A stretch of DNA of 63,824 nucleotides, the filler included, from Nemertoderma westbladi (Eukaryota > Animalia > Xenacoelomorpha), in NCBI GenBank assembly GCA_032718475.1. It is 4 parts of 4 records of this genome, joined end to end, with 100 filler letters (N's around TTAATTAATTAA, not from the genome) between each part and the next. Parts side by side here need not be neighbours in the genome. Positions count along the whole stretch, not along the records: positions 1 to 23,010 come from JAUCBJ010005994.1; positions 23,111 to 42,520 come from JAUCBJ010004256.1; 2 more parts are not named here. One strand, given 5' to 3'. Numbering within the stretch: the first letter of the stretch is position 1; each line of letters opens with the position of its first letter. The position numbers were made by a program, and so were the translations under genes. The notes under the pieces were generated by a model. That model did no database searches. It was not told the origin of the DNA and was given only the letters and a program-made list of their open reading frames with translations. This document shows positions 1 to 63,824 of this stretch, in pieces.

Positions 1-140
1 CCCCAATGGTGGCTGTATCACATCTACTCTCCAATGGTGGCTGCATCACATCTACTACCCAATGGTGGCTGTATCAACATCTACTCCCCAATGGTGGCTG
101 TACCACATACTGCTCATCTCCCAAATGGTGGCTGCACCAC
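1..140. repeat. ~28-30 bp minisatellite (ccaatggtggctgtatcacatctact), ~5 copies, truncated by window edge
   Basis: Core aatggtggctg recurs at ~5, 33, 61, 90, 124. Confidence 0.9.
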
Positions 141-2399
141 ATATTATGTGTACTACTATTTGAATGTACCTCGTTGTCCGTTGTCCGTTTGTTATATTGT
201 TTGTATTTGTTTATTTGATAGTAATGTAATATATTGTGAGTAATAAAGAATAAAACCTTCAATGGCCGGCCTACAAAATAGTTTTTTTGCGTTAGTTAAT
301 TAAATACTAATCAATTAATTTCGTAAATCGCTACAATTATATTACCGGTACTCAATTCTATAATATTAATTAGGGGTAATTAAAAAAAAAGATGTGAGTT
401 TTAAAAAAGCTCAACTAAATAATATTTAATATTCTATTTTAGAATTATAACGATTACATCTCAAAATTTAGACCTCAGTAATTTGTAATTTGGTAATCAG
501 TAATTTTTTGGTGAAATTTAAAACGGTTTTCTGATTCTGAATCTGCAGATGAAGGAGGTTCAAATGATATCAGGATTAAATTAAAATTACGAATAATAAA
601 GCCATATAAAATAGTACCGGTAACAGAGATATTTAAATGTTGCTAAAAAGGCCTTTTTTAAGGGCTTGTTGTATCGAAATAGCTCAGAAAGTGAAAACTA
701 CTATCATACCAAATATCGTAGCATATTATTGAAATTTGAAAAAAAGAGGGTGGGGGGTGGGGGGGAGGGGGGCTCCTCCGACTTGCTAATAGTGGTTGTT
801 GTATTAAGGGAGATGGTGTAGATTATATCAAACATTCCATAACTGAAAGCCCCTTTCCAGTTCGTCCACTAAGTCCAATGATTTGAACCGGATGTGCCAA
901 CTATCAAATTTATAAATGCTATATATGATGTCATCAACAGAGGAAAAGGCACTCAGAAGTCGTTTGAATTAAAAGGGTTGATTGTCAATTTCAATTTTGA
1001 CCTATTGCGATTTCCCATATCGAAATAGCTTGTAAATTGATCACGATGTAATTCTTGCACGATCCTTGGTGCATTAAAGAGTAACTGCATCCTATCTTTT
1101 TGGTAATATTTATTATCTCTACCATTAGTAATTGTTAATTTGCAGTAATTTAACGAAAATTTTGAAAATTAGAGCGAATTTTATTCACAGTTGGGCCCAT
1201 GTGAAGTATCCCAGACTTTTTACTGTTATATTTCACGTTGTCATTTGCCCCATGTGAAGAGTACCATAGGATTTCATAAAAATATAGGTTACATAATGGC
1301 TGAATCTTACCAAAACAATAAACATTATAGTATCTGTACAGACTGTAAGATAGTAGTAATAAGCGCTGTAAAACACTTGATGAAGATAAATAAAAAAAAT
1401 ACAAATTCTTCATAAATAAATTTTCAATCAAATTCCGACCGATGGTATATTCAAAATCTATGGGTATTCTTGGCGTAAATTGCGATCATAGTTTCAGAGT
1501 TTTTATTCGTTACTTGGAAGTGCTAATTAACTTCTGGGAATTAACCTTATATTATCGATATCTGAAGTAAAACAACAGATGTTTGGTTGGAGAATATAGA
1601 ATGACTTTTATTAATAGAAAATAATAATAATTTTGATCACTATTGGGACTTATTGGGACGCGGTATTTTTAATTTTAGGTTAACTATACTTATAAAAGTG
1701 TCGGAAATTTTCAATTTAGTTATTAGATTTGAGATGTAGAGATATACAGTCCTTACCGATCAAGATCAAATGATCAGTTGTTTCACCGTCACTGTTGCAC
1801 GTTGATGAAACTAATCTTATCAGCGGACAGCTGTGCCTTCTCGTGTCTCATATGGTTCACAAAGTTTTTCTGGAAGCTGCGCCGTTGCACTCTTGCGTCC
1901 AAATAAGCATCCAACAAGCTTCATGTCGTTGTATCGTTGACATGTTTTTCTAATTTTTTTTGCTCTACCATCTTGCCGCATCGATATAATGACATGTTAT
2001 TTAGGGATGTCCATCCGAAAGTACCGCAAAATCGACTACGGTCGATGACGAAAAACCGTGTACCTGTAATTTGGGGCGCCGGTGGTATCTGTAGCGAGAT
2101 CATTATCAGAGCGCGCGCTGGCACTTTGGCTATCCGTTGGCATGGCCGGTGCTAGGTGTAGTCAACCGCTTGTTATCACAGCCCGGCCACGCGGAGAAGT
2201 ATGGCCCCAAGGCCCATCCCCAACCACCGAAAGTTTGCGTTTATCTGTCGCCTAAAATAATCTACCCAAATGCCTGTACGAGAATTCTCCGCCTATCCTA
2301 CCTGCTCTCTCCTTCCCTTTCTAGCCGAGAGCATTGCCCACTCTCTGGCTCCCCCTCTATCTCTCTACCCCGAGCTTGGAACAAACAGGCCTAATGACG

Positions 2400-2704
2400 A
2401 ACTGTGGTGCCCCGCGAGCCAATCGCATTGCTAGTACTACTTCTCCAGGCGCTATTTCGTCGAATCATGCTCCTGGCCTTGCCTTTGTAAACCGTTTGTG
2501 TGTCTTTATTTCTCCCAGTACAATCTCAACAACTTGTAAATCGCTTCGGGTAAACTTCTCCATGTGTGAAAGTTTTTTCCTTTACGAGATTCTACTGTGA
2601 TTACGGGATTATACACAATCGGAATCGGCACTTCCCAAGGCTAAAAAACAGAGAAGAGCAAGATACCAGGAGACGAAAGACCCTGCGGTATATACTCGAG
2701 AAAG
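2400..2704 (+). other. TFAP2: Probable non-coding 5' exon/promoter-proximal region of the TFAP2 gene
   Basis: Ends in a strong donor AAG|GTGAGT (2704/2705); lies in a GC-richer stretch with a CCAAT at ~2420; the donor-proximal sequence is complementary to the region before the acceptor cccgcag at 9192. The start coordinate is a guess. Confidence 0.5.
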
Positions 2705-3354
2705 GTGAGTCCAGCTTTAACGTGACTCTCTAAATGGTAAATATAATCTTAAATGTGAAAATTACTTTTTTTTTGACTTCACATTGACGTACTATGTTGT
2801 TAAGGTTATTATCAGTTAATTAAATATGCTTATGGATGTCCATCAATTCCTTACTAATTAAAATGATTAATAAATATTGACAATAAAAGTTGTTTACTTT
2901 ATTGCATATGGAGAGTTTCTAACATTTTATTGTTTTTTTTATTTATTTATCTTCTGGGGAGTATACACATTCGCTTTATTAACACATCGATTACAGATAT
3001 ACTGGAATCAATTAATACACAAGCATAAAAAAATTAATTACGAACGATATCTCGTTAAAAAGTTTACAAAAAAGTTAAACAGTTTATATTACAGTAAGAT
3101 TTACTACTATTATAGCCGAGCGAAGCGATGGTACTTCTGTACTTAAATACATAAATATTATCAATAAGGGCGAGTGTGTAATCATGTAAAGTGCTCATTT
3201 TCAACCGTTTCTAATTGTCATTCTACAGCTGCGTACCGGTACCTATTGCTTGACTGCCTGATATTTTTGGTTATAGAGTGACTACTGAGACTGGCTGTCT
3301 GACCATGTGACTACTGACTGTTTGTCCGTATGGTTTCCCTCAATTGGTAAAGTG

Positions 3355-3484
3355 ACCGTTTATTGTTTTGGTTAGAAAAGCCCGCCTCTGTAGCCTGCTC
3401 CTTTCCCTCAATTGGTAAAGTGGCCGTTTATTGTTTAGGTTAGAAAAGCCTTCATCTGTAACCTGCTCCTTTCCCTCAATTGGT
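3355..3484 (-). mobile_element. Two tandem partial copies of a dispersed SINE-like repeat (core ctgtaacctgctcctttcc)
   Basis: Same core at ~29030-29090 (opposite orientation), ~32565-32630 and ~52020-52080. Confidence 0.65.
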
Positions 3485-3754
3485 ATATATATATACCAGT
3501 GTATAGTATATATACCAGTGTATAGTTTATATACTGATATATACCGGTACTAGTATATATATATATTATTTGTACTGTAGTATACCGGTATATATAAAGG
3601 ACAGTCAGGTCCCCAAAGTAATTATACCCATCAATTTCAAAATGGAAACATTAACTTCACTATGACTGTTATATAAATTTTTTTAACGGCATATCTTATC
3701 ATTATTACATACCAGTAATAAAAAAACCAACCAATATACAATTTATATCTTCCA

Positions 3755-3800
3755 ACCATTACTACTACTACTAGGATCGGCATGCTGCATTGCATAATCG
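3755..3800 (-). mobile_element. 3' tail fragment of the RTE-like LINE family
   Basis: Reverse complement reads gcaatgcagcatgccgatcc(tag)n, matching the LINE 3' end at 27337-27370. Confidence 0.6.
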
Positions 3801-4574
3801 GACCTTCCATATTCAATTCCAACCATATTCACCATCAACGTTTTTTATTTCATTCCACCAACTTAATTATATCATAATTTTTACCAAATTTGTTATCTGT
3901 AATTATTTGCGTTATGGCCCCTTTATACATTATAGTGAACAACAATAAAAGGTATGTCGTTGGGCGCGAACAAACAAATTTGTACTTATTTGTCAATATG
4001 AATAATATAAATTAGGTACGGAGTCATATAAAAGAGTTATATAACCTTTTACATTTCATGAACACAATAGGGTTACCATAATCTACTCGCAGGGCCTTAC
4101 ATAACTGTTCTTACATAACAATGCCAATTTGTTTATGTGCTAAAGTAATGTGAAGTAAAGCACGGGGGTTGTGGTGCGGGTCTGCGACCTCGCCGACTCG
4201 TATTGGCGCGGTTGGCGGCAATAACAGTAAACATGTGGCGTCCCTAACTGTACTAACATCCAATTGGTAAGGGGATCAAATTTATTATGTGTAATGTTAG
4301 CTGTTTACTTTATATTATATTATTAGTTAGTGGATTAAAAGGAGGGTGTTTTGAGTGAAGTAAAGTACTGTTTCTTATTTTCTTTTGATATTAATTTTTT
4401 TAATTACTCTTTCACTGTAAATGAATGCTAGACTGCCCACTCTCTTATTATATCCCGTGAGGCGTGAATCTAATCTGTATGACTGCGGCTCACCGCTCAA
4501 GACAGTAAAGTTAAAAGACGAGGACTGTCTGTATGTGTCCGTCCTCTATGTTCTCGAACTGTCTGGGTCCAGAC

Positions 4575-5515
4575 TGCCATTAGTGCCCACGGGCACTAAT
4601 GTTTCAGTACCTTTAGTGTCCGCGGTCACTTAGTCGCATTATCGCGGGCACTAATGTCCCATAGGACGTTAGTGCCCGCGAGACGTTAGTGTCTGCGAGA
4701 CATTAGTGTCTGCGAGACATTAGTGTCCGCGAGACATTAGTGCTCGCCTAGCGACTTAGTTAGTATATGTAATAAATACAACAGGACAGGAAGACATTTC
4801 CCGCTTCTTTATTTCCTGCTGATGCAAACGAGTCGTTACTTTCTTCAAACTCCAAAGGTACAAATTTCAGTATTTAGTTTCCGCATCTCGTTATTTAACA
4901 TTTTAATTTCAACTTGGATCTTTTATGATTAAAAAATTTATTAACCTCAGCTAGACATGGTAGCATTTATATTATTTGGTTTTGCGGTAAAGTCTTCAAG
5001 GAATGAGGATTAAGCAACGGCGTTTGATTGTTTACAAATAACTGAATAACCTAGTTTTGATTGAGTATACTTCATTTGTTTAACTTTCCTGGAGACAGTG
5101 CGTGTAATACAAAAAACAAGATGCAGTACAATCGTCCGAGGACGCACTAACTAATATATTATAATGAATTAATGATTTCAAGAAAAATACACAGTCGACT
5201 GTCTGACATTTTGTCGACGAATTAATTAGTTAATTAAATTAGGGAATGAATTAAATTAGTTTATGTTAATGGAGGAGGCCGTTGTCGATGATATGTCATG
5301 ATGACATGATTATGTCGGTATAAGTAAGTAAGAAGAAAAACTGATTGCCTTATACTAACTTCCAAATTCAGTGCGGGGTGCGGGCACTAATGACTCGCGG
5401 GCACTAACGTCTCACTTGCAGACAAGGTCCTCGGGCACTATTGACTCGCGGGCACTAAAGTCCTGAGACATTAGTGCCCGCGGGCACTAACGTCTCGCGG
5501 GCACTAACGTCCCCC
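4575..5515. mobile_element. Foldback/MITE-like element with arrays of a ~17-18 bp motif (gagacattagtgcccgc) in inverted orientation at both ends
   Basis: Motif repeated at 4575-4750, mostly inverted (gcgggcactaacgtctc) at 5380-5512, with an AT-rich non-coding middle. Confidence 0.7.
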
Positions 5516-8500
5516 AATCCCTGATATAATGCTGTGGTTTGCAGTGTTGCAACATCACTGTGATCACGATCATAGTGCGTTGAGTTTTAGTGTAATGAAT
5601 CAACCTTTATGTGATTTTCTGTGAGTAGAAGTTGTTCGAGTTTTATCTATGTCAGCTTCACGGTTAGGGAAAAGTATCAAAGCAGTAACGATCGAACATT
5701 CGAACGGCAACGATCCCCCAAAATTAAAAAAAAAACGGAGTGATACAAAATAGTGAAGAAATCGTGGATCGGGATATGGTTACATTAATTAGAGGGAAAT
5801 TCCGGTATCTTATCATATTTTTTATCAGCAGCAACCATCAATAAAATAATACCCAGGAATTCACCAACAGTTATAGAATTAGCATTAGGTAGGCCTTCTT
5901 TCTGTACTTCAGGCGTTCAAGGGAAATGCCAATGGTAGTTTGTTTGGGCAGAAATGGGTTAGTAACAATTTAATTGGATTGGGAATGATAAGATTATATT
6001 TAGGATAATCGAAGCCGATAATAACAGCTGGATATTGTTGGCTGGACTTGCAATGTTTGGTATTTGGTTCCAGACGCCAGACGTGAAACACCGGGGAAGC
6101 AAAAATACCCTTCCTGGTCACCACATTAGTTTATTTACATAAATCTGAAAGTATAAGACAAAGAAAAATAATCAAACGGGTATCCCGTCGTGGCAGAATC
6201 AATGGCGACACATGTGATTTCCCTCTGTTTAAATAATAACAAGATATACAAGGAGCTGTGTAGGCTAAATATGGGAAGCTAACAAATTGACATGGTACAC
6301 TTGCACAGGATATTGTTTCATATCGCCAGAATTATGGGCATATTTAACAAACCACCTGCCACCCATCCTGTTAACATCTCATTTGGTCAGCTGATTTATA
6401 GACACAATTCTGCAATTATTACGTTCACTCTCAATTTTACTAAACTTTTTGCTGATCAGATCACACATACAGTGTGGGTGGATGAAGGGGCTTGTTAAAC
6501 AAATCACAATGGCATAGTTGTTTTTTAAATATGTATATTTGAAAACAAATTAGATTAGCCAAATTATTGTAAAAAAGGTAAAAGGCGCGGGCGTATAAAA
6601 TAATTTTTTTACAATTCTTTACATTGTTAAACTTAAAGTGATCAGCAATTGGTCAAACAATATTCCGACATTCGATATTGATGGACTTTATAGGGAGGCT
6701 ACGCCAGAGCAGTCAGCGCCGTCCATAAAGAACATATTAAAGTTTACATGGAACAGTCATATGCTTGTGTGGAAATATGGGCCCCCTGGCCGTTGCATGC
6801 CGCCCATCTGTTAGCACCATAAAGCGCTCACATTGATCGATATGTATAGTATAAGTGATGTTATATGTACTGGTATGCTATTGATTTGATATTATATATG
6901 ATGTTCGTTATTGGGACATAAAGTTATAAAGTTCTCAAATCATTATTGTCCTCACAATATCCATAAAAATGTAATCGATATGAAAATAATTTCGCATTTT
7001 AACAATTAGGTGCAAAATAGTCAGACAAATTCCGTTTCGAAAATACTTTGCCTAACGAAAGTATATGGGGCATCGTATCGATGGAGGAGTGCCCGAGAAT
7101 CGCCTTAAAAGTGCACTCCGATCCATTACATGTAATCGTTTGGTTATATACATATTGATTCAATTCGAAGCATCTCTATAAGCAACTCCTATATGCTTGT
7201 TGGCGCAATACAATTTAGAAGGACACATTTACACATGTGTTGAAGGCAAAACGACGGGATTACCAACTTGAATATAATTAAATGTAGCCCAGTGGAGCCC
7301 CGATTGTAAAGTTTGCAGATGTAACTGTTGGCCCGGGTGTGTGATCCAGGTTTATGGAACACAGCACCTCGGGCCTCATTAGCGGAGCAAAACGCAGGTG
7401 ATTAGCGCCCGGTTGGATAGATTCATCAGTAAGAACTCCAAGAACGGCAAGACACCAGACTTGTAGACAAATAGTTTACACGTGTCGCAACACAAATTAT
7501 AGGACTAAATGAGATGTTTCGGAGGGCTTTGGTGATTATTGTCCGATGTTCCGTCAGGAATGTCGTCTGTTTGATGCGTCTTTGATTGGGTGACCCAAAA
7601 GTTTGCGTTCTACAAATGAGTGAATATGTATGTCAATAAATCTGGATTCATCAACCCTGTTATCTAACAATTGTTATTTAGGGGATATGGGGGGGGGGGG
7701 GGGGGGGGGGGGTACGAAGCGAACCCTTACATTTTTCTATATGCCATAATCGTAACGTTATCATTGTTGTATAACGCGGAATTATGCAATTGCTAAAGAT
7801 GTGGTCAGTCCAGACCTTTGGTGTGAACTAAACCTGCACGGCCCTTTTACATATTTACATGATTGGCAAAACTCCGTGAAGTTTATTATCCACTTATGTG
7901 AGCCCTAATTGAGAAAAATATCCTTGTAAAGAGGACAGGCAACTGAAGAAAGCACAAAAAAGGCATGTGGACTCAAGGCCTGGATTCAGTGCTGCGACAC
8001 AGTAGTTATTGCCTCTGGCACCCAATGTGCGAGTCTGTTGTTATTGCACCTTCGGTTGTCATGAACAATGCTAATGTACACAATAATGGCTGAAGGCTAC
8101 ATGTCGGTAGCAATGTTCAGTTACATGGGCTATCAGTTGTTCTTAGAGCCCGCAAACACTTGCAGCGTTTGTGCTTGTCTGTGCAACCAGGCCTTCTGAC
8201 ACGGTTGTTACCGGGACCCGGAGCACCTTCACTTGTACTATGGGCGCCTAACAAGGGGACCATAGGTAAACCAGCATGTAAATCACTTTGTTAGGCTGCC
8301 TGAGTGGTCACTTCCTTAAAAGCAGTGTTGTGTAGTTGCTTGTTATTTATGGTAGGTAGAGCCCAATGGAGGTATAGCCACTTAATACCCCCCCCCCCCC
8401 CCCCCCCCCCTCTCGCACACAGCCACAGCCGCCCCTGTACCCATTGTATTTCGGAGCCCCCTTTCCGAGGATTATACCGGATACGCTTGAATGGGAATCC

Positions 8501-9353
8501 AATATTGATTGAGACATAGACGGGGCCATTGAATGTCTTTAAGTTACCCGTGTCAGCTATTTAACAAGGTCTTCATTGGTTTTAATTCATAAAAACGTTG
8601 AAAATGTTTCATATTATACCTATAAATACATGTTGGAGTTGTGCAATAGGTTGTGTCTGGTCTGAAGCACTTATTACCATTTAGTTTCAGTTTCAAACTA
8701 GTTTGAGTAAAAAGTAATTTTTGATATGTTATTTAATTTATTTGCGGTTCGTCTCTGCATTTTCGCCTATAATTTATTACACCCAAGCCCAACGCATGTT
8801 TTGTGTTATATTGTGGAATAATATTATAGTCAATCTATGTAATAGACTTCTAGACTCCAGTGCCAAAAAATGTAGTGCTAACCAGGTGAGTTTAACTGTA
8901 CATGAATACCTTCATAGGACAAGCAAGCAACACTTTAGCTATGGAAGAAAACAAAAGGGAGTATCTATTATCCGATAGCACCATAGGTGTGTATGACCTT
9001 GCCGAGCTCTCCCATAGCCTTAGGGGGTATTAGTCCAAAGGTGCATACTCACTACGTGTGTTATGTTTATATGCTTGAGGGAGTTGTAATATGGCAGTAT
9101 AGAGAGCTATGCCAGGCATGACACCTAATAATGTTAGCCCACCTTATTATATTTACTATTTATTCTTAATATTGAATCTGTATATCCCGCAGATATTGGC
9201 TTTGATACGGTCGAGTGGCTAACCTCTAAAGATACCCCCCGCTGGTGTTAATAGTTGAGAGGCAATTGTAGCGTCGTAAATTAGTTATTAAACTTCTCAA
9301 TCTAATTGCCAAATTACTAAGAGGTCTTCTTTCCATCAATTAATTAATTAATC

Positions 9354-10077
9354 ATGTCATACTCAGACCGAAATTCATTGACCAATCAGCTGACGGGGAT
9401 GCCAGGCAACGGATTCACTGGCTCCCGATTGGGCACCCACACTCCGTCCGCAATGGACCTGCAGCCGCCCTACTTCCCGCCGCCGTTCGCCGCAGCCCAG
9501 CAGGCGGCCGCCGCCTCCATGGAGTTCCACCACCACGCCACCGCCACCGACCCGTACTTCCAGTCGCTACACAACGCCGGTGGCTACGCCGCCCACGCCG
9601 CAGCCCATTTCCAACAACGCCACGCCGCGCACCACGCGTCCACGGCCAACACAACCCCGGTTCACGATCCCCTCCATCACATGTACTCGACGATGCATCA
9701 GCACCAGTTCCAACCGCGCACCGCGGACGCCTACAGCGCCTTCCGTCGTCCGGACATGGTCCCGATGTCGGCAGACACCGAGTCCGCTCTCTGGGCCGGT
9801 CTCCACAACATCAACATGCCGGGGGAGGTGAACGACGCCTACGGACTGGTTGACCACAACGTCATGCGGAAGGTGGCCACCATGCGGACAAAGACGGAAC
9901 TGGATATTAGTCACAAGGAGCACATGTTGGGGAGCGCGTTGGTTAGCCCCATGGATGTGTTCTGTTCGGTCCCCGGGCGATTGTCTCTGTTGAGTTCAAC
10001 CAGTAAATATAAAGTGACGGTTGCCGAGGTTCAACGACGTTTAGGACCTCCGGAATGTCTCAACGCTTCGCTACTCG
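9354..10077 (+). CDS. TFAP2: Transcription factor AP-2, first coding exon (PY activation motif and start of the basic domain)
   Basis: [10 protein letters not shown] motif; [41 protein letters not shown] is the AP-2 signature; phase-1 donor G|GTTAGT at 10077/10078. Confidence 0.95.
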
Positions 10078-10364
10078 GTTAGTATAGCTAAGGATATTAC
10101 AGCTAGTTATATATAATATAGAGGAATGTAGTGTTCGGGGCAGAATTGATAACTCCAGGATGATAGCTGCGGAAAATTTCGTGCCCGAAAAATTAGAAGA
10201 GAGGGGAGCTATTGAAGCAAAGTTGAAGGGAAAATTACAGGGGAAACAAACGCAAGTTATAGCCGATACTGGGAAAAATGAAACTTTAGCCTGTATTGAC
10301 TTTGGTTTATTATTTTGGTTAAAATATTTTTTAGAATATTTTATTATCATGGATCAGAAAGTCA

Positions 10365-10950
10365 GGTGAAAACCTTCGGATACGTAAGGGGAAGGCATGG
10401 GCAGTGTTAAATAGTCTGTCCGGTCCAGGATTTGGAAGTCCCATAGAATAAAACGGAACCTTAAGGTGCTATTATTTATGGCAGCAGTAGTACCAGTACT
10501 CATATATGGGAGTCCATGCTAGGCTCTAACTGCAGAGGGTACCAAATCTCTGGATGGCAATTTCACAAGAATGCTGCACCGGGTTCATTGTGTCAAGTAC
10601 AATGAACACATCTCCAATCAGACTCTATACAACATTGGAAGTGTTCCATTAGTCTCCCATAGCTTGGCACTTGAACGGAACCGCCTCCGCTTTGCAGGAC
10701 ATTGCTTTCGCCGTGAGGACCAGCCAGTGCATAATCTTGTGCTTTGGTGGCCTCATGGAGTGAGTAAGCATGGTGGACAGCCCATGACTTTCTTGAGACG
10801 CATCTTAAAGGACACTGGCCTTGAAGATGCGGATGATCTAGCAAATGTCATGGGTGATAGGGAGTTGTGGCGGCGCAATTTTGTCGACAGCCGGCACAGA
10901 ATTTTTAATATATATGTAATATATAATGCAGCTGCAATGTAGCATGCCGA
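10365..10950 (+). mobile_element. 5'-truncated, degenerate RTE-like LINE copy inside the TFAP2 intron
   Basis: Near-identical to 26790-27355 (RLRFAGHCFRREDQPVHNLVLW...DRELWRRNFVD); in-frame stop upstream. Confidence 0.85.
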
Positions 10951-13900
10951 AAGGTATACATTTTCATGATCATATAATAACATGATAATATTGAAGAAAG
11001 TAGAATAACGTTTTATTTTAAAGGGAATTTAGCTTATTTATGACAACGACAGTTTGTAAATATCTTTGTCAAATGGTTCCCCGATAATATATGTAACTTA
11101 TGTCTCTGGTCTGTTATTCATATCAGTATGTTCATTTGAAATCTACTGTATTAAATGAGTTTATTGCACCTGAGGTTATAGTCGATAGTATATAGGGTGG
11201 ATGCCATTAATCATATCGTCCATAAATAATCTGCCGCCCATAAAGATTGAGGTATCCACTTGACGACAGGATTGGATCGAATTCTAACATTTTGGGTGAT
11301 TTCCTGTCCCCAGTGCCCATTGCTTTCGTATCTGGCGCACATAAACTGGCTTCTCCAATGAGATATTTCACAATGAGATTCAAGATTAGCATCCTGTAAT
11401 TAAATATCAGCTCTCTATTGTCACTTGCATGATTTTATACGAAGTACTAACTAACCACTATGATTTAATTAGCATAAGGTATGGTAAAAACCATAAATTA
11501 AAAAAAAAGAAAAAATCCATCAAAATGTTCGTATGTTGCTATTTCGTTAATAGTATATTTTTTTCAATATTTTGTTGAACTAGGACAAAATGTTTAGCTG
11601 AAGTAGCGCAAACTTTAAATTAAACATTTTTGGTGTCCTGTTTGCCCAATATGTAATCTAGCAAACATTATGCAGATCCAGATGCTCACCCTCCTTGTAT
11701 ATTGTCTATTCTTCGACTGGGCTTAACTATAGGACTGCGACAAACAAAAATATAGGGCATATTTCCTTTCGACCTTGACCAACACACGCACGTGGTGTCG
11801 TGTATCACTGACTCCGCACTGCACAGTTCATCTACCGCGTTGATCCAGTTGAGAGTTGATCCAAGGAACAAGGGATCCGCTCTCGTGAAGAGGACTCATT
11901 ACCGTAAATGACAATGCAACCTGACACCGATTGCAATCTCCCTACTTCTCCGACGTTAGCTACACTATTACGAATTATATATAATAATCCCCGGTAGTTT
12001 CTAAATATAGACAGAAAGTACGAACGAACAGAACATTAGTTATTTTATAATTAGCCATTGAGTCCACTGACTGTGTATTTGTATCTTTGATTACTAAGTT
12101 AACCTTTAACCACAAAATCACAACAAATTGTGATAGAGAATACGCGCGATGGTATTTTTTACAAGAATTGTGAGTTATTTTTGAAATTAAAAACAGAATG
12201 CATTAATTATCATCTAAATCCCTTAAACCGCGCACTCTCAGCTTTTACGAAGGGGTCGTCCATCGTAGTATAATTAGTAGGCAGCATTCACCTGTCAGTG
12301 GGAGTGTTAGATAACGTGTTTGAGTGGTTTACGGGGAGCTCAGCTCCCAACAGGGTGTACCACAGAAGGGCCATTCCTATCTGCCCGGGCCACTCGTCTC
12401 CTGGCCTATCACAAACTCCCCGCTGAGGAATACCTTTTGTTACCAACTTTGGATTCAAAGTCTCTGCTATATGTGGATCGATGGTAGATAAAATCTTGCG
12501 GTCCGTATATTGTCGCATAGAGATTGCGTCACAAGGCTCGCCCATACGATATATAGCTTGAACAACACCTTGCATCAAGCTGTAACAATATCAATCTACA
12601 TTCCCCCCTACTCTGTGTAAATACTTGTTATTGAGTTATACCTGGTGGCGTGGGTGACACCGCGTTCTACAAATATTTGTATTTTAGGTCCGTCGATATT
12701 TCACACGCTTTGAAATATTTTTCTCATTCTGCTTTTATTGGATTGGTAGATTCATGGTATTTGTATTGGCAAATCGTTTAAACACTCAGGACTTACAACA
12801 CATGTGTGATAGTGGGCTCGCCTTCATCTCTTTCACTATAGTTTCACGTTTACACAATGATGCTCTTCCTCCAGATCTTTAGCTCGAGTATCGTTTTCAG
12901 TTTTGAAATATGGTGAATAATACATTCGAGAAAACACAGCCAGGGCGACAATAAGGTAGGTGAAGCGTCGCCCTCCCAAAGGACGAAGTCTCAGAGTTAT
13001 GCGAATAGGAATATTAAGTAACTCAGAATACGACATAGCCCATAATTTAAACTTAACTTTAGATCAAACAACACTATCCTATACGTGATACATGGGCTTG
13101 AAGCAAACAATTGGATGTATATTTATATAAAACTTATCGTGCTTATTGTGCTTATCTTTCTAATTCCAAATGAACGTACCTTTGCATGTTACTGAGTCTG
13201 TTACAGTTGTTGTAGGACATCGTGAAGCACAGGCTGCAACATTTACGATAGGCCAGAAGTGCTATTTCGACGCCCTCCCTACCCGCGTCAAAATAGTCCA
13301 TTTGGGAAACTGTAGTGGGGCTAATTGCCGGAGCTTACCAAAGGGCCTAGGGGACTGGTCTATTCACACCCGACTCCCAGACAAAGAAGGTCTCCCTACA
13401 GGGGCCCCAATTAACCGTGCTACCCAGAAATCATATCAATAGCCAGGTATGCTTCTTGTCATACATTGACACTGTGATTGTATAGTTGCAGAGTCGGCCC
13501 TTTTCGTCGTTCTGGGGCCCATACAAGATCACTGCATAATATATAATCACAGAATTCCAAGTCGGTTGACAATGAATAGCAAAGCCGGTTTCCAGCCTGC
13601 AATGGCGTCTTATATTACTAATTCAAACTCTCACTTCCGTTTCGGTTGGGATTAAACACAGCCATAATTCTAATGTATTTTTTTTGTTTGGATGTAATGG
13701 ACGGATTGACACTCTCGCGCCATGTAGAAGCTACATAGCGATGGTTTTAGCGGGTTTGGTGTACCTAGCCTGGAGCGCATCCTCAGTGAAACTGCTTCGG
13801 AATATCGGATTAGGTGATCGACAACAATGGTATAGTTATAATATTTTCTAAAAGGACTAAAATAAACATGGGATGCCAAAAGAATGCATGTATATAAGGC

Positions 13901-15111
13901 AATGATTTCTAAGTTGATATCGCAGATTTGGATATAGGTTTTTTCGCATCGATTCAACGAATTATCATTAGGTAAAGTTTGCGCGTTGAAATCCGTACAA
14001 CCGACATTAGTTTGCTCGGGAACGGGATTATTTCATGCCTCATTTCCCGCCCGATGTGGTGCCGGGGCTTCTGATTTGGAAAGTTAGATGGGTGTCACGA
14101 CAAGTTAATTGCGACAGCCAACTCCTTGATTACAGAGGCAGTTCGTGGATGAGTGGGCTGGTTTAAGGGCCTTATTTACCATTGCACTAAGGTCACCCTC
14201 ATGCACAATTATTAGAGTGTATTATTACAATCAGAGGACATTTACAATTTTTAATCAAGTGCTCCAAACCATTACCCAGCATCCCCGGTACAATTCGCGT
14301 TCTCTAGGTGAGTTTGCAATTGGAATTTTATAGTTTTCGTATCCCTTGAAGGGCATCGTTTGAGTATATAATTTGTATTCGAAAGCATTGGCAGTATAAT
14401 TGCGCGGGTGGATACGTTCGAAAGCAAGATTGGCGCTGAAATAATGGCCACAATAAATTTAACTTTCTGTTCGACTGTTTAATTTAATATATATGGCTAA
14501 TCTATTTGATAAAATGATGAATGATAAGTCGTGAAAGAAAAATAAATAAATTACTCCCTTGAAAACGTCTTTGTTTTGTAGTCACCCTAACATTACCAGC
14601 TATGGTAGATAGTAATAAATATTCGCTGATGATGACTTCTGCGTTTTGTGGCCCCAGATATGTTACTATGTATCCCTAAACTTCCAGAATATTTTGTGTT
14701 CTGTTTAGAACATTTATCACAAATAAAGCAATCGAGATGAAAGAATAGATGATTAATAATCTTATATTTGGGATTCAAATTACATAGATTTTAATAGTTT
14801 TTTTGCCGGTGTATAATAGAATATATTATTCTTCCATATTGAGGTTTCTTTAAAAGGCAGAATATATTTCACTGTTGCAATCCTATAGTATAGCTCACAT
14901 AGACAGGACTTTCCGCACAATAGTGGCACAAACAGATCGAATGCTGGTGCACTAGTCTTCAGGAAAAACGTGATCATTAATCACGCGTTCGATACATGTT
15001 GTTTTGAAAATTTTCCACTACCAGGACTGGTTAGCGTCGATACTACCTTACAGGCTCAAGCGAAATTTAAATGGCGGTTGCAGGAAAACAAATATAATTT
15101 ATATCTCAAAA

Positions 15112-15578
15112 GGAAAGATTACAGCTTTATTTAACTTCCCGGAGTCTGGGGTAGGAAAGATTACAGCTTTATTTAACTTCACGGCGTCTGGGGTAGGAAA
15201 GATTACAGCTTTATTTAACTTCACGGAGTCTGGGGTAGGAGAGATTACAGCTTTATTTATCTTCCCGGAGTCTGGGGTAGGAAAGATTACAGCTTTATTT
15301 AACTTCCCGGAGTCTGGGGTAGGAAAGATTACAGCTTTATTTAACTTCCCGGAGTCTGGGGTAGGAAAGATTACAGCTTTATTTAACTTCACGGCGTCTG
15401 GGGTAGGAAAGATTACAGCTTTATTTAACTTCACGGCGTCTGGGGTAGGAAAGATTACAGCTTTATTTAACTTCACAGAGTCTGGGGTAGGAAAGATTAC
15501 AGCTTTATTTATCTTCACGGCGTCTGGGGTAGGAAAGATTACAACTTTATTTAATTTCCCGGAGTCTGGGGTAGGAAG
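15112..15578. repeat. 42-bp minisatellite, 11 copies (ggaaagattacagctttatttaacttcccggagtctggggta)
   Basis: Exact 42-nt periodicity, few substitutions, no spacers. Confidence 0.95.
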
Positions 15579-16479
15579 GAATTATTGTGAACAATGACCC
15601 GGTAAGCAAAGCCACATTTATGCCAATGTGGATTGTCAAGGTGCGTCATTTGTCTCATTAAGCGTACCCCCCCTGTCACAGATAGGACATTCAAGTCACT
15701 TTGCTTGTGTGTTAGTTAGCTTTATTTAACTGCTATACAGCCTAACTTTGGTAAAATAAATTAGTTAAATATTAATTAATTATATTGTATCTATTACTAT
15801 AACAAAGAAGCAGATTCTGGTTCAGTTTCACCTTCTGAAATGAAATAGAAGGCGAACAGAACAGTATCACCCTCAGTGAACTGCTTCAAAACATACCTGC
15901 CCCACGTGTCTCACATTTTGACACCTTATAACCATTAAAAACGAAACTGTTGCTTGTAGTAACAGAATTAATAAGAACATTCACATTCGGCACATTTATA
16001 TCACTGCGCTAATATTGCTGGTTTCTCTATATTATTATTCCGCTAAAGTTACGGTCATTAAGTCAGAATAAACCCTATAAACCCAAATATGGTTATTGAC
16101 ATTCATTAAATTATTATTCTGGCGCCTTTTACACGCTATATTATCGTATACCCTATACACGCGTATATACATCCTGTACACTAACATTAAAACATTAAAA
16201 ATTACATTAACACACTCGGTTGACCTCGCTATAGCTACCCCTTTGGCTATATCAACAAGAACAATTGAAACCAGTTATGGCAGTCTTTGTGGGGTCAAAT
16301 TATAAGTGTCTAACCCCCAGAGGTGCCAGGGTGGTAGACTCCCATTGCGGTAACAATAGCGGCCCCCAACTGAGAACAACGTACCCTGTCATTAAAGTAT
16401 TAGCTTGGTTACCCAATACTCAGGGCCTCTCTAGGCCAAAATCCTGTACCCTGCCTGCCTGTGTACTGTGTGTGCGTCC

Positions 16480-16920
16480 GAGCTTGTCAACCCATCCATC
16501 ACTATTGTCTTCGAACATGTTGGCGGCAGTGTAGACCGCTTTGTTCAACATTTTGTCCCCATTGTCGAAAACCATGGAGGTACAGACACCGAGGTGCTAC
16601 ACTCATGCCCGGTGTATGCCGACAATCCGTAATGCTGGCCCCATCATTCCGGGCGCGGGTTACCAGTCCCATCCGAACCGACAAACAAGTACACATAAAC
16701 CTCGCAATCACTCAACTAGCCCCGTATTAATTTTTTCCTATGTCTATGACGCGGCCCTTCTGCGGGCTATGGAGTCGCGTCGCTCACCATTCTTGGCCCC
16801 CGATCGCATTCGCTCAGAGTCTTCCTGACGGGCCTCCAGACATGGGGCCTATTCACAAGGGGTGGCTACAAGTCTGTCCCACTTACATCCATGCTATAAC
16901 AACCCGCCTCAGGGTTTTAC
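16480..16920 (+). pseudogene. Possible decayed DIRS/Ngaro-type tyrosine recombinase fragment
   Basis: Frameshifted pieces MLAAV*TALFNIL, RTDKQVHINLA, SHSLRV and PTYIH lie in the order expected for a YR; the resemblance is weak. Confidence 0.25.
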
Positions 16921-18203
16921 GGTTGGTTACCTGCGACCTATAGATAGATTGTCATGTACTTAGAGCTTCTTGCATTGATAAATATCTCTCTCTTTCTACA
17001 CGACTCTTGAATGCTGAACAATGTGAGAGCTTATCACAGAGTAACGTAGACGACCAACTGTCTTTCTCCTGCCCTAAGGCCCTTTTGAAAGTCTGAAGGC
17101 ACTGGTTTTTATAAAGCCGGCGCGTCGTGAATCTCTTATAGTTCCAGGTAAACTGCTAGTCGCCGTCTTACCATAGTGAACAACAAGTAGAAGATGTTAA
17201 TTAATATTATCATCATCTTGTTAACAACATGTTATTTATAATGATTCCCTTCCCAATGAAGGTCGACCGAAAACGTCCGTAATCTCAAAATACTAAGTAG
17301 AATTTAATTATTTTTTGTCATTAAGTGGCGGGTGTGTTATCCACTCATTGGCACGTAACACATACCTTTCCATTGCCCGCATTTCAACGGTTGTGTATTT
17401 TTTTTTACAATTCAAATCCTATTCACAACTGACGAGATGATTTGGCATTAATAACATTCCATTTAGGTGTCCAGTTAGAATGCCAGTGATACGATTAATA
17501 AGGAAGTCTGATTTTGAAAGTTTTATAAAGAGCGGCGTTGAAATTTGATGTATATTCTAATATGTAACATGGATTTATTTTGTAATCTTCTCTGCGTGGG
17601 CCCTATCCACCGCGTTTCCAAGTGCATTCTTTCTGCTTATTAGCTGAGGTATAACGGCTTTTAAGCCTCGCCAAATCGATAAACACGGCTTGGTAATATT
17701 GATCGTACGAAAGAACTGCGATTAAAAGAAACTTTGCGATAATCAAGAGTATCGATCAAAACTCAAAACGTTTCAGCTTCTGTGGGAATTGGATCTGTGG
17801 AACTTGGCGGATCTAGGCGGATCTAACGCTAAGTAAAAGCAAAATAAACTACCCCAATGTGGATGTACCAGAGTGGCGACTAGCCACTTCATACCATATC
17901 ACGCCTCCGCGCACGTGACCATTTTATGGAGTAGCAATAGCACCCAGTCCCATTTTTATTTGCAAAGACAATTGGCACATATTGTAATTTTCAAAAATCG
18001 TAGCAAATCAAAGATTCAAGGGGGTAACGCAAATCCCATCACGGCGGCTTAATTTATCTTCTAAATATTAAATTATTAATTAAGGGAAAGTAGAAAGGAG
18101 GCGATGTAAACCATTGTTACGGGGTTGGGGTGTTACATTGTATATATTAACTGGAATATATATAAACTAAATATTAACTAAACCACACGTTACTCTTTTA
18201 CAG

Positions 18204-18808
18204 GAGGTGTTTTGAGACGAGCCAAATCGAAAAACGGCGGCCGATTATTGCGAGAAAAACTCGAGAAGATTGGTCTGAATCTGCCGGCGGGCCGCCGCAA
18301 AGCCGCCCAGGTGACTCTACTGACGGCGCTAGTCGAGGGGGAGGCTTTACATCTCGCCAGGGACTTTAGTTACGTCTGCGAAACCGAATTCCCATCCAAA
18401 GCTATAGGCGACCACGTTGCCAGGCAACACAGCGAACCTGCCGAGCAAATGCAGCGTAAGAGTATGGCCCTGGCGGCGAAACAAGTCCTCAAGGAATTTG
18501 GTGACCTCCTGAGTCAGGACCGGTCCCCAATCGGAAACACGAGACCCAACGGGATACTAGACCCCGCTATGCAGCGGGCTCTCACTCACTTCAGTCTGAT
18601 CACCCACGGTTTCGGAACGCCGTCCCTTCTCGCTGCAGTCACCGCCATACAAAGTTACTTAACTGAAATGCTCAAATCCCAGGAGAAACTATATATGAAC
18701 AGTTCCCATGGCACCGCCCCAACAAACCGGCACTCTGGTGATACAGACTCTCGGAGTGTCCACTCCAACGGTAGTTCTGACTCATGTAAAGAAAATATTT
18801 CCTCATAG
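18204..18808 (+). CDS. TFAP2: Transcription factor AP-2, last coding exon (basic region and helix-span-helix); total protein 442 aa
   Basis: [34 protein letters not shown]...[20 protein letters not shown]...[12 protein letters not shown]; TAG stop; AATAAA at ~19030. Confidence 0.97.
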
Positions 18809-20274
18809 GCTAATATGTTACTCTGTGAATTTTTATGTAACCAGTGTAATATTTTTTTATTTGTGTTACCAGCTCAGAGCACCGCTTATTATATAATTGT
18901 AATTTAATACTTTAAAGGTACCAGAGCAAATGATATAAACCGTCTGTAAGGTGTCGATAACACAGGTATTTTTAGACTATTGTCTATTTTATAAACTTTT
19001 GCTTAAATTTCTCTATTTTTACCAAGTGATAATAAATTCTATGAACTTAGAAATGGATTTAGTATAAAACCTGTTGTGACCGTGTAGTTTACATTGCTAA
19101 TGTTACCGTAGACTATATAATTACCATAAATGGCAATACAATATTAAAAATGGTTGGTTAATGTTTGATTGATTTCGAGATTACGATTAATATCTACGCC
19201 TCTCCCTGGCCTATTATCCTCTGATCGATTAATTAGCGATTGTGAAAGTTTGTGCTGATGATTACGATTTCGCGTATTTAGATTGTTACCATAGTAATAT
19301 TAATTACTCGTGTATAATGCTTACCTGTGTAGTTAACGTTATTGGTATTTATTCACGTAAAATTATAACAAATAAATGTTAATATTAAAAAGTTATTCAT
19401 TCTACTTTGCGTCGTTTAATCTGTTAAAGGATATAAAGTTGACTTTATTTACCTGCATGCTCATTATTTTTAATACATTGTTACGGATATTTTGTAGGCT
19501 CCTTTGTTTCACGACTTTCTATTAGAATGCATGGTAATTATTTTATATACATTAGACGAATAAACGATTGGTTGTTTTCAACTGAAAAAATAAATTATTT
19601 CAATCCCTCAAAGATATTTTTTATGTTATTTGTGAGGTTACTATATTTATTGCCAATGTTTATTTTGGAAAATTTGTTGCAAAGCGTTTTATAGTTTTAT
19701 CGTAACCATAGATACAATTCACATGCTTAGTTTATTCAATATTTATTCTCATTATTTAGTAGAGTTACAATAAATAAGTATTTATAAAATCCCAATATTT
19801 TCTCAACTCCAGCACTATTAGTGCTACCCTACAGGCCTACACTAGTTTATACACTAAAGAACGATGTACCACAACTTCCCCATTCTTATGACTTATGATA
19901 TGCTCAACCTGCTTATCGCAAAGTCAGTATGTCATAATGTAAATATGAAACGAGTTTATATAAAAAGTGGTTAGTAATTACTAACTGAACTATTTGTCAG
20001 TTATTGTACAGATAGCAACTTAACATCAGTTAAATTATGTTATATTATTTATGGCATTATTTAACTGATGTCACATTCAATAACTGTTGTTTAACCGTTC
20101 ATTCAGTGTAAGCAGGATACAACAATGTTCTGCAGAAGAATAAGATAATTAATGTTAATATCTAGAATAAGAATATGTTTATATATATAACTGATGTCTG
20201 ACATGCTCATACCTTTATCCTGCTTCTAAATATATATAATATCCGGCTTGAAGCCGGATAAATAATATAATAGA

Positions 20275-20670
20275 TAAATGTCGTTTCGGCGCGATCGATT
20301 TGCGTTGTTTCAGCGGAGATTTAGTAGGTACCATTTTCTATCGATATGTCATCGTCGTTACACAAAGGTCTTTGATAAAAGATTATGTTGTAAGTCATTC
20401 CAAAGACTATTACACGATTACTGCCCATCGTAATACCGACAACAGCTTTCAACATTAAAAAGAACAAACTACCCTAATATCGTGCTATTAGTATCAGCGT
20501 GTTGGTAACAGATGTGTGTGAGATTATAGTAGAAAGTAGAAACAATCCGCATCTGAAACGGCAGTCCAACAATCGGCATTTTGAATAAAAGGTATGCTTG
20601 TTGTTCCACATGTAATACTTGTACAGCACAGCATGCGCGTGCCGTGGCGGACAGTACAAATATATTTCCT
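20275..20670 (+). pseudogene. Possible heavily decayed piggyBac-like transposase relic
   Basis: Scattered peptides MS.RRDRF, DYYTIT...TD and RAVAD resemble piggyBac motifs; many stops and frameshifts. Confidence 0.2.
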
Positions 20671-21779
20671 CTTCAAAAATCATACTGTTGACAAGAATAT
20701 AATATTATCTCTAACCCTCAAGCAGGGTCGGGATGCCGTTGCTGAGGTCTTGTAAGCTAAGCTGAAAAGCTTATCAAAACTATAAGAAAAGAACCAAACC
20801 CACGTAAAATACTTTCTCATCTGATGAATTCTGTAGATTTACTTTCCGGAATGACTTCAATCTAATTTTATGTAATATGAAATATTACAAGTCAAGCCAA
20901 GTGCGAATTTATTAGGATCAGATACAGCCTTTATTCTATGGTTCTGTTGATTTATTTAACTATTTCCCTGAGTAGCTTCATATTCGTATGATACATCCTT
21001 ACTTGTACATATATATTATACAGGTATGTATGCAGTAAATAATTATTTTAGTGCAAATCCTTGCCGAAGTACGTACAATATGCCTGTGGCGACATGATTG
21101 TCTAGTCACTGAACTAGCCATTGTGAGTAATGTGATATGTGAGATAGGCACAAGCCCTCAAGATAAAAGGAGGACTTCTCATAAATACCCAATTTTCCGC
21201 CTCATAACAAGCTTTACACAATACTGTACTTTATTTTAGATGTTCTGTCCAATTTATTCAACTCAGTTTTGCTATAAATCATGAACGGAACTCAAACTAA
21301 CTTCCTTATAAATTTTCCAACTTAACATCACTATCAACTAACGTCACTGGACCGCGCATATTATAAATAGAAATTGAATTGAATTTACAATTAATAATCT
21401 CATACATTGAAGAAAAACATGTGCTTAAGATATATATAAACCTCAACCGTGATTGAGTGGACACGGCAGTGACAGAATAATATATTATGGAGTTGGTCTA
21501 TTAGCCCCCGTACTATAATAGATCCGTCTCATGGTGGAAAACACGAGAAAAATTGGGCTCCCCTTAAAAATTTACATCCAGCGGCCAAAAATACCTTATT
21601 CAGGCACTCTTATAGTTACACATGAAACGCTGCGAGCACCGTGGAACGAACCTGCCTTGCACTCGTCTCCTCTGCAACCATCGTTGCGCTCCACCTGTAC
21701 GTACAATATGGTCAAAGAAATGTATACCGCTTTCAGCATTCCACGACCTGTACTGAACAAATCGTCCAATGTTAGGCCA

Positions 21780-22260
21780 GGTGGTTAGTTGAACATAACT
21801 GTTTAGGAGTATAGTCAACAGTGACTCATCTTCATTACAACCCGAACATAACTGTTTAGGAGTATAGTCAACACTGACTAATTTTCATCACAACCCGCGT
21901 TGCGCTCGTTTTGTATACATCTGGTCACTAAATGCATACCTTACAACATTCAGCTACAGGTACTGAACGAAGTGATATACGTTCAATATGTATGGTAAAC
22001 TATGTTGTTTATAGGAGTATAGACAACGCAGTAAACGTCTTCATTATAAACCCCATTGTGCTCGTGCTGTTTTGTATTTGAATATGTTTCCTAAACACAG
22101 ACGGACGATCTGTATAACTATCGATGCGTTCAATATGCGAAGCCAGGTGGTATATATGACTATAAAGTCAACGCAGTACTCGTCTTCATTATAAGCCTCG
22201 TTGCGCTCGTCCTGTTTTGTCTTAAAATATTTTTCCTAAACGCAGACTGATGACCAATAT
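21780..22260. repeat. Degenerate tandem repeat (core ggagtatagtcaac...tcttcattacaaccc), about 4 copies
   Basis: Core at ~21806, 21859, 22013, 22160. Confidence 0.7.
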
Positions 22261-22679
22261 AACTATGCAAAGTCTCGAAACTGTGCGAATAACAGCTGAT
22301 TTATGGCAGATAGATACATACATACACACATAGATAGATAGATAAACAGATAGATACCTACCAAAATAAATGTTCGTTATATATTTTGTTGAGGTTGAGC
22401 AGGGAGCAGCCTATAGCAGTACCTATACACGTTCGTGGCGACTTCGCGCAGCACGTAGTCGGCAAGCCTTGGCATACGGTTCATATAGAGCAAATGGGGC
22501 ATGTCTAGTTTGAACCCCATATCCCATGCTATAAATGTTTTCATTCGATATACAATCATATGTTAATCCGCTAGGTGGTGTCAAATTGTTATTCTGCAAT
22601 TTTGTACTTACCAGTGCAGCACTGTACAGCAGTACCGTACCGGTAGGCCTATGTCATTACTTCTGAGTCTCTAGCGGAT

Positions 22680-23010
22680 CCCCAATTAAATGTCTTAACT
22701 TTTCAATTTCGTAAAAGATAGACTTCATGATTCTCTACAGGCCAACAAAATTTCAGCTCAGGAAAATGAGGCCTTCCCGAGAAATTTAACATTTTCTAAA
22801 AACCACAAAATCTGTCGTAGCTGACGTCAGACTGCATGATTTTTCACCAAACTTTACAAACTTTCTAAACTTTCTCTCTACTACTTGCCTACTAAGTTTG
22901 GTTCAATCCCGAACCAGCGATGCCGAGAAATTCGCGTTCAAACATTTACCAGACAGACGGACGGATAGACAGACAGACGGACAGACAGACAGACGGACAT
23001 GCCCCATTTA
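22680..23010 (+). mobile_element. Non-autonomous Helentron/DINE-1-like repeat ending in a (gaca/gacg)n microsatellite
   Basis: cagacggacagacagacggacatg end resembles DINE-1/HINE architecture; truncated at the contig end. Confidence 0.4.
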
Positions 23011-23110
23011 NNNNNNNNNNNNNNNNNNNNNNNNNNNNNNNNNNNNNNNNNNNNTTAATTAATTAANNNNNNNNNNNNNNNNNNNNNNNNNNNNNNNNNN
23101 NNNNNNNNNN
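23011..23110. other. Artificial contig spacer (N44-TTAATTAATTAA-N44)
   Basis: Identical 100-nt spacer recurs at 42521-42620 and 57487-57586. Confidence 0.95.
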
Positions 23111-23982
23111 GCTCTAAATCTGAACGGATACAGACGGTGACTAAGTTTGCTTTAGTCGACAAAAGTAAAGATTGATTTAAAGATTTATCACATCCATAAC
23201 TTAAACTTTAATTCGATTTAAAATGTATAATTAATAATGTGTACGTAACTGTACCAGTTAATAAATTTCACTTATGTTCGAAATAGAACATGATTAAAAT
23301 GTATAAATGAGCATCCATAAAATCCTCTCTTCACATACCGAACGCTGTTAAGTTGACATAATGTAACCAAATGCAAAGCCATGCAAAGGTCACTTTTCAC
23401 TTTTCAGCGTTAAACTTGACTTTAAGACTGAAACTTTAAGACCCTTGTTTATTTATATAAACCGCCGTGTTTGTGACGTACATAAATAAACTCGGGTCAT
23501 AACGCTGCCTTTGCACACAATGATGTAAATAGTTATTGTCCAAATTGCAATGCATTTCAAACTAAAAGTTATCTTCATGCAATAAAATAAATAAAACCAA
23601 TAAAAACAATAAAATACACAGTTCATGGTGTTAGATCGAGATCCTTTCCTAGTAATAAACTTCAGTTCAGCACTGGTTTAGTGCCCCGGGGAACCTTTGT
23701 TATATAATTATAATGTAATTCTTCCAGAATCAAGGTGGGCTTATATCTTTTATTAATTAATGCATCTTCTTTCACTCGTCTCGCAACAGCTGTAGAACCA
23801 TTTCTCAATATTGTTTCATTATTGTCCATTAATTATGTGAGATTTATGTTGTGACACTCTGTGCCACACAATCAATTATTGTATCTCAGATATATCGCTC
23901 GTCGCATCCATCACAATTAACCACATATATAAAATTCTTAACGGTGCAGTCCATTTTCTTTCGAATATAATAACTTTCCGAC

Positions 23983-24327
23983 TTAAACTTTCCGACATAA
24001 TAACTTTATACTAACTTCGTAACATTTGGGGCAGGATTTGATTTTCTCTGCAGACTGGCGTGGTCGCTCGCGATTTAGAGGTCTCCTGGTGGAGCGTGGG
24101 TTGGCTTTGTTGCTTGGGATGTTAGTTTGTTTTGTTGTAGATACACCACCATTGCGCAGCACATCATCGAGTGTGGGGTCCTCACAAGTTTCGAATATTT
24201 TTTCCCGCAACTCGTTGTTTTCTTCCGAAATTATTTTTGTCATGAGTTGTTTATCGTGGCAGTGGTTGCAGGTCGGACAAACGTATGTATAATTCATCGA
24301 ACGTTTCCCCATGCAATTGTTTCGCAA
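23983..24327 (-). pseudogene. Gag-like fragment of a Ty3/gypsy LTR retrotransposon
   Basis: KIISEENNELREKIFETCEDPTLDDVL followed by a basic linker and CPKC (zinc-knuckle start). Confidence 0.45.
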
Positions 24328-24354
24328 GATAGAAGTCTACCCAGATCACAGAAT

Positions 24355-24650
24355 TTACAAAACTTACTAAATACTTGTGAGGAACTTAGTAAGTGCTTAC
24401 AAAAAAACCACGTAAGAACGTGCCAAGTACTGATGTGTTTTTTGTAAGTACTTAGTAAGTTAAGCGTATTTCTGGAATTTGCAAAACTTAGTAAGTACTT
24501 ACTAAGCACTTATTTGGTTTTTAAATGTTTTTTTGTAAGTGCCTACCAAGTACTTATTAGGTTCTCTGTGTTTTTGGAATTTTCAAAACTTAGTAAGTAC
24601 TTACTAAGCACTTATGTATTTTATCATATATTTTTTGTAAGTACTTCTTT
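24355..24650. repeat. Palindromic short-repeat array (cttagtaagtacttactaag)
   Basis: Several direct and inverted copies, e.g. 24488-24507 and 24589-24608. Confidence 0.75.
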
Positions 24651-24714
24651 AGCTACGCGTGATTTCCTGAGCCAGATCCATATCCCCTCCTCTTCCCTCG
24701 TATGTGGGTTTGGG

Positions 24715-24875
24715 TTACCAATTAGTTACTTTTGTTACACCTAGGTGGTGTGGGCTCAATGTGGGCTGCCAATTAGTTGTTACCTTTGTTGCATCTAGGT
24801 GGTGTGGGCTCTATGTGGTCTACCAATTAGTTACCTTTGTTACATCTAGGTGGTGTGGGCTCTATGTGGTCTAAG
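24715..24875. repeat. ~52-bp tandem repeat, 3 copies
   Basis: ccaattagttacctttgttacatctaggtggtgtgggctctatgtgg x3. Confidence 0.85.
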
Positions 24876-25134
24876 TTCAGAGCCTCAGCTAAGCATGGAA
24901 GAAGCGAGGCTGATCCAACCACTGAGGGGCAGTTAGTCGTTCAATCCCAAGTTATTGACCATAAAGATTCAATGGAGAGTACTGGTAAGAATATTTTAAG
25001 CTTTATATCTTCGTGATTTTATGTCACTATAGCCGAAATTCTACAACAAGCCACTTTATGTACACTGGTAATAGTAGAGTTCCAGTTGGGAATCGAAGTT
25101 TTAGTACAAACAAAAGCAATGAAAAAAACATTTT

Positions 25135-25192
25135 AATAGTCCAAACGTTTCGATATATTAACTTTATATCATCATCAGTTGGAGTTACTAAT
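25135..25192 (-). ncRNA. Minimal type I hammerhead ribozyme-like motif
   Basis: Minus strand: tccaa CTGATGA t gatata-aagttaa-tatatc GAAA cgtt tgga; conserved core, 6-bp stem II, palindromic ACGT stem III, imperfect stem I. Confidence 0.65.
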
Positions 25193-25386
25193 AGATTATT
25201 AGAGTTAAAATTCAAACTGTAAACTAGAATAATTCTTTATACAAACGGGGCCTAACAAAAGGTGCCAAAGACTGACTCAAAAGAGGCCTGACAGGCTTCT
25301 TTTGTTTAGAGAATTAATCTAGTTTACCGTTTGAAATTTAACTCTAAAAAAGTGTCTATTTGTAACTCCACTTTTGATGATATAAA

Positions 25387-27370
25387 TATTGAAGGTAACA
25401 CAGAACCATTCGAAGTATTATGGGGAGTCCTCCAGAGAGACACACTTGCGCCATTCTTGTTCATAATTGTGGTTGACTATGTTCTACGCATGTCCTTAGA
25501 TCATCATTTTCATTTCATTCATTTCATCATCCGGAATTTTTCGCCCCGGCGGCTTTAATTTACATAAATAAAATACATAATACATAAAATAACGAGTAAA
25601 ATCAAAGTGCAGTGAACAATAACAAGGGAGTGTGGTGCAATATGACACATGACAAATATGACAAATAATATTGTTGAAATTGTAAGATTAAAATATTTAA
25701 ACAATAGTAAGTACAGTTGTGGAGATTATTGATTTTATTGCACACAAGATAAAGCATCGGTATATCAAAATACGATCCTATAATATAAGCTAAGCCCCAG
25801 TTCGATGGTTCTTAGATCAACTAAAGGTTTCGTTCGGGTTTTAATTTAATTTAATTTAATTTCGTACATAGAAAATAAATCTAGTACAGCATACATACAG
25901 GACCAACAAAGCACACGATATATAGTGAATGATGTTAATAATGATGCACAGGGTAAATTAGTTACTGTAAATATGTGTACAAACCGAACACCTAACTGAT
26001 TTGAAATTAGTATCTGTAAACTATTATAACTAAACCTAACAAAGAGCTAACAGTATGAATAAACAAAATGAACAACAATAAACAAGTCAATTCGTGGAAA
26101 TATAATTGAGAATGTCATCCAATTCAGATCTATCAAAACCAGGAATAAAAGTTTCTGCGCCAATTTGTAAAAATCCAGTAGTACAGCATGCTTCGCTACG
26201 AAGTTTCCAATGGGACAGTTGAGTAAGCTCCTAACATATAATACGGCATATTGTTCTTTAGGGGTCCTGGTACAGAAATTATCTTTAACACCCTGCTTTA
26301 TACATTTAATGCTGTACCGACTAGTCGATAGTGAGGTGATGGATGGTAGTCCCAGCTCCCATGCAGCCATGTTGTAAGTTGCAAATACTGGACATTCATA
26401 GCTTCCAGACAGATGGTTGCACAGCAGATATGTTGTCAGGAATATTAGGAATGTCAGGAATATCATAATGATGATGGGGTGATGATAACTCCACCTACTG
26501 GCTCCAGAAGTCGAGGAAATCATGCCAAGTACCTAACTGATCTAGACTTTGCTGATGACTTAGGAGTACTCTCAGAATCACTAGTGGGAGCCCAACGGCT
26601 CCTCAGCTCATTAGAACATGCTGCTTCTAGTGTTGGTCTTAATATTAACTCCAAAAAGTCCAACATATTGACAGTTAACTTTGAAAGTCCTCAGCAAGTA
26701 TCTGACCGGATGAGCATAAGCTCAAAGGATGGTATGCTTGAGCATGTGGACGACTTCTGTTACCTGGGATCATGGATCCGGAGGTCAGGTGAGGACCTTC
26801 GAATACGTAAGGGAAAGGCATGCGCAGCCTTGAATAGGCTTTCAAGGATTTGGAAGTCACATAGAATTAATCGGAAAATTAAGGTCCGATTATTTAGAGC
26901 AGCAGTAGTTCCAGTACTCCTCTATGGGAGTCTATGCTGGGCTCTAACTGCCGAGGACACCAAATCTCTGGATGGCACATTCACAAGAATGCTACGCCGG
27001 GTTCATTGTGTCAAGTACAATGCACACATCTCCAACCAGACACTATATAACATTGGAGGTGTCTCATTGGTTCCCCCAAGCTTGACACTAGAACAAAGCC
27101 GCCTCCGCTTTGCAGGACATTGCTTTCCCCGTGAGGACCAGCCAGTGCATAATCTTGTGCTTTGGCAGCCTCATGGAGTGAATGAGCATGGTGGACAGCC
27201 CATGACTTTCTTGAGACGCATCTTAAAGGACACTGGCCTTGAAGATGCGGATGATCTAGCAAATGTCATGGGTGATAGGGAGTTGTGGCGGCGCAATTTT
27301 GTCGACAAGCCGGCACAGCATTCTTAAAAATGCAGCTGCAATGCAGCATGCCGATACTAGTAGTAGTAGG
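25387..27370 (+). mobile_element. 5'-truncated RTE-like LINE with a (tag)n tail and 9-bp TSD tgatataaa, itself interrupted by an insertion
   Basis: RT motifs GVLQRDTLAPFLF (25420-25470) and LDFADD (ORF 26479-27327); TSD at 25378-25386 and 27371-27379. Confidence 0.85.
25505..26466 (-). mobile_element. ~960-bp insertion into the LINE RT, probably the 3' end of another non-LTR element
   Basis: Removal restores MSLDHNDDGVMITPP in frame; atcat duplicated at 25500-25504 and 26462-26466; (cattt)n tail at the left end. Confidence 0.65.
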
Positions 27371-29009
27371 TGATATAAAGTTAATATATAGAAACGTTTG
27401 GACTATTGAAATTTATTTTTATATTGCGCCTTTTTTTTTACTAAAGACTTATGTACAGTCTACAGTGCTATAATTAGTTATTGATTTTGTGTTTCTAGAA
27501 TTAGAATTTCGTTTAGACTACGAGATGCGAGAGACCCGTATGCAGTCCATAGCCTATCTGGGGGCGATCACCGCCCATTTCTCGTACTGGGACTCCCCAG
27601 ACGTCGCTTTGTTCCTATTGCAGTGCGAATTCCCAGACTATGTGCAGTGGAGTAAAAAATAAACCCTGGGAAGAAGCCATGACAACCGGTTACAAACATA
27701 ACGGATAAATTAATGTTTTACGTAAATCTATTTTTGTATCATATAATTATTATTAATTGGTGCTAATTTTACCTCATTACAAATAATTCAATTAATTTAC
27801 AATATTTATTTACAATACTGCCTTATCTTCTTCTTATTGTGCTGTTATATTATTTTATCCTTTGTTTGTTATACTTTTTTGTGTTTATATATAATTCAAA
27901 ATTTATTTTAATAATATATTTATAGTTATATAATAATATTCTATTATTCTATCTGTAAAGTACATTCGTGAACGCAAGTGGCAAAATGTGCAGCCCTAGT
28001 AGACCGAGCCCCATTGTACACCAAACGTTTAATTTCACGGTATTTCTTCAGCAGTCGTTTCGTAAAGCTACAATATGTTGTTAAGCACTTTACAGTGTTC
28101 AGATTCTCATATTATTCTGACTGTCCTACCAGTTGGACTTGAGTATGTAAACTGAAAGTAAAAAAACGTTCACACCCACCTGTATGGGGCGAGCTCAGGG
28201 TCCTATTTATTATTCAAACAGTCAGAATTCCCGTCGTGTAAATAATGAATTTTACCTGTACTCGTACTCGACGCATGTTTGACTAAATATTAAATGTAAA
28301 ATTGTTGTTGCCCCCTCCCGAGGGTGACCAAATGGAATTTGGTCACTTAGATTCCTTTGATCCATAGTTCCAGCCAACAATACAAACTCTTTATCTAATG
28401 ATACCACCGGTGACCTGGACAAGAACCTACCTACAGAGGTTCCATTTCTAGAAAATATTTAAAAAATATTATATTTTAGTAATTAATAAACTTCCCTCGA
28501 GTAATGCACTTTTCGAACGGCCCATGTGAAGATAACAGATCTCCAATATCCATACTCGCTAGGAACATCCCTCACGTTAGTCTCAACATCTTGGGTGGGA
28601 CAGGAGTAGGCCAGGGGCCAAAATATATACTAAATCATATTTCAACTCTTAATTTTCGACTGTACAGTAGCTTGCGTTTCAAGGATTCCAATATAACAAT
28701 GTCTGAGTATTGTTACAAAGATTGCAAGAATTATCGTTCGCTGCAGGCCAAAACACTATTAAAGGCCATGGTGTAATCGTACGGATCAAACGTAAAGCGT
28801 TTAATAATAAGGATGTATTGGAGTTTGAAGCCCCGCGGAATGAAACCCAACTTAAGATATTTATTCATTATGTAGATAAGTTTATCCATTACGGGGTTTA
28901 CTTTAAATATTATTGAGTCACTATGTCATTGGGTAGTGGGCATATCCACACTCACTCTCCAGACTGCATAAAGTTGATAGCCGGTGTAACAGGCTGAGAT
29001 AACTCCCCC

Positions 29010-29095
29010 GTTTTCTCCCGAGATTTCTCAATTAACGGAAAGGAGCAGGTTACAGTGGCGGGCTTTTCTAACCAAAACAATAAACGATAGCTCAA
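29010..29095 (+). mobile_element. Dispersed SINE-like repeat copy
   Basis: ggaaaggagcaggttacagtggcgggcttttctaaccaaaacaataaacg is the reverse complement of 3357-3410. Confidence 0.65.
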
Positions 29096-29166
29096 CCAAA
29101 GGTTACAGTCATTTTTGCAATCCGAAAATACCACAGGTACGGATATGGAACTATAACTCAATTATG

Positions 29167-29260
29167 GGAGTCATCTCAGCCTAAGGGGGAGTCATCTTAG
29201 CCTAAGAGCAAGAGGAGTCATCTTAGCCTAAGAGGAGTCATCTTAGCCTAAGGGGAGTGT
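29167..29260. repeat. ~20-bp tandem repeat (ggagtcatcttagcctaag), 4 copies
   Basis: Direct inspection. Confidence 0.85.
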
Positions 29261-29508
29261 TCTCAGGTAGTGGACCCTTCCTTAAATATAATTATCAAAA
29301 TTTATGATAAAAACTAACAACAATCAATTACAATAAACTCATAATAACTCTTATTCTGGCTCACCCAGCAAGGAGGATAGGGGGGAGATGAAACTATCTC
29401 TGTTTCAAATTTCATGCAATCGCACTCACTCGCTCACTCGATTACCATACATATTATTATGTGTTTGAATAATAGAAATAATACTGTAATAACGTATATA
29501 ATATTAGT

Positions 29509-32025
29509 ATGATCGCAACATTTGATGGGAATCCCAAGACAACAGTTATATGTTGCTACAGTCCAACCAATGCCTCAGAGCCAGAACAAGCAGTCAAGTT
29601 TAATGAAGATCTGACTGGACTTATAAAGGACATTCCGAAACACAATGTTAAAGTCATTGCTGGTGACCTGAATGCGCAAATTGGCCCAGAAGACATCAAG
29701 GGTTACACCTATAACACCAGTTCTAACAGAAATGGGTACTTACTTTTAGACCTAATGGAAGAATGTGAATTGATACCAACAAACAACACATTCGAAAAGA
29801 GTAAGGGGAAGCTATGGACCTTTCAATGCCCTAATGGAACCAAAGCACAACTGGATTACATCCTTATAAACAAAAAGTGGAGAATCAGCATGATCAACTG
29901 CGAGGCATACAGCTCGTTCAACCTAATTGGTTCGGACCACAGAATTGTGACTGCAGAGATCAGACTCAGTTTGAGAGCCAGCAAACCCAGGACAAGCAAG
30001 CAAATCAACTATGACTGGGAGAAACTCAGAACTGACAATGCAGTAAAGGATGCTTACACAGTAGAAGTTCAAAACCGCTAATAAAAACAAAAGCTAATAT
30101 ACCAGAATATAATAACAGCCCACAAGGAATCAGCTAAGAGGCATATCCCCCAGAAACCCAAACGAAAACAGTATGTGTCATGGCAAAACTCTGAGGTTAC
30201 TTGTAAGAGAGAAGATCTTAAGATAGCCTACAAAGTTACAACCGAACAACCAACAACAGAAAACATTAACAAGGTTGAGAAAGGACGATCTTAAATTGGC
30301 CTACAACATCAGCCAGGAAAAGTACATACAGGATAAAATTGAAGCAATTACAACTGCTCACATACAGCAACAATCAAGACTTACCTGGCAAACTGTAAAT
30401 GAGGTATCTGGTCGGAAAAGTTGTGCAAAGGGGCGCCTCAAAGCCGATAGTCCTGAAGAACGTGTTGGGAAGTGGAAAAATCACTTCAGCAACTTGCTTG
30501 GGCAGCCACCAAACATCGAGGTCAGCCCTACAAGGAAAATATATGACAAGACACTACCTATAGAAACAGGGGATTTCACACCTGCCGAACTCCAAAGAAG
30601 CATTAAAAGCATGTCCAATAATAAAGCGAGTGGATTAGATGAAATCCCAGCGGAGGTATGGAAAACAGGAGTGCTAAACAGACCATTATTGAATGTTTGC
30701 AACCGGATGTTAAAAGGGGAAAAGCCACCACCAATTTGGACTAAAGGTCAACTAAAGCCTCTCCCCAAGAAAGGAGACCTCGGTATACCAACAAATTATC
30801 GTGGGATCTGTCTGCTTGTGGTAGCTGCCAAAATATACAATAAAATGATTCTATATAGGATTAGGCCTCACATAGAGAAACTACTGCGTAAGAGCCAAAA
30901 CGGATTTCGACCAAGTAGATCAACAATAGCTCAGATACTTGCACTACGGAGACTGATTGAAGGAATTAAGTCGAAGAATCTCCCCGCAGTCATGACTTTT
31001 GTGGACTTCAAGAAGGCATTCGACTCCATCCATAGAGGCAAAATGCTTGAAATCCTAAGAGCTTATGGAATACCAGAAGTAATTGTTGCTGGCATTGGAT
31101 TGTTATATTGTGACACAGAAGCGCAGGTACTCTCACCAGATGGTGAAACTGAGTTTTTCTCAATCCTGGCTGGGGTACTGCAAGGTGACACATTAGCACC
31201 ATTACTATTTGTAATTGTGCTGGATTACGCAATGAGGACAGCCACAAAGGGTGAAGACCTGGGATTCACACTTCAAGAACGCAGAAGTAGTAGATATCCG
31301 GCAACTACAGTCACAGACACCGACTTTGCGGATGACATCGCCCTGCTCTCTAATACGCTAGCAGATGCACAGCTTCTACTAAATAAAGTGGAGAGGGCTG
31401 CTAAGGAGGTTGGATTGCATATAAATGCTACCAAGAGCGAATTCATGACCTTTAATGTTGATGGAAACTTGACAACCATTGACAATAATCAACTAAGGAA
31501 GGTTGACCACTTCCAGTACCTTGGATCATGGATAGAGAGTAGCAAAAAGGACATAGAAGTTAGGAAAGCAAAGGCTTGGGTAGCTCTATCAAAAATGGAT
31601 ACCATCTGGAAATCAGATCTCTCCAGGCACCTGAAGACTAAGTTCTTTCGAGCCACAGTGGAAAGTGTATTTTTATACGGGGGTGAGACCTGGACACTGA
31701 CTAAATCACTTGAACAACGAATTGATGGTTGCTACACAAGACTACTAAGGGCAGCCCTAAACATCAGCTGGAGACAACACATGACAAACGCCGAGCTTTA
31801 TGGTACAATACCACCTGTATCAACCACCCTCCGTGAACGCAGATTAAGATTCAGTGGGCACTGCTGGCGAAGTAAAGACGAGGTCATACCAGATCTACTT
31901 TTCTGGCAACCAACTCATGGAAAGCGTAGTCGTGGACGACCGGCCATAACATATATAGATCAACTTGAAAGGGATACTGAACTTGGGAGAAACGAAATTG
32001 CGACAACTATGGAGAATCGGTGTAA
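29509..32025 (+). mobile_element. RTE-like LINE ORF (APE endonuclease + reverse transcriptase), disrupted between 30081 and 30275
   Basis: CYSPTN, GDLNAQIG, LDYIL, SDHR (APE); QNGFRP, FVDFKKAFDS, QGDTLAP, FADD, YLGS (RT); C-terminal GKRSRGRP. Confidence 0.92.
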
Positions 32026-32083
32026 GACTAACTATATGACAGTGTACAGTAGAATTGATATGTCAATATCTAATTACCGCAAT

Positions 32084-32141
32084 CAATAATTAATTATCAT
32101 GTAACTATGAGTATTCATAGTTACATGATAATTAATTATTG
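32084..32141. repeat. Perfect 27-bp inverted repeat with a 4-nt loop
   Basis: caataattaattatcatgtaactatga-gtat-tcatagttacatgataattaattattg. Confidence 0.95.
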
Positions 32142-32564
32142 CCCTGTACCCCTGCTGCCAGGTGCAGGTCGCAGTGAAGTGCACTCAGAGTGGACATGAG
32201 AACACTCTACTCCTGACCAGCCATTGGTAGATCACCATCTGCCTGGCCAGGCCATATACCCCTGCAGCCAAGTACAGTATATGGGTCCTTAATCCAGGAC
32301 CAAGGGTGCCCTTATCCCAGAACGAAGGGGGTACTTAGTTACAGGACCATATTTGCCCTAGTAAGTAAGAGGGTCGGTCTATGCAGCCACAGGTGGCACT
32401 TCCTTTATGCTGCATGGAGGTGGCAAGTTTTATTGATCAATGACCTAGAATACCTGACATGACCTGATATGGTACCAAATGGGGGGGTTTCGACGCAGTC
32501 AAAATTCACCCCTCTCCGTGGGAAAATCGCCTACGACGCAAATAAAAGCTGATTACTTTGTGTT

Positions 32565-32745
32565 TCGTTTATTATTTTGTTTAGAATAACATGCCACTGT
32601 AACCTGCTCCTTTCCATAAATTGATAATTTAATATTGAGACAAAATAATAATTCGCCGGATGGGATTTGTGCCCCCCCCCCCCCCCCCCCCCCCTTCGAA
32701 CCTTCGTGTATAGTCTGATGTACCTTCCTGTTGCGTAACTAATAT
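32565..32745 (-). mobile_element. SINE-like copy with a degenerate tRNA-like head
   Basis: Minus strand has A-box-like tagttacgcaacagg and B-box-like ggcacaaatcc, then the shared ggaaaggagcaggttacag body. Confidence 0.5.
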
Positions 32746-32859
32746 CTTGGCAATCTTAGCAGTGCTAAGGAATATACTGTATAAACTGGGTCTGGGATGA
32801 TGGTGGGTTCTAAGTTTAGCTAACAGCCTAAGCTGCTAAGATATCTAAGTTCTCTTCGA

Positions 32860-33203
32860 ATATATATATATATAGGACCTACTGTGTACTGTGTACTGCT
32901 GTACTGTGTAAGTTGTATAGTGTTATATATATATATAGGACCTACTGTGTACTGTGTACTGCTGTACTGTGTAAGTTGTATAGTGTTATATATATATATA
33001 GGACCTACTGTGTACTGTGTACTGCTGTACTGTGTAAGTTGTATAGTGTTATATATATATATAGGACCTACTGTGTACTGTGTACTGCTGTACTGTGTAA
33101 GTTGTATAGTGTTATATATATATATAGGACCTACTGTGTACTGTGTACTGCTGTACTGTGACTGTGTAAGTTGTATAGTGTTATATATATATATATAGGA
33201 CCT
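32860..33203. repeat. 63-bp minisatellite, ~5 copies, ~250 bp upstream of the ERCC6 ATG
   Basis: ggacctactgtgtactgtgtactgctgtactgtgtaagttgtatagtgtt(at)n repeated. Confidence 0.95.
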
Positions 33204-33449
33204 GAAACGAGATCCTCTAAGTGAAATATATGTACATTATTACTGTATTAACTCGAATATGTTGCTCAGTTTTATAAATTATAAATCTTACCGCCCGCAC
33301 TGTGTACTGCTGTACTGCAGTACAGCAGTAGGCCTACTGTGTAAGTTCGCAAAGACAGAAAGATCTAAGTTTATCTTTCTTTACCGTTCAGATTATACAT
33401 TAGGCCTATACCCGTTAAACGGTAGCCTAACTATTAATTAAAACTAAAA

Positions 33450-34866
33450 ATGAGTACCGGTGATAATATGGAGGATTTGGAGGAATCAAAAGGAGCTGAT
33501 GATGATATAAATGAATTCGACGTCATGTGCAGATCTCAAGAGGCGGTAGAAGCTGAAATTATAGAGAAAATACAATCGGACTTCGATAAGAAAGATAAAA
33601 GTATACGCGATAAACAGCGAAAACGTAGAATTCTGGGCCTAAATTCAAAAATAAAGAAATTAAAACATAGTTTGGAATACAAACGGAACCTTCTGAATGA
33701 GCTAAGTAAGGGTTCAGTTTCCTCTGCGTTGTATACGTTCAGGAAATGGGAGCGGCTGGAAAGGGAATGCGGGCAATTACAAAGCGAGATCGATAGAAAA
33801 GAGAGTGAGAAGTTGGAGCCGGATGTTTCTTGCGTCGACGTGTTAAATTTCGACGCCCCTAATGAAACAGAGCAGGAACGATTGATTAGAATAGGGGAAA
33901 TAAATCCGTTCGAATTAGCGGATACTGGGGAACCTCTTGTCGGTTGTAGTCGCGTGGAGGGAACCGGTACCGATAGGAACGGAACCGGTAGGCCTACCGA
34001 TAGGAACGGAACCGTTACCGATAGGAACGAAACCGGTAGGCCTACCGATAGGAACGGAACCGGCACCGGCACAACCACCAGCGACGAGGAGGCTGCCGAT
34101 CCCTCCTACCAATATTCCTCGGATGACAGCGGAAAGTTAGTCGAGGATTTTGGAAGCGCCGAAGTAAAGTGGGAGTTTAAGAAGGGAGTTTATAAATCAC
34201 AATGCGAGGCGGCGGCGAGGAAAAAAGTAAAGCGAACGAAAGCCGCGGCGAGGAAGGCGTTGGATAAATCGAAACGAATTCCTAATAAACTCCGGAAGGA
34301 CTCGGTTGTTGACGACTGGAACGAGACGCAATACCGGAAGCGACAACGCGAGTACCAGTTGGATAGGTTGTTATACGAGGGAGAGAATGGGTTGGAACCG
34401 GTGGAGGGAGGGTTGAGGGTGCCGTTGGGAGTGTGGAGGAGGTTGTACGAGTACCAACGGAGCGCCGTGAGGTGGTTGTTTCGGTTGGACAGACAGGGGG
34501 TCGGCGGGGTGCTGGGCGACGAGATGGGGTTGGGGAAGACGGTGGAGGTGGTTGGGTTCCTGGCGGGGTTGGCATCGAGCGGGTTGGGTCCCGGCGGCTC
34601 GGCGGACGGCCCCGGCGGCTCGGTGGACAGTCCCGGCTACCGGGGTCTCGGTCCCGTGTTGGTCGTGGCCCCCACCACCGTGCTGCACCAGTGGGTGCGG
34701 GAGTTCCACCGCTGGTGGCCACCGTTTCGGGTTGCCATCCTACACGATTGCGGTTCCTACGTCGGGGACAAACGGAAGCTGATTCGCGAGACATTCCGGA
34801 AGCGCGGGGTTCTTGTGACGTCATACACGACGCTAAGGATAAACGCGGCTGTTATACTCGCTTTGG
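33450..34866 (+). CDS. ERCC6: ERCC6/CSB SNF2-family ATPase, exon 1
   Basis: ETEQERLIRIGEINPF (CSB N-terminal motif), LYEYQ, GGVLGDEMGLGKT, PTTVLHQWVREFHRWWPPFRVAILH; phase-1 donor G|GTCCGT. Confidence 0.93.
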
Positions 34867-35498
34867 GTCCGTCTAAACACCCCAAATAATCACAAAATAA
34901 TGGAATCAGGGAGCAGCAGACCCACATAAAGGGCCGACACCAGTGCAGTAAATCCATGTAAACAAAATATGGACCCTTAAAAATACTTGTTCTAGAACAA
35001 AACTCATTTTATAAGTAAATAACTAACAACATATTCTAGAACATTTCTCAAAGTATAGCTGGATTAATAATTATTTGATTAATAATTAATAGTCTAAATA
35101 GAATTATTACCTTTTTGTAAATTCTCCTTAGACTAGTCTTATATTCAATATAATCTTATCCTCGATTTAATAGAACCGATTTAATTAAATCGATAGCAGT
35201 TTAAATAAAAGGTTATAATCCCTGCTGCCCATTGACCTGTGATAAAAAAACCTATCGATGTTCAAACAATATTTTTTTCAAATTGCATTTATTGACCATT
35301 CATAACAAACACTACGTTATACTTTATATATAAAAATGTTATTGTTAAACAAAATAATAATTTTATACATTAATATTCTAGAACACGTTTTTCGCTCCGT
35401 TCCTAAACCCAACCCAATTCGAAGTGGTTAAAATATTTTGGATCCCTCCAGCGTTGTGTGTTATTGGGGGTGTTTACCCGGACCTCCCCTCCCCCCAG
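34867..35498 (+). other. ERCC6 intron (632 bp) with weak donor GTCCGT and complementary ends
   Basis: G+AC restores ILAL-DWHYAILDEGH in frame; acceptor ctcccctccccccAG. Confidence 0.85.
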
Positions 35499-37900
35499 AC
35501 TGGCATTACGCTATCCTAGACGAGGGCCACTGTATACGCAACCCGGAGGCGGCTATAACCCGAGTCTGTAAACGCCTGCGGACCCCCCACAGACTGATAC
35601 TGTCCGGCTCCCCGCTACAGAACAACCTCCGGGAACTCTGGTCCCTAATAGACTTCGTCTACCCCGGTAAACTCTCCTCCCTCTCTGTGTTTATGGAGCA
35701 GTTCTCCGTGCCCATCCTACAGGGGGGCTACGCGAACGCCTCGCCGCTGCAGGTTCGCACGGCCTACACGTGCGCCTGCGTTCTACGGGACACCATTAAA
35801 CCCTACCTACTGCGTAGACTAAAGGCCGACCTCGGTGGCTCGCTAAATCTACCCAATAAGAAGGAACACATATTGTTCTGTAAACTCTCACAACAACAAG
35901 TTCATTTATACCGCGATTATTTATCTTCTAAGGAAGTTTCTTCTATACTTAGTGGCTCTCTCCAGGTTTTTACCGGTCTTATAAAGCTCCGTAAGATTTG
36001 CAACCATCCGGATTTAGTCGGAGTTGTTTCGAAGGATGAAACCTTCGGCGCTGTTAGTAAATCTGGTAAGTTAACCGTCGTGGAGTCCTTGTTAAAGATG
36101 TGGAAACGCCAGGGGCATAAGGTGCTTGTGTTCTCGCAGAGTCGGCAGATGTTGGACATATTGGAGTTGTTGGTTGTCGCGTTGGGGTTTAATTACAGTC
36201 GGATGGACGGGACCACGGGGGTTAGGAGTAGGCAGACGCTGATAGCGGGGTTCAACGGGGATCCGGATAAGTTCGTGTTTCTGTTGACGACGCGTGTCGG
36301 CGGGCTGGGGGTTAATCTAACGGGGGCGGATCGCGTGGTCCTGTACGACCCGGATTGGAATCCAAGCACCGACGTGCAGGCGAGGGAACGGGCCTGGCGG
36401 ATCGGGCAGACTCGTGACGTCACCATCTACAGACTGGTGACCACGGGCACCATCGAGGAGAAGATCTACCATCGGCAAATCTTCAAGCAGTTCCTCGCGA
36501 ACCGGATCCTTAAGGATCCGAGGCAACGGAGGTTCTTTAAGTCCAACGATTTGTTCGAGTTGTTCTCCTTCCTCCCGGAGGACGACGGACGGACGGACAC
36601 CCAGACTGCCGCCATATTCGCCGGAACCGGCGCCAATATTACCCAGAAATCCGTCGCTAAAAGAACTCAATACAAAACGCCGAAGGTCGCGAAGCAACAG
36701 AGTAAACAAACAGGAGTAAATGAACCGGAAGTTGCCGTTTCAGATGGCGCTGCAGGGCCGTCCGGTAAAGGGGATGAATTCACGGCGTTATTAAAAAGTT
36801 GGGGTTTGTCGAATAATTCCAGCTCCAAAACAATCAGTCAACTACAGAGCAAATACACCCCTATGAGTAAACCAAGAACTCATAGTAAAGTCAAGGTAGA
36901 CGGGGAAGCCATTGATAATGTTGTTCGTAAATCCGTTTATAAAACCGCTAAGAGTGAATCTTCTGTTACGAATGAGGACGATTACGTGTTGGGTAAGTTA
37001 TTCCGGGGCTCCGGGGTACATTCCGCCCTGCAACACGATACCATAATGGACTGCTCGAGGGCGGACTATAAACTAGTTGAGTTAGAGGCGGAGAAGGTGG
37101 CCAGCAATGCGGTGGAAGCCCTGAAACGGAACCGGTGGGAGATACACCGAGATTCGGTTGCTAAACCGAAAGTACCCCGGTTCGGTCAGAGTAAGAGCTT
37201 CTTATTGAGCAGCTCAACTGTGTTAAACAACATCAGAAAACCAGAAGAAACATCGTCTACGTTTAAGAGATCCAAAACTCTTCCTGTTACTGACAGTGAT
37301 GATATTCGTGATACATTTTTTAGTTTCGATCAACCGTCCAGGAATGAGTCGGTACTTAGAACGACAGTGAAGTCGCCATCGAAAGCGCCTTTATCATCCG
37401 CCTTAACATCATCATCCAGAACTTATACAGCTTCGCCATCGATGTCTTCCACGCAATCACATTCAAACTCCTCAAACTCAAACACACCGTTTGTTATTCC
37501 AACCTCGCCAACGAGCTCTTCAGTTTCTTCTAACACGCCTTCCAGCTCTTCACCCTCCTCTGTCACGCCTTCCAGCTCTTCACCCTCCTCTGTCACGCCT
37601 TCCAGCTCTTCGGCGTCATCATCCGCGCTGTTGCAACGCATCCGGGCGAGGAACTCATTAACCGTTCCGGTTGATGGCCTAGTGGAACACGCGGATTTAG
37701 TGAAGGACGTCAGGGACTTCGTTTGTACCGGCGCTGCGACATTCGGGTTCGCTTCCACGGCGGAGGTTATTGATCAATTCAAACATCGGGTTGTCGCAGG
37801 CAATAACGAGGTCTTCAAACACATACTGAAGGAGTTGTGTTTTATGGAAAGGACCTCGGATGGACAGGGGATTTGGATTTTGAAACCAGAGTTTAAGTAA
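35499..37900 (+). CDS. ERCC6: ERCC6/CSB exon 2; total protein ~1272 aa
   Basis: LDEGH, SGSPLQNNLRELWSL, LRKICNHP, TTRVGGLGVNLTGA, QARERAWRIGQ, KDPRQRRFFKSNDL, SSALLQRIRARN, C-terminal GIWILKPEF; AATAAA at ~38109. Confidence 0.97.
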
Positions 37901-40727
37901 AAATTATATTTAATAATGTGAGGAAAATGTTGTAGCACATAATTCCAAATGATAGAATTCCCCGTGGGTTGTTTGTTTGTTAACTGTTTCATTTACCAGT
38001 TCACTGACCGTTTCTTTGGCTGTTTTACCGACTAGGTCATTGACCGTGACCTTTATTACTACATTGGCCGTTTCATATGTCTATTTTTTCTTAGAGTTAA
38101 GCTAATTTAATAAATACAATTCAATTTATTTATAATTAGAGTTAAATATACTCTAATGACGGGAAATTATGTGTTAGGGAATTCTATCGTGCAATGCAAC
38201 TTTGCTACCGATAGTTTTATACTTATTGCAATAATGAATAAGTTTATTTCACAATGCCATTATTGTGTTGTAAATTTTACATTTAGATTCGCAGTGAAAT
38301 AATGCAATTTTACCATTAAATATTAATAATGATTCCTAGGATTCTTAACTGCCGATGTTTTCAAATTGAATTGAATTAGGGGAACTCGACGTCGACAGCG
38401 TGATGCAAATCCCATCTCGGCGAATAATATATCTCACAAAAACTCACATCAATGTTAAATTATCAATTCAGGGAAAGAAGAAGGTTGCAGTGGTGTGTTA
38501 TTCTAAAAAAACTAATATAGAACAGGTTGCAATTTTATTTTTGGGAGTATTCAGCTGTTATCAGTGTTCCTCTCCTCCTACTATTAAGTAGTCCGTTATT
38601 CCTTCTCTTTGTATACCACGTCATGGACAATATAAAATATACCATGGGACACATTCGTGGGGCCTTCGCGCGAGACGAAATATGCAAAATACCAAGAGAG
38701 AAAAATAATCAAAGAAATGGCAGAGGAGTCGCGTTTTTGGGTGGAAATTGTCATTCCGAGAAAATTGCCTTAAAACAAACTTCCCCGCGCAAAACTGCCC
38801 GATGGTCTGTCAATAATGTGTGTAACTAAGCAAGAACACCACCTAGCTAAAATTATTTTGACGTAGAGAGCGATAACTCGAGAACTAACTAAAAGAGATC
38901 TCGCTACGCCGTTTTCAGATTTGGAATCCTCATTAAATTCTGATCCTGGAGAAATAACAAAATAAATATCCGAAATTTTGACAAGAAGGGTAGAACCCCC
39001 CCCCCCCCCCCCCCCCCCCGCCTCAGTAAGATATTCCTAGAAAAACCGGTCTTCGTACTGCAAACAAACCCTTAGTTTGACGGGGTTGTTCATTCAAACA
39101 TATTATGTTGGGCACATAATGACCAATAGAGTTCTTAAGAACAATGTCACCCAAATCTTAGAATATATGCCATCGTTAAGTGTAGTAGTGAATATTGTTG
39201 AATATCTTATCACTTTTTACCAATATCCTCTGCTATTTCCACTTGCTGTGCCTTTCTAGTCCCGTATTTTACATCCCGTTGTTTAAACATCAATTATGTC
39301 ACAATGTGCAGTTTATTCACCAAAGAAAATACATTTCCGTGAGTTAAATTAGCTTTTTTATATAATAAAGTTATTGTAAAATATGAATAAACTCAGTATT
39401 ATACTTATATTAGGTAAATAAATAGGCGATGGAAATTTAACAAAGCAGCAAAACAATTACAATTAGCAAAAAATAATAAGCTGACAAATTAATGGGTGAC
39501 TGCGCGTCGCCTAGACAGATTTACAATAAAAGTAATAAAAAATAACATTTAGTATGGCACAGTAACATGGATGGCAGGAAAGGGCGAATTGTGCGAAACT
39601 TACATAATATATGCTAAAAATATTAACGGAGGTATATACATTCAAATGGCACAGATATTATTATGAATTTATATTATTTCAACACAATAATTAATAACGA
39701 TTAAGAATTATAATAATAATCTGGATGAAAGTTTAAAGATATCTTAAATAAAGACGGTACAAAGGCACTGTCAATCATATTGTAATAAAATATTAATTAC
39801 ACATTGATGCAATAGCCGCCTTATTGTTTCTTTTTATAAGTTCTTCAGGTATTTTTCAAATTTCATCCAAATAACACATTCAATATATATACAACAAAAC
39901 TTCGCGCTGCACGTGAAGTCTGGTACAGATACGGCCTGCTAAGCATGGCCGTCTGTATTTTATAAAATTCGCTATGCTAATATTATTTTACCAATGGAAA
40001 CATTTATTTTAGTTCCAACACGAATGGATATTAGTAGAAATCTATAAGTACAAAAAATAAATAAATAAAATCAATTCAAACCATTGCGAAACAATCAAAT
40101 AATAATATTGTAATTTGATTGATGCGGAATTATAATATTACAAATAAAGTTTGGCACCAATATCTATATCGGAGTTTAGCGAAAGGACAGCGACGTATAA
40201 CTTACTTCATAGAATCGAGAAACAACACGTATTTGATACAACAAAATCGAACATTATCAGTTCCAGAATAACCGAATAGAGAAAATTCTACTTGGAGAGT
40301 TTATCTCACATAATTTATCAACAACAACGGCAGTGAACGCCGAATACCTCCTATTGGGCCTGCCTAAAGATCTCACAAACTTAAAAAACAACAAGAATTT
40401 AATTTAAATCTAATAAGACATTTTGTACACGTACGATATTATGTCCTAGCAGTTTTATTTAACAGGACAATTTGTACAGCTGTCACATTTCCGGGTATTT
40501 AATCCGTACACCTCACTCACTGTGTCGTCTTTTAGATTTTTTAAACTATTAAAATTATATTTTAAATAAAAATGTTTATTATTTTATAAACTGTATCTTT
40601 AGATGGCCATTAAATAACTGCTGAATACGAACATGTGCTTTGTATGTGAGTGAAACGGTTTCACTGTTAGACTATTAGGGGACAGCGCTATTTCCACTGA
40701 TTGCCTATGAAACATTTTATATAACCA

Positions 40728-40801
40728 GTTACCTAGGAAACCAAGTGGGTATCACTGGTTTCCTAGGTAACGGACTGGATATCACTGGTTTCCTAGGAAA
40801 C
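40728..40801. repeat. Three near-palindromic 14-mers (gttwcctaggwaac) at exact 30-bp spacing
   Basis: 40728-40741, 40758-40771, 40788-40801. Confidence 0.8.
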
Positions 40802-40814
40802 GACCTCGTTACCT

Positions 40815-41366
40815 CTACATAATTGCCTCCCGTGAATCTCTACCGAACACCAGTGACTCCGCTCGAGCTGTGATGCTCTCGAGCGACGAGAGTTTCGAGT
40901 TGGAATCGATACTAGAGTGGTCGAGTAAATAGGAGGGAATCACGGCGAACGGGAGTGAGAGTTTCCGTGGCTGCTTCCCTGGTATGCCGAACGACGGGAT
41001 AATATCGGCGGAGTTCCGTCGTCCAGATCTCCTAGGTAACCGAGTGTCCAGGGAGTCCTTCTTGTTGGACAACGTTCTGTCGCAGTTGAGAGGAACACTG
41101 CACAGCGGCTGCGTTGTGTCGTCCATTTCCTCCTGTCTGTTATTCTGTCCGTCATTATGTCGGTTATCGTGTCCGTTACTGCGCATGGGAATGCGACTGT
41201 CGGCGGAATTAGCGCCATCTTGCGGCGCATTCTGGAAGCTCGGATAATGTCCTACCATTGAGTTGGATATGTAGCTGAACAGGACGTACCAGGCAATGCG
41301 AGCGGGGTGGTTGACGTCAGCAGACAGGGTCGGTCGCAGCTCATATAATATCTGATTTTTGAACAG
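40815..41366 (-). CDS. Terminal exon of a probable globin (G and H helices) with a ~140-aa low-complexity C-terminal extension
   Basis: Acceptor tctttttcAG then phase 0 LFKNQILYELRPTL...ARIAWYVLFSYISNSM; AWxxLFxYIxxxM matches the globin H helix and the junction fits the G7.0 intron. Confidence 0.65.
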   Translation of the reverse strand: MFKNQILYELRPTLSADVNHPARIAWYVLFSYISNSMVGHYPSFQNAPQDGANSADSRIPMRSNGHDNRHNDGQNNRQEEMDDTTQPLCSVPLNCDRTLSNKKDSLDTRLPRRSGRRNSADIIPSFGIPGKQPRKLSLPFAVIPSYLLDHSSIDSNSKLSSLESITARAESLVFGRDSREAIM

Positions 41367-42620
41367 CTGAAAAAGATAAATAATGTTATAGTAATAGTAA
41401 CACAGCATATAGTTAACGGTGTTTCTATCGAGTTATACACTGTTGTTTAGAAACAACTCTTAGATGGATATTTATTTTCATTTTCTTTACATCTTTTAAT
41501 ATAATATAGGCTAATTAATTATATTATAATTAATAAATTACACGGAATATTGTCATAATTCAGTGACATGGATTCCCCACCACCCCATTAAAATTTTTTC
41601 TAGAAATCTTAATGAGATTAAGAATTTATTAAATAAATATACCATATTATTCTGGAACACTATATTTATCTTGTACTATGTAAGAAAGGTAGACACTTCT
41701 CTCAAACGGTCTTAAAGATTGAGAACGAAAATAAAAATATAGGAGGGAGGTGAAAATATGTTTCAAATTTATTTCGATAATAAGATTTGTAAACAATTAT
41801 GGTTGGGGGGGGGGGGGGGGGGGGGGTTATATTCCATGATATCATGTAATTTAATAATTTAAATTATAAGTATAAATCTACCATAATTAGGAATTATTTT
41901 ATTTCAGCATTGTGGTCGATTACGCAAAAAGTGGCCAAAATTGTGTCAGACGTAATTTCGCCATACTATGAGCCATAACTCAGCAGAAAATAACCCAAAC
42001 CATATAAACTATATATATTTCTATAGAGCGAATTTTCGCCCATTTTTGGCATTGGTTTTAAGCAATTTGACATATATTTTCTTTGGATTACAAGCACGAA
42101 ATGGACATATGATGCAATGTCCGATGCTAAGTTTTTGAGATACAAACGATAATAACCAAATGTCAGTAAGAGATACTTCCAGTAAACTATATTATCAGCT
42201 AAAAGAAAAGCTTATTTTATGATCTACAATCCAACTGTACTAGTCGTTACTGGGGTACACTTCTTTATAGTTTTGTTTTTGGTAAAAAAAATCGACTTCC
42301 GTAGGGACAATGTTAAATCCGGATCCGCGTTTTACTCTGACCCCAAACGTTTGCCAAGTAGTTTTTTAACGTCATTGGAAATGTCCATCTTGTAACGCCC
42401 TTTTTTTTAGCTCTAACTTTTCTTCCACAAATCGGATTTACTTAATGTAAAGTTTATTTATACCGCTTCTGAAAGCGCTATCTAATGATATACAAGGTCA
42501 AGCTTTCATGTTAACCTAATNNNNNNNNNNNNNNNNNNNNNNNNNNNNNNNNNNNNNNNNNNNNTTAATTAATTAANNNNNNNNNNNNNNNNNNNNNNNN
42601 NNNNNNNNNNNNNNNNNNNN

Positions 42621-43304
42621 TATATCAGAGCTTGGGAAGCGAACGCTGATTTACATTGTGATTCACGCCATCGCTATTATCCTGGACGCGCCTACGAAGG
42701 AGTTTATGCGTTCCATCCATATTTGTTTGCCTCCGTCGAGCAGAAATCGCGCCTATCAAGTTATGAACTATTGAAGCGCGTTGGAGAATGTATTTCAACC
42801 AAATATGTACGCAAATTCCTCAGGAGCATTAATCCGAGTGACATCAATTCGTATAACTTAATAAACTTTATCCGTCAAGATCCGGCCTATGGAGACTTAT
42901 TTGTCAACTCACACCCTGAGTTACAGGAAGTATATCGACGGCCTTACGAGTACAGAGCCCGCGAACGCGAGTTGGAAAGAACCATTAAACCAAGGAAGTT
43001 TCTAACTGCCTATGGTCCACCCACGGCCCTCGTTCAGACCACTCGTAAAGGACCCGTAAGAGCGGCTGTCTTGAAACGAGCTCTCAAAGCCGTTAGACCC
43101 CTCTCCCCGGACGTTGATGTCAATCAACCCGGTACTTCGACCGGCGGATATACCGATCGCAATCCCATACCTTCTGATGCAATCATATTGCACCCTTCAC
43201 CCAGGAGTTATAGCCCTCCTCGTAAAGTGGCTCGCCCCAAAGAGAAAAGGACTCTTGCTAGCTTTAAAAAACTGCGTAAACGCCGTCCGCGCAAGAAAGA
43301 CTAA
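42621..43304 (+). CDS. 5'-truncated unidentified ORF with a highly basic C-terminus, just upstream of an LTR
   Basis: Open from the contig edge (227 codons plus stop); ends SPPRKVARPKEKRTLASFKKLRKRRPRKKD. Confidence 0.5.
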   Translation, partial: YIRAWEANADLHCDSRHRYYPGRAYEGVYAFHPYLFASVEQKSRLSSYELLKRVGECISTKYVRKFLRSINPSDINSYNLINFIRQDPAYGDLFVNSHPELQEVYRRPYEYRARERELERTIKPRKFLTAYGPPTALVQTTRKGPVRAAVLKRALKAVRPLSPDVDVNQPGTSTGGYTDRNPIPSDAIILHPSPRSYSPPRKVARPKEKRTLASFKKLRKRRPRKKD

Positions 43305-43469
43305 CTGTTTAGAGTATTTTTATATTTTAGAAACTGTGATTTTGTATATTTTATAGACTTAAATCCCATTTTCTGGGAGCGGTGTAAAAGCTTTTGTGGG
43401 ATAACTGATACGTTTGCCTTTGCTGGCCAGTTCCCCCCCGGTCGCTAGAAATACTCTCAAAGGGATTTA

Positions 43470-44585
43470 TAACTAAAATAGTGCAAGCTACCAGCTTATT
43501 GGCTGATGTGCTGTACGGAGATATCTGGGCTCAGTTTAATCGGCCAACTAGCTTAGGGAGGTTGCCTTAGCCTTGCTGTCCGTGTCGGCCAATAGAATTT
43601 GCGTAGGCGTTGATTTCGACCTATCCCAGCGCTACTGAACTGAATTTCCTATCTCACTGCTCATCCTCTGTGTTGAACGGGGCTTCGTGGAATAAGAGTT
43701 TTTGGTATACTCGTATAGTAGTAGTAGTCATATGATTTTATATGATTCTGTTGTTGTGTTCCCATTTTCGCCATAACACCGGCTTTTTGGGAAGAACTCT
43801 AGTAAAACTGCTTAAATTATCGAAAGTATAAACTGTTACCTAACTCGAATCACTAACTTAACATACTCACTTAATTTAACTGCATTAATCATATTGTTTG
43901 TACTGTTATTTTACCGTCAGTTATTAATTGTACCTATTTGTTGATGGAAATATTGCTCTTTGGATAATACGGATAAATCACCCAAATTCCCAATTTTCTT
44001 GATACACTACAGGTTAGAGAGACCGGCTATACATAACAATTGCGATTTATATTAATGTGGTGTGTATTGAATCTAATGTTATTTAGCAGACCCTACATGA
44101 GTCAATTGCTGCTCTCTTTATGTGTGATCAAATATACTGACGGTCGGCAGAATAGTGTGTATGATTGTGATTGGTAACAAAGTATTTCCTAAAGAATACG
44201 CTTTATACTTTAATCATAAGCAGTATCGTTGCGTTTTAGTATAAGTCTTAGTTCTGTTTAAATAGATAGAGCGCCACGTCCTAAAGGAACTGTTAATATT
44301 TCCCGAAAGCCAATAATATCTGTCAGAGAATTAATTATTAACGATCTATCGAATAATACAGTAAGTTTACACTGCAACCTTACACTGCAATAATAAAATT
44401 TAAGCATCCGAATTCAGCCTCCCGGGTGTAGATCCATCGGGTGAATGATCGCGCATGGGCTGACTTCGGCTAATGTTTTGTGTATTAGCATAAATTGTTG
44501 TCGTATGCTAAAGGTGTTTTAATTAACTAAAAGACATATAAATTTTGGCAGGTTAAACTGCTAAAGGTCTTCAAAAGCGCGAACA
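43470..44585 (+). mobile_element. LTR (~1.1 kb) ending ...aaaagcgcgaaCA
   Basis: Colinear homology with the reverse complement of 54832-56005; homology stops exactly at the shared gcgcgaaca end; left boundary approximate. Confidence 0.7.
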
Positions 44586-44599
44586 ATTACCGTGCTATT

Positions 44600-47500
44600 A
44601 TATTCTGAACCGGACAGAGTCAACACCCATAGAAATAAACTGTGACCACAGCCAGCTCCAACAATGAGTGAACAACAGCCCCAAGGTCCAGAGGGAGAGG
44701 TGAGCCCAAAGCAAACCCCGAGCGACAGAAACCAGACGATTCAGGAAGCAGTGACGAGGCGGTACCGGCCCGCCACACCGTATTCGCCAACGAGGGATGC
44801 TCCTGTCGTTGAGGAGGAGAGCGGTCGAGTATGAGGAGGAGAGGGGTGCGAGTCGATGCGAGATCACAGCGGCGAACGAGGTACCGAAGTCGCCGGCCAA
44901 CCAGTGGCCGCAGGCGGCGAACGGCGAACGGCCCACTGGAACGGCAACAGTGGGGCCGACAGTAAGGCGCCGGACGAGGAGGGAAGGTCAAGTCCAGGAG
45001 GAAGACGTCGGGATGAGCAATCGCCTACGACGAGGGTACAATGCCACCAGGAAGTTGTTAAAGGACGCTAGAGAGGGAGGAAAGGTAGACCAGCCCAAGT
45101 TGCACTGGAGGCTAGGTGAGTGCAACAAACATTTTCGCTACCTACTCCGATTTGTGCAGGGGGAACTGGCAAGTGAGAGGGAGATGGGGGTCGCCACAGA
45201 ACTGTTCGAATTGTGGCGATCCGAGGTGTGTTGGCTAGTGCAGTGTACGTAGGGCCCTATCTAGTAGATGCGAGGGGGATTAAGTTACTGGGATGGGCGG
45301 ATCCACACAACGCCGAACCTGAGGTTAACCTCTGGTGTGGTGTGACCAGACGGACGGACGGACGGGGGGGGGGGGGGGGGGGGGGTGGGGGGGGGTAACG
45401 ACAACACGTTCAATGAGAATGTTAATATTAATAGTACCGTAGTAGATAACCCAAATACTAATGAAACAATTCTTGCAGGAAATAATGTTTTGATTAATAA
45501 TAATATAAATATTGGTGCGCCAGATAATCAAAATAATTTAAATAATAATCCGGATACACTAAATAATAATATTGTAAATAATCCCGGTGAAATTAATCAA
45601 AATACTGCAAGTAATAATATAACAAATCAACAGGGTGAGGCTAGTGGCGGTATAATTAATACAAACGTTGGGGAAACAGGTAATTCGCCTAGCGGGGGCC
45701 TACAAGGCCACACGGTTGCGCAGGGAGGAATGCGGGCGAATAAACCCAGGGAGAGTAGAACTAACGTGTCGACTGGAGGAGAACATGGGCATGGGGGCAA
45801 CGTGAGAAGTGACGGGTGGGGGGGGGGGGGCTATGGGCACCCCACTACAACCAATTAATGACAAGAGGGGGGGGGGGGCAGAAAACGCTCCACAGATATC
45901 GATGGGAAATGCGCGCGGTGATTCAAGTGAACTGGGGCTCCCGACGATGGAGGAAAGGGGGGGGGGGCAGCAGAAGCCCCACTAGCGTCGGCAGTTAATG
46001 CACGTGGTGAGTTAAGTGAACTGTGGCACCCGATGACGGAGGATAATAGGAGGGCAACAAATATCCACGAGGCCGTACAACCGGGCAAAGGGAGGGACGT
46101 TGGTGCCGTAAGCGGCCAAACGAGAAATCGTCGAGACAACTCGACAGATGGAAGGAGGACAGTAGAGTTCATCCGGGAGGTTGATACGAGACCTCATGAA
46201 GGAGGACATAACGCTGAAACAAGAAGAAGTGAGGAGGAACGAGGAAACGTTGCTACGGGCAACCAGAGACGTTGACAGAGGACGGACAGTGAACCGTCGA
46301 TAGTCGAACTAGAGAGAGAGAGCCGGTGGGGTCGTAGTTCGGGAGATTGCCATCGCCCCTAAGAAACACAACCTAGCCAAATATACCACACACCGGGAGA
46401 GGGGTACAGAGTCCACCGATACGAGGAGGAAGACAGAGGAGGGGATCGGAGGGAAACTTCCCGTCAGGACGTAGCTGCCGATCGACGATATGGTAGTCAT
46501 GGGGAGGAGTTCTCGGAATATTCAAGAAGATTAAACTTCGATCAGGAGGGACACAGGCAGGCTGCAGGACATACTGTAGGCCTTACTGCACATACTATAG
46601 GCCATGCTGGGAGAGATAGTGTAAGCGATAGGTTAGCGCAAATGCCAGGATTGGACACAGAGCTCGCGGCATACTTACTGGTAGTAGGCAGGAACCTGAT
46701 AGGCCTATACCAGTACCTGAACACAAGTATGACTATAATATGCAGGGATACAATATATACCCAGGGGAGGGGGGGGTGTATTGTAGATAGGTGTATGGGC
46801 CCCAATATAATAACATCTACCCCAGTACCAAATATAACATCGGTGGGGGGGGGGGGGCAGGGTGACATTCCCCCATCACAGTATCCACAATGCACACAAC
46901 CAAATTAAAATCCCCGACCCCCTCAGATCCAAATAAATCGTGTGACAGAGGGATATGGAGGGGACCGCTACCCCCGATGATATATCCCACTCAGGGAAAG
47001 TCGACAAACCCGAGATGCGAAGCACACCCAACATTGAGGGAGCCTGCATCCTTACCGGCGAGCGCGCTGGAAGTTCAAGCGATGGGAATGGCAACACTCA
47101 TCGAAGCGCTGAAAACTAGAATTGAGCTGCCACCCGTGGAGCCTTTCAAGTTTGATGGTAGCAAGCCGGAAGAATATCAACAGTTCCAGAGGATGTACAG
47201 CAACGAGATTTTGACGACAAATCTCACACAGGCAGAGTGCCTTAAATACCTACAATTCTATACAGGGGGGCCAGCTTACGACATCGTGAGGCAATACCAA
47301 GGTATTGAAGGAGGATTCACAACCGCATGGAGACCCCTGGACAGGGAATTTGGTCTTCCTGCGAAGATTATCCGACAAACCTTGAGGGGAATAACATCAG
47401 GCGGACTCTCAGATAACCCCGTTAGCATCAAGACTTTCGCTAACAAAGTGCTAATAGTCTTAAAGACTCTAGACGCACCTTACGAACTCAATGCATCGAA

Positions 47501-49663
47501 CAACATCACCACGATAGCGCAGGCACTGCCGATCTGGTTAAGGAATAAATGGAGAAAGATTGCTTTCTCCACATGAGAGAAGAAGGGTGCGGAACCAAGG
47601 TTGGAGGAGATGTCGAACTTCCTTAACTATGAGGCAGAGTTGATAACGGATCTAGTTTATAGTGAGGAAAGTCTCGTAAAGGTACCGAAAGCAGAATGCT
47701 GCCGACCTAAACTGGAACATAGTCCGGCGGATGCATTTCTGCAAGTGAGGCAGTCACTACTGCATGCGGCCACACAAGGGACTACAAGTCCACAGGGAGC
47801 TGGGAGTAGAGCCACACTGTGGCAGGGACAGAAGCAAAGTGACGACACGAAAAGATACAAACCCAATACCCCCAGTAGGCCAGGTCCAAGTAACCAAAAC
47901 ACTAAACCTCTAGATATGAATCTAAGCGCAATACATGAAGCGCTATATAAGGAACGCTACAATCCAGATTACAAATGTCAATTGCATAGAGATGGGACCC
48001 ATAAGGCCATAGACTGTAAGCATTGGCAGGCGTTACTTAAACAAGATTGTATAGCCTACACTGGAAAGAATGGACGATGTCATTGATGCGCGGTAGGAGG
48101 ACACAGAAAGGATGAATGTCAAGAACCACCGATCAAATATGCCGAGACTGATGGACCTGGAGGCCAGACAATGGCGACAAGCACCATGGGAGCAAGGAGG
48201 AAGAGGACAGTACTAATCGGAGTAGTACCAGTGAGAATAATAGGAGAGAACGGGCTGTCGGTTACGACGCTAATGTTGGTCGATAGCGGAGCAGCTTTCA
48301 CGCTAACGGAGAGTTGGGTTACCGAAAAAATAGGATTACAAACCAGGTCAAGTAAAATGGCGGTGACCACGATCTCAAGTAGAAACGCAGTCATAAAGAT
48401 GATGACGGGATGGTGTGGAATCAAAGCGATAACACCAGGGTGCGACTATGGGGCTACGATCAAACCCATAAAAATAATAGGGTCGATCAACATCAATGCC
48501 AGGCGACCTACTAAGATCAAGATTGAGCAATACCGGTACCTGGATGACATCGACTTCTCCATACCCGAACTAGATGTCCCGAAAGTGTCTCTCATAGTCT
48601 GCATGGATTGTCCAACAGCCCACGAGAGGCTACAAACCATTTTTGGCAATGACAGAGAGCGAGACCCGGTGGCCATTCTCACACCATTCGGGTGGATGCT
48701 CAGTGGCCGAATAAAGATGAGGACCCCGTTTAGCGTATCCGAAACATCTGGATGCATGCTGTCCAGTACCATTGAGGAAGGATATCAGAAGTCAAGGACG
48801 GGCGATGGGGAGGTCCCATATGAGAAGCAGCCCGGGAAAGGATATCAGGAGTCTCGGGTGGGTATGGATCTGGATCCACGTATAGTGGAAAGGGTGGAGG
48901 ATGAATCCGGAGAAGTACCGTTGGTAGAGGAGACAGGACGACAAGTAACAGCAAGGGAATGGGCGGAGGAGAATGGGTTCGACGCACAGGAGCTAGAGGC
49001 GATGGGACCAAGACGTTCCTGGCGAGTATCGGTATGGGAATGGGGAAGAGTGGATGGCAAGGTATCCGGAGAGATGTCCGGAAGAGACACCGATCTTAGA
49101 GGGTATAAAGAATATACCAATACTAAGGAGGTCGAATAAGAAGACAAGGTGGAAAGGGAGAGGATGTAAGAAGGTTAATCCAAAGGGACAGGAGCTGATG
49201 ATGAAGGGTGACAAAGGAGACAGGAAAGTTAGAGGAGACGTGTTGCACACGGGGCTGGCAGAGTGCGAGGGGGCATTAAATGGTAAGCCATTATGCGTAC
49301 CGAAGGATCATCAAGGGTCATCAGGGGCTTTAACGCCGGCGCACATATTGAGTGGGAGGCCAGCAGAGGTGGCATGTACCAGTGAGGATGAGGTGAAGGG
49401 TGGCATTCTACCGCCAAGTGACGACAAGATGAAGGGTGGCATTTTGCCGCCAGAGGATGATGAGGAGTTCTGTGAGGTGGCAGAAAGACCCGATCTTAGG
49501 GTGGAGGAGAAGGGAAGGTCAGATCCAAGAGAGTTGGAATTAACAAGGAGAGTGGGGCAAAGAATAAGAGCGCCTATAGGGGGGAAGTGGGAGACTTGCC
49601 TGCTGGAAGAGTCGCCCTTAGTTTGTTGAGTCGTCCAATGAATTGGACTGAGGGGGGTGGGAA
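44600..49663 (+). mobile_element. Internally deleted, decayed BEL/Pao LTR retrotransposon (gag, zinc knuckles, protease, integrase tail)
   Basis: DUF1759-like PFKFDG...LKYLQFYTGGPA...LDREFG; Cys/His knuckles ~47975-48120; LVDSGA protease and PVAILTPFGWML; ECEGALNGKPL..LTPAHILSG; polypurine tract aggggggtgggaa. Confidence 0.85.
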
Positions 49664-50450
49664 TGAGGGCGAGACGCCCTTCCAACACACCAAACAAGAA
49701 ATAAATAAATAAAATTAAGTAATAAAGTAAAAATACTAGTACCAAGGTACGCTGTAGGTAGACATTATGTACGTCTGATGGGTACGGACGTACCAACGTA
49801 CATAATATATAGGTGTAGGTAGTTACAATTACATACGTCGGATGGGTACAAATGTACCAACTTACCTAATTTACATACGCACTATTGTGGGCACTGAGGG
49901 CGCCATGTGAGGTGTTGAGGGGATATGTACCCATACTGTAGTAGAAGGGTCCACAGTACCATAGTGAGGATTAAGAGGGGTATACATTGCGTATGTCTGA
50001 TGGGCACAATGTGCCAATGTACGTAATAAATACCAGCACAAGCCGGGTCAATGGGACCAATAACACGTAATATATACTATTGTGGGCACTGAGGGCGCCA
50101 CGTGAGGAGTTGTAGGGGGTATGTAAGCGTAGTAGAATAGATCGTGTAGGCCGCACGAACTAGACTTCCATAGCCCATGGTGCAGAGTTAGAGCATTGCT
50201 ACAGAGCCAGAAAGTTGTCTGGTAGGAAGCTAGTACAAGGGTAAGAAAATTGTAGCTAGTCTTCTCTGTAGGCAAGTAGTGATGAATTACTTACATAGTA
50301 ATGGAGTAGTAGATAGAGTAATAGCACGTCAGTTAAGGTTGGGGAGTGAACACAGCACTGAAGAATCAGGTGTAAATTGGCACATAGAGGGGAATACTCG
50401 TACGAAACACTGGCAGTACGCAGATAGGAGGTAGGCCATCACTGATTTAA
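49664..50450 (+). mobile_element. Probable 3' LTR of the BEL element, with internal duplications
   Basis: TG start right after the PPT; actattgtgggcactgagggcgcca at ~49881 and ~50076; right boundary uncertain. Confidence 0.5.
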
Positions 50451-50519
50451 AATAATTAAAACCATACTTAGTTATCTCTTGCCCTACTGAGCCTTTCTAA
50501 GGCACCACCAGTCTGCCTG

Positions 50520-50843
50520 GTGAGAGAGGAGAATCGTGATGGCGGAGAAATTGTAAAGGAGTTTATCGTATCCGTGGAGAGGGGCGGATATATGGTCCTG
50601 GATGACGTGGAGACAGTAGAGGATGATGGTAGGACAAGAAAGGGGTCAGGAGGGTCGAGTAGAACTATATTGCTGCATTTAGTGGCGGTGAACGGAGATA
50701 TTTTTCTGTTTGACCTAGCGACCTATGGTAAGAAGACCAGGCCAAAGTTGAAACGCCTACCGGATGCGATGCTGAAACTGGTAAGGTCAAAGAATACGAT
50801 CGAGATTGGATCAGCGATACGCGGCAATACTGTAGAGTTGTGA
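50520..50843 (+). pseudogene. Fragment of a DnaQ-like (WRN/EXD-type) 3'-5' exonuclease
   Basis: VLDDVE (ExoI-like), LLHLVAVNGDIFLFDL and LPDAMLKLVRSKNTIEIGSAI match the family pattern LLQLA...FLFDL...LP..L..LL....I.K.G. Confidence 0.5.
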
Positions 50844-52017
50844 GACCGGAATGGTTTTTAACCGTCGATATTACCATGATATTATATTCTGACTGTGCTA
50901 TTATTATGTTCTGTCATTATAGCAACTGACGCTAAAAACTCAGTTATTCCTACGGCCTTCGGCCTCAATATCCAGACTACAGCCTTTCAGCAGCCTATGG
51001 ACACGGCGACGCGTATAGTACGAAACAACACACCAGTCGCGGTTTAGAAACCAACTCCTAGATCCCATCACAGATTTAATGTTTGGTGAGTTTCAGATGG
51101 TATTTAGCAGTAATATTATTGCTTGGTGTAGGCTTGCTTGTCTTCGTAATTATTGCGTTAATTGAGTATAAATTATTTTGTGTTGTAGATACATTGAATT
51201 TAATCATTATTAGCTTCCGTTGGTTGTAGGAATAATCTGGGGCCAATATTTTCCTTGTAGAGAGTAGATTGGATTTTATTGGAGGGAAGTTCCTTTCGGG
51301 AATGGGGTGGGTATATTGGATTTCCTTTGTGGTATGTTTATTTCACCTATTGTAACTATAGCTCTTTATGTGGATAGATGCACTCAGTTGTGTTACTCTA
51401 TTGTCGTAAAGGTCAAACTGGTTATAGCCAGCCTGAATGTTTGTAGAAGTAACAGTGCAGTTTGTTGCTAGGTTATTAATTAACGCATTTGCCAGTAGAT
51501 AATATTGGGTTGGATTTGTTAGTATATAAACCGATATTCTGGGATTCATTTCTTCAGTAGCCTACGGAACCCCAGCCAAGCAGAAGGATGTTTTTTATTA
51601 TTATTATTATTTTAGCGACATAGTTTGGGCAATTTATATTGCGGTTGATTATATGATTATTATTATACCTTAATTATTTATATTATATTCACTATATTGT
51701 CATAATATTTTTACTGATTGTAACATCGTATTGTAAACCATGATAACCTTAAGTATGGAAATATACAGAACTTTATATGATTGTTTTTATAACTTTATTT
51801 TATTGCCGCACCATATTTATTTTACCTACATTCATTCCTACCACTCTGTCAGACACTGTCAGCTAATGGCCCTACCTTTGTTGTCGGCTGATCTCGCTGG
51901 CGCCTCTGTAGTCCCCCACGTCCTCATCCTAACCAAAGTGTGGCTCTTTAAACTGGACGCAAAGAACAGATGATTACTCTCAAAAATTAAAACTCTAACC
52001 TGTTCTATTGTGTTTAG

Positions 52018-52125
52018 TTTATTTTTTTGGCTAAAATAACGTGCCGCTGTAACCTGCTCCTTTCCATAAATTGAGAATTTAACATTGAGGCGGGATATTA
52101 ATTCGCCAAGGCGGGTTTTGAGTCC
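52018..52125 (-). mobile_element. Dispersed SINE-like repeat copy
   Basis: Aligns with 32568-32670. Confidence 0.65.
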
Positions 52126-52172
52126 AGTTTCCCAGTGTTATGTTGTTTGGTTCATTCAATATAATAAATTAA

Positions 52173-52388
52173 ATGGAGCAGCATCTCAAGAGTAAAATGT
52201 ACACCACTAATAAAGGTTATGGTGGTCTAACCAAGAACACATTATTGGATACAGGTTGCCAAGCATCTTTTGTTTCAGTATCTACTGCTCGGAGTATTAT
52301 TAAAGAATTAAAGATCAAACAATCATATGTTTATGCATGGGCTAATAAAGTGCAGATGAGTTCTGCTATCTGTTGGTTCTCGTTTTGA
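52173..52388 (+). pseudogene. Retrotransposon aspartic protease fragment
   Basis: LLDTGCQASFVS. Confidence 0.45.
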
Positions 52389-52879
52389 TATAATTGCACT
52401 TTGGGAAGCTCAGGCAGGTATTTATTGATAGTTGTACAACTAATACAGTAGGTATAACTTGTTGCTAGGTAACAGTTTGAATCAGCTGCTGGTGGGTTAT
52501 ATTTGTACTTGTTTATGTGCGTTTTTATATTTGAATTATTGTTTGTTTATATCATAATATACGGAGGCTTTTGAGTAAAAAAAAAAAAAGGTATAACATA
52601 TGGGTGGTTCGAGATTTCTATGACAATTTTGTAATGATAAAAACTGTAATGATAAAACCGAATAGTCGTATAATTTTTGGTTCAGAACAAGGTGAAACTG
52701 AAGCGGAAAATGGAATGAAAATGTTTTTAAATATTTGGAAATTGGTGCTAATATAATACTGGTAAGGTGTAGGATTACATTCTGAAACGGTCTGAGATTC
52801 AGTTGTGACAGTAATAGACAGTGGGAAGATAGATTATTTGTCCTTTTTGTTGGTAAACAAAATTCCTCGCAGATCAGAA

Positions 52880-54750
52880 TGGACTCAGACTGCCACATTA
52901 TTGGTGACCTGACTGCTCAGCACAATTTGTTGATCCGAACTGCAACTTGCACCCCACTCCAGCGCCTTTACCATGGCTGAGGCAAATGCCGTTGCCCTGA
53001 AACTGCCCACCTTCTGGACTAACCAGCCCGAGGTCTGGTTCACACAGGCCGAGGCACAGTTCGCCATCCGGGGCGTCACAGCCGAAGCCACGAAGTACTA
53101 CTACGTGGTAGGGGCCCTCGACCAAGAAAACGCCAGTTGCCTTCTCCAGCTGATTCGGGAGCCCCCTGCTGTCAACCAGTATGCCCAGATCAAGGCCAAA
53201 CTTAAACTTCTAAAGGTATTCGGACTCTCCCGCCGCGATCACACCACGTGGCTCTGGGACTTGAATGGCCTCGGCGACCGCTGGCCCTCGCAGCTCCTCG
53301 GTGAGATGCAGGCTCTCCTTGGTGACGACCACCACTGCCTGCCTTTCGAGGAGGCGTTCTTCTGCCAGATGCCCGACGCCATCTGCCTCCAACTCACCAA
53401 GGAGGTCTTCCGCGACCTCGACCGCGTCCCAGACTGGGCCGATGCGCTTTGGGAGGCCTTCCACTCCAGCTCCCTCTCCGCTCATGCTGTAGTGACACCA
53501 CCCGTCGTACTGGAGACTAAGACTGCCATCATCACCCCATTTGGCCTTTTCGGGCGCCATGCTCAAGCAGCTGGTCAGCGATTCGTGGCCCCCCCTAGCG
53601 TTCTTCAGCTGACAGTTGAGACCGCCAGATGTGAAGTACAGCGCTTTCGACTGGGAGCTCCTGGCTCTTTACCTCACAGTTCGACACTTCCGGTACTTCC
53701 TGGAGGGGCGCATTTACACCACCTTCACGGATCACAAACCCTTCACGTTCGCTTTCTCTAAGATTACCGACTTGTGGTCCTCCAGACTACAGCGACACAT
53801 TGCATATGAGTCGGAGTTTACCACATCCATCACCCACATCTTGGGGAAAGATAACTGTGTGGCGGATGCCCTCTCCAGGACGCACTTTGGTGCTATACAC
53901 ACCCCCTACCTTGACTACGTCGCCATGGCTGCCACCCAACTCACTGACAGCGAGATGGCCACTTACTGCACCACCATCTAGGGCCTCGAACTGCAGGATG
54001 TCCCCATCGGCCCCTCCTAGGTCATGCTGCTCTGCGACGTCTCTCTCAGCCACCCCCAACCGATTGTCCCAGCCACATGGCGTCGCCACGTCTTCAACAT
54101 CATCCACAACCTCTCGCACCCTGGGGTTCGTACGACTAAGAAAGTTGTCGCTGACTGATTTGTCTGGCATGGCCTCCGGAAACAGGTCGGTCAATGGGCT
54201 ACAACATGTGTGCCATGCCAGACATCTAAGGTACAACACCACATCCGCGCTCCCCTTGGTACCATCGAGACGCCCCATTGCAGCTTCGACCACAATCTGA
54301 TTTAGATCTGGTCGGGCCCCTCCCGCCATCCCACGGGTACACCCACCTCTTATCATCCCACTGGATGCCCCTGGAATGCCCATATGAGGGACCCTACCAA
54401 GACGTTCATACTGGATATCAGGGGTCGCACCGAGACAGTGTCCATCGACTGATTGAAGCCGGTACATCTGGACTGTACCGAGCCGATCGTCCTCGGGCAG
54501 CCACGGCGTTGCGGCCGACCCCCTAGAGTTCCCCCGGACCTTTCCACCACTAAAGTGATGCTGGCATACGCCCAACCGCCGCCCACCCCAGACGCTCCAC
54601 CTGTTTGAACTCGGTCGGGAACGCACTATCCATCCCCCTAACTACCTCTAACTAACTCTTTCTGAGTGTGGGGGGGGGGGGGTCATGTGGTGGTGCCACT
54701 TACAAACTACGCATAGCTGCGTAGGGCATTACAGACTCAGACAGAGTGAC
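52880..54750 (+). mobile_element. Deleted, decayed CsRn1-like Ty3/gypsy retrotransposon
   Basis: LTR end gccaCA and PBS tggtgacc (52902); gag AVALKLPTFWTNQPEVWFTQAEAQF; RT remnant KTAIITPFGLF; RNase H YSAFDWELLA..TDHKP; integrase HHCC and PYEGPY; G-rich PPT then TG at 54686. Confidence 0.88.
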
Positions 54751-54831
54751 TTGAGATATACTGCATACCGGTATCACTCTGCTCAGGTTTTGAATATACG
54801 TATACAGATGTCTGGATACAGCAGTACAGCA

Positions 54832-56005
54832 TGTTCGCGCTTTTAGACCTTTGGCAGTTTAACCCACCAAATTAAGATGTCTTCTAGATATTAAATCTGT
54901 TTTTAGTCTATGACAAGTATTTGATTCACTACACTAGTCGAAACCAATCCGTGCGCGACCATTCACCCGCTGGATATTCCCGGGAGATTGGGTTCGACGG
55001 TTTAATTTTATTGCTATGTAAGCCTAATGTATTATTCGACTGACAGTATTATATAATCTCTGACAATATTATTCACCTTCGGTAATATTAACAGTTCCTT
55101 TAGGACGTGGCGCTTTATCTATATAAACAGAGTTATGACTTAAACTACTCACAACGATATGGCTTAATTATAATTCACATATATGGCGCATTCTTTAGGA
55201 ATTGCTTCTTTAACAGACTCACTCATACACAATGCTGCACAATACTGCACACTAATCTGCCAATCTTCACTGATTTTAGTCACATATAAAAGGAACACAG
55301 ACTGAATCATGTAGGGTCTATCAAATAACATTAGATTCACTTCAAACCACTTTAACATAAGTCACAATCGTTTATCTGTAACCCTTCTCTCTTACCTTCG
55401 GTATATCAAGAATATTGGGTTTCGGGGTTGTTTATCGTTATTCCAAATATAATAATTCATCAACCATATTATGAAGAACTGACAGTAAATAGCAGTATAA
55501 AACAACAACTGAACACTGATTGTTACGAGTTTGCAATGTTTCAGCAGTCAGGATGTATCATCAGTCAGCAGTGATTCCATGAGTCAGGTAGTCGTTAGGT
55601 ATGTTAAAGGATATATGCCCTTTATAATTAAACCTACTAGTGTACGACTAAAAAACAGTAAAGCACAAAATACTTCCAAGCCGTTCTTTCTTTGGCTCAG
55701 GACTGAATGTAAACACTGCACATAGGCATTGCGTCATTTCTCGGAAATTTTCTGTACAAGGAGCCACAAAAACGCTCTCATTGGCTGACTGAACTGAGAG
55801 ACGCCGTAGAACAAAGGAAATCAACACGTATGAATGTCAGCTGTTAACCGTAGTCATAGTAACTACTGTTCAAGAGTAGCTATCACCCCTTTGCGTCACG
55901 AATTGCCATAGAATCATAAAATATGCCTTTCACAGTACACATACGGAGGAAATAGGTCTTAGATCCTCTAAAAACACCGATACAGCAATAATACGGTCTC
56001 TTACA
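54832..56005 (-). mobile_element. LTR (TGtaaga...gcgaaCA, ~1174 bp) related to 43470-44585
   Basis: TG...CA ends and long colinear similarity to the other LTR. Confidence 0.7.
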
Positions 56006-56159
56006 CTTATTAAATCAACTACAGAGTATTTTAATGTAAAAGATAATAAAAATAACGGGGCAATTCAGCAAAGGCTTTTACACCGCTCCCAGAAAATGGG
56101 ATTTTCAGTCTATAAAATATAAAAATCACAGTTTCTAAAACATAAAGATACTCTAAACA

Positions 56160-57486
56160 GTTAGTCTTTCTTACGCAGACGGCGTTTACGCAGTTTTTTG
56201 AGGCTAGCAAGAGTCTTTTTCTCTTTGGGGGGAGCCACTTTACTAGGAGGGCCATAACTCCTGGGTGAAGGGTGCAATATGATTGCATCAGAAGGTGTAG
56301 GATTGTGGTCGAGGTATCTGCCGTTTCGATATGCTTCTCCTCGAGCTGATTTTCCTCCGCTCGTAGCTGGATACGTTCATCCAAAAACTCTCGCAGAGAA
56401 TAGGATCGTCCAAGTTCGATAACTTCTTAGAGATTCTGGATTTCCCAATCGAATTGAGATAAGGCCAATTCGTTTATCGATTGGACTCACTGTTATAACT
56501 TACGTTTATCTGAACAAACGCAGGTTTCCTTTTTGATCTTTATAAAATAGCGTTTAACTCGTTTCGTACAACGCTCTCCTTCCCCTTGATGAGGGGTTGT
56601 ATCGCGTTAAACGTGGACGACCATACGGTTGGATAGTGATATTAGGTGTCCGCGTCACAATCCGGCTAGGTAAGATGGGCGGCTAGCTAGAAATCACTGT
56701 CGGAGTGTTACCGATTAATTGTTAGGGTAGCACTAGATCTTTGAACAGTGAATACAGTCCGCGAGGATCCGCGACACCACCAAGATCGCAGGTCTGAGGT
56801 CCAACTAAGGAATGAGGAGGTTTGACCGAGTATTCCGGGACTCTGATCGTAGGTTTACTCCAGGATCGTTCGAGCCGAGTGAGCATAGGTGATACGTCAA
56901 CAAGTTTCGGTTTACGTGGATGTTTATGTCTTTCCGTTTATTAGTTGGGTCTAGGGCATTTATCGTAATAATACCAAAGACGCACGTCTGGTAGGGGAAA
57001 CGCGGGTGATATTTATTTGTTGTTACAATGCTTCTATCAAGAATTCCAAATATACGTTGGAGTTACCGCGTTTATTTGTTTCTTTAATGCTTTTTCTTTC
57101 GAGCCGATTTCGAATAGAATTTTCGCATTCGAATTTCAATTTATGGTTCCTACTCCGCTGGGCAGGATATATAGTCGACATAGTCCGTATTGTGTAAATC
57201 GATAGGATGATCAGTAGTTAAGAAGCCCATATACGTACCATTACGCTGCGTATATCGAGCAGCGAATTTTCTATAGTCCAACTCGAGCAAGCTGCTCTTG
57301 GGACATTGGCGGTTCGATATAACGACCATCGTCCTCCGCAGCAGTTGGGCTAACGTCGCCGCGTATTAAGCTATCAACAAACGCTTGTAAAAGTAGAGTG
57401 TATCGCTCCCCGATACCAAGACCATCTTCTATCAACTCCGTCATATCTGCTATATATGAGTTTATCCATATTATAATGAGTTTGTA
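56160..57486 (-). pseudogene. Decayed unidentified ORF upstream of the LTR, ending in the same basic tail as 42621-43304
   Basis: Ends ...PSDAIILHPSPRSYGPPSKVAPPKEKKTLASLKKLRKRRLRKKD*; upstream part has stops and frameshifts. Confidence 0.5.
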
Positions 57487-58339
57487 NNNNNNNNNNNNNN
57501 NNNNNNNNNNNNNNNNNNNNNNNNNNNNNNTTAATTAATTAANNNNNNNNNNNNNNNNNNNNNNNNNNNNNNNNNNNNNNNNNNNNTACAAATTGTGTGA
57601 TTCATAATTCTTCGCTACGTGACTAATTATTAATTAAACTAATCATTAGTCTCATTTTAACCGTCTTCCTAGCATGTAGACCAACGGTAATGACAATAAT
57701 GTAACTTTTAATTTTCGCCAAATTCGAAAATAAAGTGGCTCTAAAAAATTTTCTACAGCTTCATTAGGTGCCAAACGTCAACCACTCGTTATATAACATA
57801 TTTTGAACATTTTCACAAAATATTTTTGAAATCTGCGATATAGTGCCACACCGATTTGTTGTTGTTGCATGGAATGAGCCATAAGTGTGAACAATGACGC
57901 TAGCTCTCTCTAATAAGTCTATAAAGTTTATATAATAGAAGGCAAGTTATTTCTACTGTAAATGAAAACTCGCAATTGATATAGCTCAATTTACACGAAA
58001 TAGAATAAACATTCTGTAGTAAATTGAACACATACCACAACACTACTGCGGTTTCCATATCAATTGGGCGATTCGAAATACAAACTAAAGTTTAAGTTAA
58101 CATAATGGATTTTCAGCGGTACCATACACACAGCATTACATCGCCATGGGTCGGGCTATTTTACTTAAAAAAAATGTACCCGCTACAGTATAATTAATAT
58201 GTTGAACTACAAACTACACCCCCAATGCCAAATGGGCCAAAGAGAATTCGGATTTAGAGTAATAATAATTAGATTAATAATTTTAACATTTATATTTGTT
58301 ATTGCAGGTGCCTTTGTGCGAAAGTGTGCGAAATTTAGA

Positions 58340-58424
58340 CAGCCTTTAGTCGGATTTGAACCCGCGCCGCCAAACACTATTATGAAAGCAGTTCAGGTGC
58401 TGTATCCAATTGGACACTGGGACA
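58340..58424 (-). mobile_element. tRNA-derived SINE head / tRNA pseudogene
   Basis: Minus strand has A-box tgtccaattgg and B-box ggttcaaatcc; acceptor stem does not close properly. Confidence 0.55.
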
Positions 58425-58807
58425 TATAATTGTTTGGGCTTGGGGGTAGATAGGTGGGGCTGCGGGAGTGGGTGGGTATGTCTTTGAGCCCACATTGAAC
58501 AAATTGTGTGGTAATTCTGTAATTTGAACATGTTTCTTATCGCCAGTAGTGGCAAATCGCCTGGTTACCGGAGTGGTACTGTATGTTGATCAGCGCCATC
58601 AGCGGTATACCGCAACGGTACTGTTGGTCTATCTGTTGACGGTTAATTCAACAGGAAATGCCATGTACATTTTGAGTCATTCACAGTCAATGGTAATGAA
58701 GATCATTTACCACTCAGGCAGTCAGATACGCAGGTCTACCGTTCGCTGAACCGTGGGTCGTTCATATGTACTCAATGGTGTACCGCTCATTTGAATGAGA
58801 ACATACT

Positions 58808-59815
58808 TTATTTATTTTATTTTATTTATTTACACGAGGGATCAAGTAGTTAAAAACAGAACATAACACAATACAATACACGAATAAAACAATCGGTCAA
58901 ACAAACACAACATCATAGTAGTTAAGTAACTTGTACATAAGGTAAACAGCAAAACGAATAAAAATAAAACACGGACATGTAAAAAGTAATGTACTGTAGT
59001 TGTCGGTAGCTAAAACAAGTGGTCGTGGGAGAGAACCACCCAGGCTCAGGGCACTTATGGGTGTGAATAATTGTATACATAGTGATTAATATAAAAAATG
59101 GTGATGATCGAAAATGAAATTAAAAATAAAAAAAAGTAAAGAAAAAAAAAACTGGAATCAACGAGTGAATTTTGCGTGGGTAAGTAAGTCCGTTTTTAAT
59201 AATTGCACGGAGAAAATATTTATACTTTTGGCATCAACAGCTTGTGCTGGTAATGAGTTCCATACGGGCACAACACGGTGAGAAAATGAATGCTTACAGA
59301 TTTAAAGTCTACATTGGGGAACATACAGTTTATGATTATGACCACGTAGACCAGCTCTTGGGGCACTTGTGAACATCTTATTGAAATCTATATCTACTAA
59401 ACCATGCTTTATACGATACAACATTTTGAGGTCGAAAATAATTCTACGCACCTCTAACGGTTGCACAGATAGATACTGTATGCGATTGAGGTAACTGACA
59501 TACGGTAGTTTGCAGCGAGCGTACAATCGTCTGGTAAAGTACCGTTGTACTTTCTCAACAAGGTCAATACTTTTTTTTGTGAAAGGGGACCATATGGGTG
59601 TGCAATATTCCAGCAACGGTCTTACCAGAGTCTTGTATGCTGTTAGCAGGGCTTTAATATTAGCTGTCCGTACACTACGAAATATCCAGTTCAGTATTTT
59701 GTACGCTTTTGCAACTTGTTCCCTACAGTATTTATCAAATTTGAGGTCCGTACACACGATTAAACCTAGATCCTTACAGTATGTATCTGATTTAAGCACT
59801 GCACCATTTAAATTA
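58808..59815 (-). mobile_element. 3' end of a CR1/L2-group LINE with an (aataa)n tail
   Basis: KDLGLIV..DLKF, AYKTLVRPLLEYCTPIWSP, LVEKVQRYFTR, LRGHNHKL, then FSHRVVPVWNSLP; tail at 58808-58830. Confidence 0.88.
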
Positions 59816-60946
59816 TAAACAAATTTATATTTAAATAATCTATATCATATATATCAATATGGTCTGTTGGTCCTATGGTCATTCGGGTACTGCCTGACAG
59901 CCTGGCCGATGTACTACTGTACTAGCTAACTGGCAGACTGGATTGGAACTAATTCTGTTACTGCAGTACTGGTAGCAATTAAAGTTAGGTCTGCAGTCTT
60001 GGGTAAGTGGAAGACTGTCAGACTCATAGGCCTACAGCTGTACAGCGAAAGACAGTCAGACAACAGGACACTGGGACAATGCAACAGCAATAGGCAGATA
60101 GGCCTACAGTACGGCCATACCATAATACAGTCGGCAGTACAGTCTGCCAGTAGACGTTGATCAGTTCGCAGACGGACGTCTGGTCGCTGGTGTCTGGCTG
60201 TATGTTTGCCTTGCCTATCCATGTAGCTTGTAGCTATGCATCATGCAGCACAAATACTTTTTGCCGGAGCTCCTGCACCTAATTTGACCGGAGCTGGACA
60301 TGCCAAGTCCGGCCGGAGACCCGGAGTCGGAGCCGGAGCTCCGGTCGAACCCTACTGTACATGCACAATCCCACAAAATGTCCCATTTCATTGAGACACA
60401 GTCCATAGGTCCTTATGAACAGTTTCATCATTATAAGTTGAAATTATAATGAAATAAACATATAATAATAATAATTCTGCGGACCAAAGGAGCTTCATGA
60501 CGCACGTGACGTGATATCCAAGATATTAGGGCAGACAATATCGGATGCAACAATTATAAAAATGTATTGTTTTATAGAAAATGTATATTTTTGTATCAAA
60601 TTATTGTATACGAACTAAAAAAATCAAATTAAATGTAAAATTATAATTGTACACAACCAAGCCCTTTCCAATATATAACAAAAACTGCCATCCGCCCACC
60701 CCACAAGCACAGCACAATGAACTAAAACCTAACACGCACCACATTGCACCGACACATATTATTATTGACAACATTCAACAATCGTATTCGCACAGTTATT
60801 TTTACAAGCAAATGATTAAACAATATTATCAGATTGATTAGCATTATTACCTAGGATTTTCATTTTATAGTCAATAATTCATAACTATTCAAAAGACAAA
60901 TTATTACGATGTTTCCTCAAACTGTATTGCTTTAACAGTACAGTAT

Positions 60947-63288
60947 TACTTCTGGGATGCTTTCCTTTGGAGTTTCATTACATTAAATCTACTTTTAATT
61001 TGGGTCAGTGTCATCTAGGGAAATATGGGTGCTGCAGACCTTAGTCTTCTATCAGTCATGCGACATATGCCTTCTCTAGCTCCCTAGCAAAATGTTCTTT
61101 TAACTTAGAATTCTGTTCAGAAGTCCATAGCACCTTAGATCTCTTGCTTGATCCAACGGTTTGATTTAACACTTTGGAAAGAATTATCTTGGCATTGCCA
61201 CACTCACGATTAGTATTTTCTTCCCTTGACTTAATGGGTGAACCTTCAGAATCACTCAACTGATATGAACCAGCCAGTTGGTACTGAGCAGCCTTGAGTA
61301 TCCTCTCATAGGCCTCTACAGCCTGTTTGTTACTTTGGGTCGCATCATATATCCGACGCTGTGTTTCATTTGAATGTCCCATATGTGCAGAAACATTAGT
61401 TATGTCATCCAGAAATCTCGGATTTAGGAAACCTCGTAGATGGCGTATACTTGTTTTCCTTGCTTTCCGATTCAGGCATTACAAACTTCCAGATTCGTTT
61501 CATAATACCTGCATTTGTTGTAATAACTTGTCCGCTGGGTTTTAGGAATACATTGTCATACGTGATACACTCAGCAGGTGTATACTGACTTCGCCCATGC
61601 AAAATCCATATCGTTAATAATTTCATCATTGACTCATTCATTGTCACCTTTATGGGGTCATTCTGTTTCGTTTAATGTTTATAAATATTAACGACATAAT
61701 TCTTACCTTCTTGTTCAACGTTATTGACATCTTGTAAGGTCATGGTTAAAATAGCCCCTGCTCTTGTACCATTTCTAAAAGTTAAGAGAGCCATAATATA
61801 TGCCGCCAGATGCCATAATTGAATTTGGGTGTTTGTAGGTGGAAGAGTAGGCAGTTTCATTATCAAATTCTTAATTTGAGTTGCGATTGGAGATGTATAA
61901 ATGAAATATTCCATTTCTGATGCATTGGGCATTTCCTTGCAGGCTTTATTCTTAACAATGAAGCTTCTGGCAAGAAGCTGCTTCTTCTGCCGTTTGATTA
62001 TCAAATCTATTATCATTTTCGCATGATTTATATCACTACGCATATCCACTAAATCACGCCTTTGCAATAAGAATGTTATAAACAGAAGCAACTTTTGTAG
62101 ATAAATTCTGAGTGTAGTAACTTCCCGTACTTTGCCACCTCGTACCTTTTCTTTCATTAATTGAACATATGTATATTGGATATTCCGATCCAATTACATA
62201 TCTTGTAGCTCTAGGTCTAAACTGCTGTCAACCTTTTTAATAATACAATTATCCATAAGCTCATCGAATTTTTGCACACAAACAACAGAAAAATCAATTT
62301 GGTTTTCATCCTCAATAGGGGACAATGGACCATTTAGGTACTTAATAAAGTCAAGTTTGTAGGGAAAATAAGAAAATCTGGGTCGACATGGTTCCGTAGT
62401 GGGTACAGCTTACCTTTGCTGATCATTCAGAATTGCCTCACGGTCTGGGTTTTTTAGTTTCTTTCCCTCCATAGAAATACATCTAGGCATATTATGGAAT
62501 GATGTTAAATGCTCAGGAAGACGCATAAAATAACTTGAACACAGGCTACACCGGGAAACTCTTCTCTTCTTCTTTATGTCAGCTCTACGACTAGACACTG
62601 AAAGAAATCTAACTTCAATCCACCTAATCCAGCTTATGTGTTTTTCGAATATGTCTTGACTTGATATATCAATAACCAACTTGTTAAACTTACAGCATTT
62701 TCGTTTTTTCCTTATTCTACCCTTATGGTTTGTAAAACATAATGGCTTCGGCCCCATGTGTGCAGTTGCAGATTCAACCACATCTGATGGTGGAATAATA
62801 TCCTCCGAATTCGACTCCTTATCTAACTCAGAATGCGCAGCATTACTTGAAACTTCCATATCTACATTAGCACGATTGCTACACCGACGCTTATGCCTAA
62901 TCAGTCCAGGAATGTAATCAGGATCAACTCTTCGATTTTCAATAGCTTTAGATTTTTCTCGCTGTATGTGAACCACACTTTTTTCCATGGCATCTATTGT
63001 ATCCAAGTTATGTTCCATTTCAAAGTGGTTATGAATGTTTCTTGTTGGAACATTACATAAAGGGCATGATGTAATTTTCATCTGTGGGTTAGGACCAGAT
63101 GGCCTTTGTGGTACCGGTATTTCTTTCTCCGAATAAGAATATGAACCGGTGCCAGTGGTGTCATCAGTCAATAAAATATCTGCATCACTAGTATCTGAAC
63201 TGTAACCATATATATTATGAAATGTTGCATATAGCAGTTGAATAGGAGTTTTCTTCTTATTGTAAACATTCCGCATAAACTTCGGCAT
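60947..63288 (-). mobile_element. Decayed tyrosine-recombinase (Crypton-like) ORF with N-terminal C2H2 fingers and a C-terminal Myb/SANT-like segment
   Basis: ORFs 62410-63288, 61672-62193 and 61405-61647 share one frame, separated by single stops; NGTRAG, YKH*T, TRFPKS, HMGHS..TQRRIYD; CPLC..HNHFEMEH and CSLC..EHLTSFH. Confidence 0.75.
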
Positions 63289-63824
63289 ATATTGGTGGTC
63301 ATTGTTGGTTGGTCGGCATATGAGAAAAATAATCTGAAATGATATTCCAGATTTGACATAGGGCTTGTTGAAAAGTTAACTGAGGCGTCGGAGGCGTCGG
63401 TTTGCTCGGAGGTGTTGGGAGGATGTTAATTTGGTTATTAATGATGTTGGTCTCAAGTTGCCGTTGTTGTACTGGTGTTGGTGTTGTGGGGGCGGGGGAT
63501 GGGAAATGTTGCATATAGCAGTTGCAATAGGAGTTTTCCTCTTATTGTAAACAATCGGCATAAACTTCGGCATATATTGTTGGTCATTGTTGTTTGGTCG
63601 GCATATGAAAAAAATAATCTGAAATGATATTCCAGATTTGACATAGGGCTTGTTTAAAAGTTAACTGAGGCGTTGGAGGCGCCTGAGGTGTCGGATTGCT
63701 CGGAGGTGTTGGGAGGATGTTAATTTGGTTATTAATGATGTTGGTCTCAAGTTGCCGTTGTTGTGCTGGTGTTGGTGTTGCGGGGGCGGGGGATGGGAAA
63801 TGTTGCATATAGCAGTTGCAATAG
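63221..63824. repeat. ~285-293 bp tandem repeat (2 full units plus start of a third), truncated by window end
   Basis: aatgttgcatatagcagttg at ~63221, 63506, 63799. Confidence 0.9.

What the first reader, a model, noticed from the sequence alone, without database searches (positions are those of the whole stretch)
2705..35498. Every complete intron in the window has base-pairing ends: candidate structure-guided splice-site pairing system
Seen: in three introns of two unrelated host genes (2705-9192, 10078-18203, 34867-35498), the first ~40 nt from the GT are complementary to a segment ending ~5-25 nt before the AG. The arms differ completely in sequence between introns, so they are not one transposon family's TIR, and several non-Watson-Crick positions are G-U wobbles. 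Known precedents: AC/GT repeat pairing in zebrafish introns, paired introns in Giardia and euglenozoans, and TIR-bearing introners. Inference: this animal may close long, transposon-filled introns with intron-specific RNA stems that bring donor and acceptor together. I know of no description of this as a general rule in an animal, but n=3 and one of the three introns is itself inferred.
Basis: partly seen in the sequence, partly recalled or inferred. Interest (0 to 1): 0.9.

Follow-up and report, generated by a model that had tools for sequence, protein, structure and literature searches.

The report
Acoel introns with self-complementary ends
In this animal, likely an acoel worm, the two ends of each of three predicted introns are more complementary than chance, strongly in one and weakly in two, which likely marks them as newer introns left by inverted-repeat transposons; that the ends pair as RNA to guide splicing throughout the genome remains untested.

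Summary
Partly confirmed. The ERCC6 intron (34867-35498) has a real terminal stem from +1 to -16: -49 kcal/mol, z about -6, robust to every test. The inferred AP-2 5'-UTR intron (2705-9192) has one 17-bp helix at +27..+43 / -47..-31, not a stem from the GT. The AP-2 coding intron (10078-18203) is complementary at sequence level (shuffle p 0.016) but binds no better than background as RNA (136 of 250). All three outscore 21 of 21 control animal AP-2 introns. G-U wobbles are not enriched over A-C (9:6), and the one allele seen in an arm is uncompensated. The AP-2 gene lacks all four intron positions seen in other animals; its coding intron sits at a position found in 0 of 38 comparison introns. 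The ERCC6 arms are single-copy. Best reading (0.40): newly gained introns keeping decayed terminal inverted repeats, some still able to pair. A selected genome-wide pairing rule stays open (0.30). No genome and no RNA-confirmed junction were available, so n remains 3.

The parts
2705..9192 (+). Inferred 5'-UTR intron of the AP-2 gene (6488 nt); consensus donor, junction not confirmed
   Evidence: alternative donors at 4267 and 8886
2731..2747 (+). 5' arm of the 17-bp helix of intron 1 (+27..+43)
   Evidence: 16 Watson-Crick pairs and 1 G-U
9146..9162 (+). 3' arm of the 17-bp helix of intron 1 (-47..-31)
8886..8891 (+). Alternative consensus donor for the 9192 acceptor; does not pair with that 3' end
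   Evidence: anchored p 0.81
9354..10077 (+). AP-2 coding exon (start codon inferred from likeness to acoel AP-2 N-termini)
10078..18203 (+). AP-2 coding intron (8126 nt, phase 1) at a position not seen in other animals
10078..10120 (+). 5' arm of intron 2, AT-rich, starts at +1
   Evidence: 32 WC, 4 G-U, 3 A-C, 3 transversions, 4 gaps
18134..18178 (+). 3' arm of intron 2, ends at -26 on a branch-point-like motif (motif recalled)
18204..18808 (+). AP-2 last coding exon; uninterrupted over three intron positions used by other animals
33450..34866 (+). ERCC6/CSB coding exon 1
34867..35498 (+). ERCC6 intron (632 nt, phase 1), weak donor, closed by a predicted terminal stem
34867..34904 (+). 5' arm of intron 3, includes the donor (+1..+5 paired with probability about 1 in the predicted ensemble)
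35447..35483 (+). 3' arm of intron 3, ends at -16, leaving the pyrimidine tract and AG free; one allele alters it at 35464-35465
35499..37900 (+). ERCC6/CSB coding exon 2

Best explanation
These are likely lineage-specific spliceosomal GT-AG introns that arose from insertions with terminal inverted repeats, and the complementary ends are likely the decayed remains of those repeats, still predicted to pair as RNA in the ERCC6 intron and, through one 17-bp helix, in the inferred AP-2 5' intron. Shown: end complementarity above chance and above control introns; loss of four shared AP-2 intron positions; a new position for the AP-2 coding intron; single-copy arms in ERCC6. Inferred: the insertion origin, later growth of the two AP-2 introns by nested mobile elements between the arms, a pyrimidine tract and AG lying outside the 3' arm, and any help the surviving stems give in bringing donor and branch region together.
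For: Arms start at +1 in both homology-supported introns and stop after about 40 nt with no deeper or exonic extension, as a terminal repeat would. Transition mismatches fall on both strands alike, 9 G-U to 6 A-C, as neutral DNA decay predicts. Intron 2 keeps sequence symmetry but no RNA binding advantage. 0 of 38 introns called in other animals' AP-2 loci lie at the intron 2 position, while 28 of 38 lie at four shared positions that the window's gene lacks. The two genes hold 2 coding introns in 5148 coding nt. The window carries several inverted-repeat pairs decayed to 70-91% identity, a range that the intron arms (28-31 WC of 42) lie at the old end of. The single arm allele seen is not compensated and costs 2.8-4.3 kcal/mol. 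TIR elements are the commonest source of classified introners (PMC12130899, passage), and relic symmetry in single-copy introns is described in Hypoxylon (PMC9024468, passages).
Against: No second copy of any arm in the window and single-copy depth over the ERCC6 arms in three DNA runs at 85% likeness, so no parent element is identified. No target-site duplication is evident at the junctions (by eye). The 3' arms end 16-26 nt inside the AG, which a simple TIR insertion does not give. In intron 1 the match is concentrated in 17 near-perfect pairs with background beside them, which fits selection or chance better than even decay. All three introns would have to be of similar, fairly recent age. 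The ERCC6 intron position was not compared with other animals.
Confidence: 0.4

Rival explanations
1. A selected, genome-wide rule: after losing ancestral introns this lineage relies on intron-specific RNA stems, whatever their origin, to hold the donor next to the branch region while leaving the pyrimidine tract and AG free.
For: 3 of 3 introns exceed all 21 controls on complementarity score. Of three consensus donors upstream of 9192 only 2705 pairs with that 3' end (p 0.0015 vs 0.81 and 0.93). In introns 2 and 3 the first two intron bases pair with an A-C at -27/-26 and -17/-16, in the usual branch zone (zone recalled). Introns 1 and 3 bind well after allowing for local folds. The ERCC6 donor is weak. 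Precedents with tested function: PMC4691745 and PMC2724269.
Against: Intron 2, the only long intron supported by homology, binds no better than background (136 of 250) because its arms fold on themselves. No G-U excess. An uncompensated allele segregates in an arm, although the stem is predicted to survive it (29 vs 30 pairs). In intron 3 the stem would bury the donor. No covariation data.
Confidence: 0.3
2. Only the ERCC6 stem is real, a single structured intron of a kind scattered through animal genomes; the two AP-2 matches are chance products of AT-rich sequence, donor/branch-point complementarity and the choice of the first intron's ends.
For: Their ranks depend on scoring and arm length: intron 1 is at background for 25-35 nt, intron 2 for 60 nt. 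One of 21 controls (L049) reaches p 0.002 in the anchored test, whose 42-nt length I chose after seeing the arms. Intron 1 is inferred, and 30% of genes in another acoel are trans-spliced (10.1101/2022.08.27.505549, passages), so 9192 could be a trans-splice acceptor.
Against: With fixed 60 x 80 windows both AP-2 introns still reach p 0.002 and 0.016 and rank in the top 0.3% of about 3140 window segments under neutral scoring; each donor scores best with its own acceptor in 5 of 5 alignment schemes.
Confidence: 0.25
3. The junctions used in the cell differ from those proposed, so the arms do not flank real introns.
For: No joint was listed in 4 of 4 runs laid on ERCC6; a contig of the RNA-like run X4 runs unbroken from 35438 across the proposed acceptor. 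Slightly higher homology scores exist for non-canonical cuts 2 nt away.
Against: Both coding junctions are the best canonical GT-AG solutions and restore conserved protein without insertion or deletion. A +2 allele at 35464-35465 would shift the frame if that stretch were coding. Run X4 is only guessed to be RNA and has a hole over the donor side.
Confidence: 0.05

Closest known systems
TIR-derived introns and introners (Micromonas, Fritillaria borealis, Physarum U12 introns; review PMC11282704, passages; surveys PMC9860276 and PMC12130899, passages)
   Same: Introns at lineage-specific positions with inverted repeats at their ends.
   Different: Here the borders are canonical GT-AG, the arms are single-copy and unrelated between introns, no TSD is evident, intron density is low and two introns are 6-8 kb.
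Fungal introner-like elements and Hypoxylon sister/unique stwintrons (PMC3609843, first third of text; PMC9024468, passages)
   Same: Canonical spliceosomal introns whose terminal stem of about 45 nt can join the ends and cover the branch element; symmetry persists as a vestige in single-copy introns.
   Different: Those are short and, when young, multi-copy; these are long, in an animal, with no sister copy found.
Teleost (AC)m-(GT)n bridged introns (PMC4691745, abstract and Discussion)
   Same: Complementary sequence at opposite intron ends in unrelated animal genes.
   Different: There one simple-repeat pair is shared, it covers 10% of genes and function was tested; here arms are intron-specific and untested.
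Long-range intronic stems of Drosophila (PMC2724269, abstract) and yeast donor-to-branch 'zipper' stems (recalled; cited in PMC4691745)
   Same: Intron-specific helices near both ends; intron 1's 17-bp helix has this geometry.
   Different: Those were found by conservation and shown by compensatory mutants, and concern a minority of introns.
Euglenid nonconventional introns (PMC4770533, PMC3935182, search listings; PMC11282704, passages)
   Same: End-to-end pairing with intron-specific sequence, likely MITE-derived.
   Different: Non-canonical borders and a non-spliceosomal or unknown mechanism there; GT-AG ends and pyrimidine tracts here.

Membership tests
Introners / TIR-derived introns | Several near-identical copies in unrelated loci | tested here: not met
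   No copy of any arm in the window; single-copy depth on the ERCC6 arms in runs X1-X3 at 85% likeness. Older copies below 85% elsewhere could not be seen.
Introners / TIR-derived introns | Terminal inverted repeats | tested here: inconclusive
   Imperfect arms from +1 in introns 2 and 3, ending 26 and 16 nt inside the AG; only a 17-bp internal helix in intron 1.
Introners / TIR-derived introns | Lineage-specific (gained) position | tested here: met
   AP-2 coding intron: 0 of 38 comparison introns at this position. Not tested for ERCC6 or the UTR intron.
Introners / TIR-derived introns | Target-site duplication at the borders | tested here: not met
   None evident beyond 1-2 shared letters in the junction displays; many introner families also lack it (PMC9860276).
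Teleost (AC)m-(GT)n introns | AC repeats at the 5' end, GT repeats at the 3' end | tested here: not met
   No such arrays at these intron ends.
Teleost (AC)m-(GT)n introns | Splicing depends on the stem and not on U2AF2 | not testable with these tools
   Needs minigenes or knock-down.
Functional long-range intronic stems (Drosophila/yeast type) | Duplex stable against local folding | tested here: inconclusive
   Met for introns 1 and 3, not for intron 2.
Functional long-range intronic stems (Drosophila/yeast type) | Conservation or compensatory change in relatives | tested here: inconclusive
   No orthologous intron was found among 80 loci; the one arm allele is uncompensated.
Euglenid nonconventional introns | Non-canonical borders | tested here: not met
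   All three are GT-AG.

The most novel reading that the evidence does not exclude
This acoel lineage has replaced its ancestral introns with a new set, and most of its spliceosomal introns, including multi-kilobase transposon-filled ones, are defined by intron-specific RNA stems that dock the donor beside the branch region: a euglenid-like pairing rule running on a canonical animal spliceosome.
Probability: 0.3. Interest if true: 0.88.

Novelty: new variant of a known kind. Interest (0 to 1): 0.58.

Why it matters
How splice sites find each other across long introns, and where new introns come from, are both open questions. If acoel introns in general carry paired ends, either reading is informative: as relics they would record a wholesale replacement of ancestral introns by inverted-repeat insertions in a bilaterian of key phylogenetic position; as selected stems they would give an animal in which structure-guided site pairing is the rule. 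Public acoel genomes and transcriptomes make the test a short computation, and at least one acoel is a laboratory model.

Tried and rejected
No whole genome is held, so no genome-wide test. The run search listed 8 runs, none on record as RNA: 'no RNA holder listed', no evidence either way. Laying 4 of those 8 on 33250-38400 listed no joint; the hole in X4 over 34061-35437 is no evidence. The AP-2 junctions have no read-based check. The first locus search failed for want of a conserved block; the second returned 80 of 269 loci, mostly spliced transcripts, none showing the window's intron position; 17 of 38 called introns were dropped before use as controls (6 shorter than 140 nt, 10 not at a shared position, 1 duplicate), and two near-identical introns (L062, L063) stayed in. 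Rfam: 0 matches in the window. Rejected: one shared TIR family (cross matrices); extension of the arms into exons or deeper into the introns; G-U enrichment as a sign of RNA-level selection; donors 4267 and 8886 as pairing partners. Earlier scan notes held nothing on this genome or look-alike stretches. Literature: searches found no paper on paired intron ends or intron turnover in acoels; the main texts of the two introner surveys hold 0 occurrences of acoel, Hofstenia or Xenacoelomorpha, but their supplements were not read and subscription journals are not covered.
Full report
Setting. The window holds two host genes on the + strand, a transcription factor AP-2 and ERCC6/CSB; the other Pfam hits among 99 scanned frames (of 128 of 80 aa or more) are retroelement-type domains. 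Among the 120 listed relatives of the AP-2 C-terminal exon the highest identities are to acoels, Convolutriloba 77% and Symsagittifera 75%, and the N-terminus resembles theirs, so the animal is likely an acoel; the species was not determined. No genome is held.

Are the introns real? For both coding introns I scored every donor/acceptor pair within 30 nt against four homologues. The 5' intron is inferred only: three consensus donors lie upstream (2705, 4267, 8886) with many possible acceptors, and another acoel trans-splices 30% of its genes (10.1101/2022.08.27.505549, passages). No junction is confirmed by RNA: none of 8 listed runs is on record as RNA, and no joint was listed in the 4 laid on ERCC6.

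Is the pairing above chance? It depends on the intron and the measure. Duplex energy of first 60 against last 80 nt: -21.0, -19.5, -49.2 kcal/mol, shuffle p 0.046, 0.49, 0.0005. Binding net of local folds: -15.3, -4.8, -26.2, matched or beaten by 3, 136 and 0 of 250 GC-matched background pairs. The whole ERCC6 intron folds with the terminal stem in both the minimum-energy and centroid structures, z -7.7. As plain sequence complementarity all three stand out: scores 31, 31, 38, p 0.002, 0.016, 0.001; 0-8 of about 3140 window segments do as well under neutral scoring, though up to 73 do for intron 2 when only Watson-Crick pairs count. I built a control set from AP-2 loci of other animals: 21 of 38 called introns were kept; none scores above 23 or reaches p<0.05, and their binding spans -3.5 to -10.3. 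A test anchored at +1 over 42 nt gives p 0.0015, 0.0025, 0.0005, with 2 of 21 controls under 0.05, one at 0.002; that length was chosen after seeing the arms, and at other lengths intron 1 falls to background (25-35 nt) and intron 2 weakens, while intron 3 stays first throughout. So: one strong stem, one short near-perfect helix in an unconfirmed intron, one diffuse AT-rich symmetry without RNA stability.

Anatomy. In introns 2 and 3 the 5' arm starts at the first intron base and the 3' arm ends on an A-C at -26 and -16, leaving the pyrimidine tract and AG outside. In intron 3 the predicted stem buries the weak donor. In intron 2 part of the match is the donor pairing with a branch-point-like motif, which the consensus sequences give in any case (recalled). 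In intron 1 the helix is +27..+43 with -47..-31, and the donor sits in its own local hairpin. No arm extends into exons or deeper than about 45-55 nt, none has a copy in the window, and DNA runs show single-copy depth over the ERCC6 arms at 85% likeness, though a 41-nt piece inside that intron (34980-35020) is multi-copy.

History. Other animals interrupt the AP-2 domain at four shared positions (10, 9, 7 and 2 of the 38 called introns); the window's gene has none of them, and its one coding intron lies 16 nt upstream of the nearest, at a position seen in 0 of 38. The two genes have 2 coding introns in 5148 nt, and acoelomorph genes average 3-6 exons (PMC10565955, passages). The simplest reading is loss of ancestral introns and gain of new ones; a retrocopy origin of this AP-2 gene is not excluded. 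The ERCC6 position was not compared.

Relic or function? RNA-level selection should favour G-U over A-C; the counts are 6:4 and 9:6, not significant but low in power. The only variant seen in an arm (run X3, 35464-35465) has no partner change and weakens binding by 2.8-4.3 kcal/mol, while the stem is predicted to persist. Intron 2's arms prefer local folds. The window contains inverted-repeat pairs at 70-91% identity, so a supply of such elements exists. These points favour decayed terminal repeats. Against: no parent family or target-site duplication, a 16-26 nt tail outside the 3' arm, the uneven match in intron 1, and the need for all three introns to be of similar age. That only the 2705 donor pairs with the 9192 end fits either reading. 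Origin and maintenance need not exclude each other, as in euglenids (PMC11282704, passages).

Comparison. It works most like TIR-born introns and aged fungal introner-like elements but fails the multi-copy test, so I do not file it as an introner. It differs from the teleost AC/GT class in having intron-specific arms and from Drosophila stems in lacking any conservation or mutant evidence. Nine literature searches found nothing on this in acoels; supplements were not read.

Verdict. Observation partly confirmed. I put about 0.7 on end complementarity being a general feature of this genome's introns (relic 0.40, selected 0.30), 0.25 on one real stem plus chance, 0.05 on wrong junctions. Interest 0.58: unproven at n=3, but cheap to settle and notable under either main outcome.

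Noticed in passing
window 35438-37563: A contig of run X4, whose cover (33392 to 38348, ending about 30 nt after an ATTAAA) looks like RNA, starts at 35438 and crosses the proposed acceptor unbroken. It starts one base inside a 5-letter repeat of the end of exon 1, and 35442-35498 is an open, in-frame 57 nt. Could be retained intron or an odd junction.
   Followed up: partly
window 43142-56323: Two nested large inverted-repeat pairs (43142-43396/56069-56323, 91%; 43897-44585/54832-55501, 70%) enclose broken LTR-retroelement frames (DUF1759, aspartyl protease, DUF7041, RNase H).
   Followed up: no
window 61059-63375 (- strand): Several long frames without Pfam hit; the last has a His-x-Gly-His...Tyr pattern that recalls tyrosine recombinases (recalled, not tested).
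   Followed up: no
window 3344, 18030, 29025, 32570, 38405, 52017: A dispersed 60-120 nt repeat family at 70-88% identity, one copy about 40 nt upstream of the 3' arm of intron 2.
   Followed up: no
window 23011, 42521, 57487: Three assembly gaps are each followed by the same 9-letter AT motif, probably an assembly or library trace.
   Followed up: no
window 25096-27450: An 85% inverted-repeat pair brackets a LINE-type reverse transcriptase fragment; a longer LINE lies at 29482-32086.
   Followed up: no
window 15111-15577 and 32861-33195: A 42-nt array (11 copies) inside intron 2 and a 63-nt array (5 copies) just upstream of ERCC6.
   Followed up: no
L049:2404-2685: A control intron at a shared AP-2 position also aligns from +1 to -15 with its own 3' end (anchored p 0.002).
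   Followed up: partly

Follow-up and report, generated by a model that had tools for sequence, protein, structure and literature searches.

That introns can derive from transposons and carry inverted ends is established for other lineages, according to the parts of the literature consulted (PMC11282704, PMC9860276, PMC8469720). The introners of Micromonas, Symbiodinium, Acanthoeca and others, as described in the sections seen of three papers (PMC9860276, PMC12130899, PMC11282704), resemble the introns analysed here in their new positions, the inverted repeats at their ends and their precise removal; the same sections describe Acanthoeca families with TIRs and no target-site duplication (TSD), and a TSD is not required in all introner families. 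The internally symmetrical (stw)introns of the Hypoxylaceae are also similar, with imperfect terminal inverted repeats of 45-55 nt and about 73% identity that lie seamlessly and without flanking duplication at new positions, and their symmetry declines with age and is dispensable for splicing (PMC8469720, in part). A survey of 2022 covered 835 genomes of animals and land plants, and within the animals just two groups had introners (PMC9860276); in 2025 a sea urchin and a tunicate were named as introner hosts (PMC12130899), in the consulted portions of both papers. The word "acoel" is absent from the main text of two introner surveys, and no report of stem-ended introns in xenacoelomorphs was found in the literature searched, which includes few subscription papers.

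We analysed a window of 63,824 nt (the whole stretch of DNA under study) from Nemertoderma westbladi, in which the features below are on the plus strand unless stated otherwise. The TFAP2 gene comprises coding exon 1 (9354..10077), which runs from the ATG into a Gly codon, whose first base it holds, and matches positions 1-39 of profile PF03299, a sole coding intron (10078..18203; 8126 nt, GT-AG, phase 1, at core codon 42), and coding exon 2 (18204..18808), which extends to the stop codon; the joined exons form an open frame of 442 aa. Coordinates and letters of this intron agree with the sequence-only reading that first drew attention to it. The 5' arm of its inverted repeat (10078..10121) starts at donor +1 and has a predicted hairpin of its own (-6.2 kcal/mol, z 0.08), and the 3' arm (18133..18178) places C18178 (-26) opposite donor G+1, giving 32 Watson-Crick pairs in 43 aligned columns. 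The best branch-point-like motif (A18177, -27) is within the 3' arm, and a 25-nt tail (18179..18203), pyrimidine-rich terminally and ending in the acceptor AG, stays outside the repeat. The three colinear blocks described earlier do pair (8/8, 12/14 and 9/9, with three G·U pairs, one per block), although the two mismatches of the middle block had gone unmentioned, and the pairing indeed spans a LINE-like fragment (10346..10950, 86% identity to 26769-27354) and a minisatellite (15111..15577, strand not assigned, 42-bp unit, 11.1 copies). A dispersed-repeat piece (18030..18093, strand not assigned), with further copies at 32607-32669 and 38405-38482, lies immediately 5' of the 3' arm and outside it.

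The single other intron found in the window, of which the sequence-only reading made no use, is the sole coding intron of the DNA-repair gene ERCC6/CSB (34867..35498; 632 nt, GT-AG, phase 1, whole-intron fold z -7.67). It separates coding exon 1 (33450..34866) from coding exon 2 (35499..37900), and the joined frame has 1272 aa without an internal stop. Its donor is weak, with 6 of 11 matches to the donor consensus. The 5' arm (34867..34904) again begins at donor +1, and the 3' arm (35447..35483) sets C35483 (-16) opposite donor G+1; of the 37 aligned columns, 30 are Watson-Crick pairs. The last 60 nt of the intron contain a single branch-point-like motif (A35476, -23), which lies inside the 3' arm, and a 15-nt pyrimidine tail with the acceptor AG (35484..35498) remains free.

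Both introns thus have the form GT-arm ... arm-AC, a tail of 15-25 nt and AG; the repeat begins at donor +1 and closes with an AC that lies 16-26 nt 5' of the AG. Each gene has one coding intron with precise junctions, at which no residue is gained or lost against six homologues per gene, and the intact, conserved frames suggest that both introns are spliced. Both also occupy non-ancestral positions, at which no intron is present in the related genes compared. Among the resolved TFAP2 introns of other animals, 44 of 46 lie at 47/2, 87/1 or 134/2 and none of the 46 at codon 42; Nemertoderma TFAP2 lacks all three of these common introns, and an orthologous intron at codon 42 was absent among the 80 loci compared. 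One of these loci (L001) starts two bases before the exon 2 position; as its contig is coding throughout, without interruption, it is no evidence of a shared intron. The ERCC6 intron is two codons past the Arg that matches human Arg637 (mapped via the macaque protein), inside human exon 9 (PMC11925005, in part), with one comparison species only.

No target-site duplication was found, 1 nt being common to exon end and intron end in either gene, and an origin of the tails from such a duplication was rejected, as they match the exon ends at 6/25 (TFAP2) and 6/15 (ERCC6) positions. The arm sequences of the two introns have nothing in common, a search of the 64-kb window found no second copy of the arms or of the entire ERCC6 intron, and an element family common to both introns was rejected at the level of the window. 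Rfam returned 0 matches at the gathering threshold across the entire window. For the AG sites 5' of start codons (9192, 33391 and 41367), the best partners scored 37, 45 and 34 and none was convincing; the score of 45 lies within a 63-bp tandem repeat and was judged a repeat effect. A third gene (minus strand, ORF ~41258-40815), with no Pfam family and no usable Atlas match, yielded no convincing donor-anchored partner when 16 candidate donors were compared with ~920-940 downstream AGs. No intron beyond those of TFAP2 and ERCC6 can be claimed in the window.

The TFAP2 pairing may have arisen by chance, since the sequences involved are AT-rich and in part self-complementary and this donor is naturally complementary to a branch-point motif, in which case the true inverted-repeat insertion would be that of ERCC6 only; we consider this unlikely. 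The risk of chance matching in such arms had been acknowledged from the start, and by energy the case is marginal: the duplex reaches -18.2 kcal/mol (p 0.054 and 0.038 against 1500 dinucleotide shuffles; z -1.84, with stronger duplexes in 2 of 35 control introns), and duplexes as good as this one occur in 6.2% of the 227 intron windows examined and in 79 of 904 tiles of the window. The acceptor-proximal site is not the best partner by this measure, since 12 of the intron sites listed are better (-21 to -27 kcal/mol), and the net binding of -6.4 kcal/mol is equalled or exceeded by 30 of 160 other intron windows, so that on energy the intron does contain the scattered equal or better partners that the sequence-only reading had named as evidence against itself. 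Block 1, which overlaps the branch-like motif, is not significant alone (p 0.12-0.15; an anchored helix of at least 8 bp is present in 2 of 35 control introns). Alignment anchored at the donor is, however, significantly above chance. The site at -26 is the top partner of the donor G across the 8.1-kb intron in all four scoring schemes, its score is reached by 0/3000 composition-preserving local shuffles and 0/250 dinucleotide shuffles, only 0-5 of ~2,020-2,050 31-nt blocks of the window are as good, and the anchored z is 4.2 (6.2 for ERCC6) against a maximum of 2.6 among 32 control introns. That the independent ERCC6 intron has identical geometry, and that both introns are at new positions, also speaks against chance. 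In the reciprocal test the true TFAP2 donor ranked 1st, 1st, 6th and 3rd among 452 intron GTs but only 9th to 33rd among 3715 window GTs, and repeats near 32849-33104 equal its score (45) with an unrelated AG. The anchored test was devised after both introns had been seen, and the TFAP2 finding was selected out of a very large scan. A stricter blind scan (217 pyrimidine-preceded AGs, without G·U, 35 nt) missed the TFAP2 pair, the best donor of its acceptor being 10305 rather than 10078, and placed ERCC6 second (score 40, tied with its own mirror; following score 28). The top match of that scan (54863 to 44527) sits in a long inverted duplication and was rejected as an intron. By anchored alignment, TFAP2 does have an inverted repeat that starts at the donor and ends close to the acceptor, and it exceeds what chance would give.

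Whether this repeat works as RNA is a separate matter. Introns of this lineage might normally be closed by an RNA stem from the donor to the branch region, which would join the ends and compensate for weak donors while leaving the pyrimidine tail and AG free, with TFAP2 as a weak, protein-assisted member; this, too, seems improbable to us. It would fit the identical register in two introns of unrelated sequence and very different length, the failure to see a target-site duplication or repeat family in the window, the persistence of the TFAP2 repeat beside a LINE fragment 14% diverged from another copy, and ERCC6, where a weak donor coincides with an end pairing of -41.9 kcal/mol (z -6.6), far stronger than that of TFAP2, and a predicted stem probability of 0.98-1.0 in all contexts tried. 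End pairing is also used by euglenid nonconventional introns (PMC11282704, in part). In TFAP2, however, both arms are predicted to fold on themselves, local hairpins outcompete the stem (pairing probability of +1..+5 predicted at <=0.02), and the stem itself is predicted to be too weak to form. Of the earlier statement that the intron is closed by a stem, the repeat therefore stands, while the RNA stem is unsupported. The arms have no excess of G·U over A·C (4 vs 3 in TFAP2; 1 vs 1, plus 5 transversions, in ERCC6), although these counts are small; the three upstream AG-like sites have no convincing partner, and the sample is two introns. Stems of this kind would also hide the donor and the branch-like motif. 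Human PCCRs (PMC8052449) and repeat-made stems in large introns (PMC2773006) likewise have complementary segments near intron ends, which are proposed to bring the splice sites together. In the portions consulted, however, conservation is what defines a PCCR, and branch points and splice sites in use tend to be spared, whereas here both donor and branch-like motif are covered. A bolder version, which we find quite doubtful, is that in this early-branching bilaterian most ancestral introns were lost and genes repopulated with GT-AG introns of any sequence or length defined by a stem from donor G to branch region, the spliceosome pairing splice sites by that stem over up to 8 kb.

We prefer to regard the TFAP2 intron, like the ERCC6 intron with its shared layout, as a gained, introner-like intron. 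Its inverted repeat, decayed in TFAP2, would probably be a relic and not a stem at work in the RNA, and we give this reading about an even chance of being right. The ancestral introns of TFAP2 and ERCC6 would have been lost, and small inverted-repeat mobile elements bearing both splice sites would have inserted. Splicing would be of the ordinary U2 type, with the donor recognised ahead of transcription of the 3' arm, and the TFAP2 intron would later have expanded to 8 kb through other repeats while its arms decayed. This reading is supported by the inverted repeats in both introns of the window, by the new positions, exact junctions and absence of the common TFAP2 introns, and by the predicted failure of the TFAP2 stem to form; the lack of a G·U excess fits decaying DNA repeats, within the small numbers. 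Against it count the missing target-site duplication, a repeat that leaves 15-25 nt uncovered up to the 3' splice site, as the end of a plain transposon would not, and the post hoc nature of the anchored test together with the blind-scan miss of TFAP2 and the score-45 repeats. Because the arms are dissimilar and there is no second copy in the window, no element family is shown, and two unrelated sequences that keep one register towards their splice sites fit a structural rule at least equally well.

That two conserved genes are each down to one inverted-repeat-ended intron, and this at a new site, suggests that introns were turned over wholesale in a lineage that is important for early bilaterian evolution. 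As such old introns would escape searches for copy similarity, the donor-anchored repeat could serve as a signature of them. If the stem were functional, it would provide a case from animals in which RNA structure pairs splice sites over canonical signals.

Compared with the known systems, in each case as far as the consulted parts of the sources describe them, introners form multi-copy families of similar introns, whereas the TFAP2 and ERCC6 introns are unlike each other, with no family seen in the window; here the 3' arms stop short of the AG by 15-25 nt, and the larger of the two introns measures 8.1 kb. The Hypoxylaceae (stw)introns differ in being fungal, ~100-200 nt long and a family of similar sequences, and their donor G, branch A and acceptor G are often unpaired, while the donor G+1 is predicted to be paired in both introns here (PMC8469720). 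The borders of the noncanonical introns of Fritillaria borealis and the nonconventional introns of euglenids are not canonical and come with TSD or TSD-like repeats, and those of euglenids have no pyrimidine tract (PMC11282704), in contrast to the GT-AG borders, pyrimidine-rich tails and lack of TSD in TFAP2 and ERCC6. All of these introns are nevertheless alike in their lineage-specific positions and the inverted repeats at their ends, Fritillaria providing the animal precedent and the euglenids that for RNA stems joining intron ends (PMC11282704).

The weight of this result lies in a pattern that runs across two introns of the window, those of TFAP2 (AP-2) and of the DNA-repair gene ERCC6 (CSB), more than in the stem of TFAP2 alone. 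The TFAP2 intron, whose coordinates in the sequence-only reading proved exact on re-check, occupies 10078-18203 (+; 8126 nt, GT-AG, phase 1); its excision yields an open frame of 442 aa, and it divides the Pfam AP-2 domain at profile positions 39/41. The observation that its ends pair was confirmed: the three blocks noticed earlier pair at 8/8, 12/14, and 9/9 positions with three G·U, and the arms in full, the complementary halves of an inverted repeat (10078-10121 with 18133-18178), comprise 32 Watson-Crick pairs, 4 G·U, 7 mismatches, and 4 gapped bases. The LINE copy and minisatellite said to lie inside the intron were also found, as a LINE-like fragment (10346-10950, 86% identity to 26769-27354) and an array with a 42-bp unit. 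A dispersed short repeat family occurs in both orientations (18030-18093, 29025-29087, 32565-32669, 38405-38517), with one of its pieces some 40 nt before the TFAP2 3' arm.

The sequence-only reading had this intron closed by a stem of about 44 nt, of which the donor-anchored repeat was supported and the RNA stem was not. When alignments were obliged to begin at the donor G, a test devised after both introns had been seen, 18178 (-26) was the top partner within the entire TFAP2 intron in four of four scoring schemes. The score was equalled by 4, 2, 0, and 5 of about 2,020-2,050 31-nt window blocks in the four schemes, and was attained by 0 of 3000 local-composition shuffles (z 4.2) and 0 of 250 dinucleotide shuffles. 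The reciprocal evidence is weaker than this forward test, the true donor ranking 1, 1, 6, and 3 among 452 intron GTs and 9-33 among 3715 window GTs, and a stricter blind scan missed the repeat. By sequence register, the TFAP2 repeat is above chance. By duplex energy, the pairing is hardly above it: the acceptor-proximal site was not the best partner, since the best 12 intron sites listed reach -21 to -27 kcal/mol against -18.2 kcal/mol for the proposed stem. Shuffle p values were 0.054 and 0.038, and the duplex was equalled by 6.2% of intron windows for the 5' arm (n = 227) and 1.1% for the 3' arm (n = 364). Both arms are predicted to self-fold, the predicted probability of the proposed pairing at donor +1 to +5 is at most 0.02, and the net binding of -6.4 was equalled or exceeded by 30 of 160 other windows. 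Measured by energy, then, partners as good or better occur elsewhere in the intron, the outcome that the sequence-only reading had named as refuting it.

Controls came from a metagenome scan that gave 80 TFAP2 loci of other animals, 34 of them with split matches (54 gaps), from which a junction finder resolved 46 introns, two of them doubtful. Removing these two and 9 short ones left 35 controls, of which two had a duplex z stronger than that of TFAP2 (-1.84); a further cut of three introns no longer than 140 nt gave a set of 32, which contains related species and is not independent; its anchored z had a mean of 0.02 and a maximum of 2.6. The 46 introns lie mainly at core codons 47 (phase 2; 16), 87 (phase 1; 10), and 134 (phase 2; 18), positions at which the window gene has none, and none lies at codon 42, where the window intron is. 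Codon-47 introns of eight loci (L050, L061, L062, L066, L067, L068, L070, L078) follow a CCG exon end and have mostly atypical donors (GTCTGT, GTTCGT, GTTTGT); no terminal stem was detected in them.

The ERCC6 gene (33450-37900, +) has a single intron at 34867-35498 (632 nt, GT-AG, phase 1), and the joined frame of 1272 aa has no internal stop. Its ends form a duplex of -41.9 kcal/mol that was attained by 0 of 1500 shuffles and unmatched by any other of 904 window tiles; the predicted pairing probability is 0.98-1.0, the whole intron folds with z -7.67 against 20 shuffles, and the donor ranks first among 3712 GTs in four schemes out of four. In both introns the arm begins at +1, with G+1/U+2 opposite C and A at -16/-17 in ERCC6 and -26/-27 in TFAP2, and the AG lies outside the repeat with a tail of 15 and 25 nt, respectively. 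Motifs that we take to be branch-point-like fall within both 3' arms, and the donors match our assumed consensus at 8/11 (TFAP2) and 6/11 (ERCC6) positions. Human ERCC6 has about 20 introns. The Arg two residues ahead of the window junction corresponds to human Arg637 (matched via the macaque protein); human exon 9 includes this residue and ends at c.1992 in the available part of PMC11925005, which places the window intron inside that exon.

The reading that we favor, at about even odds, is that the TFAP2 and ERCC6 introns are gains derived from inverted-repeat elements carrying both splice sites. Ancestral introns of TFAP2 and ERCC6 would have been lost first, and such elements would then have become new introns, that of TFAP2 being the older or more degraded and later enlarged by other repeats. 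In the TFAP2 arms G·U does not clearly outnumber A·C (4 and 3, respectively), and no stem is predicted; small as the numbers are, this is what a decayed relic would show. Neither junction gained or lost residues relative to six homologues each. Counting against a mobile-element origin, no element family was seen in the window and the 3' arm is subterminal; no target-site duplication was found at either intron, and direct comparison revealed no sequence common to the TFAP2 and ERCC6 arms. A functional donor-to-branch stem employed throughout the lineage would account for the register common to these unrelated sequences and for the weak ERCC6 donor, but it leaves the weak TFAP2 stem unexplained and would mask signals of a kind that long-range pairings in human genes mostly steer clear of (PMC8052449, in the portion available), and we consider it rather unlikely. 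We consider it equally unlikely that the TFAP2 pairing alone is chance, with the ERCC6 repeat real, a reading that the duplex energies favor and the forward register test disfavors.

Two quick trees (48 and 24 rows) both put the window TFAP2 protein on a long branch as sister of the acoels Convolutriloba and Symsagittifera (SH-aLRT 94 and 92), whereas in pairwise scoring two hemichordates come out slightly nearer than the acoels. A xenacoelomorph is the probable source. Mean exon numbers per gene in the published genomes of acoelomorphs run from 3.2 to 6.3, according to the excerpt available (PMC10565955).

N runs around a stop-codon linker (23011-23110, 42521-42620, 57487-57586) mark the window as four concatenated contigs, so adjacency across them is not real. 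A diverged, colinear inverted duplication (43142-44585 and 54832-56323; 255 nt at 91% plus about 700 nt at 70%) flanks about 10 kb of retroelement-like ORFs and may represent the two termini of a large element with inverted repeats; its outer arm overlaps ORF 42624-43301, which has no Pfam matches. A GC-rich minus-strand ORF of about 147 aa (40815-41258) has basic-residue/serine motifs that resemble kinase sites, and neither Pfam nor Atlas matched it. Pyrimidine-preceded AGs about 60-160 nt 5' of the ATG of this ORF and of the other two genes (41367, -; 9192 and 33391, +) lack a convincing stem partner and could be acceptors of 5' UTR introns or of trans-splicing. Arrays with a 17-bp unit in opposite orientation (4663-4747 and 5380-5525, about 630 nt between) resemble a foldback element.

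No Rfam family matched. The literature searches turned up no description of introns like these from a xenacoelomorph, and neither of two introner surveys uses 'acoel' in its main text, although their supplementary species lists may bear on this claim. Because their borders are canonical, the TFAP2 and ERCC6 introns are not of the Fritillaria or euglenid type as characterized in the available part of PMC11282704. They resemble TE-derived introns with terminal inverted repeats. Introner families with inverted repeats but without duplication exist (PMC9860276, excerpt); these are defined as multi-copy, and no second copy of either arm or of the ERCC6 intron was found in the 64-kb window, so that the two introns are at most candidate members of such a family. 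The symmetrical introns of Hypoxylaceae have decaying repeats of 45-55 nt that are dispensable for splicing (PMC8469720, excerpt), and, as far as these excerpts go, they and such introners are the best parallels.
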